Under the pieces are notes generated by a model. The model ran no database searches, had not been told where the DNA came from, and saw nothing but the letters and a program-made list of their open reading frames with translations. From Macrostomum lignano (Eukaryota): a DNA stretch of 64,000 bases. Numbering within the stretch: position 1 is the first letter of the stretch; every line of letters begins with the position of its first letter. Shown here one piece after another: positions 1 through 64,000 of the stretch. The position numbers and the translations under genes were made by a program. The DNA lies in assembly GCA_002269645.1 (NCBI GenBank), contig NIVC01000084.1, positions 310,001 to 374,000 on the forward strand, read 5' to 3'.

Positions 1-1379
1 AAAATATAAGCAAAATTTGTGATTCTTTAAAGTGCATGCCAAGTGTACATATGTATGTATATGTATATGTATATATAAATGTCTACAAGTTAATATATAT
101 ATATTATTTTCTTAGGAGGAGTAATGCGCACCAACTATATATGTCTATTTTTGGCATACAAGGTCAATGTACACCCAAATTTTTGGGCATATATTATCCA
201 TACTCAGGAAGGAAGAGTGCACGCTAGAATATCCAGCATGCAGAAAAAAATTGACATACACTTTGGCATGTATTCAGCATTCTGAAACTTGGTATACCTT
301 GTAGGCCTACACAATTTTGGCATTTAGCATCAATGATATGACTAGGTTTCACTATACTAACTTGACCACTACAACTTACCACTCCTTGAGTTTACAAAAA
401 AGGAAATAATTCATTAGAATTTAACATAATAATATAGTATGATAAGCCTTTGAATGTCAGAACTTTTCCCATCCTAGATTTTTATTGTACAATTTAAATT
501 AATAAAACAAAAAACGTCTATGTCCTTCAGCTACAGAACTTAAACTTTAAGCAACTGTGGTCTGCTTAAATAAATTTTTCTTGCTTTTTTGGTACCAAAT
601 TTTAACATTGTTTTAATAGAGTGGCTTATCTTAAGAATAACAATACATGCGTTTAACACACTCATTTTTGGTATATAAAAACTTATGGGCTCAAATTTTG
701 GCATACACTTGGTATACACAAAGAAGTTAGGGGAAAAAAATTGGCGTGCACTCACCTCCTACCTGACTATGGTATATTATAAGACCCAAATGGCCAAAGT
801 GTGGTATTGTGCTAATAAAACAAAAAATTGAGCATGTCTACAACTATGTTACAATTGATCTATAACTATTGAATAAGCCTAGTTTAATACTTGATCAACA
901 GTTTTTTTCTTTATTCTATCTTTTTTATGTGCTATTTGACATGCCTAGCTTAGACTTAGACCCAACTATTTCCTAATACTAATACTAATAGGGTTCATAA
1001 ATAAAAGCTAATTTTTCATTTTTTCAATATATACTAATTCAAAGGCTTACTAATATTATAATATAGCTAAAATAGCATAAATGTATAAAATGAGACAATA
1101 ATATACCATTTTACCTCCTGAATAAAGTCTTGTTTAAAAGAAAGAAACAAGCACTGCAGAACTTCAATTAAAAAATTCTTTAAAAAAGGAAAGACTTAGG
1201 AATATGAGCCCAAACAAATTTGGTGGGGACAACACTTTACTATTACGCAAAATTTAGCTCTATTTTTTGCCTTTGCTACTAGGCCTACATATCCTATGAC
1301 ACATATTCACTTGAAATTGAAGCTGAAAACAGACACCCCAAATCAAATGTTTGAATTAAAAGAAAATACGAGCTATTAG

Positions 1380-1878
1380 CTTTCCGAGCTACAAAAATAA
1401 CTTTCTTAACTAAATCCTTCATCGTTGACAGCTGTATGACTCCGGTCTATCGGCCGGCGGTCTACCTTCCGGCCTAAAAAAAGCTAACATTTCTAATTAA
1501 GTTTAAGCGTAATCTTGTAGAGTTCATAGAAATAAGCACATTTGAAAAGGCACTAAGAAACACGCAGTATATAGAAAACGTCTACATAAGAAATAAAATA
1601 GTTATTGATACTATTAATGAGTTTATAAAAGTTCTATAAAAATAAAAAAATCAAATTTTGATACAACTATAACGCCAAAGCTCCATACTATTTAAAATTT
1701 TAAAGTAGATTACACAGCTCGGCCTGAACTTGCGTGTATCATCATCATAGAAAGTTTCACCGTAGACCGAAACATTTCGAATATTGTCAAAAATAGCAAA
1801 CAAGGAAAGTTAAGAAACTGCTTTCAGTAAACTGCTAAATCAGTTATTTAGTGTCATTTATTTACATCTATTTTAAAA
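1380..1878 (+). promoter_or_regulatory. CpG-rich putative promoter/5' region of PA2G4
   Basis: Local cluster of CpGs (e.g. tccggtctatcggccggcggtc near 1441) just upstream of the ATG at 1879, inside otherwise CpG-poor DNA. Function inferred from position only. Confidence 0.4.
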
Positions 1879-4800
1879 ATGGCAGAGATCGAAGAAGATG
1901 AAGAGATGCACACCATTGCAGAGGACATTGTTGTCACGAAGTACAAAATGGCTGGCGACTTGATAAATGGTAAAATTTATGCCTAGTAACTTTTGTAGCA
2001 TGTAATTTATTTAGTTTTTTTTAACTTCATACATGTGTAGCTACTCGATTTTTATATCTTACATAGTAAAATTAAAATTCAGTATAAAAATAAGACTAAC
2101 TTCAAGAGATTTTCAAAAACATTTAGGTAATAAAATTGGCTTGGACTTCAGTTCAGGGATAAAAAATGCACTTGTTATTTGCACAGTACTGTGTAAATAG
2201 TGCCAGTATTATTTGCACGCTAACAAAATTCAAAACTAGTTTTATATACTGTGTAGTATTGAATACTTATAGCTATGGTCTAGTACATACATGCCCAACA
2301 CCTATCCAATCGGTCTGCGGTCATTTCATCTGCCACCTTTTTGTCTGCCAAAGAATTTTAGCAGACGAAACGACTTTTTTATTTATGTTTATTTTGGTTC
2401 ACTTATTTAGTATTTTTTATGTAGGGAATTAAAAATAAATTAGTATAAGCAAGTTTTAAGTATGCTTTCTTATTTATATTGATACATTTTGTTTTTCTTC
2501 ATTTTCTACAAAACCTAACTAACCTATATAATACTTTCGACGCATCGATGCGAAGTTATTTTTTGAGAAAGTGGTGTTATCGATAATTTTTTTTACTATA
2601 GACGCATGCATAATTTGTAAACAGACTATACGACCCAGACAACATGCGCTACTGTGCGACTTGTGCAACAAATGGCAGCATCAAACTTATTTATATGCAA
2701 CATATTTATATTTATCAATTTATATGCAGAAAATTGATACATGCAAAGATTTGTTTAAATGCTTCTTACAAGCTTAAATAAACTAAAAAGCTTGAAATTA
2801 ATGCTTATTAAAACTCAAATTTTTTCATCTTTTTTTTCTACTTCACAATAACTCTTACGCCTGATTCTATAAAGTACATGCCAGGTGTTTTATTAATTAT
2901 GCCCATTGCTTTACCACTTAAAATAAATATATTAGGCCTATATATATTATATATATTAAATATAATAAATCTGTGCACCAAATCCAAAGCCCCCCAATAC
3001 CACATTTCTAGATATACTATCAGTTGTACATACAAGGTAGGCTTTAACTGTTGGATATACAGGGCTTCCAACACATTTAGTTTGTGGTAATGTTGAATCC
3101 AATCAATAATTTTAAACTTTTGATCATGTTTGATGTTGGCACAGGCGTTGCACATTAGCAGATAGTCAAAAATTGCACTAGCCTTCTTGCAGTGTTTCTC
3201 GATCCTAGTGTACAGGTGTCAATCAGTCTTACTAATGTACAATTGGCTCTGCTCAGCAAGGCAAACAAATTGATAGATGATACTAGCACACAAGGTGGAG
3301 GGTACTTTGCTTTTTAGGCTTGTCATAAAATGGGCCACCTTTTGAGTAGTGAAGATAATATCAATGCATGTATTGAGACAATCATGGCAGATATCAGTCA
3401 GCCGTTTTTTAATTTTGTACTTGGCATTCCAATGTACAGAATACTGATGGTTGGTTTCCTTTCAGTAGAGTTAGAGTTTATAACATTCTGTTCTTTGGTA
3501 ACTTTCTTATTGATAAAGACATTAATCTCTGAGTTGATCAAGTTGTTTGGGTACTAGTTTTTTGTCAGGATCTCTTTGATTTTAGTTAACTCCTGGTGTA
3601 GGTTACACCAGTTGCTACAAATGTTGCTACATGGTGGCCATGTCTATAATTCAGAAACTTATAATAAGACCTAAGACCTAGTTACTAATAGAGACATGGC
3701 TACTGTGTCTATAAGTTTCTACATTATAGACATGGCTGCCAAGTCTCTAAGTGTGGCAAATAAAAAATGCTAAGCTATAAACATAAATCATACCTAAACT
3801 CTATCTATCAACTTAAATTAGTCTAAACCCATTATGAAAATAAAAAGTACAGAAGCAAATAGTAGGTAGTCCTTGATAAGATAACTATTTATATTATAAG
3901 GTATTTATTTCAGTTACTTTGTCAATAACACTGGCAATATTTATATGGTACTGTGCAAATAATGACTACCTAAAAATATGGCTATTTAAGTTTAACTGTG
4001 ACCATGTCTTTGACTTTTATAGTGTATTTTTCCCATAATAAATTATGACTTATAAACATATACAATAATAAAAATGTTAAAAAGATGAGAACTGAAAAAT
4101 ATATATATGAACATTTTAAAAATGTTTTGAATGACAATTGTTGCTTAACTTACTTGTAGACAATCACCATTGAAATTTGTCTCTTCTCTGTTCAAATAAA
4201 AGAAACTACAATATTTATATAATTAGTTAAATAATTATTAGAGTCAGCCTAAATACTTTAAAAAATGTATTAATCAATTTCAAAAGGCAATCATTTTGAT
4301 TCATTTCAATGTAACTTTTACAAAGTAAAAAAAGATTGTGTTCCAAAACTACAAAAATAAGAGCTTTTTATCATGGTATATGACACACAAAAGCCAATTT
4401 TATTTTAGAGAAAAACATTTTTATTTTTTTAAAATCAAAGCCTTAATCAATGGAAAGCATTTGTATATTAGGCCTACCTTGGGTTACTTACTTAGCATAC
4501 TTAGATACTTATGCTAATGCTAGATACTTAGCATATTTTTAGTTAAGGCCTAATAATCATTGCATATACTAATATTATTGAAATGATTATCTTCTAAATT
4601 GAAAAGGGTACACTCTGCATTATTTTTTGTTATTTATATAATTCTCTGTACTATGCACAGAATTAAAGCCAAAGCCGCTATGCAGTGGCTAGTAGCCATA
4701 GTCCAGATTATGCTGGGTGTATACCCAAACAAAAATTGAATAATTACAAATGCACGCCAAAAAACATGCCTATTCCCAAAACTACGCTAGTGTTGCAACA

Positions 4801-7800
4801 ATAAATGGCCTTTTTTACATTGTGAAAATAAATTAATTTTTTTTAATTATAAAAGAGAACCTTTTTGGCAGATAATTTTTTGATTTTTATGCTTTTTAAA
4901 AAATACTATTTATATCAAAAATTGATATACCTAAAGATTTATTTAAATGCCTTATTACAAGCTCAAAAATCCTAGAAAGTTTAAAATTTATGCTTAAAAT
5001 GAACTTTTTTATCTTTCTTCTACTCAACACTAACTCTTTCATGTGATTTTATAAATTGCATGCCACATGTATGTACACTTTTTTCTTAGTAGTGATGCAT
5101 GTCAATTATGCATGCCTATTTTTGGCATGCAAGGCCAATGTATGCCTGAATTTTTGGGCATATCCTATATGATCTGCAGTATGGACCAGTAGGCAAGTGG
5201 CTAGGGTTATTTTATTTGAGCTAAACTCCGGATAATATATATATACTCTAGAAAATTCTAGCCTACAGAGGGAAATAAAGTATACCATTGTATAGAATGC
5301 ATACAGAGGGGGCCGGCATGCCTTTTGGCATACAAAGATTACCAAGACAGCAGGTGGTACCAAAGTTCTAAGTATTAATCAATGTACATAGTTGGTATAC
5401 AAAAATTATTATTTTAAATATGGTGTAGTCTCTATGTACAAAGTTGGAGTAGCTAAATTTTAATAAAAAAAGTGCTTAGCCTTTCTAAAACAAATGAAAA
5501 ACTAAATTTAAAAACTTTTGTTCAACTTTTCTAACTAGTTTTTAAACTAGTTTTTTAAGGTTTAATAGTAAATTAACTAGTTTTTACCAACATTTTTTCA
5601 AATCATTTCTAATTTTATCAAACTTCTCAATTTAGAATAATGTCCAAAAATTGAAAAATACAATGCTTTACTATATCTAATTTATATTAAACTTTGTTAT
5701 TTGGAAATAATGATAGCTTTTTCTTTGAAAAAATTCAATTTCAAATTGTTTTCATGATTTTGTTATAGAAATGATCTTTTTGCAAAAAGTTTGTCTATTT
5801 TCAACTTGTTTCACCTTTTGTTAAGTAATGATATTACTGCACATTTAGTCTTGTTGAGAAGTACTTTTTGTGCTTTTTCAAAAAGCAAAATGTTTTCTCC
5901 TAACTCTAAATAAATGTAACATTGTATTTTTAAATGTCTTTTTTCATGCTTTTCATTTTTTATAGTGTTCGGCACATTACTTGTTACTCTACTAAAGTGG
6001 TAACAATTATTACTTTTTGGTAATGACACTTTTGCATTACTTTTTCTAGGTAACTAAAAAGACAAGTAATTGTTACTTTTTGGACTTTTTCCCATTACAA
6101 TTCCTATTGAAAACAATGCTATGGCAAGAGTTGCTAAAAACTTATTGCAAGCAATTCTCTAGTGACTCCTATGCATCTGGGGAAATTCTTGTTACTTTAT
6201 AACTCAAATGTGTTGAATGCAATGAAAATGTGACTGTTGCAAAAAAGTTGTCGAATAATTGTGCTGGCACTTAACTTTCTACTAGCTCAGTAGGCTAGTT
6301 AAAGTCCAATAAGCTAAAACTGAGTTTTTATTGCCCATGAAAATGGTACCTAGGTCAAGAAGCATCCTGGAGTCACTTGTGTTCCCCCAAAGTCATTCAG
6401 GTGTATTGTAGATAAGAGATCAAATAGGAAAGAAATTATTCTAAATGACTAAAATGACAAGATGTCACTGTACAAGTTGCCAAAAAGTAGCAAAAGAGTC
6501 ACTTTAGTGTCACTCTAGAATTGTTAGTGCATTATTTTTAAGTCAATGAGCATGCATTTTCTATTTGCCTAGAAATGACTATCTACTAGGGTTGTCCCAA
6601 AAGTTCCCGGAATGTCTAACGTAGCTTTTCAATGGAGCCATGAAATTTCATGCCCATGGTGTCAAATGAAAGGGAATTTTGTCACAAAGAAAACAAAGTT
6701 AAAATCAAGTTGATATCATTTTTAATTAAGGAGCTGCAGCTGCTCATTGACTTAGAAGTAATGCACTAACACCCCTCATAGTAGTCTTTTTATAGCTGGT
6801 ACTAATGCCCCTATAATGCATCCAGAACACTTAGAAGTGATGCACTGGCTCATTCCATATAAGCATGGTCGTAACATGACAGGCTATTTTTACTTATAAA
6901 ATGAAATATAATAATAGAATATACTAAACCAATATTTTAAATGAAAGATAATTTTGTCAAAAATATTTTTATAGAGTTTCATGTAGATATCATCATTAGT
7001 ATAGATGCTATTAAACCTTGAATGGCACTTATGGTCGTAACAACAGGATTTTTGACATATAGAAACTAAAAGGTAAAAGTCTTATAACATTTTATTTTTG
7101 ATATTTTGCAATACATTTTTTAAAATTTGACTAAGAACATCTTTAGTAATCATACTCTTTTTGTAGAATATATAAACTCAAAAAGGCAACAAAGATACAA
7201 AAGAAAAGGCAGCCTTATGGTTGTAACATTATGGTCGTAACATATTTTTTTCTATCAATTCAGTAACTTTGAGGTACCAATATATTAAAAATATAATAGA
7301 TTATTTGGTCACCAATACTTTTATCTGATGATGCAAGTACTATACTTTTATCTATAGTTTGTTTCAACCTTCCAAAGCTTTCTATTTGTTTTTAAAAGGT
7401 ACACAAACTTAATGATGTCTTTTGCTTAGAAAAATGTCTAAATTTTTACAAAAATGACTTTTTGCCACTTGATAGCATACTAATCTAACATTTTATCATT
7501 CATTTATTCTTAGATTGTAGATATTACACATAAAAAACATTTGGTAAAAAAATTGGCTGATAAGGCAATGGCAAGCAAAAATATTGACTTTTTTCTATTT
7601 TCCAAAAATGTCCATCTTATATGGAATGAGCCCACTAATGATTCTACACTGACACTAAAGTGCTTCTTCTGTGACTTATTAGCAACTTTTACCATAACAT
7701 CTTGTCATTTTAGAGTTGTTTAGAGTCACTTCTTTCCTATTTGATCTATGTCATCTGCAATGCATCTGAAATGACTCTAGGGCAGCATAAGTGACTATGC

Positions 7801-10800
7801 GAGGCTTCTTGGCCTAGGTACCATTTTCATTGGGATACTTATTACCCATGACTTCCATTAGACCATTACCAAATAAGGAAAAAGGATATAAAATATCTGT
7901 AATACAAACACATGTTCAATTAAAATACAACTATAAGTGTCTGTGTAAAAAAGTGAAAATAGATCAATATATTCTATTCTATTATATTATACTTTAGAAC
8001 TTGCTATTTTCAATTTATAAATAATATTTACACATAAGTCTACCAATGAGTGTAAGACTTAAGCAAAAATCTAAATTTTTATGCATTTGAGGTATTAAAA
8101 CAAAAATCCATTTTAATTTATTCCTGTATAAATATAATTCAGTAAAACAAAGACAGAAGTCAAAAGCTCACCATTGGCATTATTGTTTTTTTGTTCCACA
8201 TAATCACAATGGCATTCTGTTTTTTAAATATATGAAATGTTATACAGGTGTAACTATTGTTTTTAGTTTTTAACTTTGTCTAATTGATATTAAATATCAG
8301 AATCATTAGTCTAGTAGTAAAATTTCAAAATTGTCAATTTAAAGCTTTGAAGCAATAAAGTAGTGTATATAGGGTACATTGGTATGCACCAAAATGTAGG
8401 TCACTTTTCTTGGGGTACATAAAAAGTGTTCTAATCTTTAAACTTTATTGATAGCCATAGTCTGTTTCATGTTTGGAGTTATGCCAGAGAAAAATTGATG
8501 AAATTTCATCATTAATGCCAGATTTAGGCCACTGCACAATAGGCATAATAGACTGGGAAGGTGGCATAGGCAGTTTGTATGAATACTTTTTTTAAATTCA
8601 GAAAGTTAATTGGAAGTTAAATGCTTCCAATTCTATATAACAATTATGAACTTACAAATGCAAAAAATATCAAGGCCATAAAATTAAAAAGTTGTTGTGC
8701 TGCAACACAATTTCTAGAATTTAAACTTTTTCATTGTTATAGACTTTTAATCAACATATATAAGATAAAAAGCATATTGGGGCATAGAAATAAGTTAGTT
8801 AAGTAGAATAAATTAAGCTCTGATCCAAGTATAATGCCAATGAAACTAAAACTAAAATAATTAAAATGAATGTTGACTAATAATTGACAAATGAAAATAG
8901 GAAAATTGCCAAAGGGGTTTTCTACTGTTGACACTTTGACTAAGAAATTGAAATAGTTAATTGCAAATTGCAAGGCAAATTGCTGCAAATACTTCAGTTG
9001 TAATTTTAAGGGTAAGATTGTATCCTTCATTATAAGAGTCATAGCTATTAGTTATAAAAGAACTGCACATTTGCCAAAGCATCTATATATTAGTCCTATA
9101 ATTATTATAATCTATTTTTCTTATTAATTATTAATAACAGACGTGCTGAAGCGCCTGCTAGAGAAGTGCATCCCCGGAGCTCGCATTCTCGACCTGTGCG
9201 AACTGGGCGACCGGCTCATTCAAGAGGAGACTGCCAAAGTGTTTAAAAAAGAGAAAGAAATGAAGAAGGGTGTCGCTTTTCCAACTTGCATCTCGCGCAA
9301 TAATTGCATCTGTCATTTCTCGCCGCTTCGATCTGACGGTTGCCAGCCGGAACTGGCCGATGGCGATCTGGTGAAAATCGATCTTGGCGCTCATATCGAC
9401 GGGTTCGCCGCATGCGTGGCGCATTCCTTTGTTATTGGCGCCAGTGCCGCTGCCCCGGCTACTGGGCGCAAAGCTGACGCGATGCTGGCTGCTCACTACG
9501 TTGCCGAGGCTTGCATGCGACTGCTGAAGCCTGGCGGTACCAACACCGAGGTGATGATTTCTGATTTTTGAGGTGGGCCTAGCTGCTGAGGGATCTGAGG
9601 GATTAGCTACTGAGGGATCTAGGGGATTAGCTGCTGAGAGATCTAGGGGATTAGCTGCTGAGAGATCTAGGGGGTTAGCTACTGAGGGATCTAGGGGATT
9701 AGCTGCTGAGAGATATAGGGGATTAGCTGCTGAGAGATCTAGGGGGTTAGCTACTGAGGGATCTAGGGGATTAGCTGCTGAGAGATCTAGGGGATTAGCT
9801 ACTGAGGGATCTAGGGGATTAGCTACTGAGGGATCTAGGGGATTAGCTGCTGAGAGATCTAGGGGATTAGCTACTGAGGGATCTAGGAGATTAGCTGCTG
9901 AGGGATCTAGGGGATTAGCTGCTGAGGGATCTGGGGGATTAGCTACTGAGAGATCTAGGGGATTAGCTGCTGAGGGATCTGGGGGATTAGCTACTGAGAG
10001 ATCTAGGGGATTAGCTGCTGAGAGATCTGGGGGATTAGCTACTGAAGGGATCTAGAGGATTAGCTACTGAGAGATCTAGGGGATTATAGGTAACTAGTGA
10101 TACTACTGAGGGACTAATAAGTGATCTATAGATAACTAAATGAAGGATCTACATGTAGCCATTGTAGGTGTATAGGTAGCCACTGTAAGATGCACAGGTA
10201 GCCACTGAATCTAGTTACGTTAAGCAGCTAGTACATGCTTCATCAATCCCATTCTTCATAATGAAATCGCGCATTGACTCAGGTGGCTGACACCGCCCAG
10301 AAAATTGCCAGCGCCTACAAGTGCACAATGGTTGAGAACATGCAGTGCCACTTGGCCAAACAGCACGTTGTAGAAGCGGACAAGTCAGTTGTTTGGAATC
10401 CGGACGAGACTGTTAAGAAAGCTGTTGAAAAATGCGAATTCGACGTCCACGAAGTTTGGAACGTCGATGTGCTGGTGTCGACTGGCGATGGCAAGGCCAA
10501 GGAGCGCGACACCAAGACCACGGTGTTCAGGAAGAAGGAGACGGTCTACAGCTTGAAGATGAAAGCTTCTCGTCAGTTTTTCTCCGAGATGAACGCCAAG
10601 TTCCAGGCCTATCCGTTCTCGTTGCGCTCGTTCGAAGACGAGAACAAGGCTCGTATGGGCGTTGTCGAATGCGTCAAGCATTCTCTGGTTGAGCCGCTGA
10701 CTGTCTACTGGGAGAAGGACGCAGAGTTTGTTGCTCAGTTCAAATTTACTCTGCTGCTGATGCCGAACGGTGAGCTGTGTGGGGATAAGAAATCAGATGA

Positions 10801-11614
10801 AATTAAGGAAAAATTCCCCTGCATACATCGACTTGAAAAGTCTGCATCTGCACCAAGTTTGTCGATTTTTTGACAAAAAAATCCTTTTTCAGCTATCTGA
10901 GAAACTTCCTTTTTCTATTGAAAAATTCCCCCTTTATTCTAGCGAAAAATTCTCCGTATCTAGCGAGAAATTCCCTTTTTTATCTAGCAAAAAATTCCTT
11001 TTTTTATCTAGCAAGAAATTCCCCTTCTTATCTAACGAGAAAGTTGCTATGTTATCCAGCGATAATTTCCCCTTCTTATCCAGCGAGAATTCCCCTTCTT
11101 ATCTAGCGAGAAATTCCCCTTCTTATCTAGCGAGAAATTCCCCTTCTTATCTTGCGAGAAATTCCTCTTCCTATCTAGCGAGAAACTCTCTCTTATTTAT
11201 CGAGAAATTCCCCGCTTTATCTTGTGGAAAATTAGGGGGTAAAAATGGGATGGCAAATTCCATTTTACTTAGCGGAAATATCCCGATAGGAACCTGAAAA
11301 ATACCCCCTCTAATTAACAAAAATGAACCCATGAGAAATCTGAGCGATACTTCGAGTATTGTAGATTTTCAATTGTTTAATGTACTTTAATTAAAATGAT
11401 ATATTGAATAACCCCCCCCCCAACAGGCCAAATGCGCATCACGGGCCTGCCATTCGATACCGCCGCTTACAAATCCGATAATAAAATTGAGGACGCCGAA
11501 CTACTGAAAGTAATCACTGGCGCGCTGAACAAGAAAGCCCAAAAGAAGAAGGCCAAGAAGAAGGCGGCTGGAGATCTGGCCAGCGCTGTGGAATCCGTCA
11601 AGATTTCCGGTTAA
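1879..11614 (+). CDS. PA2G4: Proliferation-associated protein 2G4 / EBP1 (M24 fold); join(1879..1969,9141..9550,10283..10769,11427..11614), 391 aa
   Basis: All introns are GT-AG and the exons join in frame (1176 nt). Reads [117 protein letters not shown], matching the EBP1 family. Exon 1 is absent from the ORF track. Confidence 0.96.
2173..3966. mobile_element. Decayed inverted-repeat-bounded DNA element with PHD-finger remnant (PA2G4 intron 1)
   Basis: About 43-bp imperfect inverted repeats at 2173-2215 and 3922-3966 (ttatttgcacagtac..tgccagt). PHD-like [25 protein letters not shown] at about 2605-2685. Segment 2737-2880 recurs as a diverged direct copy at 4924-5070. Confidence 0.5.
3020..3640 (-). 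mobile_element. Penelope-like retroelement remnant (RT thumb + GIY-YIG endonuclease)
   Basis: Minus strand reads [28 protein letters not shown], then [44 protein letters not shown], typical of PLE C-termini. Contains stops and frameshifts. Confidence 0.8.
6333..7835. mobile_element. Foldback/MITE-like element with about 200-bp imperfect terminal inverted repeats
   Basis: 6333-6530 (cccatgaaaatggtacctagg..gatcaaataggaaagaa..aaaatgacaagatg) is the reverse complement of 7632-7835. Internal repeated motif atggtcgtaaca. No TSD identified. Confidence 0.6.
9577..10087 (+). repeat. 24-bp minisatellite (GGGATTAGCTGCTGAGAGATCTAG) filling PA2G4 intron 2
   Basis: Direct tandem periodicity; source of the spurious GLAAERSR-repeat ORF. 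Confidence 0.95.
10905..11215 (+). repeat. 24-bp minisatellite (AATTCCCCTTCTTATCTAGCGAGA) in PA2G4 intron 3
   Basis: Tandem periodicity; source of the NSPSYLAR-repeat ORF. Confidence 0.9.
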
Positions 11615-11984
11615 TAGCAATTATTTATTCGATTGACTCCTTAAATGGGAAATTGGCGCCCTCGCGTACGATTTTCAGCGACTCTGTCTATTGTCATCTG
11701 TTTCGGCTGCATTATAGGAACTGATAATACTAAGTATATCCACCGGTATTTACTTACGTAAATTGGGCGTGTTGTTAGAATTGTTATTATTTTGCTAGGT
11801 TTTATCCACAGATACTAGAATAACTAGGTGTTACTCGCAGTAAAGTCATAAACAGTAGTATGTCTTCTCTTGTTCTCAGTAGTTTGTCTGCGCATTGTCA
11901 TTTAAATTTAATTTGGGAGTCTAAAATTTCGTTCTTTAGGGAATGAAAACGAATGAAAACGGACGAAAATCAGTCCAGATCTGG

Positions 11985-12680
11985 CTGATCTGGCCCAATC
12001 TGGCTCAGCCAATGAGAGCAGTAAGGAGTGAGGGCAAAATCAGACAGACGAAACTCAGTCTAGGGGACAGGCCCGATCTGGCTCAGCCAATAAGAGAGCA
12101 GTAAGGAGTGAGGGCAAAATCAGACAGACGAAACTCAGTCTAGGGGACAGGCCCGATCTGGCTCAGCCAATAAGAGAGCAGTAAGGAGAGAGGGCAAAAT
12201 CAGACAGACGAAACTCAGTCTAGGGGACAGGCCCGATCTGGCTCAGCCAATAAGAGAGCAGTAAGGAGAGAGGGCAAAATCAGACAGACGAAACTCAGTC
12301 TAGGGGACAGGCCCGATCTGGCTCAGCCAATAAGAGAGCAGTAAGGAGAGAGCGCAAAATCAGACAGACGAAACTCAGTCTAGGGGACAGGCCCGATCTG
12401 GCTCAGCCAATAAGAGAGCAGTAAGGAGAGAGGGCAAAATCACAGACAAAACTCAGTCTAGGGGACCGATCTGGCTCAGCCCGATGTGGCTCAGCCAATA
12501 AGAAAGCAGTAAGGAGAGAGGGCAAAATCAGACAGACAAAACTCAGTCTAGGGGACCGATCTGGCTCAGTCCGATGTGGCTCAGCCAATGAGAGAGCAGT
12601 AAGGAGGGGAAAAACTCAGACAAGCAGGCAAAAGGTAAGCCAAACTGTTTATCGGCCTGGCTGGAGGGAAGAGGCGCCAA
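11985..12680 (+). repeat. 80-bp tandem array (about 7-8 units) with a CCAAT motif per unit, plus a unique 3' tail; dispersed family
   Basis: taggggacag recurs at 12061, 12141, 12221, 12301 and 12381. A homologous array and tail lie in reverse orientation at about 24235-24550. Confidence 0.9.
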
Positions 12681-13599
12681 TCTTTTTCTTTCTTGCCTAC
12701 TAATGCAGAAGCGACGTTTCAAACGCTGCTTTTGAATAATTTCAAGTCTGAGGCAGTCTAGAGTCTGTAAAACAGAGGGAAGAAGCTTGTTTAATGGGTC
12801 TGCTTGTAGAAAGTCAGAGACGATTGTTGCAGAAAATAAATTTTAGTATCTTGGAAACTTTAATATTTTTTCATTTTGCTAAAACAAAGAATAAAAGCTA
12901 GCTTTGCTACTGAAAAATAGTATGCAAGTGTATTTTGTGAGTAAAATCTAGCTATTCTAGTAACTGTAGGCTTACCATGCTTAACTACAGCTGTTTGCTC
13001 TATTATTTTTGTTCCTCTTTTTTAAAGTCTAAATTTAATCTTTTAATACCCTTACGTTCGGGGATTGGAATGCCATCATATTGTTTTCGTTTTATGAAAT
13101 TTCTTCGTCGCTATTGGGGTTCTTTTCCAAATAGATCTTTGAAAGAGTTAGACAAAAAGTGCGCGAGTGGCTAAAAAAATTCTTTGTTGTTTGATTTGTG
13201 CTCGACTGAAACTGCTTGACGATTAACTCTGTCTGTCCCAGTGTCTGCTTGACGTGTTATACCCGTCCCCAGTGATTCCCCTCTTGCTTCACAGAGAGCG
13301 TTCAGTTTGGTTATAGCTGTTTAAAGTTGTCTTGGCAAATAAATACATTGGCAAACGTTTGGTGGTTTGGGAGAGAGGGTGAACGAGAGTCCGTAGCTTT
13401 TTTCGCGCCGGCCTACCTGCTCCTCTGCTGGAAAGCGGTTTGCTGTTTTGGGGGATGGGCGCAGCGCTTATTTTGTTGAGTTCTTTTGGTCTCAGTGTGT
13501 AACGCTTTGGAGTCTTTCTGACTTTTTTGCTATTTTTTTGTTAGAAAGTTATGATTATACTGGGTTTAGTTTGCAATCCTATAATTAAATATTGATCTC

Positions 13600-14205
13600 G
13601 CACCCTAGTGTGATTCCAAACCCTGATAGATCTCATATTTTTATTGATCCCATACCATCCCATACCCTGTACCCTGATCCCGTACCCTGAGTACTGATTA
13701 ATCCCATACCCTGATTGATCCCATACCCTGGTTAATCCCATACACTGTTTGATCCATACCCTGATTGATCCCATAGTCTGATTGATCCCATACACTGATT
13801 AATCCCATACTCTTATTGATCCCAAACGCAGATTAATCCCATACACTGATTGATCCCATACCCAGAATAATTCTATACCCCGATTGATCCCATACCCCGA
13901 TTGATCCCATACTCTGATTGATCCCATACACTGATTAATCCCATACTCTTATTGATCCCAAACACAGATTAACCCCATACACTGATTGATCCCATACCCC
14001 GAATAATTCTATACCCCGATTGATCCCATACTCCTATTGATCCCATACCTCAATCCATACTCTGATTGATCTCCCACAAAGCAAGCATACTCTAATCTAT
14101 TCCAGACTAAGCAATACCCCATAATCTAAGCGACCCCATATATTTAAGTATCCCAAATCCTAAGCAGTCCCAAACCATTATTAATCCCATACCCTGATTG
14201 AACCC
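13600..14205 (+). repeat. About 17-20-bp degenerate minisatellite (CCCATACACTGATTGAT) upstream of AP3B
   Basis: Tandem gatcccatac/ctgatt units seen directly. Confidence 0.9.
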
Positions 14206-14325
14206 TAGGCTAGCCCCATACGATACAGATAATATTCAAAAATAAGTCAGCATGGCATACAGCAGCAGTTGTACGCCGCAACTCATCCGTCGTGATCTGC
14301 ACCTTGCTGCAGCAGCGCCAGCAAA

Positions 14326-17300
14326 ATGAGCAACGGCGGTTTCCAACCCTACAATTCGCCCATGGACCAGCTGGGCCTGCCCCCGCCAGATCACGCCTCA
14401 TCAACGGGCAGTCAGGATGGCGACCGAGGCACCCGGAGTAGCGCCGCTGATCCAGCTGGCTCCGCGTTCTTCTCCGGCGATTTCAAAAAGCACGACGACC
14501 TAAGAGCGATGTTAGAGTCTAGCAAAGATTCGCAGAAACTCGAAGCTATGCGCAGAATCATAGCTATGGTTGCTAAGGGCAAAGATTGCTCGGATTTGTT
14601 TCCGTCTGTTGTTAAAAATGTCGTATCGAAAAATTCGGAAGTGAAAAAATTGGTTTACGTTTACTTGACTCGCTACGCCGAGGAGAAGCAAGACTTGGCT
14701 TTGCTGTCTATTGCTACATTCCAGCGCGCTTTGAAAGATCCTAATCAGCTGATTAGGGCTAGCGCTCTTCGAGTCTTAACTAGTATTCGAGTGCCCGTGA
14801 TCCTGCCAATACAGACTCTCGCTCTGCAAGACGCCGTGTCCGATATGTCGGCCTACGTTCGTAAAACTGCCGCATTGGCCATACCGAAAATCTATAGCCT
14901 AGACCCAGAGACTAAGCCACAGTTAATGGGCGTTATTGAGAAACTGCTAGCCGATAAAACCACACTAGTTGTTGGCGTTGCTATACAAGCTTTTGAAGAG
15001 ATTTGTCCGAATCGAATCGATTTGATTCACAAGAATTATAGGAAGTTGTGCGAATTGCTAGCCGATGTGCAAGACTGGGGACAGGTTGTCATTATCAATA
15101 TGCTGACTAGGTGAGCCCCCTGCTGCTGTGCAAACCATCTCACTCTACCACTGTATCTACCATCTCACTCACTTTATCTCACTGTCTTCTACTCTCCCTC
15201 TACCCCATAGTGCCTACTCTTATCTCACTCTACTTCACTGTCTACTCTCTCTCTCTACCCAGTGTGTCTACTACTATCTCACTTTACCTCACTGTGTCTA
15301 CTATCCACTCTACCCCACTGTGTACCCTCTCTTTACCTCATTGTGTCTACTCTCACTCTACCCCACTGTGTCTACTCTCTCACTCTACCCCAGTGTCAAC
15401 CCTCATTCTACCCCAACGTGGATACTGTTGCTCTATCTACCTATCTATTCATCTGTCCCCACCCTGTCCCAATCCAGGTACGTCCGCACGCAGTTCCTAG
15501 ATCCAGCCCAGCAGAACCAAGAGCAGGAAAGGCAAAACCCGCTAGACCCGGATCACGAGCTGCTACTGCGGACAGTTCGACCGCTATTCCAAAGCCAGAA
15601 CGCGGCTGTAGTGATGGCTGTAGCCCAGCTGTATTACCACTGCGCCCCTCCCGGCTACATGAATATTGTAATCCGTCATCTAGTTCGCTTGTTACGCGCC
15701 TCGCCCGAAGTGCAAAGCTGCGTACTGACCAGTCTGTCGGCCCTGTCGGCGAGTTCGCCGCATCTGCTTTCCGGTCATTTGAAGTGTTTCTACATTCATA
15801 GCACCGACTCGAGTAGTGTGAAATTGGTGAAACTGGATATTCTTACTAATCTGGCTACCGATTCTAATTTTCCGGTGAGTTTTATTGTCTAATTAACAGT
15901 AAATAGACTTTTATCAACTTAGTATGTGGACTAGCGCACGGAGCCCCCTTTGGGGGGATCAAAGCTTACAAACATAATAATAGTCTGTAAAGAGTTCTAT
16001 TTGATGTGTTTTTTAAGCCTTCGGATCTCAGTAGCAATTCTCCTCTTATAAGCCCTGGCGACTTAACAGCCATTCCACTTCGCAGACCCAATGAGCCATT
16101 AAGAACTCTCGCTCGCACAGGGTGTACACTGTACATGTACACTCTAGACCTTGGTGACTGGTTCTTACATTGGCCCTGTAAGATCATGAATGGCTACTTA
16201 AATCCCAATATTCGTTCACATACTGTAGGTTCTGCTCCGCGAACTGCAAGCCTACGTATCGTCGCCAGACTCTGAACTGGCAAGCGCCGCTGTACGCGCC
16301 ATCGGTCGATGCGCCTCCCAGCTGCCCGACACCACCGACACCTGTCTGAATGGCCTTGTCAGCCTGCTGGCTAAAAAAGACGAATCTGTTGTTGCTGAGG
16401 CTATAGTAGTAATTAAGAAACTACTACAGGTGCAAACAAGCGATCACAGTCACATGATTGTTGACCTCGCCAGGCTAGTTGATGGCATCGCCATACCCAG
16501 GGCCAGGGCCTCTATTCTGTGGCTGATTGGCGAGTACTGCGATCGCATACCGAAGATTGCGCCTGACGTGCTGCGCAAGTTTGCCAAGTCATTCTTGGAG
16601 GAGGAGGACCAGGTAAGGGTTGTCACTCAGTTATCCATATCCTTAGTTGCTGAGCCAGCGTCCCAGATCCTCAGTTGCTGGGCCAGCCTCCCAGAGTGTC
16701 AATTGCTGGGCCAGCCTCCCAGAGTGTCATTTGCTGGGCCAGCCTCCCAGAGTGTCAGTTGCTGGGCCAGCCTCCCAGAGTGTCAGTTGCTGGGCCAGCC
16801 TCCCAGAGTGTCAGTTGCTGGGCCAGCCTCCCAGAGTGTCAGTTGCTGGGCCAGCCTCCCAGAGTGTCAATTGCTGGGCCAGCCTCCCAGAGTGTCAGTT
16901 GCTATGCCAGCCTCCCAGGTCAGTTGCTGGGAAAACCTTATCTGATCCTCAAGATTAGCATACCGCTTCATCGCCGCAGGTGAAGCTGCAGATCGTGAAC
17001 CTGGCCGCCAAGCTGTGCGTGTGCAATCCCAAGCAGGCCCGCCTGTTAGCCCAGTACGTGCTGAACCTGGCCAAATACGATCAGAACTACGACATCCGCG
17101 ATCGCAGCAGATTCCTACGCCCGCTAGTCCTCCCGGATCCGAGCGTCGCTGAACCGACACTGCTAGCCGGCAAGCGAGTGAAGAAGATCCTATTAGCGCC
17201 GAAGCCCGCTCCGGAGGTTCAGTCTCGATTCGCCGAAAATTCGCCATTCCAGCTGGGCAGCCTGTCGCACCTGCTTAATCTCCGACTGCCGGGCTACCAG

Positions 17301-19885
17301 GCTCTGCCCGACTGGCCTGCTGAGCAGCCGGACCCGAGCGTTCGGGCTGTGGCCGCGCCCGCTCCGGCGCCATCGTCTATGGCCGCTTATTCTCGCGGCG
17401 GCGTCGACAGGATTTCCGGCAGCTCAGATGAGTCGGAAGATGAAGACGAAGATAAGGATGATGAAGAGGATGAGGAGGAAGATGAAGATGAAGAGGAAGA
17501 AGAAGAAGAGGAAGATGATGATGAAGAAGAGGATTCCAGCGAGGAAGAGAATACTAAAAAGAAGCCGATAGTTCAGCAGAAAAAGCCCGTAAAGACGCAG
17601 GAATCTTCTGAAGAAGAAGAAGAAGACGACTCAGACGAAGATGAAGATTCAGATGAAGAAGACTCATCAGACTCTTCAGTTGCGGCGCCGCCTAAAACTA
17701 AGCAGCAACAAAATGCAAAATCAGCCGTGACTGTCAAGCCGAAAGAGCAGAAATCCAAGCAGAAGCAGCAACAGCCGGCGGAAGCCAGCCTGTTAGATTT
17801 CGGCCCGACTAATCCAACCGCTGCCCCAGCGGCTCCGTCGAAGTCTACCAGTCGGCCAGTTGATCCTTTCGGTCTGATGCCGGATGATCTGCTACTTCTG
17901 CCCACGCCTAGCAGGATGTACAGTCTGGTTAATAAGTACAGCGCTTCTGGCTTGCAGGTGCGTATATACGTATTGTTTCTTTTTATTTTGTCTTGAGAAA
18001 AAATGGCTAATAATTGGCGCCTAATTTGGTTTAAAATAAATGCTTAATTTGGCTTCTAAGAGGTGCTTAATTTGGCTTCTAAGAGGTGCTTCATTTGGCT
18101 TCTAAGAGGTGCTTCATTTGTCTTTTAATTAGCGCTTGATTTGGCTTCAAATTAATGCTTAATTTGGCTTCTAATTAATGCTTAATTTGGCTTCTAATTA
18201 ATGCTTAATTTGGCTTCTAATTAATGCTTAATTTGGCTTCTAAGAGGTGCTTAATTTGGCTTCTAAGAGGTGCTTCATTTGGCTTCTAAGAGGTGCTTCA
18301 TTTGTCTTTTAATTAGCGCTTGATTTGGCTTCAAATTAATGCTTAATTTGGCTTCTAATTAATGCTTAATTTGGCTTCTAATTAATGCTTAATTTGGCTT
18401 CTAATTAATGCTTAATTTGGCTTCTAATTAATGCTTAATTTGGCTTCTAATTAGCGCTTGATTTGGCTTCTAATTAATGCTTAATTTGGCTTCTAATTAA
18501 TGCTTAATTTGACTTCTAATTAATGCTTAATTTGGCTTCTAATTAGCGCTTAATTTGGCTCCTAATTAGCGCTTAATTTGGCTTCTAATTGATGATTTAT
18601 TTGGCTTATAATTCTCGCTTAATTTGGCTTCTAATTAGCGCTTAATTTGGCTTCTAATTGATGATTTATTTGGCTTCTAATTGTCGCCTAATAATTAAAT
18701 TTTATTGGCCCCTAGTTAACGTCTAATTGAAGCTCAAAATGGGTTCTTATTGACACTAAGCTAATTTATATAAATTGACTGAGCTTGTAAAAGCGAATTA
18801 CATATTATAACACTTATGCCCCATCTAATCCCCCAGGTGGACTACTCCTTCCCTCGCACCTGCCTAGCCAGCGGTCGAATCGCTCTTAGCTTAGTCTTCA
18901 CCAATCACAGCAGCGCCCCGATGCGTCACGTGACCCTGCAGCACGCCGCCGGACCGGCTCTGCAACCGCCGGAACCCATTGACACCCTGGAGCCTGGCGT
19001 TAATACCACCCGACAGGCTGAAGTGGCCTGGGGCGACTCAACCACAGCCTGTCAGCTGTTACTGCGCTGGGACAATGGCGCCCAGGAGATTCGGGCTAGC
19101 GTCCAGCCTCCGGTTGGGGAACTGCTGGCCCCGGTTACTATGTCTGCTCAGCAGTTTACTACCGAGTCTGGCAAGCTAAAAGGACTTAATGAAGAGAAAG
19201 GTAGATTAGTAGATTGATTTTTATAATCCTTAAATGGTCAAGTACATATTGTTCTTAACTAAAATACAAAAGTACACTAAGTCTTCAATTTATTTAGCTA
19301 TAAGTACATATGCTTCTTGTAATGCGCTACGAGAGTACAGGTTGTCCTAAATTCGGCTACAAAAGTACATACTAAACTTAATTATGGTGCAAAAGTACAT
19401 ACTAATCTTAATTATGCTACAAAAGTACATACATATATTGTCCTTTAAGGGCTGCAAAAAATTATTTTAATTAGTCTTCAAAAGTGCATATTGTTTTAAT
19501 CCTGCTAAAAATTACACGTTTTTGTATCATACAAAAGTACATGTGTCCCTGATTAGTCTACAAAAGTACATATAGAACTAAATTGAGCTGCAATAGTACA
19601 CCGTGTCCTTTTTTAGGCCGCATACCCGAAGCCGCCAGCCAGCTGAGCGACTCGGACCTGGCCGAAGCTGTCCGATCCAGCGCCAATTTGGTGGCGGTGT
19701 CTGGCGCCCCAACCGGACAGCTGTGGTTCGCCGGCCGGTCCTGTGCCAGTCGGCCAATTCCAGTCTACGTGGCGTTGGATCGGCAGGCCAATCTGCTGAG
19801 AGTCCACTGCGAACAGATGACTCTGGGCAGCGTGCTGCATCGCGACCTGTGCTCTGGCATCGCTGCCGCCGCGTCTAAGAAATAG
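14326..19885 (+). CDS. AP3B1: AP-3 adaptor complex subunit beta; join(14326..15110,15478..15874,16229..16612,16980..17957,18837..19200,19617..19885), 1058 aa
   Basis: Six exons join in frame with GT-AG introns (3177 nt). Adaptin-N motifs [68 protein letters not shown]; acidic Ser/Glu/Asp hinge; C-terminal ear. AP3B1 versus AP3B2 cannot be distinguished (likely co-orthologue). Confidence 0.95.
15135..15410 (+). repeat. C/T-rich degenerate minisatellite (CTCTCACTCTACCCCACTGTGT-like) in AP3B intron 1
   Basis: Repeated units visible between donor 15111 and acceptor 15477. Confidence 0.8.
16645..16930 (+). repeat. 28-bp minisatellite (GTTGCTGGGCCAGCCTCCCAGAGTGTCA) in AP3B intron 3
   Basis: Tandem periodicity; same family as 20670-21150 and the deiminase introns. 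Confidence 0.95.
18040..18690 (+). repeat. 23-bp minisatellite (GGCTTCTAATTAATGCTTAATTT) in AP3B intron 4
   Basis: Tandem periodicity seen directly. Confidence 0.95.
19260..19575 (+). repeat. Degenerate repeat (core AAAAGTACA) in AP3B intron 5
   Basis: Core recurs many times at roughly 30-60 bp spacing. Confidence 0.6.
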
Positions 19886-20669
19886 TCACTCACTGCTATA
19901 ACTACTACTTATTAGCACGAGTAGCTTGTAGCAACTCGGGCTGATTTATTTGCGTTTTCTGTCTGTCTGTCGGGGTTTTTTATTGTAAATTAGTTGATAC
20001 AAATAATTGATTGCGTAATTAATAACTGTAAGTTATTATTAATTTAGTAATTATAATCCCCTAGATAGATAAGCTTATCTAAAATTTAAAATACTCATTG
20101 TTCGTGTTTACGCTATTATTGAACTAATTGTGATTACTTTATTTTAGTACAGCCCTGCATTAATTGAAGTCTTAGTAATATTATAAGTGAAAATTTATAT
20201 TTTCCGTTGTGCCGTCTGGTGCTGTATTATTATTATTATATTTAATATTGATAATCAATTTCCCAATTTCTTATGGTTGAAGTTTTTCTTTTCTTGTTGA
20301 CATTTTTTGTGCAAGTGATTTTAATTGTCAGACCTGATACAATTGATCTAAATTAGTGTTGTTTACTGTTATGCTGTGCCTTCTCACACACGTAAATCTA
20401 CCACATATTGATTGATATATTGTTACAGTTGTGTCGTTTATTTCTTCCACTTATGATCAATACTATATTTTAAGCTAATGAGGAATCCCCAATATGATAC
20501 TCGTTACTCGCTGCAATGAAGTTTTGCTGTCATCATATTATAATACACTAAATTATTATAGAAAATTGATTCAACTCATTTCATGGCTTAAGCATTCCTC
20601 ACTTACTGTTCATAAATTTTACCTTCATAAAAAGTATAATAATTAGATTACTTTTTCTATTTCCTTCCT

Positions 20670-21150
20670 GCCAGCCTCCCAGATCATCAGTTGCTGGGCC
20701 AGCCTCCCAGATCCTCAGTTGCTGGGCCAGCCTCACAGATCCTCAGTTGCTGGGCCAGCCTCCAAGATCCCCAGTTGCTATGCCAGCCTCCCAGATCCTC
20801 AGTTGCTGGGCCAGCCTCCCAGATCCTCAGTTGCTGGGCCAGCCTCCCAGATCCCCAGTTGCTATGCCAGCCTCCCAGATCCTCAGTTGCTGGGCCAGCC
20901 TCCCAGATACTCAGTTGCTGGGCCAGCCTCCAAGATCCTCAGTTGCTGGGCCAGCCTCCAAGATCCTCAGTTGCTGGGCCAGCCTCCAAGATCCTCAGTT
21001 GCTGGGCCAGCCTTCCAGATCCCCAGTTGCTATGCCAGCCTCCCAGATCCTGAGTTGCTATGCCAGCCTCCCAGATCCTCAGTTGCTGTCAGTCTCCCAG
21101 ATCTTCAGTTGCTATTCCAGCCTCCCAGATCCTCAGTTGCTATGCCAGCC
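20670..21150 (+). repeat. 28-bp minisatellite (GTTGCTGGGCCAGCCTCCCAGATCCTCA) between the convergent AP3B and deiminase genes
   Basis: Tandem periodicity seen directly. Confidence 0.95.
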
Positions 21151-21844
21151 TCTAGACAGTAAGTGTTAACAAAATTTCGCAATTCCCGTTTTGCTGTCAT
21201 TTTGCTTGTAAATTCTATAAATTAAGCAGACTATCCACCAACGGTCATTAAAACTGATCTATTAGATTTTTCGTTGTGTACACAGGTTCGAACTATTTTT
21301 ACTTTTGATTTTCAATCTGCTTTGTTATAAATAATCTTGTTTTACGCCGCTAAATTTCGTGGTCGAGGCTTTCCTTTCTTCCATAAAATTTTCAGACTAA
21401 TTATCCATCAAGGCGAATTCCAATAAACTTTAATTATTGTCTTATTAGTCATTAATAGTACATTTTCTAAAAAAGCGGCATGAACAAGTTTTACCTGCGC
21501 TTTTTTTGCTTTGTTTTGACTTGAATCCTTTGTCTCCTGTGTGGCACCTCTCGTGTGTTGTCAGTTTGCGTTGTAATATTAATTGTGTCTTTTCTGCTTT
21601 GATTATTTGTTGTTAGAGAAAACAAAACAATTCCATCTCAAAGCTTAGTTATTTTGATTCTTCATGACCATATTTAGCTTCGTTTATGAATTCTTATGCG
21701 AAGCCTGATTGCTAACATATTATATTTGAATGCATAATTCATAATAAATCTTACGAAATCAAAGAAATATTATTGGAATGTTTTAATAAGTTATTTATTG
21801 TTTATTGTAAAATATCTTGTTTGTGGGTCCTAATAGTCGCTAAA

Positions 21845-22035
21845 ATCTTGACTGTGGCGCCTAGTTAGCGCTAAAATCTTGACTGTGGCGCCTAGTTAGC
21901 GCTAAAATCTTGACTGTGGCGCCTAGTTAGCGCTAAAATCTTGACTGTGGCGCCTAGTTAGCGCTAAAATCTTGACCGTGGCGCCTAATTAGCGCTAAAA
22001 TCTTGACCGTGGCGCTAAAATCTTGACCTTGGCGC
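21845..22035 (+). repeat. 31-bp tandem repeat (CCTAGTTAGCGCTAAAATCTTGACTGTGGCG), about 6 units, just 3' of the deiminase stop
   Basis: Direct periodicity. Confidence 0.9.
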
Positions 22036-22092
22036 CTAATTGGTCCTTCAACATTTATAGTACATGTATGTACACGCCATGGCAATATCTAT

Positions 22093-23895
22093 CTACAAAG
22101 ACTGCGCGAAAGCCCAAGTCAGGCATCGAACGCTGCCGCCCATCCGGCAGATCGCATTCGGTACATCAACTGGCACCACTGTTTTGCTTGTATTCGCTCG
22201 GATTGCCGCTAGCACTCGACTGTCCAGCTCCGCTGATTGGCCCAGCTTCCTGTTGGCTTCATCCGAGCCGAACACCGGCACGTATAGACTGCGCCTGGTG
22301 GCCAGCAGGTTGACGTGGAGGCCGCAGGCTGAGTCGAATCGACGCCAGGTCTGACGGATTCAACAGTTGGATTGGCAGTGATAAGGGGATTTGCTTTAAA
22401 TGAGCCCAGCAACTGAGGATCTGGGAGTCTGTCGCCCAGGAACTGAGGATATGGGAGTCGGTGGCCCAGCAACTGAGGAGGATCTGGGAGTCTGTCGCCC
22501 AGCAACTGAGGATCTGGGAGTCTGTCGCCCAGCAACTGAGGAGGATCTGGGAGTCTGTCGCCCAGCAACTGAGGAGGATCTGGGAGTCTGTCGCCCAGCA
22601 ACTGAGGATTGGGAGTCTGTCGCCCAGCAACTGAGGAGGATCTGGGAGTCTGTCGCCCAGCAACTGAGATATGGTAGATGCCGGATCAACCTGAGGATCT
22701 GATGGGATGTGAGGGAATCTCGTACACATCTTACCTGTCTAACGGGTGCCGAAGCCTCCAGCTTCACAAGCCGCACGCCGCTGCCCAGCTGATCAGCGAG
22801 CTCCTGCATCAGCAGGCGACTCTCAGCATCGTCTCTATCGCTGCCCGCGTCAGTTTGCAGTTGCACAGCCAACCGATTCTCGTCAATGAAAGCCACCAGA
22901 CCGTCGGCGTGGCCTGTCGTGTCATTCTCTGGCTCGGGGATCGCTGCCAGACGCCGACAATCCAGCTGACGACGCAAAACAGCCATCAGGCGATCCTCAG
23001 TCAGCTGACGTCGATTGTCGCGAACTACTCGACGAGTTACCACGGCTAAGGAGTCGGCAGGCGCTGCAGCTGGCTGATTGTCTACCACGTTTCCGCCGTC
23101 GAGTCGGATAGATGCAGCTGTGGAGTCTCCGACTGCAGCTGAGTGCAAGTCGCCGAAAAGGTGACTGTTCAGGCTGAGAAATCTGCGGAACTGCTGCTGA
23201 ACGCTGGATGCTTCCGACTTGTTTAAGTAGCTGGGCTGGTACCTGCGGATGGCGGTTTTTATAAATGCTTGTCTGTATGGGTATCTATTTGTGTTAAGGG
23301 CAGCGGCAATGGCCCGCAGCAGCTGAGGATCTATGAGGCTGACCCAGCAACTGACACTCTGGGAGGCTGGCCCAGCAACTGAGGATCTGGGAGGCTGGCC
23401 CATAAACAGAGGATCTGGGAAGCTGGCACAGAAACTGAGGATCTGGGAGGCTGGCACAGCAACTGAGGATCTCAAAGGCTGGCACAGCAACTGAGGATAT
23501 GAGAGGCTGGCTCAGCAACTGAGGATCTGAGAGGCTGGCAGGCTTGGCGAGATTTTGACAATTAGAGGTTTCTAACGATAAACGCACTTAAACCAAGCGT
23601 GTCGCACCAAGCCAATGGGCGCAAAATCTCTAACCCAGATGTCATCGATTAAGTACTCGGCCACGCATTTGGCCGGCAACTCAGACCGGAACTTGTCCGC
23701 CACGCTGGGGTCAGCCAGTACAAGGAAATTATCTCCGCCATCGTACAGAATCTTCTTGCCCAAATCGATTTGAAAGTTAAAAATCTCGTTGAAGTATTTT
23801 CCATAGTAGGGATCTCTGGGAGTTGTGGCGGTCATTACTACAACAGATTTACCGCTGGATAAATCCCAGTCAGACAGGCTGGTGTGTTGCTGCAT
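22093..23895 (-). CDS. aguA: Agmatine deiminase / Porphyromonas-type peptidyl-arginine deiminase family enzyme; complement(join(22093..22350,22735..23242,23588..23895)), 357 aa
   Basis: Three exons join in frame with GT-AG introns (1074 nt). Motifs [19 protein letters not shown] (restored by splicing), [36 protein letters not shown] match the guanidino-group-modifying AguA/PAD_porph fold with His and Cys catalytic candidates. Substrate not determinable. Confidence 0.88.
22403..22667 (-). repeat. 30/33-bp variant of the 28-bp minisatellite in deiminase intron 2
   Basis: Plus strand units cccagcaactgag(gag)gatctgggagtctgtcg. Confidence 0.9.
23320..23545 (-). repeat. 28-bp minisatellite in deiminase intron 1
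   Basis: Plus strand ctgggaggctggcccagcaactgaggat, the reverse complement of the 20670 array unit. Confidence 0.9.
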
Positions 23896-24234
23896 CTTGG
23901 TCGCTGTGAATTTAAACGAAAAAATTGCTAGTTTTAATACTTGCAGTAGTGATAAGTGCTGCAATAAAATCGATGTTACTCTATAGTTACTCTAAAAATG
24001 TAAAAAATGTAAACATGCTCGATGTTTCGCTTTTTACTAGTAATAATGAGCTTTTCTTCTTACAAATGAGTAAAATTAAGACTATTTTACAATTTGTTTC
24101 GTCTTCGACGCTTCAAAAATCGACTCTGGCTTTCTACAATCCGTTTAATTAGCATATTCATCTTCATCTAGATTTCCTTCATCTTGATTGCAGGGAAACT
24201 GGAAAAATCCAGTGCGTGTGCAAGAGGTGAGACG

Positions 24235-24550
24235 GCGCCTCAACTCCCAAAGTCCCAGCAAGCTTAGGTCGATAAACAGTTTGGCTTTTCTCTTGCCCGC
24301 TTGTGTCTGACTTTGACCTCTCTCCTTACTGCTCTCTCATTGGCTGAATTAGATTATTTGGGCCTGGCCTAAGCTGAGTTTCGTCCGTCTGACTTTGACC
24401 TTTCTCTTTACTGCTCTCTCATTGGCTGAGCCGGATTGGACCTGCCGCCTAGGCTGAGTTACGTCCTCTGACTTTCACACCTCTCCTTACTGCTCTCTCA
24501 TTGGTTGAGCCGGATTGGACCTTCCGCCTAGGCTAAGTTTCGTCGGTCTT
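24235..24550 (-). repeat. Second copy of the 80-bp CCAAT-repeat module (about 3 units plus tail)
   Basis: Reverse complement aligns with 11985-12680, including the tail aagccaaactgtttatcg..gaggcgcc. Confidence 0.85.
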
Positions 24551-25548
24551 GCGTTCACTGGTGTACATCGAGTTAAATGCGTGCTGTTCATTATTAACCC
24601 CATATGCTGCGGAGGCTGAAAGCCCCTGAGGAAGGAGAGGAAGTTTTAGACTGCGTCATTAAATTTAAACTGACCAACTACTGAAAATAAGACTATGGTC
24701 TAGTTTTTCACAACCTCAATTAAGAGTGGCATATATCTAGTTATACTAAAATCTCTTGATAAAACCCACTTTAGTCTATAATTGTAATTTATAATTTAGT
24801 ATAATTTATTATAATTTAGACAAAACGATGTTACTAATAAAAAATTAAATGTGTAGCTCTCAAATATTAAAAACTTACAATCCTTTTTTTATTTAGGCAA
24901 AAAAATATTTTTAGTCAATATATTCATAATAAACAAGAAAACATATTGCAAGACTGAGTCAAGCTACATGTAAAGTTACTTCGTACATAATACAATAAAA
25001 AGCACTTCTTTTTAAAGTTAGTCAAATCAGCGCCGAAAATTAATCAGAATAAATCAGTTTAAATTGAAACAATTGTCTAAAAAATGCCAACGCATGATTG
25101 TTCCGGCTTGTCCATCAAATTAACGGCAAACTCCAGCACAATGAGCCTCTTTTATCCGGCCTTAGGGTCCATTGAAACTTCACAATAATAGCAGCAATCC
25201 GGCCCGTTAAAGGTTTGCGTCTTTTCTCAGCTCTTCTTCAAGGACCACTGTAGAATAACAGAACGTAAAACTCAAAGATCGTGTAGTGTTTTCCGAGGCC
25301 GATTTCCTGCAAAAATGTGATCTTTACTGCCCCTGATCAAATTAATGCAGTCATTGATTATGTGATTTAATAAAAACGATTTTTTCTTATCTTCTGCAGT
25401 TCATTTTTTTCCACGAAATCGGCCTCCAAAAAAGTTGCACAATCTTTGAGTTTTACATTGTATTTTCTACAGTGGTCCTTGCTCCTCTCTCTCTCTCTCT
25501 CTTTCAGACAATTGAGTTGACAAAAAGCTTGAACAGGCAATTGGACAA

Positions 25549-26110
25549 TCAACTCTGCTTGAGGTGCTCCAACAAATCAATGGGTTTCTTTAACAGGTCT
25601 CGCTTATGCTGCCGTAGCAGCCATCTGTACGCCCAGCCAATGCCGAAACAGCAGGAAAATGACAGGCAGTAGGCCAGGCTGTACAACAGCCACGCTGGCA
25701 GCAGCGAGTGCAGACGGCCTTCCAGCGCCGCCAAATCCAGCAGAGCCAACAGCAGCGCCAACCCGGCAGCCAGCAGAACTGACCGCCTCATCAGCCGGCT
25801 GGTTGCTGACGCTTCGCTGCGAATCTCTTCCACTGAACGACGCGCCCGATCGAGCAGCAGCTCGTCGCCGGGATCGAGCCGGGCCGCTTCGCGAAAAGCT
25901 GCCAGAGCCTCGGCTGGCTGACCGCCGGCTAGCAGGGCCTCGCCACGGAGAGCGTGGCCGCGGGGCCAGCGGGGCCGCAGCAGACAGACCCGATCGGCGT
26001 CTTCCAGACTGTGGTACAGCTGTTCCAGCTGGCGGAGGCACTCGCTGCGGCCTGCGGCACCATTGGAGGTGGATAGACTCAGAGAAACTAAAACAGACAG
26101 ACAGACAGAC

Positions 26111-26154
<44 letters not shown>

Positions 26155-26155
26155 C

Positions 26156-26186
<31 letters not shown>

Positions 26187-26325
26187 CTAAGACACTAAGA
26201 CACTAAGACACTAAGACACTAAGGCACTAAGACAGACAGACAGACACAGACAGACAGACACTAAGACAGACAGGCAGACAGACAGACAGACAGACACAGA
26301 CAGACAGACACTAAGACAGACAGGC

Positions 26326-26357
<32 letters not shown>

Positions 26358-26533
26358 TCACCAGCATAGGCGTCAGGCAGAAAGCCTGACTGCTGTCCAT
26401 CTGGGCTGTCAATCAGCATGGAGTAAGCAAGCATGGCTTCGACATAGCGCTTCTCTCGTAGATGTGTATCGGCTTCAGCCAATGGTGTGGCTCTGTTGCC
26501 ACTTGCTGAGCTCTGCTGCTTGCTCTGATGCTT
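25549..26533 (-). CDS. TPR-repeat protein with two predicted C-terminal transmembrane segments; exons 26533..26362 and 26051..25549, 5' end uncertain
   Basis: Splice join YAG/RSECL is in frame. TPR-like helices AEADTHLREKRYVEAMLAYS..DADRVCLLRPRWPRGHALRGEALLAGGQPAEALAAFREAARLDPGD; hydrophobic VLLAAGLALLLALLDL and LLPAWLLYSLAYCLSFSCCFGIGW. A possible ATG micro-exon at 26575-26573 would need a 39-nt intron. Confidence 0.75.
26090..26357 (-). repeat. (TCTG)n microsatellite with TTAGTG interruptions in the TPR-gene intron
   Basis: Plus strand (GACA)n and (CTAAGACA)n. Confidence 0.95.
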
Positions 26534-27666
26534 CTAAAGAAAGAATGGATACTCAAGGTAAAGATAAGATACCATTCTGGTCCTTTGTGCCATGTCTTGA
26601 AATAAAAAAAACAACTAAATTGTTATAGCAAAGGTGTAAAAAGGCATGAAATAATATGATTTTTTCTTTCATATTTTATGTTTTAAATTAATTTTCTCTG
26701 AAAAATTTGAAAATTAAAAATTTATTAAATGAAGATATTCTATAGCGGCCTATTTAGCTTAAAAAGACTTTGAAAGCCTAAATATTGTTTAAAATTTAGT
26801 AGAAATTCATTAAGTCTTAATGCCTAATGTCAAAAACTTCAATCATCTAAACAGATATATATGTGTGGAATACCCAGTTGACCTAGCTAAACTAGTTAGG
26901 CCACACTCAGGAAGGTTACATGTAAGCCAGAATTTTCCAGGGTACCATTGAAGAGTTTGTCTGTTTTAGTGTACCACTTTGAGCTCAAGAAATTTTGGCA
27001 TACCAATTTTGGTGAATAAATTCATGCTATGTATAAAAATTGTAATGTAAATTAACCCTTTTTAGTTTTTATGTAAAATGAAGGAGAATTTGTATAGGCT
27101 AGAAAGTCAGTGATAAACTTTTTGCTTTTAAAAAATTAACAATAAATAAAACTAGTGTAAATGATTGCTAAGAACATAATTATGCATTATTTTTTCTGTA
27201 GGTTTAATTTAAGTTTGTTTGAAATGAAAATATTTGTAAATTTGAAAGACTTTTGTACAAAAGCCTTTCTTAGAAAACTCTACTTGTGACCTTTGACCTT
27301 TTTAGGAGGAATTTTTGGCATATATTCTAGTGAATTTTTTTGGCATACACTGGCGTACATTTAGCTGAGATAGGATTCTTTTTTTGGCGTATACTACTAC
27401 ACAATCTGAACTGTGGTAGTTGGGTAACAAAGTAGCTAATGTGGATAATGTTGCAAAACTAATCAAACTAAGTACCAAAAATTGTAAAAGGGATATATAT
27501 ATAACACAAAATATAATGAAACAAAAGAACCAATAAATCATAATAAAAAAGAAGAAACATAAGAAAAGCCAAAAAATAGAAAGAGAAAATATTTAAATTG
27601 CAGATACAAAGCTAGGACCTAAGACTAAGTTTAGGTAGTTATTAAGTTCTACATGCATTTACCTAG

Positions 27667-28767
27667 TGTGATGACGTACAGTGCAGTGTGCTGCCGTGTG
27701 AGAGGGGGTTGGGGGAAGTGGGGTAGGAATGTTCGTTATCGCGATGCGTCACCCATTGCTTGCTTGCTGTTCTTTCCTTCCTTTCCTTTTCCCCCTTTTA
27801 ATTTGCGTACATGTATGAGAGACCCTCGAGGGTCTTTGTTGCTTGCGTACGGCGCTCGCTAAATATATAGAAGCGACTGGCTCTTTCGGAGCCTCAACCT
27901 TACTTCTGTAGTAGACACGGTCTACAAAAGTGGTGTGATGACATACAGTGTAGTGTGTTGTTGTGTGAGAGGGGGTTGGGGGAAGTGGGGTAGGAATGTT
28001 CATTATCGCGATGCGTCACCCATTGCTTGCTTGCTGTTCTTTCCTTCAGTCGCAACTGCACCGGCCGCCCTGTATACTGGCCGAGTCTGGACTCGAACAC
28101 ACCGGAATACTGCTTCAGCAGGTCGCGGATCTTAGGATGCTCACCGCTCTGATGCAACTGCATCTGCTTGATCTCGCGCCAGTCCAGGGGCAGATTGGCC
28201 AGCCAGTCTTGGCCAATTAGATCTGAACCGGAGCCATCTACCACGAGCAGTGGCAGGACCTTGGCAGCCTCCTCGGCGCGCACGCGAACGCGGATCCTGC
28301 CCAGCACGGGGACCGGCTCGCCCGAGTACGTTCGTAGCATCGTGCCAGCAGGCTCGAGCTTGGGCCGCTCCAGCAGCAGTGAGCGATAGGTCCTGGCAGA
28401 TATTAGCGAAACTGACGCACCTGTGTCAATCTCCATACGGACGGGTATATCGTCAATTGTAACCGTCGTCTCAATAGGAGGGACCTTGCTCGTCCTTGTC
28501 GCCACTTTTGTAGACCGTGTCTACTACAGAAGTAAGGTTGAGGCTCCGAAAGAGCCAGTTGCTTCTATATATTTAGCGAGCGCCGTACGCAAGCAACAAA
28601 GACCCTCGAGGGTCTCTCATACATGTACGCAAATCAAAAGGGGGAAAAGGAAAGGAAGGAAAGAACAGCAAGCAAGCAATGGGTGACGCATCGCGATAAG
28701 AACATTCCTACCCCACTTCCCCCAACCCCCTCTCACACAACAACACACTACACTGTACGTCATCACA
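27667..28767. mobile_element. Rearranged Ty3/gypsy derivative: LTR(+) 27667-27926, partial LTR(+) 27934-28047, aspartic protease fragment(-) about 28048-28490, PBS + LTR(-) 28509-28767; TSD CCTAG
   Basis: LTRs run TGTGATG..TCTACA; PBS-like TGGCGACAAGG follows the minus-strand LTR. Protease motif MEIDTGASVSLI..DLIGQDWL. cctag at 27662-27666 and 28768-28772. Confidence 0.88.
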
Positions 28768-29731
28768 CCTAGTCATCTACCTTTTCTATGAGCTGAGATA
28801 CCTATGTCATGATTAAATTGTAAATATAGATTAAGATTCATTTATTTATTTTATCAACATTATTTAATAGATTATGTAATTTTATCTATTATATAAAACA
28901 TACAAAAATACTATAAAACATGCACTACAATAAGGCGGGGCCTATTAAAAATATACTAAATTAGATAGGCCTATACAAAATAGTCTAAAGCCAAAGGTTA
29001 AATAATGTCTTTTCTCTACTTAATTAAAGTTTCTAAAATTTCCTAAAGTTACAAATGCCAAATGTTAATATTTTCATCATTAAAATTGCAGTTATAAAAT
29101 ACTTTGTTAAAATCAAAAGCCTAGCAAGTTTTCTAAATTGATTAAGTTCAGCAAAACAAATATCAGCTACTTCCTATATACTATTACTACTAGGCCTAAA
29201 AACAGTGGAAATATTAAAAAAATCAACAATCATAAAAAATTAAAGCATAAACTATCAAAATGTCTAAAAATGAGGTGTTTATGTAGTTTTATGCAGTTTT
29301 AGAACTAGAATGTAGTGTTTAGAGCTACATCAAAAAAATCTAAATAATCGTAGAGGCTACAGCTAGTAAGCTAGTGAGTGACAGTGTAAGTAGAGACGTA
29401 GAGTAGAGGTTTTTGTCATTTGACATTTTCAAAACGTCTGTTTCCTGGAATGCTTCGTTTATGAAGTTTCGCCAAAACATCCTGCGGTATAACAAGTAGC
29501 TAGTTCACAAGAAAAGTTGAAATAAAGATTTTTTTGAAGTTCAGGTTAACTATATACTTTCTTCAATTTAATCGCAAACATTATTAGCGCTGTGTCCTTC
29601 TATATGCTTTGTTTAAAAATGTTCTACGCTAATTATTTTAACCCGAAAAACTGTTCAACTGTCAGCTGTGCATGCATGTCCATGCACTTTTTCGGAAGTG
29701 ACATGATGCTTTAAATCAGTGTTGATGAGAA

Positions 29732-29925
29732 GGGGGTGTAGCCTAGTGATTACAGCATCGGACTCACGAATTGAAGGTAAGTGGGTTCGATTCCCTATTC
29801 CACTAAAACAACAGCTGTGTCCTTGAGCAATAAGACACCTTAACTCTCGCATTGCTTCAGTTCACCTAATCTGTGCAAGCAAAGTGAGTGCCAGCATTAG
29901 CTGGGGTAATTGAGGGTTTGTGTGG
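29732..29925 (+). mobile_element. tRNA-derived SINE (A/B boxes plus CORE-like central domain), copy 1
   Basis: gggggtgtagcctagtg (A box), gggttcgattcc (B box), then gtccttgagcaa..cttaactct..cattgcttcagttcacc. A homologous copy lies on the minus strand at 50210-50445. Confidence 0.7.
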
Positions 29926-30159
29926 GAGAAAGTTCGAACTAAATTTTTATATATTAAACATGATACTGACTCTATCAAAGTCAACAGAATACAATTCTAG
30001 ATCTACATACATGTATGGTCTAATATTTCTTTGTTCAACTACATTAGAAACAGGCGACTATAGCTATTCAGTTTAAGACGAGCAACGAAAATACGTCATT
30101 GTATGGTCTCTGAAAGGTATTGGTTCCTAATTGGAGGCTGCCGTGAGGTTTGCGTGCAA

Positions 30160-31390
30160 CTTCTTGACTTACTTGACTTAGCTGCAGGGGCGTCCGGCGG
30201 ATGCATGAGCGAGGAGGCGCAGGAGACCACCCATTCCGCTAGGCCCTGGCGACCAATGACTTCCATCGAAGTGATGTCGCCCAGGGGAACCGGTCAGTCT
30301 TGCCTGCAGCGCGGTCCTCCTCACCAACGGTGGGGAAGAACTCAGCTCGTCCCGTGTCCCTGAGGTACCGGGCGAGCAGCGGGATGCTCTCGGGCCTGCA
30401 AACGTCGGAGAGAACCGGGTTTGGCCCAGGTGAGTGAGCCTGGCCCTGGTGAAAACCGCGGGCAGTGGCAGATAAAGTGTTCGGCGTTTTCACTGCCTGA
30501 GCGGCAGAAGGGGCACCGCTCCTCGGGTACCTGGCCCTGGAGGAAACGATGGCGGGAGAAGCAGCCATGCCCGGAGAGGGCCATGCTGACTGCTCTGAGG
30601 TCTCTGCGGTTGAGCCTGAGGAGGGCTCTACGCAGGAGAGGAGAGGGACAGGGGACGGCAGCACGGGATTGCCTACAATTCCGGGTGTCGTGCCACCTGC
30701 GGTGATGCTCGGAGTCAGCCCAGCGCTTAACGCGGGATTTGATCACCGAGGCGGGGATGGGGGCTCCCGGGCCCGGCCCCAGCAGCGCGCTGGCGGAGCC
30801 AGCCTTGGCCAGCAGGTCAGCGCGCTCGTTGCCGAGGAAACCAGCGTGGCCCGGGATCCATCTGAGCTCAACCTGGTTGCCTAGCGCAAGCCCGTTGAGC
30901 TGGGTGTTGCAGTCCAGGACGGACCTGGAGCTGTTGGTGCTGCGGCAAAGGGCCCGAAGGGCTGCTTGGCTGTCAGAGTGAAAAATAAATTTCCGACCGC
31001 TAAGCTGCCTTCGGCGCAGCTCTGCCGCGCAGGAGCTGATGGCGAGCACCTCGCTCTGAAAAACACTGGAGTTGAGGCCAGTGTGCTGGGAGTAGCTCCA
31101 CACCACTTCTCCCTTGAAGAAGATGCAAGCTCCGAAGCCTGAACGAACATCCCTCATAGAGCCGTCAGTGTAACAGTGGACTTCAGAATCGCTCCAGCTG
31201 TCACTCGCCTCGTGTCGAGGCTGAATAGTGACCTTATACCTTTGGCTCAGGAGAAGGGGGTTTGCGTGCAAACAGCTGTCATAATTATTTTGAAAGTCTC
31301 CATTAATATTATATTGCTGAGAGTCATCTAGGCCATAACTATACTTAAAGTTTTTGTAAAAATCAGAAATTTGTTCTGACACAGTGGTGC
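30160..31390 (-). mobile_element. 5'-truncated non-LTR retrotransposon with RNase H and C-terminal Cys/His knuckle
   Basis: YTDGS..SVFQSEVLAI..HSDSQAAL..WIPGHAGFLGNERADLLAK; CPFCRSGSENAEHFICHCP; frameshift near the C-terminus; short tandem 3' tail (aagtc repeats). Confidence 0.88.
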
Positions 31391-31532
31391 AGTTTAGTGG
31401 AATGGAATAGAAGTTACACAGCTGCGAAACAGAGTTTCATATACCGGTACATTGTTGTCATTGCGTTAAACAGAGATATCATACTGTATTGCTGACATTG
31501 CGATTGTACATTTACATGTAACATAGTTTAAA

Positions 31533-32482
31533 TCAATGAATAGCAGCGAAGAATTCGCAGATCTCGCTTTCGGAAATGAAGCCGCTGCTCATCATGGCGA
31601 TGGCTCGCACAGTTCCTTTGAACATTTGAAGGTCATTGAGTCGCTTGCCGAACCTTAAGTAGAACTGAGGCAGCAGAGTGTAGCTAGAATTAGCAATCAG
31701 GCTGAGAAGGAGGCCGTCGGCAAGAAGGCGTCGTTCACGAATACTCCCCACGAGCCAGCCGCTAGAGTCGATGTGAAGCCTATGTTCACCTACTCGTTGG
31801 CGTTCGAAGTCAGCGCAGTTGTCAAAGATAATTGATATAACGTGTGGGAGCGGCACCGGCTTCGGTTTTGATCACGAAAAGGAGTTTTGATGATGCGTTG
31901 TACTCTCAGATACGGGGGTAGTAGGGTCCGGTTTCAAAGTCAGCACAGTTTAGAAAATCAAAGAAGGCCTGCACCTGCGGCTGGTCTCAAATTCGGTTGG
32001 TCTCTTCGTCAGCCTGGCACACGACATTCTCAAATGCAGACATGTCGTCTCCGAGCCACACGTTTGTGAGCTTCGGGTTGAGCTGAGCCGGATATTTGAT
32101 CGGAAATCGGATGAGCACTCGGCAGTCGCTGCTCGCACCGCCAGAGACAAAGTCGCGACACATGGACTGGTAGCGGAAGAGACTGCAGCGGAGAGAGGCC
32201 GGCTTGAACTGGGCCACAATGATTCCGACTTTCTGCTTGTTGGACACGATCGCAGAGCAGTGCACATCGCTGCATGCTCGCCTGCGCTCGGTAAATCGCG
32301 CGGCGACCTCCGACAGGCACCGCACCTGCACCTGAGTCCAGGTGTCTCCGATCCGGCAGCATGTCAGAAAGCCCAACAGCAGTTGTATCGACAACCTAAA
32401 AACGTCTGAAATGAAATTAGAACCCTTGATATTTTTAAAGTCAATTTATTGACAGTCTGACAGCAGTTTTACCTTTCTTCAT
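31533..32482 (-). pseudogene. PAN/LamG-like family copy 1 (pseudogene); exon 1 32482..32473, exon 2 from 32405
   Basis: Homologous to copies 2-5. About 125-bp internal deletion after ETNRI gives a stop at 31987; further W-to-stop changes and frameshifts lie in the 3' half. Confidence 0.88.
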
Positions 32483-34270
32483 GTACAAAATATGCTGCAA
32501 GAATGAAAAAGTGAGTAAGAATACATATAATAATTTAATGTCTTCAAAAGCAGAATTTCTGACAAAGCTAAACCGCTGTATTTAAAGATTTCACCCCGAC
32601 TTTCCTATATCCATCGTCTACTCTTCTATTAGCTTTTCCTAGCGATAGTCAAACATTGAAATAATTGAGACAACTCTCAGGATAAATGAGCTAATGGGCA
32701 TTGCTGGAATACTTGAGGCTGTTAAATTAGCCACCACTTAAACTACCAGGTTTGGTGAGCAGCCTAGCTTTTCCCACCTCCACTATCAGCACAATATAGG
32801 AAAAAATACGGTTAGTGCTAGCACCGCGATCTATAGGGTGAACGTGAACGTTTTTTACCATATTCGGTCAGTTTCGAGGAATCATGCGTTAACTGATGGT
32901 ACGCATAAATCTGATCACTATGGATTAGTCCTAGAGGCTCAAAGATCCAGAGATCCAGAAGGTGAGATATTGTGAACTTCTCACTGAGTGAAAAACTAAA
33001 AACTTCTTATCTCGCTAACGTAATGCACAGCGAAAACCAGACAACAACGAAAATTTGCGCAAATTCGAGTGCGTAAGCGTCTTACAAGGTAATTTCTCGA
33101 AATGCAGCAGCACATTATGTCGGGCTAGCTTTTGTAATAACTTGCACATTAATTTTCATAATAGCTACGTAATTTCCACATGCAGAATTTAGCTGTGTAC
33201 TATATACGAAGTACTACTGGAACTTCTGATGCTGTTTGTGAACATGCATGGTTGAGCCAAGGACAACTTAAGTAGAAGGACGCAACACTCGAAATCTATG
33301 GTGAATGTTTTGAAGGCAACTTTTCGCCGAAAAATACACGACGGAGATAGGAGGTTTTGATTTTTTCAGCACAAAAATTGCTATTGCTTTTGATAGGAGA
33401 AAAACGCAATGTTCATCTTTTGATATGCTGTCCCTTTCTTATAGCTCTATCGATATTCATAAAGCATTTGTTCAGAAAATTGGAATTCAATGTTTAATTC
33501 TTATTCTACGTACATTTGCATGTCTCCTGTGCCTAAAAATCATTAAAATGGCACGGCTCAGCTCATTGGTTTTATGAATCCATTTTGTCATTCTTAGCTG
33601 ACTGTGTAACAAAAGATTCACAAGAGATTCACAAAACCAAAAATTCGAGCTGTGTCATGCATTTTTATGATTTTTGGGCACAGGAAATGTACGTAGAATA
33701 AAAAATTAGCATGGAATCCTAATTTTCTGAACAAGAAACTGTTTTGTATGTGCCGTCTAATATTGCAATAATTTAATATTTACAAGAGAGCTGCAGTCAC
33801 CCTAGCGAAGCGCCTTCGGCGACATCGTACCTTAACCATGCGCTTTGATGCAATTCTGCTCATTCCGCCGACTCCTTAGCGCATACAAGCGCACTAATAC
33901 TGTAAGCCGGCATCGGGATTTTGCCCTCGTGAGTTTGAATCGCATAACAACTCCTAGGTCAATGCTCGCACACAAGCCCAAATGAATGTGGCAAATCAAT
34001 GACAAAATAATACGAATGTACATGCATACGCTACCGCCAAGCCTTCCACTGAGTGGCTAGCGGGAGACGTATTTTGTTGTTTTGGTTGTACTTCACTGTG
34101 CATTCTGTATGCTGGTTTCGAGAAAGTGAAAACATCTAGTAAAAATTAAAACACTAATTAGGACAATTACATATATGCTCGCATTCCTGCCCAATCAAAT
34201 AAATTAAGACACAAAAATGTAACATCTTCGACATAAGTGTAAGCTTAGAAACCCAAAAACCATCATGAGT

Positions 34271-35382
34271 TCACAGTTTAAACTGTAGCGAGTTCACCAG
34301 TTGCTGCATGAGCTGCTCCTCACGGAAGGCGGCAAAGAAGTTTCGAATCTCGGTTTCGTTCATGAAGCTGCTGCCGATTGCGATGGCCCTGACCGAGCCT
34401 TTGAACAGAGTGGTATAATTGTGTCGTTTGCCGAACAGAAAGCAGAACTTCGATACCGAAATAGAAGTATTTACAGTTTGAAGATCAATGGCAGACGGCG
34501 GCAAGAAGGAGCCGTTCACAAACATTCCATAAGAGTCCGTTGTCGGTGTCGACGTGAATCTGACGTCGATCCACTCGCCGGCATTCACAGTGAGAATGGC
34601 TGGCGACATGAGTCTGTTACGTACTGCATTGGTACCGTAGAAGTTGACGTAGAGCCTTGATACTGAGGAATACTCCCAAACGTGGTGGTAGTAAGGCGAT
34701 GTGGCAAAGTTGGCGCAGTCCAGGAACTCAATCAGCGGCTGCACCTGCGGCTGCCGCTTCATTCTGAGCAGCACCGTGACGCCTGTGCCGAACCCGATGT
34801 TGCTCTTGTTCATGGCCAGAAACGAGCTGCTCCCATCGAACGCGGCGCCCTCCTCTGTCCACTGGACTCCGACCGGATAAATTCGGTTGATCTCTTCGTC
34901 AGCCTGGCACACGACATTCTCAAATGCAGACATGTCGTCTCCGAGCCACACGTTTGTGAGCTTCGGGTTGAGCTGAGCCGGATATTTGATCGGAAATCGG
35001 ATGAGCACTCGGCAGTCGCTGCTCGCACCGCCAGAGACAAAGTCGCGACACACGGACTGGTAGCGGAAGAGAGTGCAGTGGAGAGAGGCCGGCTCGAACT
35101 GGGCAACGGGAATGCCGGATAAGACAGAGCTGGATGCCAGCATGCAGCAGTGCTTGTGGCTGACAGCCTCGGAGATGCGGAATGCGGCAGCATCGGACAG
35201 GCAGTGCACCTGCACCTGAGTCCAGGTGTCTCCGGTCCTGCACTGGCAGGCAGTCATAAAAGCCATCAACTCAAGCCACGCCAGCAGAAAAGAAACTGAA
35301 GGTTTTGACGGTCAAATTGCTTTTTTAAATCAAGGATTCGAATGAAACGGCATGCTTGTGCTTATTTCTTACCTGTACACAT
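34271..35382 (-). CDS. Secreted PAN/Apple-like + LamG/ConA-like protein, copy 2; complement(join(34271..35295,35373..35382)), 344 aa
   Basis: 10-nt ATG exon, 77-nt GT-AG intron, hydrophobic signal (VSFLLAWLELMAFM). Cys-rich N-domain, then LamG-like FDGSSSFL..TVLLRMK..WIDVRF..MFVNG..FKGSVRAIAI. Domain names come from motif recognition only. Confidence 0.8.
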
Positions 35383-36199
35383 TTTGACGTCAATTTTTGG
35401 TGTCCAATATTGCTAGATTTTTTCAATGTTCAAGCCGAAATTTGCCTGTCTGGCTTTTACGCTCGTAGACTGTGTTTAACTTTCCTCTGACTCTGGGCCG
35501 GCCCTACATGCACGTACATGTATATAGTCGAGTGCCAGAGCGCCTGATAGAGATATTGTAAGGCACCTCTCTAGAAAAGTGTATCACTCCTTTCCCGTTG
35601 CTTTGGGCTACCATTGTCAGTTTAAACAAAATTTTGCTTGCCACTGCGCCTCATCAACTGGCTGCATTTTTAATGAGCCTGCCATTGTTCCCAAAACTCT
35701 GAAAAACTTCTTTAGCTGCAGATGAATAGCGAAACGGGTCTGGCTGAAACTCTGCTTCAAGACTTCTTCCAGCGTTTGGAAGAATCATTTGCCAATTAAT
35801 TCCAAATACGCTCGTAGAATAGCCAATGCAGCCTTCGCCCCCCCCCATCCTTAGCAAGTGAAGCTGCCTCTTGGCAGATATGAATACCGTTAATGAGACA
35901 CAGCAAGCCTATCCCTTGATGTAGGCGTCTCAGTTGCATGACTGCAGCCGCTTGCAGTGGCCTCTCATCCACCGTTTCGCTTGAATTTTTAAATAGGATT
36001 TGCAGACAATGCAAAGAAGTTCAGTTCAAAGGTTTCCATTGAATTGTTTGCTGCTGGAAGAAGTGGCTATGGAGAGATAGACAAAAGTACGAGTAAAAAT
36101 TCCATGCAGAGCTCTGAGGAAGAATCCATCTTCGTATAAAGTTAAATGTCTCCGATGTCTTGTCAACATGGCTTTACTTGAGTCTTCTTAAGATTTCGA

Positions 36200-37330
36200 A
36201 ATATTTTACGAAGCATCATTACCGTGGCTTAGGCCCTTCTCGACAATGCCTTGATCTACGTTAAAATGTGGATATAACGATGAAAAATCAACAGACAAAT
36301 TGGAGATAATCCAAGTCAACCTCTTAATCTCTTTTCGCAGATTATTTCGTCTGTCATTTGCACCTTAGTTTTTTTATTTCTTCATTCACAATCTCCATTT
36401 ATTTTAAGCGTTGAGTTCATGTCGCTGGCGGGCCACACCCCTCACCTTAGCTTTCTATCTTTCTTTTGGTTTAGCTGCTTGATGCAGTTTTAAGCGTACG
36501 ACAGCAAGCGACAATCGACGTCCAGTCGTCTAAGGATATGACTGCCGTACCCAACACCAGCAGCTGCTCTGCCGTACCCAAACATAATCCCTATAATGAG
36601 AGATCGCATTAGCTAATTCGAAACACTAGTTGTGCTTCAGATATATACGTCGTAGTTTCAAAGCTATACTGAAATTCAATAAATTAACATCAATAAAAAC
36701 TAATATAAATGACACATTAACAGTTAGACATATTTCAACTACGATTGATGACCATGCCAACCTTTCAAATAAAAAATTAAATGCAAAATTATGAGTTGCT
36801 AAGTCGAATTCGAAAGTTACGCCCGAGGTCAACCCAGTATTCCCCCCTCAACACTGCTAGGAAGGACGAGTTGAATGGATACATATACGAAGGCAGCCCT
36901 CCAGAAGAAGCAGTCTCAGCCGCACCTGTTGATGTCTCCGCCATTGCTTCCGCATCCGTCGTTGGTGGTGGTTGAGCAGGGCCAGATTCCAGCTGGCGGA
37001 GAATGTCAGAAATACTGGTTTCTGACCAAGGACTACTAGGTTGTTGTTGTTCATTCAAACTATCGGCCACATTGTCTCCTTGCCCTTGAGATTCTAAACC
37101 AAACTCCTCGAGAGGAATTCCGTATCCAATTCGGGCAGATCAGCACCATCTTCATCTATACTCGCAGAAAGCATCTCAGCGGTGACCGGCATACACTTGA
37201 GATCGCCTAAGTGAGCTCTCAGGTTCTCGAATTCGCTAACAGCCCTATGCCCCTCTTCTTGCTCTGCCACCACCAAGGCAATTATGCGCGGGCTTGCTCC
37301 CGATTCTCAGCCGAGTTCCAATTTATGACG
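36200..37330 (-). mobile_element. Highly decayed, possibly Penelope-type RT remnant
   Basis: Minus strand near 36300-36240 reads LSVDFSSLYPHFNVDQGIV, similar to the PLE RT motif SLDVxSLYxxI..EGI. Adjacent short ORFs have coding-like composition. Confidence 0.35.
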
Positions 37331-38697
37331 ATGTGGCTTCCATGTCTTTTTGATTGGCTTCTAGCCCAAATGCACACACACACAGATATGTTTACAAGGT
37401 ACATATTTGTATGCATACACGAATTATTTTCTTACCGTTATCGAACAATAAATAGTTATATATAATCCGTTTTTCCACGGAAATTCCTGCGGCAGAGTGC
37501 ACATAACTCCTACTAGCTTCATGGGTTTGTGTAGAGAGTTATTAAAACCATATCGTAATATCCTACTTAAAGTAATATTCTAAGAAAATCAATGCGCAAA
37601 TAGAGTGATTCGGAACCCTACGTAGAACCAACGTCTGTTTAATCAAGGAACCGGTTTCCAACAGCTGTATTTGCTTAACCCCATTTATGATAGTGCTCAA
37701 ACATACATGACAGCTTAATCAAACATGAATGACCTAAGTAAATATTTGATCCCAAACCGGGTTTGCCCCAAAATTTTGCTGCAAATATTAAGTGAAAATC
37801 CGAGTCAAAAACTGAGACTCACAGCGGTCTCTGAGAAGACTCCGAAGAAGCAAAGAAGAAGAAAAGGAGACCAATCTCTGAGGGACTAAGCTTGTCCGAT
37901 TGGTAAGCGTTTACCAGCTTTAGTTTTTTGTTGCTAGCATTACTAAGTGGATTAATTAAGTTTACGAGAGCAGTTTACTGACAACACATTTGAGAAAGGC
38001 ATCCTTGTTTCCTAGGATATATTCCTAGAGGATTTATTGATTGATTATCCGTTACGTTTCGGGCGTAAAGAAGAAGACGAACTTCAGGAGGACCTATTAC
38101 AAAAACTTGAAGAATTCAATTGTTTATAAGGGCGCACGTTCTATTGCTAATTCCGAGCTCGAAGACTATCAAGAAATTCTGATTTGCTCTCGTTTTGGTC
38201 GACCTACAGATAAAGCCAAGGATCCACAGAAGCCATCCGTCACTACAGCACAGCAAAGCTCGCTACACTCTTCAAGACAAGACGTTTGCAATTTACAGAG
38301 GAGTAAGAGTTATGTGATCTTACATATACCCAGGCACTTGTTCCCCAGTGTCTAGAAGCGGGAGTTTTTGAGTGACTGATCACCACTCCTAAACTCTTCA
38401 TTTGAATCGGATAACAACTCCTGCCAATGCTAGTACACAAGCCCAAATGAATGTGGCAAAATAAACGACAAAATATTACAGACGTACATGCATATGCTAC
38501 CACCAAGCATTCCACTGAGTGGCCTGGCAGGAGAATTACTTTGTTGTTTTTGTTGTTGTATTCCAATGTCTATTCTGTATGCTGGTTTCGAGAAAGTGTA
38601 AAACATCTGGTAGAAATTCAAACACTGCTTAGGACAATTATTTCTGCACAAAACAGATTTATTAGGACACAAAAAGATAAACCCTACTGACGTAAGC

Positions 38698-39723
38698 TTA
38701 GACCCTACTGTTGCCGATTGCGATGGCCCTGACCGAGCCCTTGAACAGGGTAGCATGATTGTACCGCTTGCCGAACCGAAAGCAGAACTTCGACACCGAA
38801 GTAGAACCAGCTAGCGTTTGAAAATCGATGGCAGACGGCGGCAAGAAGGAGCCGTTCACAAACATTCCATAAGAGTCCGTTGTCGCTATCGACGTAAATC
38901 CGACGTTGATCCACTCGCTGGCGTTCGCGGTAAGAAGGGCTGACGACATGATTCTGTTACGTACTGAATTAGTATCGAAGAAGAGGACATATAACCTTGA
39001 TACTGAGGAATACTCCCAGATGTGGTGGTAGAAAGGTCCTGTAGCAAAATTAGCACAGTCCAGGAACTCAAATAGCGGTTGCACCTGCGGCTGCCGCTTC
39101 ATCCTGAGCAGCACCGTGACGCCTGTGCCGAACCCGATGTCGCTCTTGTTCATGGCCAGAAACGAGCTGCTCCCATCGAACGCGGCGCCCTCCTCTGTCC
39201 ACTGGACTCCGACCGGATAAATTCGGTTGGTCTCTTCGTCAGCCTGGCACACGACATTCTCAAATGCAGACATGTCGTCTCCGAGCCACACGTTTGTGAG
39301 CTTCGGGTTGAGCTGAGCCGGATATTTGATCGGAAATCGGATGAGCACTCGGCAGTCGCTGCTCGCACCGCCAGAGACAAAGTCGCGACACACGGACTGG
39401 TAGCGGAAGAGACTGCAGCGGAGAGAGGCCGGCTCGAACTGGGCAACGAGAATGCCGGATGGAAAGGCATCGGTTGCCTGCATGCTGCAGTGCTGTTCTG
39501 TGAATGCCTTGGATATGCGGAAGGCGGCAGCATCGGACAGGCAGTGCACCTGCACCTGAGTCCAGGTGTCTCCGGTCCTGCACTGGCAGACAGTCATTAA
39601 AGCCATCAGCTCTAGCGCTGTCAGCAGAAAAATAACTGAATGTTTTGCGGTAAAATCGCACCTTTTTAATCAAATATTAGCAAGATAACAGAATGATTGC
39701 GACTACGTCTTACCTGCAGACAT
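38698..39723 (-). CDS. PAN/LamG-like family copy 3, C-terminally truncated; complement(join(38698..39635,39714..39723)), 315 aa
   Basis: Same 10-nt first exon with a 78-nt intron. Versus copies 2 and 4, about 110 bp are deleted near 38707, removing the final helix (ends AIAIGNSRV*). Confidence 0.78.
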
Positions 39724-40419
39724 TTTGAATCCTAATCGGTGTCCAGTATAGGTAGATGCTTTCATATTGTGTGGTGCCTCTTTACAAAATTCCTTCCCGT
39801 TGCTTTGGGCTTCCTATGTCAGCTTAAACGATATTTTGCTTGCCACTACGCTTCATCTGCTGGCTGCATTTTTAATGAGGCTGCCATTGTCCCCAAAACT
39901 CTAAAAAACTTCTTCAGCGGCAGGTGAAGAGCGAAACTGAGATGGCTGAAACTCTGCTTCAAGACTGCTTTAAGCGTTTGTAAGAATTGTTTGCCAATTA
40001 ATTCCAAATAGAATAGCCAATGAAGCCTACGCCCCCCATCCTTAGCAAGTGAAGCTGCCTCTTGGCAGATTTGAAAACCGTTAATGAGACACAGCAAGCC
40101 TATCTGCTGATGCTGGCGTCTCAGTTGCATGACTGCAGCCGCTTGCAGTGGCCTTTCATCTACCACTTCGCTTGAATTTTTATATAGGATTTGCAGACAC
40201 TGCAAAGAAGTTGAGTTCTAAGGTTTTCCATTAAATTATTCGCTGCTGGAAGAAGTGGCTATGGAGAGATAGAAAAAGTAGGAGTAAAAATTCCACGCAG
40301 AGTTCTGATGAAGAATCCATCTTCGAAAGACAAAGTTAAATGTCTCCGATGTCTTGTCAACATGGTTTTTACTTGAATCTTCTCAAGATTGCGTATTATT
40401 TTCATATTATTAGCAGCTT

Positions 40420-41190
40420 GGAATACAAATTTTACTTTGACAGCCAGGCCGCTATTAAGGCCTTGTCTTCCATCAAGCTCTCAACCAAGTCAGTTTCAGA
40501 CTGCTTCAAAAGCTTGCAGACCATGGCGATTCTCAACAGGATCAATGTTATCTGGACAACAGGACATAGCAATATTCTCGGCAACGAGCTAGTGGATCAA
40601 CTCGCCAAACGGGGTAGCATCCCGGATGGAGCGCAACGTTCGGTCAAGTTACCTTCTCCGAAGTCATCAGTCAACCGCGCCATTCAGAATGGCTGAACCA
40701 CCAACACCGATGCACTGGAACAGCTGCTCCGAATATCGCCAAACACGAACGGCAATGCCTGCCATAAACCGGAAAGTATTCGAATAGCTAATCTCCTTAA
40801 GTAAAACTGACCTCAGGGAGTGTCATTACTGGCCATGGCTTCTTCCAGAGACATATTTCACTACAAAGTGGTTGCTCCCCTATCTGCCCCTTCTGTGATT
40901 TAGAGGAGGAAACCTCGACGCACCACTTCACTTTTTGCCCGCACTTCAACGAGGCGCGGAGACGTCACCTCGGTCGCCCGCTAGGGCTGGACGAGCTCAC
41001 CACTTCTGACCGGATCCGGGACCTATGGGACTCTGGACGGATGAAGATCGCGGACGCCAGCCTTGCGAACTCTTCTGCTGCTGGCGAGGGGTGGGCGCAG
41101 CCCCAAGGCTAACGCCTTTCTGTTTTTAGCTGGGGGTTGCGATAGAGGCCTCACGGCCTAATCGCGGCGTCCTGCCCCCCGTCAGAAGTA
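40420..41190 (+). mobile_element. Degenerate RNase H-containing LINE 3' remnant
   Basis: [28 protein letters not shown]; downstream TGH-like and CPFC..EET..HF motifs; 3' UTR shared with 51000-51090. Confidence 0.8.
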
Positions 41191-41299
41191 AATAATTAAG
41201 TATGACTTTCTGAGTAGAGAGATGCTGCCAGTCTTAATGGCTGACTCAAAAGTTATGTGAGCAGTAAATTTTTCTTCGGTTCTTTTGCCTCGTTTCAAA

Positions 41300-42560
41300 G
41301 AATCTGTTCCAGTTGAAGAATTCAATTGCTGCTAATTCAAGTCAATCACTTAAACTTCTCTACACAGAATGCTTCACTCGTCATTTGCACCTCATTTGCC
41401 AGCATCGATATCGCAAAGGAGTACCCAGCGGTCTTCGGTGGCTCAATCGGGCAAAGGAGCGGTACACCAACCGAAGATCAACACGGCGGTGCCGCCAGTA
41501 CAGCAGCCACTGTACCGCTTGCCTCTGGCAAAGCAGCAACAAGTCGGTGAGGAGCTGCACCGTATGAAAGTAGTAGGCATCATCGAGCGAGTGAACTCCA
41601 GCCTTTGGATTTCTAATCTGTTGGTCGCTAACTAGAAGGACGGCAAGATTTGAGTCTGAATCGACGTTCGCGAGCTGAACAAGTCGCTCGTAATCAACCG
41701 GCACCCGATGCCTCAGCTGGACGAGATATGCTCGGTGATGAGCAAGACAGCCGGCGGTCAGGTGTTCTCCAAGATCGACCTCAAGGCGGGCTACATGCAG
41801 ATGCAGCTCCTCCACGAGTCATCACATGAACTGAGGGCATTCATAACACACCAGAGCTTGTACCGATTGTTCCGGGTGCCGTTCGGCCTAGCGTCAGCGC
41901 CGGCGGCCTCAGAAGGATACTGGGCCACCTGGTAGCCGGCCTGCCCGGAGTGGAGCACATCTTGGATGAATTTATTTTCTACGGAGCAATGGAGGCCGAG
42001 CACGACTCAATGCTCTGCGCTCTGTTGAAGCGATTGGAGGAAGTCGGCCTGAAGGCCAACAAGGACAAATGCCAGCTGCGGAAGACTAAGATCGAGTTCT
42101 TCGGCTTTGTATTTTTGGCTGACGGCATGCGACTGTCCGTGTCTCAAACTAAGGCCTTCAAGGAGCTGCGCGCACAGGCAAAAAAATGAACTGCAGGCGT
42201 TTTTGGGATCCTCCAACTACTCGATGCGGTCCGTGCCCAACTTTTCCGAAGTTACGGCGCCTCAGAGGCTTCTGCTCATAAGGGACGCCGAGTTCAAATT
42301 CAAATTCACGAGGGACGCCGAATGCGAGCGAGCGAGCGAGCGTTCCAGGCGTTGAAGGAGGAAAACGTCAATCCACCGAGCCTGGCGCACTTCGATTGAG
42401 CGCGGACGCGATCGTCATCAGCAACACCAGCGCGGAGTTCCTCCCAGATCCAAGACAGCGTTAAGCGGCCGATACATTTCGCTGGTGTCGATAGATTTCG
42501 ACGGAGATATGCGATACGCGGCAAGTAAGCGACGCGCTAGCAAGCCAGTGTTCATGAAGA
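41300..42560 (+). mobile_element. Ty3/gypsy pol remnant (RT-RNase H), pseudogenised
   Basis: PPVQQPLYRLP..GIIERVNSS.W.SNL; FSKIDLKAGYMQ; RVPFGLASAP; KANKDKC..IEFFG; ELQAFLG; DFDGDMRYA near the end. Multiple stops and frameshifts. Confidence 0.88.
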
Positions 42561-42904
42561 AGTGGCGGCGGTCTTCTAGTTTGTATCAGGATATTATCTT
42601 CAAATTTGAATTAGAGCCGGCTTCCAGAAAGCTGAATGGTTTGGTAAGCTAGGGTAATTCTCTGTACCTATTCTCATTCTCATTGTAAAAAATCAGCCTT
42701 TAGGATAATGCAATCGTCTATGGTTAAACCATGAGCACATTTATTTATTTTTTCACTTAAACTTCAGGATAATGATTTCAAACTCGGGATAATGGACGCC
42801 TATTTTTAGAACAAAACAGCAAACACCAACAACAAAAGATTAGCGCTATGGAAAGTTAATTGTGCAGTATCAATATGGCGCAATTGTCATAGTGCCGAAG
42901 ACCA

Positions 42905-45900
42905 TTACAGATTGCAATTGTTGAAAGTGCAGTTGTTCATAATAAAGATATTCCGACCGTTCATCTGACGACCATCAGACACGCTCACTGCTTCTTGCAC
43001 GATGGAACTTTGGATGCTGATGTCAGCAGGCACTGTTACTTGACCGTGGGTCGCGGCGCTTTGTCCCATGTTCAACGCACGCGACACTGCATCGCTGCAT
43101 TGTTGCAGGGACTTGTCCCGTTTAACTGCCAGGTAGCGCCGGACCGTGCTCTCGGACTTTTGACCCGTGATAGCCATGATCTCGCTCATCGAATGCCCAG
43201 CCGATTCCAGGTCACACACTCTGCTAACTCTAGAACAATTGAGCAATTGAACTGTAAACTAGACTCAATCAGACACAAGTTGAAAACATTGATGTAACTA
43301 CGCTCTGGTCGCGGGATAGGGCATGGGAACTTTTTCGAAAGTGCCTCCTATCCCGTGCACCCTCTGCACAGAGCTGTCGAGACTCGGCCAGGTCTCCGCC
43401 CAGGCCTGGAGACTCCCGCTCTGCTGCACCCCTCCTACTGCCTTGGTTCCGTCTCCCCTGCCGCCACACCTGCCTTTCCGGAGCTCCCTGTCCCTCTCTG
43501 TACTCTCCCCTCTACGAGTACCTCCCTTGCACTCCACCCTATTCCTCTTGTACTCTCCCTTTCCCCCCTCTTTTTGTCTCTCTCTGCACTCTTTTCCTGC
43601 GCTGTCCCCTCCTTCTCTGTGTCTACTTACAGTATTTTGTGTGCTCACCGTCTCCCCATCCCCTCCCAAACTCCCAAACGGTGACGCAAGTCGTGTGACC
43701 CCTTCTTCCCCCCGATGACTCATCGATGACTCATCCCCCTCTCTTTGTCAACCTTTTCTCATGCCATTGTTCTCCTCCCCAAATTTCTCATGCGACACCC
43801 ACCCCACCTCCGCTTCTATTGTTCTCGTTTTTGATTCTTTTGTTCTCTCGACCCCCACCAATTATCACATTTTCTCCGATTTTCTCTTTCTTTTGTTCTC
43901 GTTTTCGCACCTAATTATCACCTTTTCTCCTATGTTTACTTTTCCATTGTTCTCAGTTTTCCCCAATTATCCCCGATTTCCAATTCCTTTGTTCTCGACC
44001 CCAGCCCTATTGTTCTCAATGTTTGCTTGCGCAACACTTTCGCGACCACCCGCTGCGCCAATTATCCCCCCACCCCACCTCCGGATTGCGCAATTTCCCG
44101 ATTTCTCATGTTGCTATGCCGGTCTCATGCTTCTCATCATGACTCATTCTGACGTCATTCTGCCGGCAGCCAATCAGAGAGAGGGAGCCATGGTAACGAC
44201 CTTGAGGAGGCGGCTGTGAGGTCTATAAAAGGAAGCGATTTCGGCATGAGAATCCTCAAGCCTTTTCCACCTTGGCGCCTCTTTGGGCTTGCCATCAGAC
44301 TGAATTCTGACCCATTCGTCTATAAGACGAATCCCTGCCGGTCTGCGGTCTGTTACTGCCAAGTTATCCTTAGCTCCCCAAGTGAGCTCGCCTATCGGCC
44401 AGCGGTCGGATACCGCCCAGCATCATCAGCATCGCCTGATCTACATCAGCGCCTCGTCGCTCCAGCGCATCGCCGCTTCACTGTCTGCCTGACTGCAGCC
44501 TACAGCCACCCTCGGTCACTCCGCCTCTTTGTCTCTCTGTGCAGCTGCCGGTAAGTTCCTGTTACTAATTTGTGCTCTAATTGCCTTTGCTTATCCGGGG
44601 TTTGCCTATTTTCCATTGTCTGATTAGAGAGCTGAGCCAATTGTGATACCGTATCTTTTGCTGTATTTTACTCAATAGTGAAGCCGCCTAATTGCCTGAA
44701 TTTTCGCCTAAGGGCCTAATTATTAACTATTAACTAACTTCATCATTATTCAATCTTTCACCATCATTTAACTCATGGCTTGCTAAGCCTTTCTCCCGGG
44801 GTGGCAAAGCATAAGGAAGTTTGGGTAAGCTAATGGCCTCTCCCCGTGCAAAGCCCGCCTGTGAGTGCGTGCTGCGGGGCCGCGTGTGCGTGCAGTAGAG
44901 GGATTAGCGAGTCTTGGCACAGAATGGCAGTAGGAAGGTTGCAACCCCATGCTAACGCGTCCCTTCGCCCTGAGCAATCTAAACTAGAGACAGTACATGT
45001 TCGCCTCATACTACTCTTAGTAATCAAAGTCGCAAGCCAGCCTCGCTCACAGCCACAAAGGATCCCCTGCTGAGAAATCCTCCAGGATTGAGCCCAGAGT
45101 TCCCGATCATGCCCCAAGCAGAGTCCCTGTACTCGGCTGCATGCGTCTCCCCTGTTAGCCTAAATCCCCTGGTAACCAATCCAGGCGGGGCTCTAGCCTC
45201 GAGAGGTCTGGTAGAAAGATCCAGGTGCGCCAGGTCACATAGAGTGGTGGCAGCCACTCGGTCATACCATGACCGAGTGACCAACTATTGCACCTTGGCT
45301 ACAGGTGGGGTCCATGTGGGTCCTTGGCCCTCTGGTCACGAAGCGCTACCAAAGCTACTAATCATGTGGGCGGGACAGTCTGGTGCTGGAGGTCCGTCAG
45401 GTCATTGCCCGGTCATAGGCAGCCTACAATCATCGCCCCCTCTAGCCAAGCGTTTGTCTCTCAGTAGGAGCGGACAGGCGACAAGGGCGGTTACATCAGC
45501 ATCACATGCACTTCCCCGACCAACTGACTCACCGAATGCTATGATTGGTGTATTCCTTAGACAGCTTCGCTTTTTTGCTCAGCGCCTTCATGAAAGTCCT
45601 CAGGTAATTTATTCCTCGTTTCTGCTTCGAGCAAAATCGTCTGGTGCCTCCTGCATTCTTCAGTGGCCTGGGAAACAATGAGTCGTTCTTCGTCTCCGTT
45701 CGTAATATAGCCATGTAGTCGTCCACAATTCCAACATCGTAGATTCTCGCCTGCTTTACGTCGATGTCACGCTTGGCTCGATTGGGATCGGCAGACTTGT
45801 TTTTGGAATTCAGTACAGGCAATGCGTAGTACGGTCTTTCATCCGAGTCTTCGCGCTTCACCAACCACTTCTTGGATTCAATCGACTCCAGATGTTCCCT

Positions 45901-46601
45901 TCCTCGTTCTCCTAGGCCGTACAGAACGCGAAATAGAAACTCATCCTGAGTGGTCTCTGCACTTGATCTGTCGAAATACGTCCGTAGCTTCTCCATATCA
46001 CCCTCCTCGATTGGCGGATATGATCGAACCTGACCGCCGGGTTGTGCCATTTCCTGACTTTCATTCGGAGCATTCTATTTGCTAGAACGAATTCCTCACC
46101 ATCGATAATGTTGATCGTTAATCTAGCCACCATAGTCAGAAAGCGCTGTATCCCGGCGCGGATGCACACAAGATTTGCAGGCGAGTATGGACCGCCATCT
46201 TGGCGACGCAATTCATGAACAGCAGCTCCATGTTCGCGAAGGAACTGCACAAAACCGTTACCATGAGCAATCATCTGCTCTCGCATCTTGGTTGGTAGGC
46301 TCACTATTTCATCTTTCGTCATTGCCTCTTGCATATCCAAAGGAACTCGTTTCGGCTCAGTTTCATTCTCTCCATCCTCTTCAGCTGGAGCATCATCCTC
46401 GGCCGGTAGCAGAGGCAAATCATCGGCAGTATCACCGCTCTCAAGAAAGTGCAAGAAGTTCAAAAAGTCTTCGTTATCCTTCATGTCCTTCTGAGATGTG
46501 GAAAGTCTTGAGATCCAATTGAGTTCGCTGCTAGATACGTTGGCTAAACTTTCGACAGGCAGATTGCCCCAGTTGATCGGATATGACGTCTGGTTCTCCA
46601 T
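42905..46601 (-). mobile_element. Crypton-like (DUF3504-type) tyrosine recombinase gene; exons 46601..45533 and 43229..42905, one frameshift near 46050
   Basis: Core-binding-like YSPANLVCIRAGIQRFL; catalytic motifs GERGRE, YTNHSIR/VSRV (joined by a cg|gtgagt donor and ttctag| acceptor), IMAITGQKSESTVRRY. Exons total 1394 nt, one base short of 465 codons. Confidence 0.78.
43293..45495. mobile_element. 2.2-kb insertion with TGTAAC...GTTACA ends (solo-LTR-like) inside the recombinase intron
   Basis: Terminal inverted hexamer. CCAAT (about 44170) and TATAAAA (about 44224) on +. Removing it leaves a 100-nt intron. No TSD found. Confidence 0.5.
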
Positions 46602-47554
46602 GGCCAAGCGAATGTAGCTATTTACGTTTTATTCCCTCTTTCTCTCCACATCTCCTTCCTTTCCACCCTCTTAACCCCCAGCCTGTTTGCAACTTCGTTG
46701 TCTATGGCCCAAACTCCAGTAAACCACCTCAGTCTTTATGTCTCTCTCTCCTCTGTAACCCCTCTCTCCTTTCGATGCCCTTTTTGTCTATGGCCCCACT
46801 GAAATTCGACAATGCGGTTATTCCACTCATGAGCCGGACTGTTATCCTAAAGTCTCACTTACGAATAACCAACCATTGTCCTTGTCCTAATCTGATAGCT
46901 CGTATTCTTAAAGGTAAATAAGCAAGACTATTGTTATGGAACGGCGTACGCTCCTGCGTTGTTAAAAAGAATCTTGACAAATACTAAAATACTTACGTAC
47001 ATTTCTATATTAAATTTGTTATCTAATCGCTATAAAGTTTTAGATTATAATTCTGATGAAGAGTTAGAAACAGCTTTGTAATAGTAAAGCACTTCCTTTC
47101 TAATAAACATTCGAACAGAATCTGATATGGATATGATACGACAAAGGACGCCTAAATTACCTAATAAAAATTTTGAAGTAAAACAGTATAGACTTCGACT
47201 GCGAAGAGAACCACAACATTTGGAGAAAGTTTTAATCGAATCTTTACAAATATTTAGTCGTTTAAATCCTAAACTACAGAAACTTTAGGTGTCAATGCTT
47301 TAGCCGAAAAAACAATTTGCACGTCATGTCTGTAAATATCCGTAATTGGAGTAAAGAAATCAGAGACAGCGACAGGAAAAAGTCAAAAGAAATTCAAACA
47401 ATTCTTAAGAAATTTATTCCTGCACAAATCAGATGAATTAAGGCGCAAAAAGGTAACACCTATTGACTTAAGTGTACCTAAAACCTAAAACCTAAAAACC
47501 GTCGTGAGTTCACAGTTTAAACTGTAGCGAGTCCAGCAGTTGCTGAGCTGCTCC

Positions 47555-48614
47555 TCACGGCAGGGCGGCAAAGAAGTCTCGAATCTCGGTATCGCTCATG
47601 AAGCTGTTGCCGATTGCGATGGCCCTGACCGAGCCCTTGAACAGGGTAGCATGATTGTACCGCTTGCCGAACCGAAAGCAGAACTTCGACACCGAAGTAG
47701 AACCAGCTAGCGTTTGAAAATCGATGGCAGACGGCGGCAAGAAGGAGCCGTTCACAAACATTCCATATGAGTCCGTTGTCGGTGTCGACGTGAAGCCGAA
47801 GTCAATCCACTCGCTGGCGTTCGGGGTGAGAATGGCTGACGACATGATTCTTTTGCATACAGAATTAGTATCGTAGAAGATGACGTACAATCTTGATACT
47901 GAGGAATACTCCCAGATGTGGTGGTAGAAAGGTCCTGTGGCAAAGTTGGCGCAGTCTAGGAACTCAAACAGCGGCTGCACCTGCGGCTGCCGCTTCATTC
48001 TGAGCAGCACCGTGACGCCTGTGCCGAACCCGATGTTGCTCTTGTTCATGGCCAGAAACGAGCTGCTCCCATCGAACGCGGCGCCCTCCTCTGTCCACTG
48101 GACTCCGACCGGATAAATTCGGTTGGTCTCTTCGTCAGCCTGGCACACGACATTCTCAAATGCAGACATGTCGTCTCCGAGCCACACGTTTGTGAGCTTC
48201 GGGTTGAGCTGAGCCGGATATTTGATCGGAAATCGGATGAGCACTCGGCAGTCGCTGCTCGCACCGCCAGAGACAAAGTCGCGACACACGGACTGGTAGC
48301 GGAAGAGACTGCAGCGGAGAGAGGCCGGCTCGAACTGGGCAACGAGAATGCCGGATGGAAACGCATCGGTCGCCTGCATGCTGCAGTGCTGTTCTGTGAA
48401 TGCCTTGGATATGCGGAAGGCGGCAGCATCGGACAGGCAGTGCACCTGCACCTGAGTCCAGGTGTCTCCGGTCCTGCACTGGCAGACAGTCATTAAAGCC
48501 ATCAGCTCTAGCGCTGTCAGCAGAAAGTAAGCTGAAAATGTGGAATTGAAATATAGTTCTAAGTCACTTCTTAACTTTCCACAGCATGAAATACTTGTTC
48601 CTACCTGCATGCAT
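47555..48614 (-). CDS. PAN/LamG-like family copy 4; complement(join(47555..48531,48605..48614)), 328 aa
   Basis: 10-nt exon ATGCATGCAG, 73-nt intron, in-frame exon 2. A 1-bp difference from copy 2 gives the earlier stop FFAALP*. Confidence 0.8.
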
Positions 48615-49749
48615 GTTGCGGGTAACTAAATGTCTCTAATGGCTAGAAAGCTACTTAGATTTCGTATTTTTCAATGTAAAGAATTGAATCTGTTTTTCTG
48701 GTTTTTCCTCAGTTTTTTTTCTTGACTCTCCGTTCCCCCATAATATAGGCGGTGTTTTGGCGTTTTCTGAATGTCTTGAGCTGACTCCCGACTTGCAGAT
48801 GATTGGCACTTCTATTGTCAGGTAGACAATGTTTTTGCCTTGCCAGTGCGACTCAACTTCTTCCTACTTTATCCTCAGAGGTCCTCAAGACGCTGAGCTC
48901 AACCTCTCTAGTGGCAGTTAATCAGACTTTTGCAGTTCAACAGGCTAAGCGCCACCCTGTTCAACAATGAATACCTCAGCGTTCTCCCATCCTTGACGGG
49001 TGAAAAGCCGCGCCTCTCGAGAGCTACAAGTTGTTGGGAAAGATCAATACAAGATACAGCTCCAGCGCAGAGCTTGCAGGTTTCACAGTTCTCCCACTTT
49101 TTCTGAGAAAAAATTCCAACTCTTTTGCCAAGTTCTTAAACGGAGGCTGAGAAGAATGAGGGGGCTGAGGGTAGATGGGGCAGCAGAGATGGGTTAGGCA
49201 TAGCCAGTTAAAGCTTCAAGCTCAAGCTCAAATTTAGAGTAGCTCTTCAATTGCTGGAGCCAAAATGAAGGTACTATGAATTAGTAGAATGAAGAAGCTT
49301 TCACTGAATACCAATGCTAAGGCTTATACACTGCACTATTGCTTGTACGAGTAGGACCTGAAGCGGTTAAAAGAAACTCAGACTGGCGCTAGTTGCAACG
49401 CGCAGCAGCAGCAGGTCCTTGAGCTCTCCAATTCAAATTTTACGAATGCAGCACACGTCCAGTGGGGGTTAAAAAACATTCAAAGCTTTTTAGGCCGTCG
49501 AGGGTCTAAACATGGATTCGAATCCCGTCCTATGTCACATAAATTTAAAGCGCGTACCGGAAACTGGATTGGAGACCGCGTCACTCTAATGAGATTCAAT
49601 CTATCAAAAAGGAAACCGCAAGTTGCGTACCCTGTCTGACAGTGAGAAAATCAGAGCCGCTGCTTATTTTCCCAATCAGTTTCAGACTGACTGTTTCAAA
49701 AGCTTGCAAAGCTCAGCGATGCAAATTAATATCAACGTGATCTGAACAC

Positions 49750-51090
49750 TAGGCCATGGCGACATACTTGGCAAGCGAGCTGGTGGATCAACTCGCCAAA
49801 CGAACCCCGGCAGCCCGGGCAGTTCGGTCAAGCTGCCTGCCCCGAACTCGAAGTCATCCGACAATTGCATCATTCGCAACTGGCTGATCAATCAACACCA
49901 GCTGCATTGTTGGAACAGCTGCTCGGCGAATATCGGCAAACGCAATCTGCGATTCCCACTATAAACTGAAAAGTACCCAGTCTCTTTAAATTAGCCGGGC
50001 ATTAGACCCTAACGCCCCCCTCGCCGTGTTCGCGTAACTCAACCCCCCCCCGTGTACAATGGGATGCACATGTGCTGAAAAAATATATTAAAATGAGCTG
50101 GCGGTGGGCAAGGGAGAGCGTGCGTATGAGCTAAATAATGAATCATAATTGGTTATAAATGCCCCTATTGGACCAGATATGCAACCGACAGCCAGCCGCA
50201 GCTATTGCGCAGCGCATCTGAAAGCTGTGTACGGTCCAAGGACTGTTCAGTACAAGGACTGGGGCTCGCCACACACCCTCAATTACCCCAGCTAATGCTG
50301 GCACCCATTTTACAGCTGGGTGAACTGAAGCAATGCAGAGTTAAGAGTTTGCTCAATGACATAAATTGTTCCAGTGGAATCAGGAATCGAACCCACGACC
50401 TTCAAGTCGTGATTCTGACGCTCTAACCACTAGGCTACAACCCCCTTGAGCTAGTTTCGACGGCACAGTCAGTTACGCGTTAATTTCTCAAACACAAGAC
50501 ATTAGAAATACTCCGCTCGCTCTACCTCGCTTTACCTTTGTTTGTGGCCGCCAGAATTAAAAGAAAGAAATCAGTGAGTGTTATCTGTTCATTCCGTGGG
50601 GACACTCTCAATGAGGACACTAAAACTGGGGGAATTAGGGACGGAATTACCAAGTCCATTGACGTGATCTTACGCTCAGCTACCGAAGTCAGTCCGACCA
50701 ACGGACTGAAGTGTTCTCGGGCTCGCCCGCTGAAGAGAGTCTGTCCCGCAAGTTATTTCGATTAGGCCGAGTCACAACATAGCCATGACTGACCATGACT
50801 TCTTCCAGAGACATATCTTACTAGAGAGGATTGCTTCCCAATTTGCCCCCTTTTTGCGGCTTAGAGGAGGAAACAGCGGCGCACCACGCCACATCCTTCC
50901 CACACAGGTGACATCTGGGCCATCCATAAAGGATGGACGAGCGGACCAACCCGCACCTAATCAGTGACATTCGCACGTTCGTCTGGGAATTCAGCTACGA
51001 GCGTAACGCCTATCCTGTTTTTTAGCGTGAGGTTTTGATAGGGTATTCGCGGCCTTTAGAATCGCGGTGTCCTGCCCCCAGTCAGTATAA
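49750..51090 (+). mobile_element. Second degenerate copy of the RNase H LINE 3' end, split by an about 0.8-kb insertion
   Basis: 49757-49965 aligns with about 40560-40790 and 50770-51090 aligns with about 40820-41190. The intervening DNA contains a SINE. Confidence 0.7.
50210..50445 (-). mobile_element. tRNA-derived SINE copy 2
   Basis: Minus strand gggggttgtagcctagtggttagagcg..gtgggttcgattcc..gccagcattagctggggtaattgaggg, matching 29732-29925. Confidence 0.72.
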
Positions 51091-52011
51091 AGTGCGAGAC
51101 AACTAGCTTTGGCCTAATAAAATAAGACCTGATTTGACGTTGAGCGTCAATAAATCACAGCAACAAGCTTCCGTAGCGTGGATGAGCAGCCAAGCTGATG
51201 GAAACTCTCGGCAAGGCGGTGCAGTTCACGAACGTTCTCTCCAAACGATCTGTTATATAGAGCAGGTAAAAATAAAAAACTGGCTTTTGACTATTTAGAC
51301 TTTAAACTTCACGTTTAAACGGAGATTTAGAAGTTAAATATTTCATTACAATACAAAAAAACTTAAAATGATTCGAAATTCAACGATTCAAGAAAGATCC
51401 TGGAACTATCGCCATTTTTTCGTCAATTATTTTGGATTATTCGTCAACCAGAAATTCGAAGGTTGTTAAAAATTTAATCAAAAACTACTTGCTTGGAAAC
51501 TTTGATAAATAAGGACTTTATCTGTGAATGCCTTTGCTCAGGACAGGCTCCCTCACTTCGAATTAGACTCGAACCTTTCCGACGTTTTTAGGCCCGAGAA
51601 TTTCCGTGCAAGCTTGTTTGATATCTAAGGACTACCGGGCGAACGACCATCCACCTCCTGGACTCTCCTGAAAGGGGAGAAAGTCCTAAAAGAGGTCCTC
51701 GCACCACATGATCTCCCTGCGCGATACCACAGCACAACAATGTTAAATCCGGAGCCAATGATAATTCAGCTCTTGCACAAAAGTTTATTGTCAATCATGT
51801 TTCCTATGGCTTAATTAAACTCAAACTCTGTAGACAATTTAAATCTACTGTAATTGGTTTTCCGAGTGAAGAAGATTATTAATTTACACGTACGCTACTG
51901 TAACGTTGCTACTTTACTCATGCAACAAATGAAAGTGTGTCGTGGTGTTAGCGATCGATCGATCACGGCTATAGGCTATAAGTAGCCAATGCCGAATTTA
52001 AATGAAAAGAC

Positions 52012-53616
52012 CACAGATACTATATAACTAGATAGGTCACTCGGTTAATTTACTCTCACACTACTCTTAGGACCAGCCATCAGTAGTGAAAAATAGCAAA
52101 AAAAATAATTTTTGCAAACGTGTGCTCTGGTAAAGCGGCTCTGCATGGTAAAGCATGTTTAGAAGAGATTCATTTTCTGCATGCGTGCATGGTAAAGCAG
52201 TATTCAAGTTGTCGAGTTCGTATTATAGACAAAACATATTAATAGTACTGCGCCGCGGCGATGCCTAGCACTTTTTCCTAAAAATATATATGTATAGATA
52301 TGGCTCTCTCTTCTGCTTGGTCAAGCAAAAGGGTCTTTTAGCCATAGACAACAAAATTAACAGCGGTGCCCAGTCATATATATAGTAGGAGAAAAGAAAC
52401 CAAGACAACGCTTTAGTCGCTGCTGTTGCTGTTTCAGTTCTTTCAGTGCACTTTCCTATTAAAAAATTAAATATTTGGAGCGACATGGACAACTACGATG
52501 CCGAAGATACCGAAGATGTCGATGACTTGATCAAGGCGTGTGAGGAAGCCGAGCGGCAGGCAGCTCTGGAGGAGCAGCTAAGCTGTGAGGTTGCAGCGAG
52601 CATGCTGCGGCTGCCGTCAATCTTTTCGAAGACGACGAGATTGCCGCTGACGATCTGATTGCCGCTGCCGAAGCAGCCAAAGCTGCCGAAGCTGAAGCTG
52701 CCAAAGCTGCTGCTGAATTGCCCGAGCGGCAGAAGCAGCACCACCAAAAGCAGCAGCAGCAGAAGAGAGCATCTTTGCTAGTGACCGACTCGCAGCGACC
52801 CGGCTCTATTGGCCCGGCGGCGGCCGACGACGACAATGATGTTAAGTTCACTGCGAGCGTGGTCCCGGACACTGACGAAGAGACACCGGGCCAGCCGATT
52901 AGCAGCAGCAGAATTAAACGAGAACTATTCGGCGACGACGACGACGACTTCCAACCCCGATTGTCGTCACCACGGACACCGCCGGTGGCCAAACGCGCAA
53001 GCCGGCCCTGGAGCGTCAACCGCGGATCTGGACGCCCTCGACTAAGAATTCGGCGACGAATTGGACGCCACCGATGATGTCGTCGCCTGCTAGGTCGTCT
53101 TGCTTCTTGTTTCTGCTACCTTGCCAGTTTGCAGTTTCGTCTCTTTTGACGTTTTTTTCTTGTTTTTTGACAATAAAATCAGCAATTTTAGATGATTTTT
53201 TTAGTATATAGGACTGTACTGTTGACAAGTATTTTAAGGTGTTTCAAGTCCAAATTGTTCAACTTATTGATGTCTTAAATAAAAGGGCATATATGTTACT
53301 GCCTATTCTGCGCAAAAATAAGCATCTTACGATCAATAGCGTACATAGGAGATACATTGAAAAATCGACCATCAATGAAATTTTCACCAATTCTGAGTCT
53401 TGCGTCCTTCTACTTAAGTAGTCCTTGAGTCAAGAATGTACACTGTAGAAGATTGTGCATATGGTTAAAAACTTCATTTCCGATCGATTTCATTTTAGTC
53501 ACTGATAAGAATGTTTCTAATAATTTGCATTTACACTACCGTCCTAAGAGTAGTATTATTTTTGCCCCCCACAGCGAGATAGGGAGTGTGACCTATCTAG
53601 TTATGTAGTATCTGTG
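52012..53616. mobile_element. Non-autonomous P-like (or hAT-like) DNA transposon, 29-bp TIR, 8-bp TSD GAAAAGAC, carrying an acidic cargo ORF
   Basis: TIR CACAGATACTA(T/C)ATAACTAGATAGGTCAC at 52012-52040 and 53588-53616; gaaaagac at 52004-52011 and 53617-53624; subterminal IR ctactcttaggac. Confidence 0.9.
52485..53090 (+). pseudogene. Frameshifted acidic/Ala-rich low-complexity ORF inside the TIR element
   Basis: MDNYDAEDTEDVDDLIKACEEAERQ.. continues after a frameshift as AVNLFEDDEIAADDLIAAAEAAKAAE..QKQQQQK..IKRELFGDDDDDF. GC-rich coding-like composition in AT-rich flanks. Confidence 0.55.
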
Positions 53617-54018
53617 GAAAAGACTTGACTGGAGTTTCCAAAATAGTCGATAATCTTCTCTCGAGGTGCGAGTATTTTATTATTGGCTGACAATAATTTC
53701 AGTACTACATCTCCAAAAAATCTGTTCAAGATATTGCAAGTTGAATTGGTATATATATAATTATAAAGAAATGTCAATCAATACAAAAGAAGTAGGCACA
53801 ATGTACAATGAGACCGATCGATAAATGTATTCTGAAAAAGAGTCGCATTTACGAGCAACTCTTCAAATTAATCAAAAGAAAATATTGGAGTTCGAATTGA
53901 ATATTCAAATGACATCGTTACACTACAATGTAAAAAATTTGCTTAAGTCATTTTTGGAAAAAAAATTACGTTATTGCCAAAGATCTTTTTAAGCAATCAA
54001 AAATTTAGATAACAGATA

Positions 54019-54984
54019 CTTCGGGTGTGTCATAAGTAATGTCACTGATGTGAAAACAGACGAACTTGCAATCGCAGATGAACAAAACTGTACCACTCAA
54101 CAACATAGAGTCCCCCAATATCAATCACCCTCTGGCAGTGCTCATACAGCTTGTCCACCTCAGCCTGCAGGTGTTTTTCCTCCAACTGCCATAACCAGTG
54201 CAACGCGCCTGTTTTACCTCTTCATGGTTTGCAACTTTTCTTGGAAAAGTCAGCCTTCAGCCATTTGAACAGGAATCTCTTGCAAAAGTTGAAGTCCGGG
54301 CTGTAGGGACTGTAAGAGCAGATTCACTCGCCGTGCAGGCAGAAAATTCGAAACAGCCTTCAGGTGTGCAGCCGTGCGGTGTCCATCTGCCACAGAACTT
54401 CGTCCCGGTGACATGGATTTGACCGGAGAGTGCGCCAGAGGTATCCAGTGTGCCGGAAAAAGTCGATAAAATACTGGCCATCGACCTTGGTGTTCGGTGG
54501 AGTTGTGCAGATGGAGACTCATTTGTTTGGCGTGAAGGCTACCAGCAGCATGGTCTTCTTGTCCGAGATGGACTTCCTGGTCACCATCGGCCTGGAGTCC
54601 CCAGCTCCCAGCCAGCAGCGATTGTCTGCCTTGCTGCCCTTGCCATCCAGGTGGAGCCAGCTTTCATCCTCAGCAACCAGGCAGTTTAGGATGTCATTCA
54701 AGCCCCGGCTGCTAAACACCTTGCGGATCTGCTTGGTGCAGGCGTCATGTTGAGATTCATGGTGATTTTTGTTCGCTGCATAGACGGTTTTTCATCGCGT
54801 TGCACTTGCTAAATCTGCTTGGCGTATTCTTGCGATTAGCTTGGGCCATAAACAACCTTTGCACGTCTCAAATGCACTGCTATTGCTTCACTAAGTATAC
54901 TTTGCAGCTACACTACCCACAAGTCCATGTGCCTACATATTTTAGACAGAGGCCTGCAGTGACATTACTTATGACACACCCGAG
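54019..54984 (-). mobile_element. Tc1/mariner-type transposon remnant with about 29-bp TIRs and TA TSD
   Basis: TIR C(T)TCGGGTGTGTCATAAGTAATGTCACTG at both ends, flanked by TA. Transposase motifs VAEDESW and SPYSPDF on the minus strand, with stops. Confidence 0.88.
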
Positions 54985-55258
54985 TATTATCCTCAGTGGT
55001 TTTAAACAGCAGTTTTTGGTACGAATATGAGCTACTGGTATAATATAAGTAAGTACAGGTAGGTATAGCACACATTAAATTGTGTCAAAAGTGCTTAGTT
55101 CATAGATCATTCGATTTTTTCATCAGCGATTCATTTACAAACGAAAGATTCAATATTATTTGAGAAAATTCACATTTGACGTTACAGCTTTAAAATTGAA
55201 ACAAAAAGCCATCCACTATTCTTTCAATTCATTCCCACGGCTCAAAGCACTGAGTCTA

Positions 55259-56329
55259 CTAGTTTGACACAAGCGCGAAGAACTCTCGGATTTCGGCCTC
55301 GGACATGACGCTCGTGGCCATTGCAATGGCGCGCACTGTTCCTTTAAACATCCGGGCATCGTTAAGTCGCTTGCCGAACCGGAAGCAGCTCGGGGAGATA
55401 AAATCGAAATCGGTTGCTGATGTGACAGTCACAGTGGACGGAGGCAAAAAGCCGCTTCCCAGGAAAATTCCCCAAAAGTCGGCTGCAGGCGTTGATGTGA
55501 AACCCAGATTCACCCACTCACTGGCGCTCGAAGTCATTGGATAATTTGAGGTCATGAACCTCTGTGGAGCGCTGCTGGCTTGAGTCTTCACTTTAGCGTA
55601 CGGTTTTAAAGCTTCGCTGTTCTCCCAAATGTGGCTATAAAACGGACCGGTTGCAAAGTTCGAACAATCAAGGAACTCGAAGAAGGCCTGCACCTGCGGC
55701 TGCCGCTTCATCCTGATCAGCACCGTGACGCCTGTGCCGAACCCGATGTCGCTCTTGTTCATGGCCAGAAACGAGCTGCTCCCATCGAACGCGGCGCCCT
55801 CCTCTGTCCACTGGACTCCGACCGGATAAATTCGGTTGGTCTCTTCGTCAGCCTGGCACACGACATTCTCAAATGCAGACATGTCGTCTCCGAGCCACAC
55901 GTTTGTGAGCTTCGGGTTGAGCTGAGCCGGATATTTGATCGGAAATCGGATGAGCACTCGGCAGTCGCTGCTCGCAGCGCCAGAGACAAGGTCGCGACAC
56001 ACGGACTGGTAGCGGAAGAGACTGCAGCGGAGAGAGGCCGGCTCGAACTGGGCAACGAGAATGCCGGATGGAAAGGCATCGGTCGCCTGCATGCTGCAGT
56101 GCCGCTCCGAGACCGCCTTGGAGATGCGGAAGGCGGCAGCATCGGACAGGCAGTGCACCTGCACCTGAGTCCAGGTGTCTCCGGTCCTGCACAGACAGCA
56201 AGTCAGAAAACCCAGCAGTTGTAGGACAAGGAAAATCATCACATTTTCTAAAATGATAATTGATACTTTCTTTAGATTAAAAAGGGTCCCTGTGCATATT
56301 AAGAAGTATTATCTTTTACCTGGAGGCAT
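55259..56329 (-). CDS. PAN/LamG-like family copy 5; complement(join(55259..56247,56320..56329)), 332 aa
   Basis: 10-nt exon ATGCCTCCAG, 72-nt intron, signal MIFLVLQLLGFLTCC, intact ORF with a divergent C-terminal half. Confidence 0.82.
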
Positions 56330-57500
56330 TTTCTGCAAAAGAGTTAGCAATTTCCGAGCGACAGTAGCTTCCAGTCTATTAGAATTTGTCATGGTGCTTA
56401 CAGTTAGCTATCTATATTGTAAATGCGTTGTTTAGCCTCCCGTTAGTCAGTAAATTTTGCTGCTTTCAATTGGCTGGAAATTCTGCTTCTCTTACCGTAT
56501 GTTAGCGAGTACACAAGAGGCCCTACTGAAAATGACTTCTGTAATGAGTGAAAGATCCTCCATTTCATGCAGCGCTCACTAAAATGAGTGATTCAGACAG
56601 TTACCGTATCCCTCTTCAAAATATTTTTTCTCACGATGTCAAAGTTTTTGGACAGGGACAATTATTGGAAAGCTTACAAAATTGTATCAAATTGGGCACT
56701 AAAAATGTAAAAAATTATGCAGTCTTTTGGTTTTATATGGTCTAAAAATAAATCAATAAAATCAATAAGTTGAAGGCTGTGAGCGCTGACGTAATCCGGC
56801 CCACTCCGCAGACTCTTATGCACATGCAAGCGCCAATGCTGTACAGACACCGCTTCAGTCCTTCCTGAGGTTTCTGCCACACATTCTGTCAAAGCAGTCT
56901 ATAGCTTCTGTATGTTGTAGTGCCAGTTTCAGGCTCAGTCAAACCCTGCTAGGAATTTTCCTCTGCTCAATTCTACTCCTAATCATCTATTCTGCAAAAT
57001 GTGGAGCCAATTTTCTGAAAAAACAGCTCTTTAAACAAGCGGAAGTGATGCATTTTCTCTTTAATTGTGTGAATATTTCATCGAGAAACGAAACGAGAAA
57101 CGAGAAAGGTAGAAAGGGAAGCAGAAGGAATACAGCTGCGTGGATTTTCTCAGCAAAAAAGCTTAGCAATACCAGTCTTATTAAGCTTAGTAAATAAAGC
57201 TTTGTATGCATTCTAGAACATTTCTATAAAGTCAAAAAAGTACAGCAGCTGTGCAAAGTGTTGTATTATAGTTAGCCTAGGCGTGTTGAAACGGGATGAA
57301 ACGCACAGCATCCCGCCCGCTGCAATAATCTATGATTCCTAAGCGTGGAATAATGAGCGTACAGCATGACACAATGATTCTTAGTATCAGTTACTATTTT
57401 TTCAATTCGCAAAATAAGGAGTTTTGGCCGTAGACAATTTTTGGATTTCATTATTTCTTTCTTTGTCTAGTGTGCTGGTGTGCTAATGGTAGATTTATCT

Positions 57501-57644
57501 CTAGGTTTCGAGTGCGTAAATAGTCTTGGCACGAGTGCGATTATGATCAGGATTGGGATTAGGATTGGGATTTGGATGAATTAGGATTATGGATAACGAT
57601 TAGCGCACGAGTGCCATAGACTATTTACGCACGAAGGAACCTAG
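57501..57644. mobile_element. Small MITE-like hairpin
   Basis: gtgcgtaaatagtcttggcac.. versus ..gtgccatagactatttacgcac inverted arms around a GGATT(A/G)GG-repeat core. Confidence 0.6.
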
Positions 57645-58325
57645 TGATAGATTCATTGATTTATGAGCAAAGCATTCTTCTGGTTTTAGCCATAGACATA
57701 GATAGATAACGCGACTGTGCAATAAATCCCAAGCCGTGCAGTAAATCCATTTAAGAATGCTTGGCCATATGTCAATGTGGGGGCTCAGCCCCCACACCCC
57801 CGCAAGGGGGCTCAGCGCCCCCTTGACCCCACTTTCTTCTGACTTTGCCATAGACATTTTCAGCGGGCCGTGAAACCGACTGAATGCATTGAAGTAAATG
57901 AGGATTTTACCATAGACAGACTCAGCGGCCCGTGAAACGCGGTTTCACGCCCGCTAACTATAACACTAATATGGATGGGCCGCATCGGGCAGAAACGAGC
58001 TAACACTCCGAGGCGTTTCTGCCCTCTGCAGCCCATCACTATTGGTATATTACTTGTATTATAGTTTTATGCGCCAATCTGCACCAAGGAAGCGAGGCTT
58101 TTGCTACAAGCCACACATGTCTATGGTCTAAATTCTTGGTACCATGCACACATAGGCTCATTCCTATTGGACTCGGCAAGATTGAATTTTATCCGCCTTG
58201 ACATACGGAGTCCCGAGTTGTCTATGGTTATAAAGCAGAGACACTATGGCTATTTATTATGGTGCGAAAGTTTGTACGACCCGACAGATCAGTTTTTTGC
58301 TAAGCCAACTTGATACTATTAAACC

Positions 58326-61300
58326 ATGTTCCTACTGTGGTCATTTTTAGCGGCACAATCACTTATTTTATTGCAAGCGAAACAGACAACTAACAATATC
58401 TTCGCATGCGATCACAGCGACTTAATTCAGCTATCGTACATGCCCGGACTAGGCCAGGAGACGCCGTTTACGAAAACACGACTTTCAAAAGCCGGCAAGC
58501 ACTACTGCAAAAGTATATTTTTGAAAGACTGCTTAAATTGGTGCGCCTACGACAAGAGGTGCGTCAGCGTGCACTTTCTGTCGCTGTCCGATCCTAACCA
58601 GTGCGTCTGTCATAAGTGCTATTTACTGTACGAGGAGTTGCCGTCTCCCCAGCGTATAGCCTATGGCTCGGGTTGCAGCACTATGGGCTACACTGCCGGG
58701 GCCTGCATCTCGCTAGCCTGTCGACAGAAAATCGATCAACGAAAGATTGACCATGCGGGTATCCAGTACGAGGAGATACCTCTGTTGAATACACGCGCCT
58801 GGATGTCAAGCGTTTTGCATGAGTCGCTATCACAGTACGGGCCGCAGATGGCCGTGGACGATGACGTCAATACTTTCGCATCGCACGAGAAAAAGTATTC
58901 GGCCGTGGATGCAGGCTACCATTGGATAATAATTGAACTACCCTACCAAGCTCTAGTCACTCACGTTACCGTTCGTTCAATCAGTCCAACTTTATTGCGG
59001 GACATGAAACGTAAAGATTTTGATCGAATCAACTACAGCAATAAGACTAAAGTTTCTACAGTTTATCTTCTTGACTGGCAGATATTGTCGGTTAGCGATT
59101 CCGTTGTGTGCCAGGATTACGCCAAATCTGATCTCTACCTAATAGGAACGCTCACTATGATAGTCGGTCGCTACTTTAACAAAGGATTCATGTGCATTGT
59201 TGGCAAAAGCGTCGATCCGATGACGTTTCGTTCTTCTGAGAAGTCGAAGAAGCTGCAGGCGGTGATTACTGAAAAAACGACCAGCTGCAAGCTTTGGTAC
59301 AACCACAAACCTTGGAAAAATCTGACTAGCTGTCAGGCAATGTTTCTCAGCAAATCTTACTCTGACTTTGGTTTGAAGGGCTTGGAAGGCGCTGAGCTTT
59401 TAGCCGCGGCGGATATGACAAGCACACCTGACTCACTGTTTACCTCAGCTTCTGGCAGGCGGTACCAATTCAAATTAGCGAACAAAAAGGTCGATTGGTA
59501 CAATAAGTTAATATCCTGGAAGTACTGGACAGTCTGCGGCAGGTTTTCCAACCTGTTGACCAGAACTACAATTGGAATGGAAGAAATTATGCTGAATCAA
59601 GCTTGCAGATCGCAGCACGCGCTCTTTCTGGCAATTCGGTGAGAGTAAAATTTGTTATAAATTAATAGTTTGCAACGCTGATTTTCTTTGACGTCGTTTG
59701 GTCGAAGATACGTTAGAGCTCAAATATAGCACTAAAAGATTCCACTGACTGAGTCTTGTAAAGCTTTTATCGACATTAATGTGTTATGCCAGGCGAACGT
59801 AGAATCGAAAATTTCTGCAACCAACCACGCATGCACAAGAACAAACTGTAATTAATGAGCGCTAGTAGAGCAGAAGGTTATTTAAAAGGAAGGCTGCGCT
59901 CCGCGCGCTTAATTGAACGTGGTACAGAACGGAGTCTATGGCAACAAGCAACGTCAGCGGTGTGACAAAAATGGCAGTAGTTAAAGACTAAAGTACAAAA
60001 CAAACCTCATTCGCCTAATTCCAACCGCTTTCAGGTCGACCAAGCCTCTAAAAATTTTCGACATCCAAGCTTATCGCCGAGTGAGCCAAAAGCCGGTGGG
60101 TGGCATCCCGCCAGCCTACCTGTCATTCGCCTGTCCAACCAGTCAATATGGGGGCTTCACTCCGGAGTTCGTCAGCGCCAATTTGCGACCGTACAAGCTG
60201 GACATGAGCCAGATGGGTCGCTTCTATGATCTATTAAATATCAGCGTAACGAAACTGCTGGATGTAAACAGAGCATGCTATCTACCAGATTTGCGTCAAA
60301 ACCCGTACATGGAAATCACTAATCGGGCTTGCAATTACACTCGTGAAACCATCCGGGTCACTCAGCTTAGTTACAGAAAGAGCATTACCAAAGTGGTGCA
60401 GAATTTCGTTAAAAGCTCAATGGAACCCGACATACCTGACTACATACTCAACGTGCTAGCCAATTTGGCGGAAGATTTCCTAAAAAGTTGGGGCGGTGAA
60501 GTCACCGTTAGACGGGATCCAATCCAGTTCAAGCTTAACTGGACTTCCTATATGATGACGCAGTGAGTAGTTTTGCATTTGTGCCTATATATTTTGTTTA
60601 CTTGGTTTGTTTGCTCTAACCGGATGTTTGCTTTAACCGGATGCTTGCTCTAACCGGATGTTTGCTCTAACCAGATGTTTGCTCTAACCGGATGTTTGCT
60701 CTAACCGGATGTTTGCTCTAACCGGATGTTTGCTCTAATCGGATGTTTGCTCTAACCGGATGTTTGCTCTAATCGGATGTTTGCTCTAACCGGATGTTTG
60801 TTCTAACCGGATGTTTGCTCTAATTGGATGTTTGCTCTAACCAGATGTTTGCTCTAATTGGATGTCTGCTCTAACCGGATGTTTGCTCTAACCGGATGTT
60901 TGCTCTAACCGGATGTTTGCTCTAACCGGATGTTTGCTCTAACCGGATGTTTGCTCTAACCGGATGTTTGTTCTAACCGGATGTTTGCTTTAACCGGATG
61001 TTTGCTCTAACCGGATGTTTGCTCTTATTGGATGTTTGCTCTAACCGGATGTTTGCTCTAACCGGATGTTTGCTCTAACCGGATGTTTGCTCTAACCGGA
61101 TGTTTGCTCTAATCGGACGTCTACTCTAACCGGATGTTTGCTCTAAACGGATGTTTGCTCTAAACGGATGTTTGCTCTAATTGGATATCTGCTCTAACCG
61201 GATGTTTGCTCTAACCGGATGTTTGCTCTAAACGGATGTTTTCTCTAATTGGATGTTTGCTCTAATTGGATATCTGCTCTAACCGGATGTTTGCTCTAAC

Positions 61301-61933
61301 CGGATGTTTGCTCTAATTGGATGTTTGCTTTAATTGGATATCTGCTCTAACCGGATGTTTGCTCTAACCGGATGTTTGCTCTAATTGGATATCTGCTCTA
61401 ACCGGATGTTTGCTATAACCGGATGTTTGCTCTAATTGGATATCTTCTCTAACCGGATGTTTGTTCTAACCGGATGTTTGCTCTAACCGGATGTTTGCTC
61501 TAACCGAGAGTGGAGAGTGCATCTAATTGGATATCTGTTCTACTTGTTTACTTTATCCGGGTGTTATCGATGCAAAAGTCTGAAAACGTAACACGCGTCA
61601 AAGTGTATGAACTTTTACTTTTTTCTATCGCCTCTTACAACACAGATTTCATCCGAAGGATCAGCTTAAAGCTTCACTGCTGCACTATTTTCGGCACAAC
61701 ATCTACTCGAGAAGGGTACCGACCGACAGTAAATTGCGATCGGACCTATTTTACAATGGTCACATCTGCTTTATCTCCTGCCACTGGGCCCACCGGTTGT
61801 CTTCGTTGGCCAATAAGTTTAACGCTTCTGACGAAATTGTGCCGCTCATGTTCAATTGGTTTTTGGAGGCCTTCTGCCCTGATCCTTGCGCCAATGCCCG
61901 CTGCAAGCGGGTGAAGAACTCCGAGAATGGACA
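58326..61933 (+). CDS. Secreted multidomain protein (signal, PAN/Apple-like, galactose-binding F5/8- or fucolectin-like, start of an EGF-like module); join(58326..59638,60035..60562,61646..61933,...), 3' partial
   Basis: Three exons join in frame by phase-2 GT-AG introns. [19 protein letters not shown] (PAN-like); [27 protein letters not shown] (galactose-binding-like); DPCANARC (EGF-like). No stop before the next donor at 61934. Confidence 0.72.
60610..61540 (+). repeat. 17-bp minisatellite (TTTGCTCTAACCGGATG) filling intron 2 of the last gene
   Basis: Direct periodicity over about 0.9 kb. Confidence 0.95.
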
Positions 61934-61954
61934 GTGAGACTAATTATGCCATAC

Positions 61955-64000
<2,046 letters not shown>

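Follow-up and report, generated by a model that had tools for sequence, protein, structure and literature searches.

Probable segment-restricted concerted evolution in a tandem array of Macrostomum genes that encode predicted secreted proteins

A partly homogenized gene array in the flatworm Macrostomum lignano is best explained by interlocus gene conversion that is confined to certain segments of the genes; judging from the sequence comparisons set out below, we give this reading a probability of roughly 0.78. The array comprises five tandem paralogues, all on the minus strand, at positions 31533-56329 of the window, the 64-kb stretch of contig NIVC01000084.1 that was analyzed. Silent sites are nearly identical in one part of the genes, different segments group the copies differently, dead copies are homogenized as well, and identity of the block is far higher within than between species. 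These observations support the original prediction that gene conversion drives concerted evolution in particular regions of the genes.

The Gene Array

The five copies share a common layout, in which a 10-nt exon 1 is followed by a phase-1 intron of 67-78 nt and a long exon 2, and they are spaced 3-9 kb apart with unique DNA between them. Three of them are intact. Copy 5 (55259..56329, minus strand; exon 1 56329-56320, intron 56319-56248, exon 2 56247-55259) encodes 332 aa; its spliced translation is open and its C-terminal half (C-half) is the most divergent in the array. Copy 4 (47555..48614, minus strand; exon 1 48614-48605, intron 48604-48532, exon 2 48531-47555) encodes 328 aa, and its protein is the one used for structure modeling. 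In copy 2 (34271..35382, minus strand; exon 1 35382-35373, intron 35372-35296, exon 2 35295-34271; 344 aa), loss of one nucleotide close to the 3' end lengthens the C-terminus by 16 codons. Copy 3 (38698..39723, minus strand; exon 1 39723-39714, intron 39713-39636, exon 2 39635-38698; 315 aa) is 3'-truncated: according to the alignment, a deletion of ~130 nt takes out the final ~22 codons together with the stop codon and the first part of the 3'UTR, and the product is without the C-terminal helix M[ST]xxEIxxFF that is conserved throughout the family. Copy 1 (31533..32482, minus strand; exon 1 32482-32473, intron 32472-32406) has a 120-nt deletion within the homogenized block, in-frame stops and a C-half split among three frames. 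Five same-strand paralogues had been predicted; the common strand stands, with the correction that copy 1 is a pseudogene and copy 3 is truncated.

No publications on this gene family were found in a literature search, and Rfam and tRNA scans of the 64-kb window gave no matches. The family is undescribed, uncharacterized and restricted to Macrostomum. Two other M. lignano members from elsewhere, P0002 and P0003, carry the block too, as judged from protein comparison, which is also the basis for assessing how many copies the genome has and how similar their blocks are at further loci.

A Homogenized Block of 369 nt

The block (VAQFEP...RQPQVQ) lies on the minus strand at 34739..35107 in copy 2, 39079..39447 in copy 3, 47975..48343 in copy 4 and 55688..56056 in copy 5; pseudogene copy 1 retains 249 nt of it (31969..32217, minus strand) after its deletion. 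Among copies 2-5 the identity over 369 nt is 97.8-99.2%, and copy 5 is 97.8-98.9% identical to copies 2-4. Copy 4 differs from copies 2, 3 and 5 at 3, 3 and 5 positions, respectively. It shares with copy 3 an exact run of 324 nt (39465-39142 in copy 3), and with copy 2 runs of 182 and 157 nt with one mismatch between them. The near base-identity noted originally for two pairs was thus reproduced: copies 2 and 4 differ at 3/369 positions, only one of them over the last ~340 nt, and copies 3 and 5 at 4/369. The remnant in copy 1 is 95.6-96.8% identical to the other copies, even when five mismatches at the deletion edge are counted, and has an exact run of 174 nt in common with copies 3 and 4. 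Private variants in the block number three in copy 2, three in copy 5 and one in copy 3.

The silent sites of the block had been described as nearly identical, and Nei-Gojobori estimates agree: dS is 0-0.027 in the block vs. 0.23-0.32 in the C-half among copies 2-4, where comparisons with copy 5 are saturated. Fisher tests of block vs. C-half give p = 2.5e-7 to 4.6e-53, and p = 6e-5 to 9e-31 at third codon positions alone. As predicted, the C-halves of copies 3 and 5 match at about half of their residues (48.8% protein identity), and identity collapses right after QPQVQ: in 5/6 pairs the maximum-chi-square breakpoint falls at nt 494-495, the block ending at nt 495 directly after this motif. 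GC3 is 0.75 in the block vs. 0.59-0.68 in the tails, an excess that is compatible with GC-biased conversion. The block corresponds to residues 63-185, running from the last part of the N-domain through the linker into the first strands of the jelly roll, and the earlier view of it as a module is not supported.

A Second Homogenized Segment, a Variable Island and the C-half

A second, short invariant segment of 60-69 nt (CRTGDTWTQVQVHCLSDAAA) is situated at the mature N-terminus. Between it and the block lies a variable island, or patch, of ~81 aligned nt (AFRISKAFTEQHCSMQATDAFPSGIL), at 48344..48424 in copy 4 and, at homologous positions on the minus strand, at ~35108-35188 in copy 2, ~39448-39528 in copy 3 and ~56057-56137 in copy 5. 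The island of copy 2 has a DNA identity of 70-72% with those of copies 3-5, i.e., it is 28-30% divergent, and its flanks are 98-100% identical; the islands of copies 3 and 4 are 97.5% identical to each other and 90% identical to that of copy 5.

As pairwise averages over M. lignano copies, dN/dS is 0.17-0.73 in the island (0.61-0.73 for copy 2 vs. the others) and 0.09-0.43 in the C-half, and no segment in this or the second species reaches a pairwise average above 1. When mapped on the structural model, tail substitutions occupy 15/65 strand and 22/74 non-strand positions, with no enrichment in loops. The term hypervariable, which had been applied to these segments, is not borne out by such dN/dS values or by substitutions spread evenly across strands and loops.

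Within the C-half, copies 3 and 4 share a pair-specific identical tract of 164 nt (minus strand, 47604..47767 in copy 4, 38708-38871 in copy 3), which a Sawyer-type test picks up as 74 consecutive concordant polymorphic sites (permutation p = 1e-4). The test relies on polymorphic sites and is ill-suited to the main block, where hardly any exist among the copies.

The groupings of the copies change from segment to segment, as had been proposed. In the island, copy 2 stands apart (70%) and copy 5 falls with copies 3 and 4 (90%); in C-half DNA, it is copy 5 that stands apart (55-59%), and copy 2 falls with copies 3 and 4 (82-87%). Within the block, sites 306 and 344 divide copies 2 and 4 from copies 3 and 5, and P0003 combines a tail like that of copy 5 with a patch like that of copy 1 and P0002. 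The particular division of copies 1 and 5 from copies 2, 3 and 4 that had been suggested finds weak support in signal-peptide DNA (72.5 vs. 60%) and the last 40 residues (70 vs. 53-57%), but when the C-half DNA is taken as a whole, copy 1 lies at the same distance from each of the others.

Recurrence in a Second Species

The second species is known from environmental genomic contigs (L001-L009) of JGI samples 3300040776, 3300040777 and 3300040801 and of ENA ERZ650205, short-read assemblies in which chimeric contigs are possible; one of these, L009, was the single further contig found by a metagenome DNA scan. Its paralogues have identical blocks of their own, in all pairs of which identity falls right after KRxP in the motif LLRxKRxP, and a variable island at the N-domain position homologous to that in M. 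lignano. The signal peptide and second constant segment have a dS of 0, the patch one of ~0.8. Between L004 and L006, the constant part has 0/30.5 synonymous differences and the tails are saturated. Pairwise averages of dN/dS are 0.67-0.88 in the patch and 0.40 in the tail.

Between the two species the block has a protein identity of 30-40%, vs. ~99% within the M. lignano array; in block windows, identity is 0.56-0.74 within the second species vs. 0.17-0.39 between species. For the tails, identity within species is about equal to that between species. Within-species block identity far above that between species is the classical signature of concerted evolution.

Predicted Structure of the Encoded Protein

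The protein is best read as having a predicted signal peptide followed by a Cys-rich α/β N-domain and, beyond a linker, a jelly roll of the ConA/LamG-like type. With a 6-sequence alignment, AlphaFold2 reached a pLDDT of only 30, and distant relatives had to be added for a good model of copy 4 (pLDDT 84.7, pTM 0.79). The predicted jelly-roll sandwich has 13-14 strands (residues ~139-324). Foldseek gave 187 PDB matches at E ≤ 0.001, with probability 1.0 and E down to 2.4e-7, and essentially all of the best 50 of the 187 are ConA-like or lectin-like jelly rolls. Pfam Laminin_G_3 matches 7/21 family members at E ≤ 0.1 (best E 1.2e-5); among the window copies it matches copy 2 only, with 15.2 bits (E 0.025), below the gathering threshold of 27.6. 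A profile search of PDB sequences yielded marginal matches only (E 0.25). The proposal of a LamG-like C-terminal half is upheld by the model, the Foldseek probability and the Laminin_G_3 matches.

The N-domain is modeled as β-β-α-β-β-α-β (residues 22-100) with six Cys, the whole-model Foldseek matches being dominated by the jelly roll. A PAN domain, as had been suggested, is not supported by profile searches: four N-domain sequences from both species had no match to Pfam PAN_1-4 even at E ≤ 10, and the full-length copies had none. The spliced N-termini are hydrophobic (e.g., MPPENVMIFLVLQLLGFLTCCLC directly before RTGD) and are modeled as a low-confidence helix. The protein is predicted to be secreted and may bind a ligand or glycan; a role in immunity, adhesion or recognition is hypothetical.

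Proposed Mechanism and Alternative Explanations

Repeated short-tract conversion would hold two segments of exon 2 near-identical, the N-terminal 60-69 nt and the 369-nt block. The N-domain island of ~80 nt and the final ~140 codons would escape conversion, their divergence being checked by purifying selection of ordinary to relaxed strength. Selection on the protein cannot be the cause of block identity, since the block is shared by copies 1 and 3, which are non-functional. The tract ends where family-wide protein constraint ends, just past the LLRxKRxP motif. This coincidence may reflect a feedback, in which constraint limits the divergence of the paralogues so that heteroduplexes can form, conversion wipes out even silent differences, and less constrained segments drift beyond the tolerance of recombination. 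Passive divergence would be a poor explanation of a divergent ~80-nt island that both species have in the same place, flanked by two homogenized tracts, and the island hints at selection for diversity.

Such selection is central to a reading in which conversion is combined with diversifying selection that holds the island and the jelly-roll tail different, giving a selected constant/variable repertoire with per-paralogue ligands on a shared scaffold, as an innate-immune, gamete or secretion-recognition family might have. The homologous positions of the island and of the constant-to-variable boundary in two species, the strong divergence of the copy 2 island between nearly identical flanks, and an island dN/dS above that of the tails (0.61-0.73 in M. 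lignano, 0.67-0.88 in the second species) all speak for it. However, dN/dS exceeds 1 in no segment and is low in the tails, tail substitutions show no preference for loops, and two of the five copies are defective, and we regard this reading as unlikely. Slightly more doubtful still is its fuller form, a secreted, lectin-like repertoire of macrostomids in which conversion keeps the scaffold and selection diversifies the island and half of the jelly roll, kept between species and serving to recognize microbes, mates or sperm, or substrates. Should selection on the variable island and tail prove real, the family would be a new invertebrate recognition repertoire.

The sharp QPQVQ junction could also arise from one event per copy, if a single unequal crossover or segment replacement had recently put one 5' half on old 3' halves. 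Such a chimeric duplication is very improbable, given that the block is common to all five copies, P0002 and P0003, that the tracts are nested and differ in age and length (between copy 5 and copies 3/4, dS is 0.2 in the patch and ~0.01 in the block), that copies 3 and 4 have their additional 164-nt tract, that an island between identical tracts demands at least two exchanges per copy, and that the pattern recurs in the second species. Conversion mediated by cDNA is conceivable as well; the intron is kept in all copies, and nothing supports it. A little less probable than a chimeric duplication is nucleotide-level selection that freezes silent sites, whether for the sake of an overlapping antisense ORF, an RNA element or splicing at CAG|GTGCAG. 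The antisense frame is open for ~170 codons in copies 2-5, and CAGGTGCAG occurs nine times in the window, in these genes only and near both ends of the homogenized region, and serves as the splice donor in one public gene model. But an open antisense frame is expected at a GC3 of 0.75, and the ORF was rejected as a constraint, and CAGGTGCAG is missing from the boundary in the second species, which rules it out as a boundary-setting recombination or splice signal. Moreover, the pseudogene and the truncated copy are homogenized as well, the block is poorly conserved between species and no Rfam family matches. Hardly credible is an artefact of assembly or polishing, in which mixed reads from several copies produced a falsely homogenized consensus. 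M. lignano assemblies are repeat-rich, multi-mapping reads can wipe out sparse paralogue-specific variants, and the UniProt models are possibly not from an independent assembly; however, private variants persist in the block, polishing is unable to reduce a divergence of 14-44% to ~1% with a base-sharp breakpoint, unique DNA separates the copies, and unrelated short-read data from the second species contain the same kind of exact shared blocks.

Significance and Comparison with Known Systems

Segment-restricted gene conversion in this array would give a flatworm model organism a clean and quantifiable case of concerted evolution, whose breakpoints are sharp to the base and whose pattern is replicated in a second species. 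The analysis also defines an unannotated, lineage-restricted family for which secretion is predicted, and whose public models are chimeric and misnamed "UBC core," "COIA1," or "DOMON." The divergent tails provide unique tags for expression and RNAi studies.

Diversified recognition families of invertebrates include the FREPs of Biomphalaria and Sp185/333 of sea urchins. The flatworm genes resemble them as tandem paralogues, predicted to be secreted, that combine constant with variable elements, but there are no domains in common, nothing in the flatworm points to somatic diversification, immune induction or positive selection, and pairwise dN/dS averages are below 1 in all flatworm segments. 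The superfamilies of conotoxins and snake venoms have a conserved signal/pro region and a divergent mature region with dN/dS > 1. They too are secreted multigene families with a 5' coding part conserved at silent sites and a highly divergent 3' part, whereas the flatworm tails have a dN/dS of 0.09-0.43 and the constant part includes folded domain sequence, not the leader alone, and nothing points to a role as venom or toxin. As to fold, the jelly roll is like those of ConA-like/LamG domains (Laminin_G_3, clan Concanavalin), such as clostridial neurotoxin HCN, the trans-sialidase lectin domain and NEL TSPN/LamG, but sequence identity is 9-13%, the window copies are below the Pfam gathering threshold, no residues are assignable to a ligand site, and the resemblance to HCN is that of a generic fold only.

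Short-tract interlocus gene conversion is known from tandem families such as human γ-globin HBG1/HBG2, RHD/RHCE and the red/green opsins. Silent-site identity in part of the gene, sharp boundaries, mosaic phylogenies and paralogues that are closer within a species than orthologous segments are between species are features common to these families and the flatworm array. In the flatworm, however, the tract begins within exon 2, where the mature N-terminus is encoded, and extends across two domains, a divergent island lies within the homogenized region, the architecture recurs in a second species and the family is undescribed. The mechanism is already known; what is new is the gene family and the recurrence of the pattern in a second species.

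Gene array and genomic context

Five paralogues are arranged head-to-tail on the minus strand at 31533-56329 (copies 1 to 5: 31533..32482, 34271..35382, 38698..39723, 47555..48614 and 55259..56329), and tblastn with copy 4 as the query found no sixth copy in the window. Each comprises a 10-nt exon 1 (ATGnnnnnAG), a phase-1 intron of 67-78 nt with GT...AG ends and a single long exon 2. The array pattern of the original prediction is real and was well described; all five paralogues are on the same strand as claimed, but only copies 2 (344 aa), 4 (328 aa) and 5 (332 aa) are intact. A ~130-nt deletion in copy 3 removed the last ~22 codons, including a C-terminal helix conserved throughout the family. 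Copy 1, which has lost 120 nt, contains stop codons and has its C-terminal half split among three frames, is a pseudogene. The ~450 nt located 5' of copies 2 and 3 (35592-36035 and 39794-40226) are 88-92% identical, far above their introns; they either belong to the duplication unit or stem from two insertions of one transposable element.

The window is eukaryotic DNA of Macrostomum lignano, a free-living flatworm, and contains an adaptin gene alongside minisatellites and fragments of retroelements. Exons of this AP-3/adaptin-beta-like gene, with an acidic Glu/Asp-rich hinge, are at 14326-17996 (plus strand; Adaptin_N, E 3.8e-65), and the locus contains a 28-nt minisatellite (16645-16931). A Porphyromonas-type peptidyl-arginine/agmatine deiminase domain (PAD_porph, E 1.1e-6) is encoded by an ORF at 22396-23490 (minus strand). 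Minisatellites with units of 28-33 nt flank this ORF and occupy part of it (22404-22668, 23317-23540), and a related 28-nt unit is present at 20670-21152. A gag-aspartyl protease fragment and two RNase H pieces lie beside or between the gene copies (27900-28505 and 30342-31382, minus strand; 40340-40696, plus strand). Other repeats are 2 kb of (CTGT)n reaching the window end (61954-64000), a 17-nt minisatellite in 53 copies (60608-61506), (ACAG)n (26093-26357) and a 24-nt repeat in 21 copies, readable as an ORF (9580-10086). ORFs at 45529-46607 (minus strand) gave no Pfam match, and positions 1-8000 are AT-rich (GC 27-31% vs 40-54% in the remainder).

Homogenised block and variable island

Across copies 2-5, a 369-nt block of exon 2 (VAQFEP...RQPQVQ) shows 97.8-99.2% identity, and what remains of it in copy 1 is 95.6-96.8% identical to the others. 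Near-identity including silent sites, as predicted, is borne out by a dS of 0-0.027 (Nei-Gojobori), against 0.23-0.32 in the C-terminal half among copies 2-4 and saturation there versus copy 5. The contrast is significant in all pairs (Fisher p = 2.5e-7 to 4.6e-53), also at third codon positions alone. The few differences anticipated between copies 2 and 4 and between copies 3 and 5 number three (just one in the last ~340 nt) and four, respectively; copies 3 and 4 share a 324-nt run without mismatch. The block (residues 63-185) does not correspond to a structural module, because it runs from the last part of the N-domain through the linker into the first strands of the jelly roll.

Identity collapses after QPQVQ, in agreement with the prediction: for five of the six pairs the maximum-chi-square breakpoint is at nt 494-495, the first base past CAGGTGCAG (QVQ). 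This motif occurs nine times in the window (0.49 expected), solely within the family genes (31969-56167, minus strand), and each gene has one occurrence in TWTQVQV and another at the block's 3' edge. The introns at 35296-35372, 39636-39713, 48532-48604 and 56248-56319 are just 40-66% identical between copies, whereas in exon 2 copies 3 and 4 are identical from the sixth base, indicating that homogenisation in M. lignano ends at or near the intron-exon junction.

A further 60-69 nt, encoding the mature N-terminus, are likewise invariant; an island of ~80 nt separates them from the block. Island identity is 70-72% between copy 2 and copies 3-5, 97.5% between copies 3 and 4, and 90% between copy 5 and either of these.

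The same mosaic in a second species

Nine genomic contigs from JGI and ENA environmental assemblies, all from one organism (species 2), encode paralogues whose identity to the proteins of M. lignano is ~30%. Several contigs start within one shared exact sequence, as expected of assembly-graph branching at a repeat. In three of them (L001, L008 and L009), dS is 0-0.05 both in the segment encoding the signal peptide and in a segment of 46 codons, while the island between these two, homologous in position to that of M. lignano, has dS ~0.8 and dN/dS 0.67-0.88. Two others (L004 and L006) have zero synonymous differences in the next constant segment and saturated tails. At L008 58-828, family sequence runs to VWVMSDD and then gives way to unrelated sequence; an insertion, an intron or a chimeric join in this low-coverage contig (coverage 0.61) could account for the change.

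In 21 of 21 species-2 pairs, identity collapses in the 30-nt window that follows LLRxKRxP, at the point where it does so in M. lignano too. The family's most conserved residues are in this motif. CAGGTGCAG is absent at this homologous boundary. On the simplest reading, the tract boundary would be set by the end of protein constraint and not by a DNA signal, since the collapse follows the conserved LLRxKRxP where CAGGTGCAG is lacking.

Gene conversion as the favoured explanation, and alternatives

The main mechanistic proposal of the original prediction, region-specific gene conversion, is correct. Silent-site identity is confined to the tract, and groupings change with the segment: the island unites copies 5, 3 and 4, the C-terminal half unites 2, 3 and 4 with copy 5 as the outlier, and two block sites set 2 and 4 against 3 and 5. 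Copies 3 and 4 also match without a difference over a further 164 nt within C-terminal halves otherwise ~15% divergent, and another M. lignano paralogue, P0003, combines a copy-5-like tail with a copy-1-type island. GC3 is 0.75 in the tract vs 0.59-0.68 outside, as GC-biased conversion would produce. Homogenisation affects the defective copies 1 and 3 no less than the intact ones and thus cannot be explained by selection on the protein; the block's protein sequence shares 30-40% identity with species 2 and 52% with P0005, a paralogue in M. lignano, and is thus not intrinsically frozen. Both observations also make nucleotide-level constraint, through an antisense ORF, a splice-like motif or an RNA element, unlikely. 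An antisense frame is stop-free for ~170 codons in copies 2-5 (plus strand; 34739-35250, 39079-39590, 47975-48486, 55688-56199), probably as a by-product of GC3 ~0.75.

An assembly artefact is likewise unlikely: the block retains private variants, the base-sharp fall from 40% to 1% divergence is beyond polishing, and the same pattern appears in an independent data set. A selected constant/variable repertoire is a minority reading that we consider rather improbable. It would account for the sole feature that is hard to explain by passive divergence: in both species the island persists in the same place, with a homogenised tract on either side. However, the segments described as hypervariable are not so in the usual sense: tail dN/dS is 0.09-0.43, with substitutions spread evenly over strands and loops of an AlphaFold model, and the island, although the least constrained part (0.6-0.9), never exceeds 1.

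Protein family and fold

Gene conversion is a textbook mechanism; what is new is the family and its mosaic, conserved in two species. It is a lineage-restricted family without annotation, its members carry wrong names in public databases, and no published literature on it was found. An exhaustive HMMER search gave 25 relatives, made up of additional paralogues from M. lignano and short contigs of environmental origin; close database relatives are only three M. lignano UniProt entries. One of these (A0A1I8H4S8, 'UBC core domain-containing protein') agrees with copies 3 and 2 at every residue. It is a chimeric gene model (34739-39606) that fuses copy 3 up to ...RQPQ with copy 2 from CRTGDTW..., CAG/GTGCA having been taken as a splice donor. 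The entries 'COIA1' and 'DOMON' are misnamed fragments of the same family.

The AlphaFold model, from a 21-sequence alignment (pLDDT 84.7, pTM 0.79), begins with a hydrophobic helix, presumably the signal peptide, followed by a Cys-rich beta-beta-alpha-beta-beta-alpha-beta domain (residues ~22-100) and a linker to a jelly-roll sandwich (~139-324). Of the domains originally proposed, PAN found no match among Pfam profiles, while the C-terminal LamG/ConA-like fold stands: Laminin_G_3 matched 7 of 21 members (best E 1.2e-5; window copies under threshold), and Foldseek placed the jelly roll among ConA/LamG-like lectin domains (probability 1.0, identity 9-13%). We infer a secreted protein that binds proteins or glycans. 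The Foldseek matches include the clostridial neurotoxin HCN subdomain, the trans-sialidase lectin domain and NEL; the likeness to these is that of a generic binding fold and is uninformative on toxicity.
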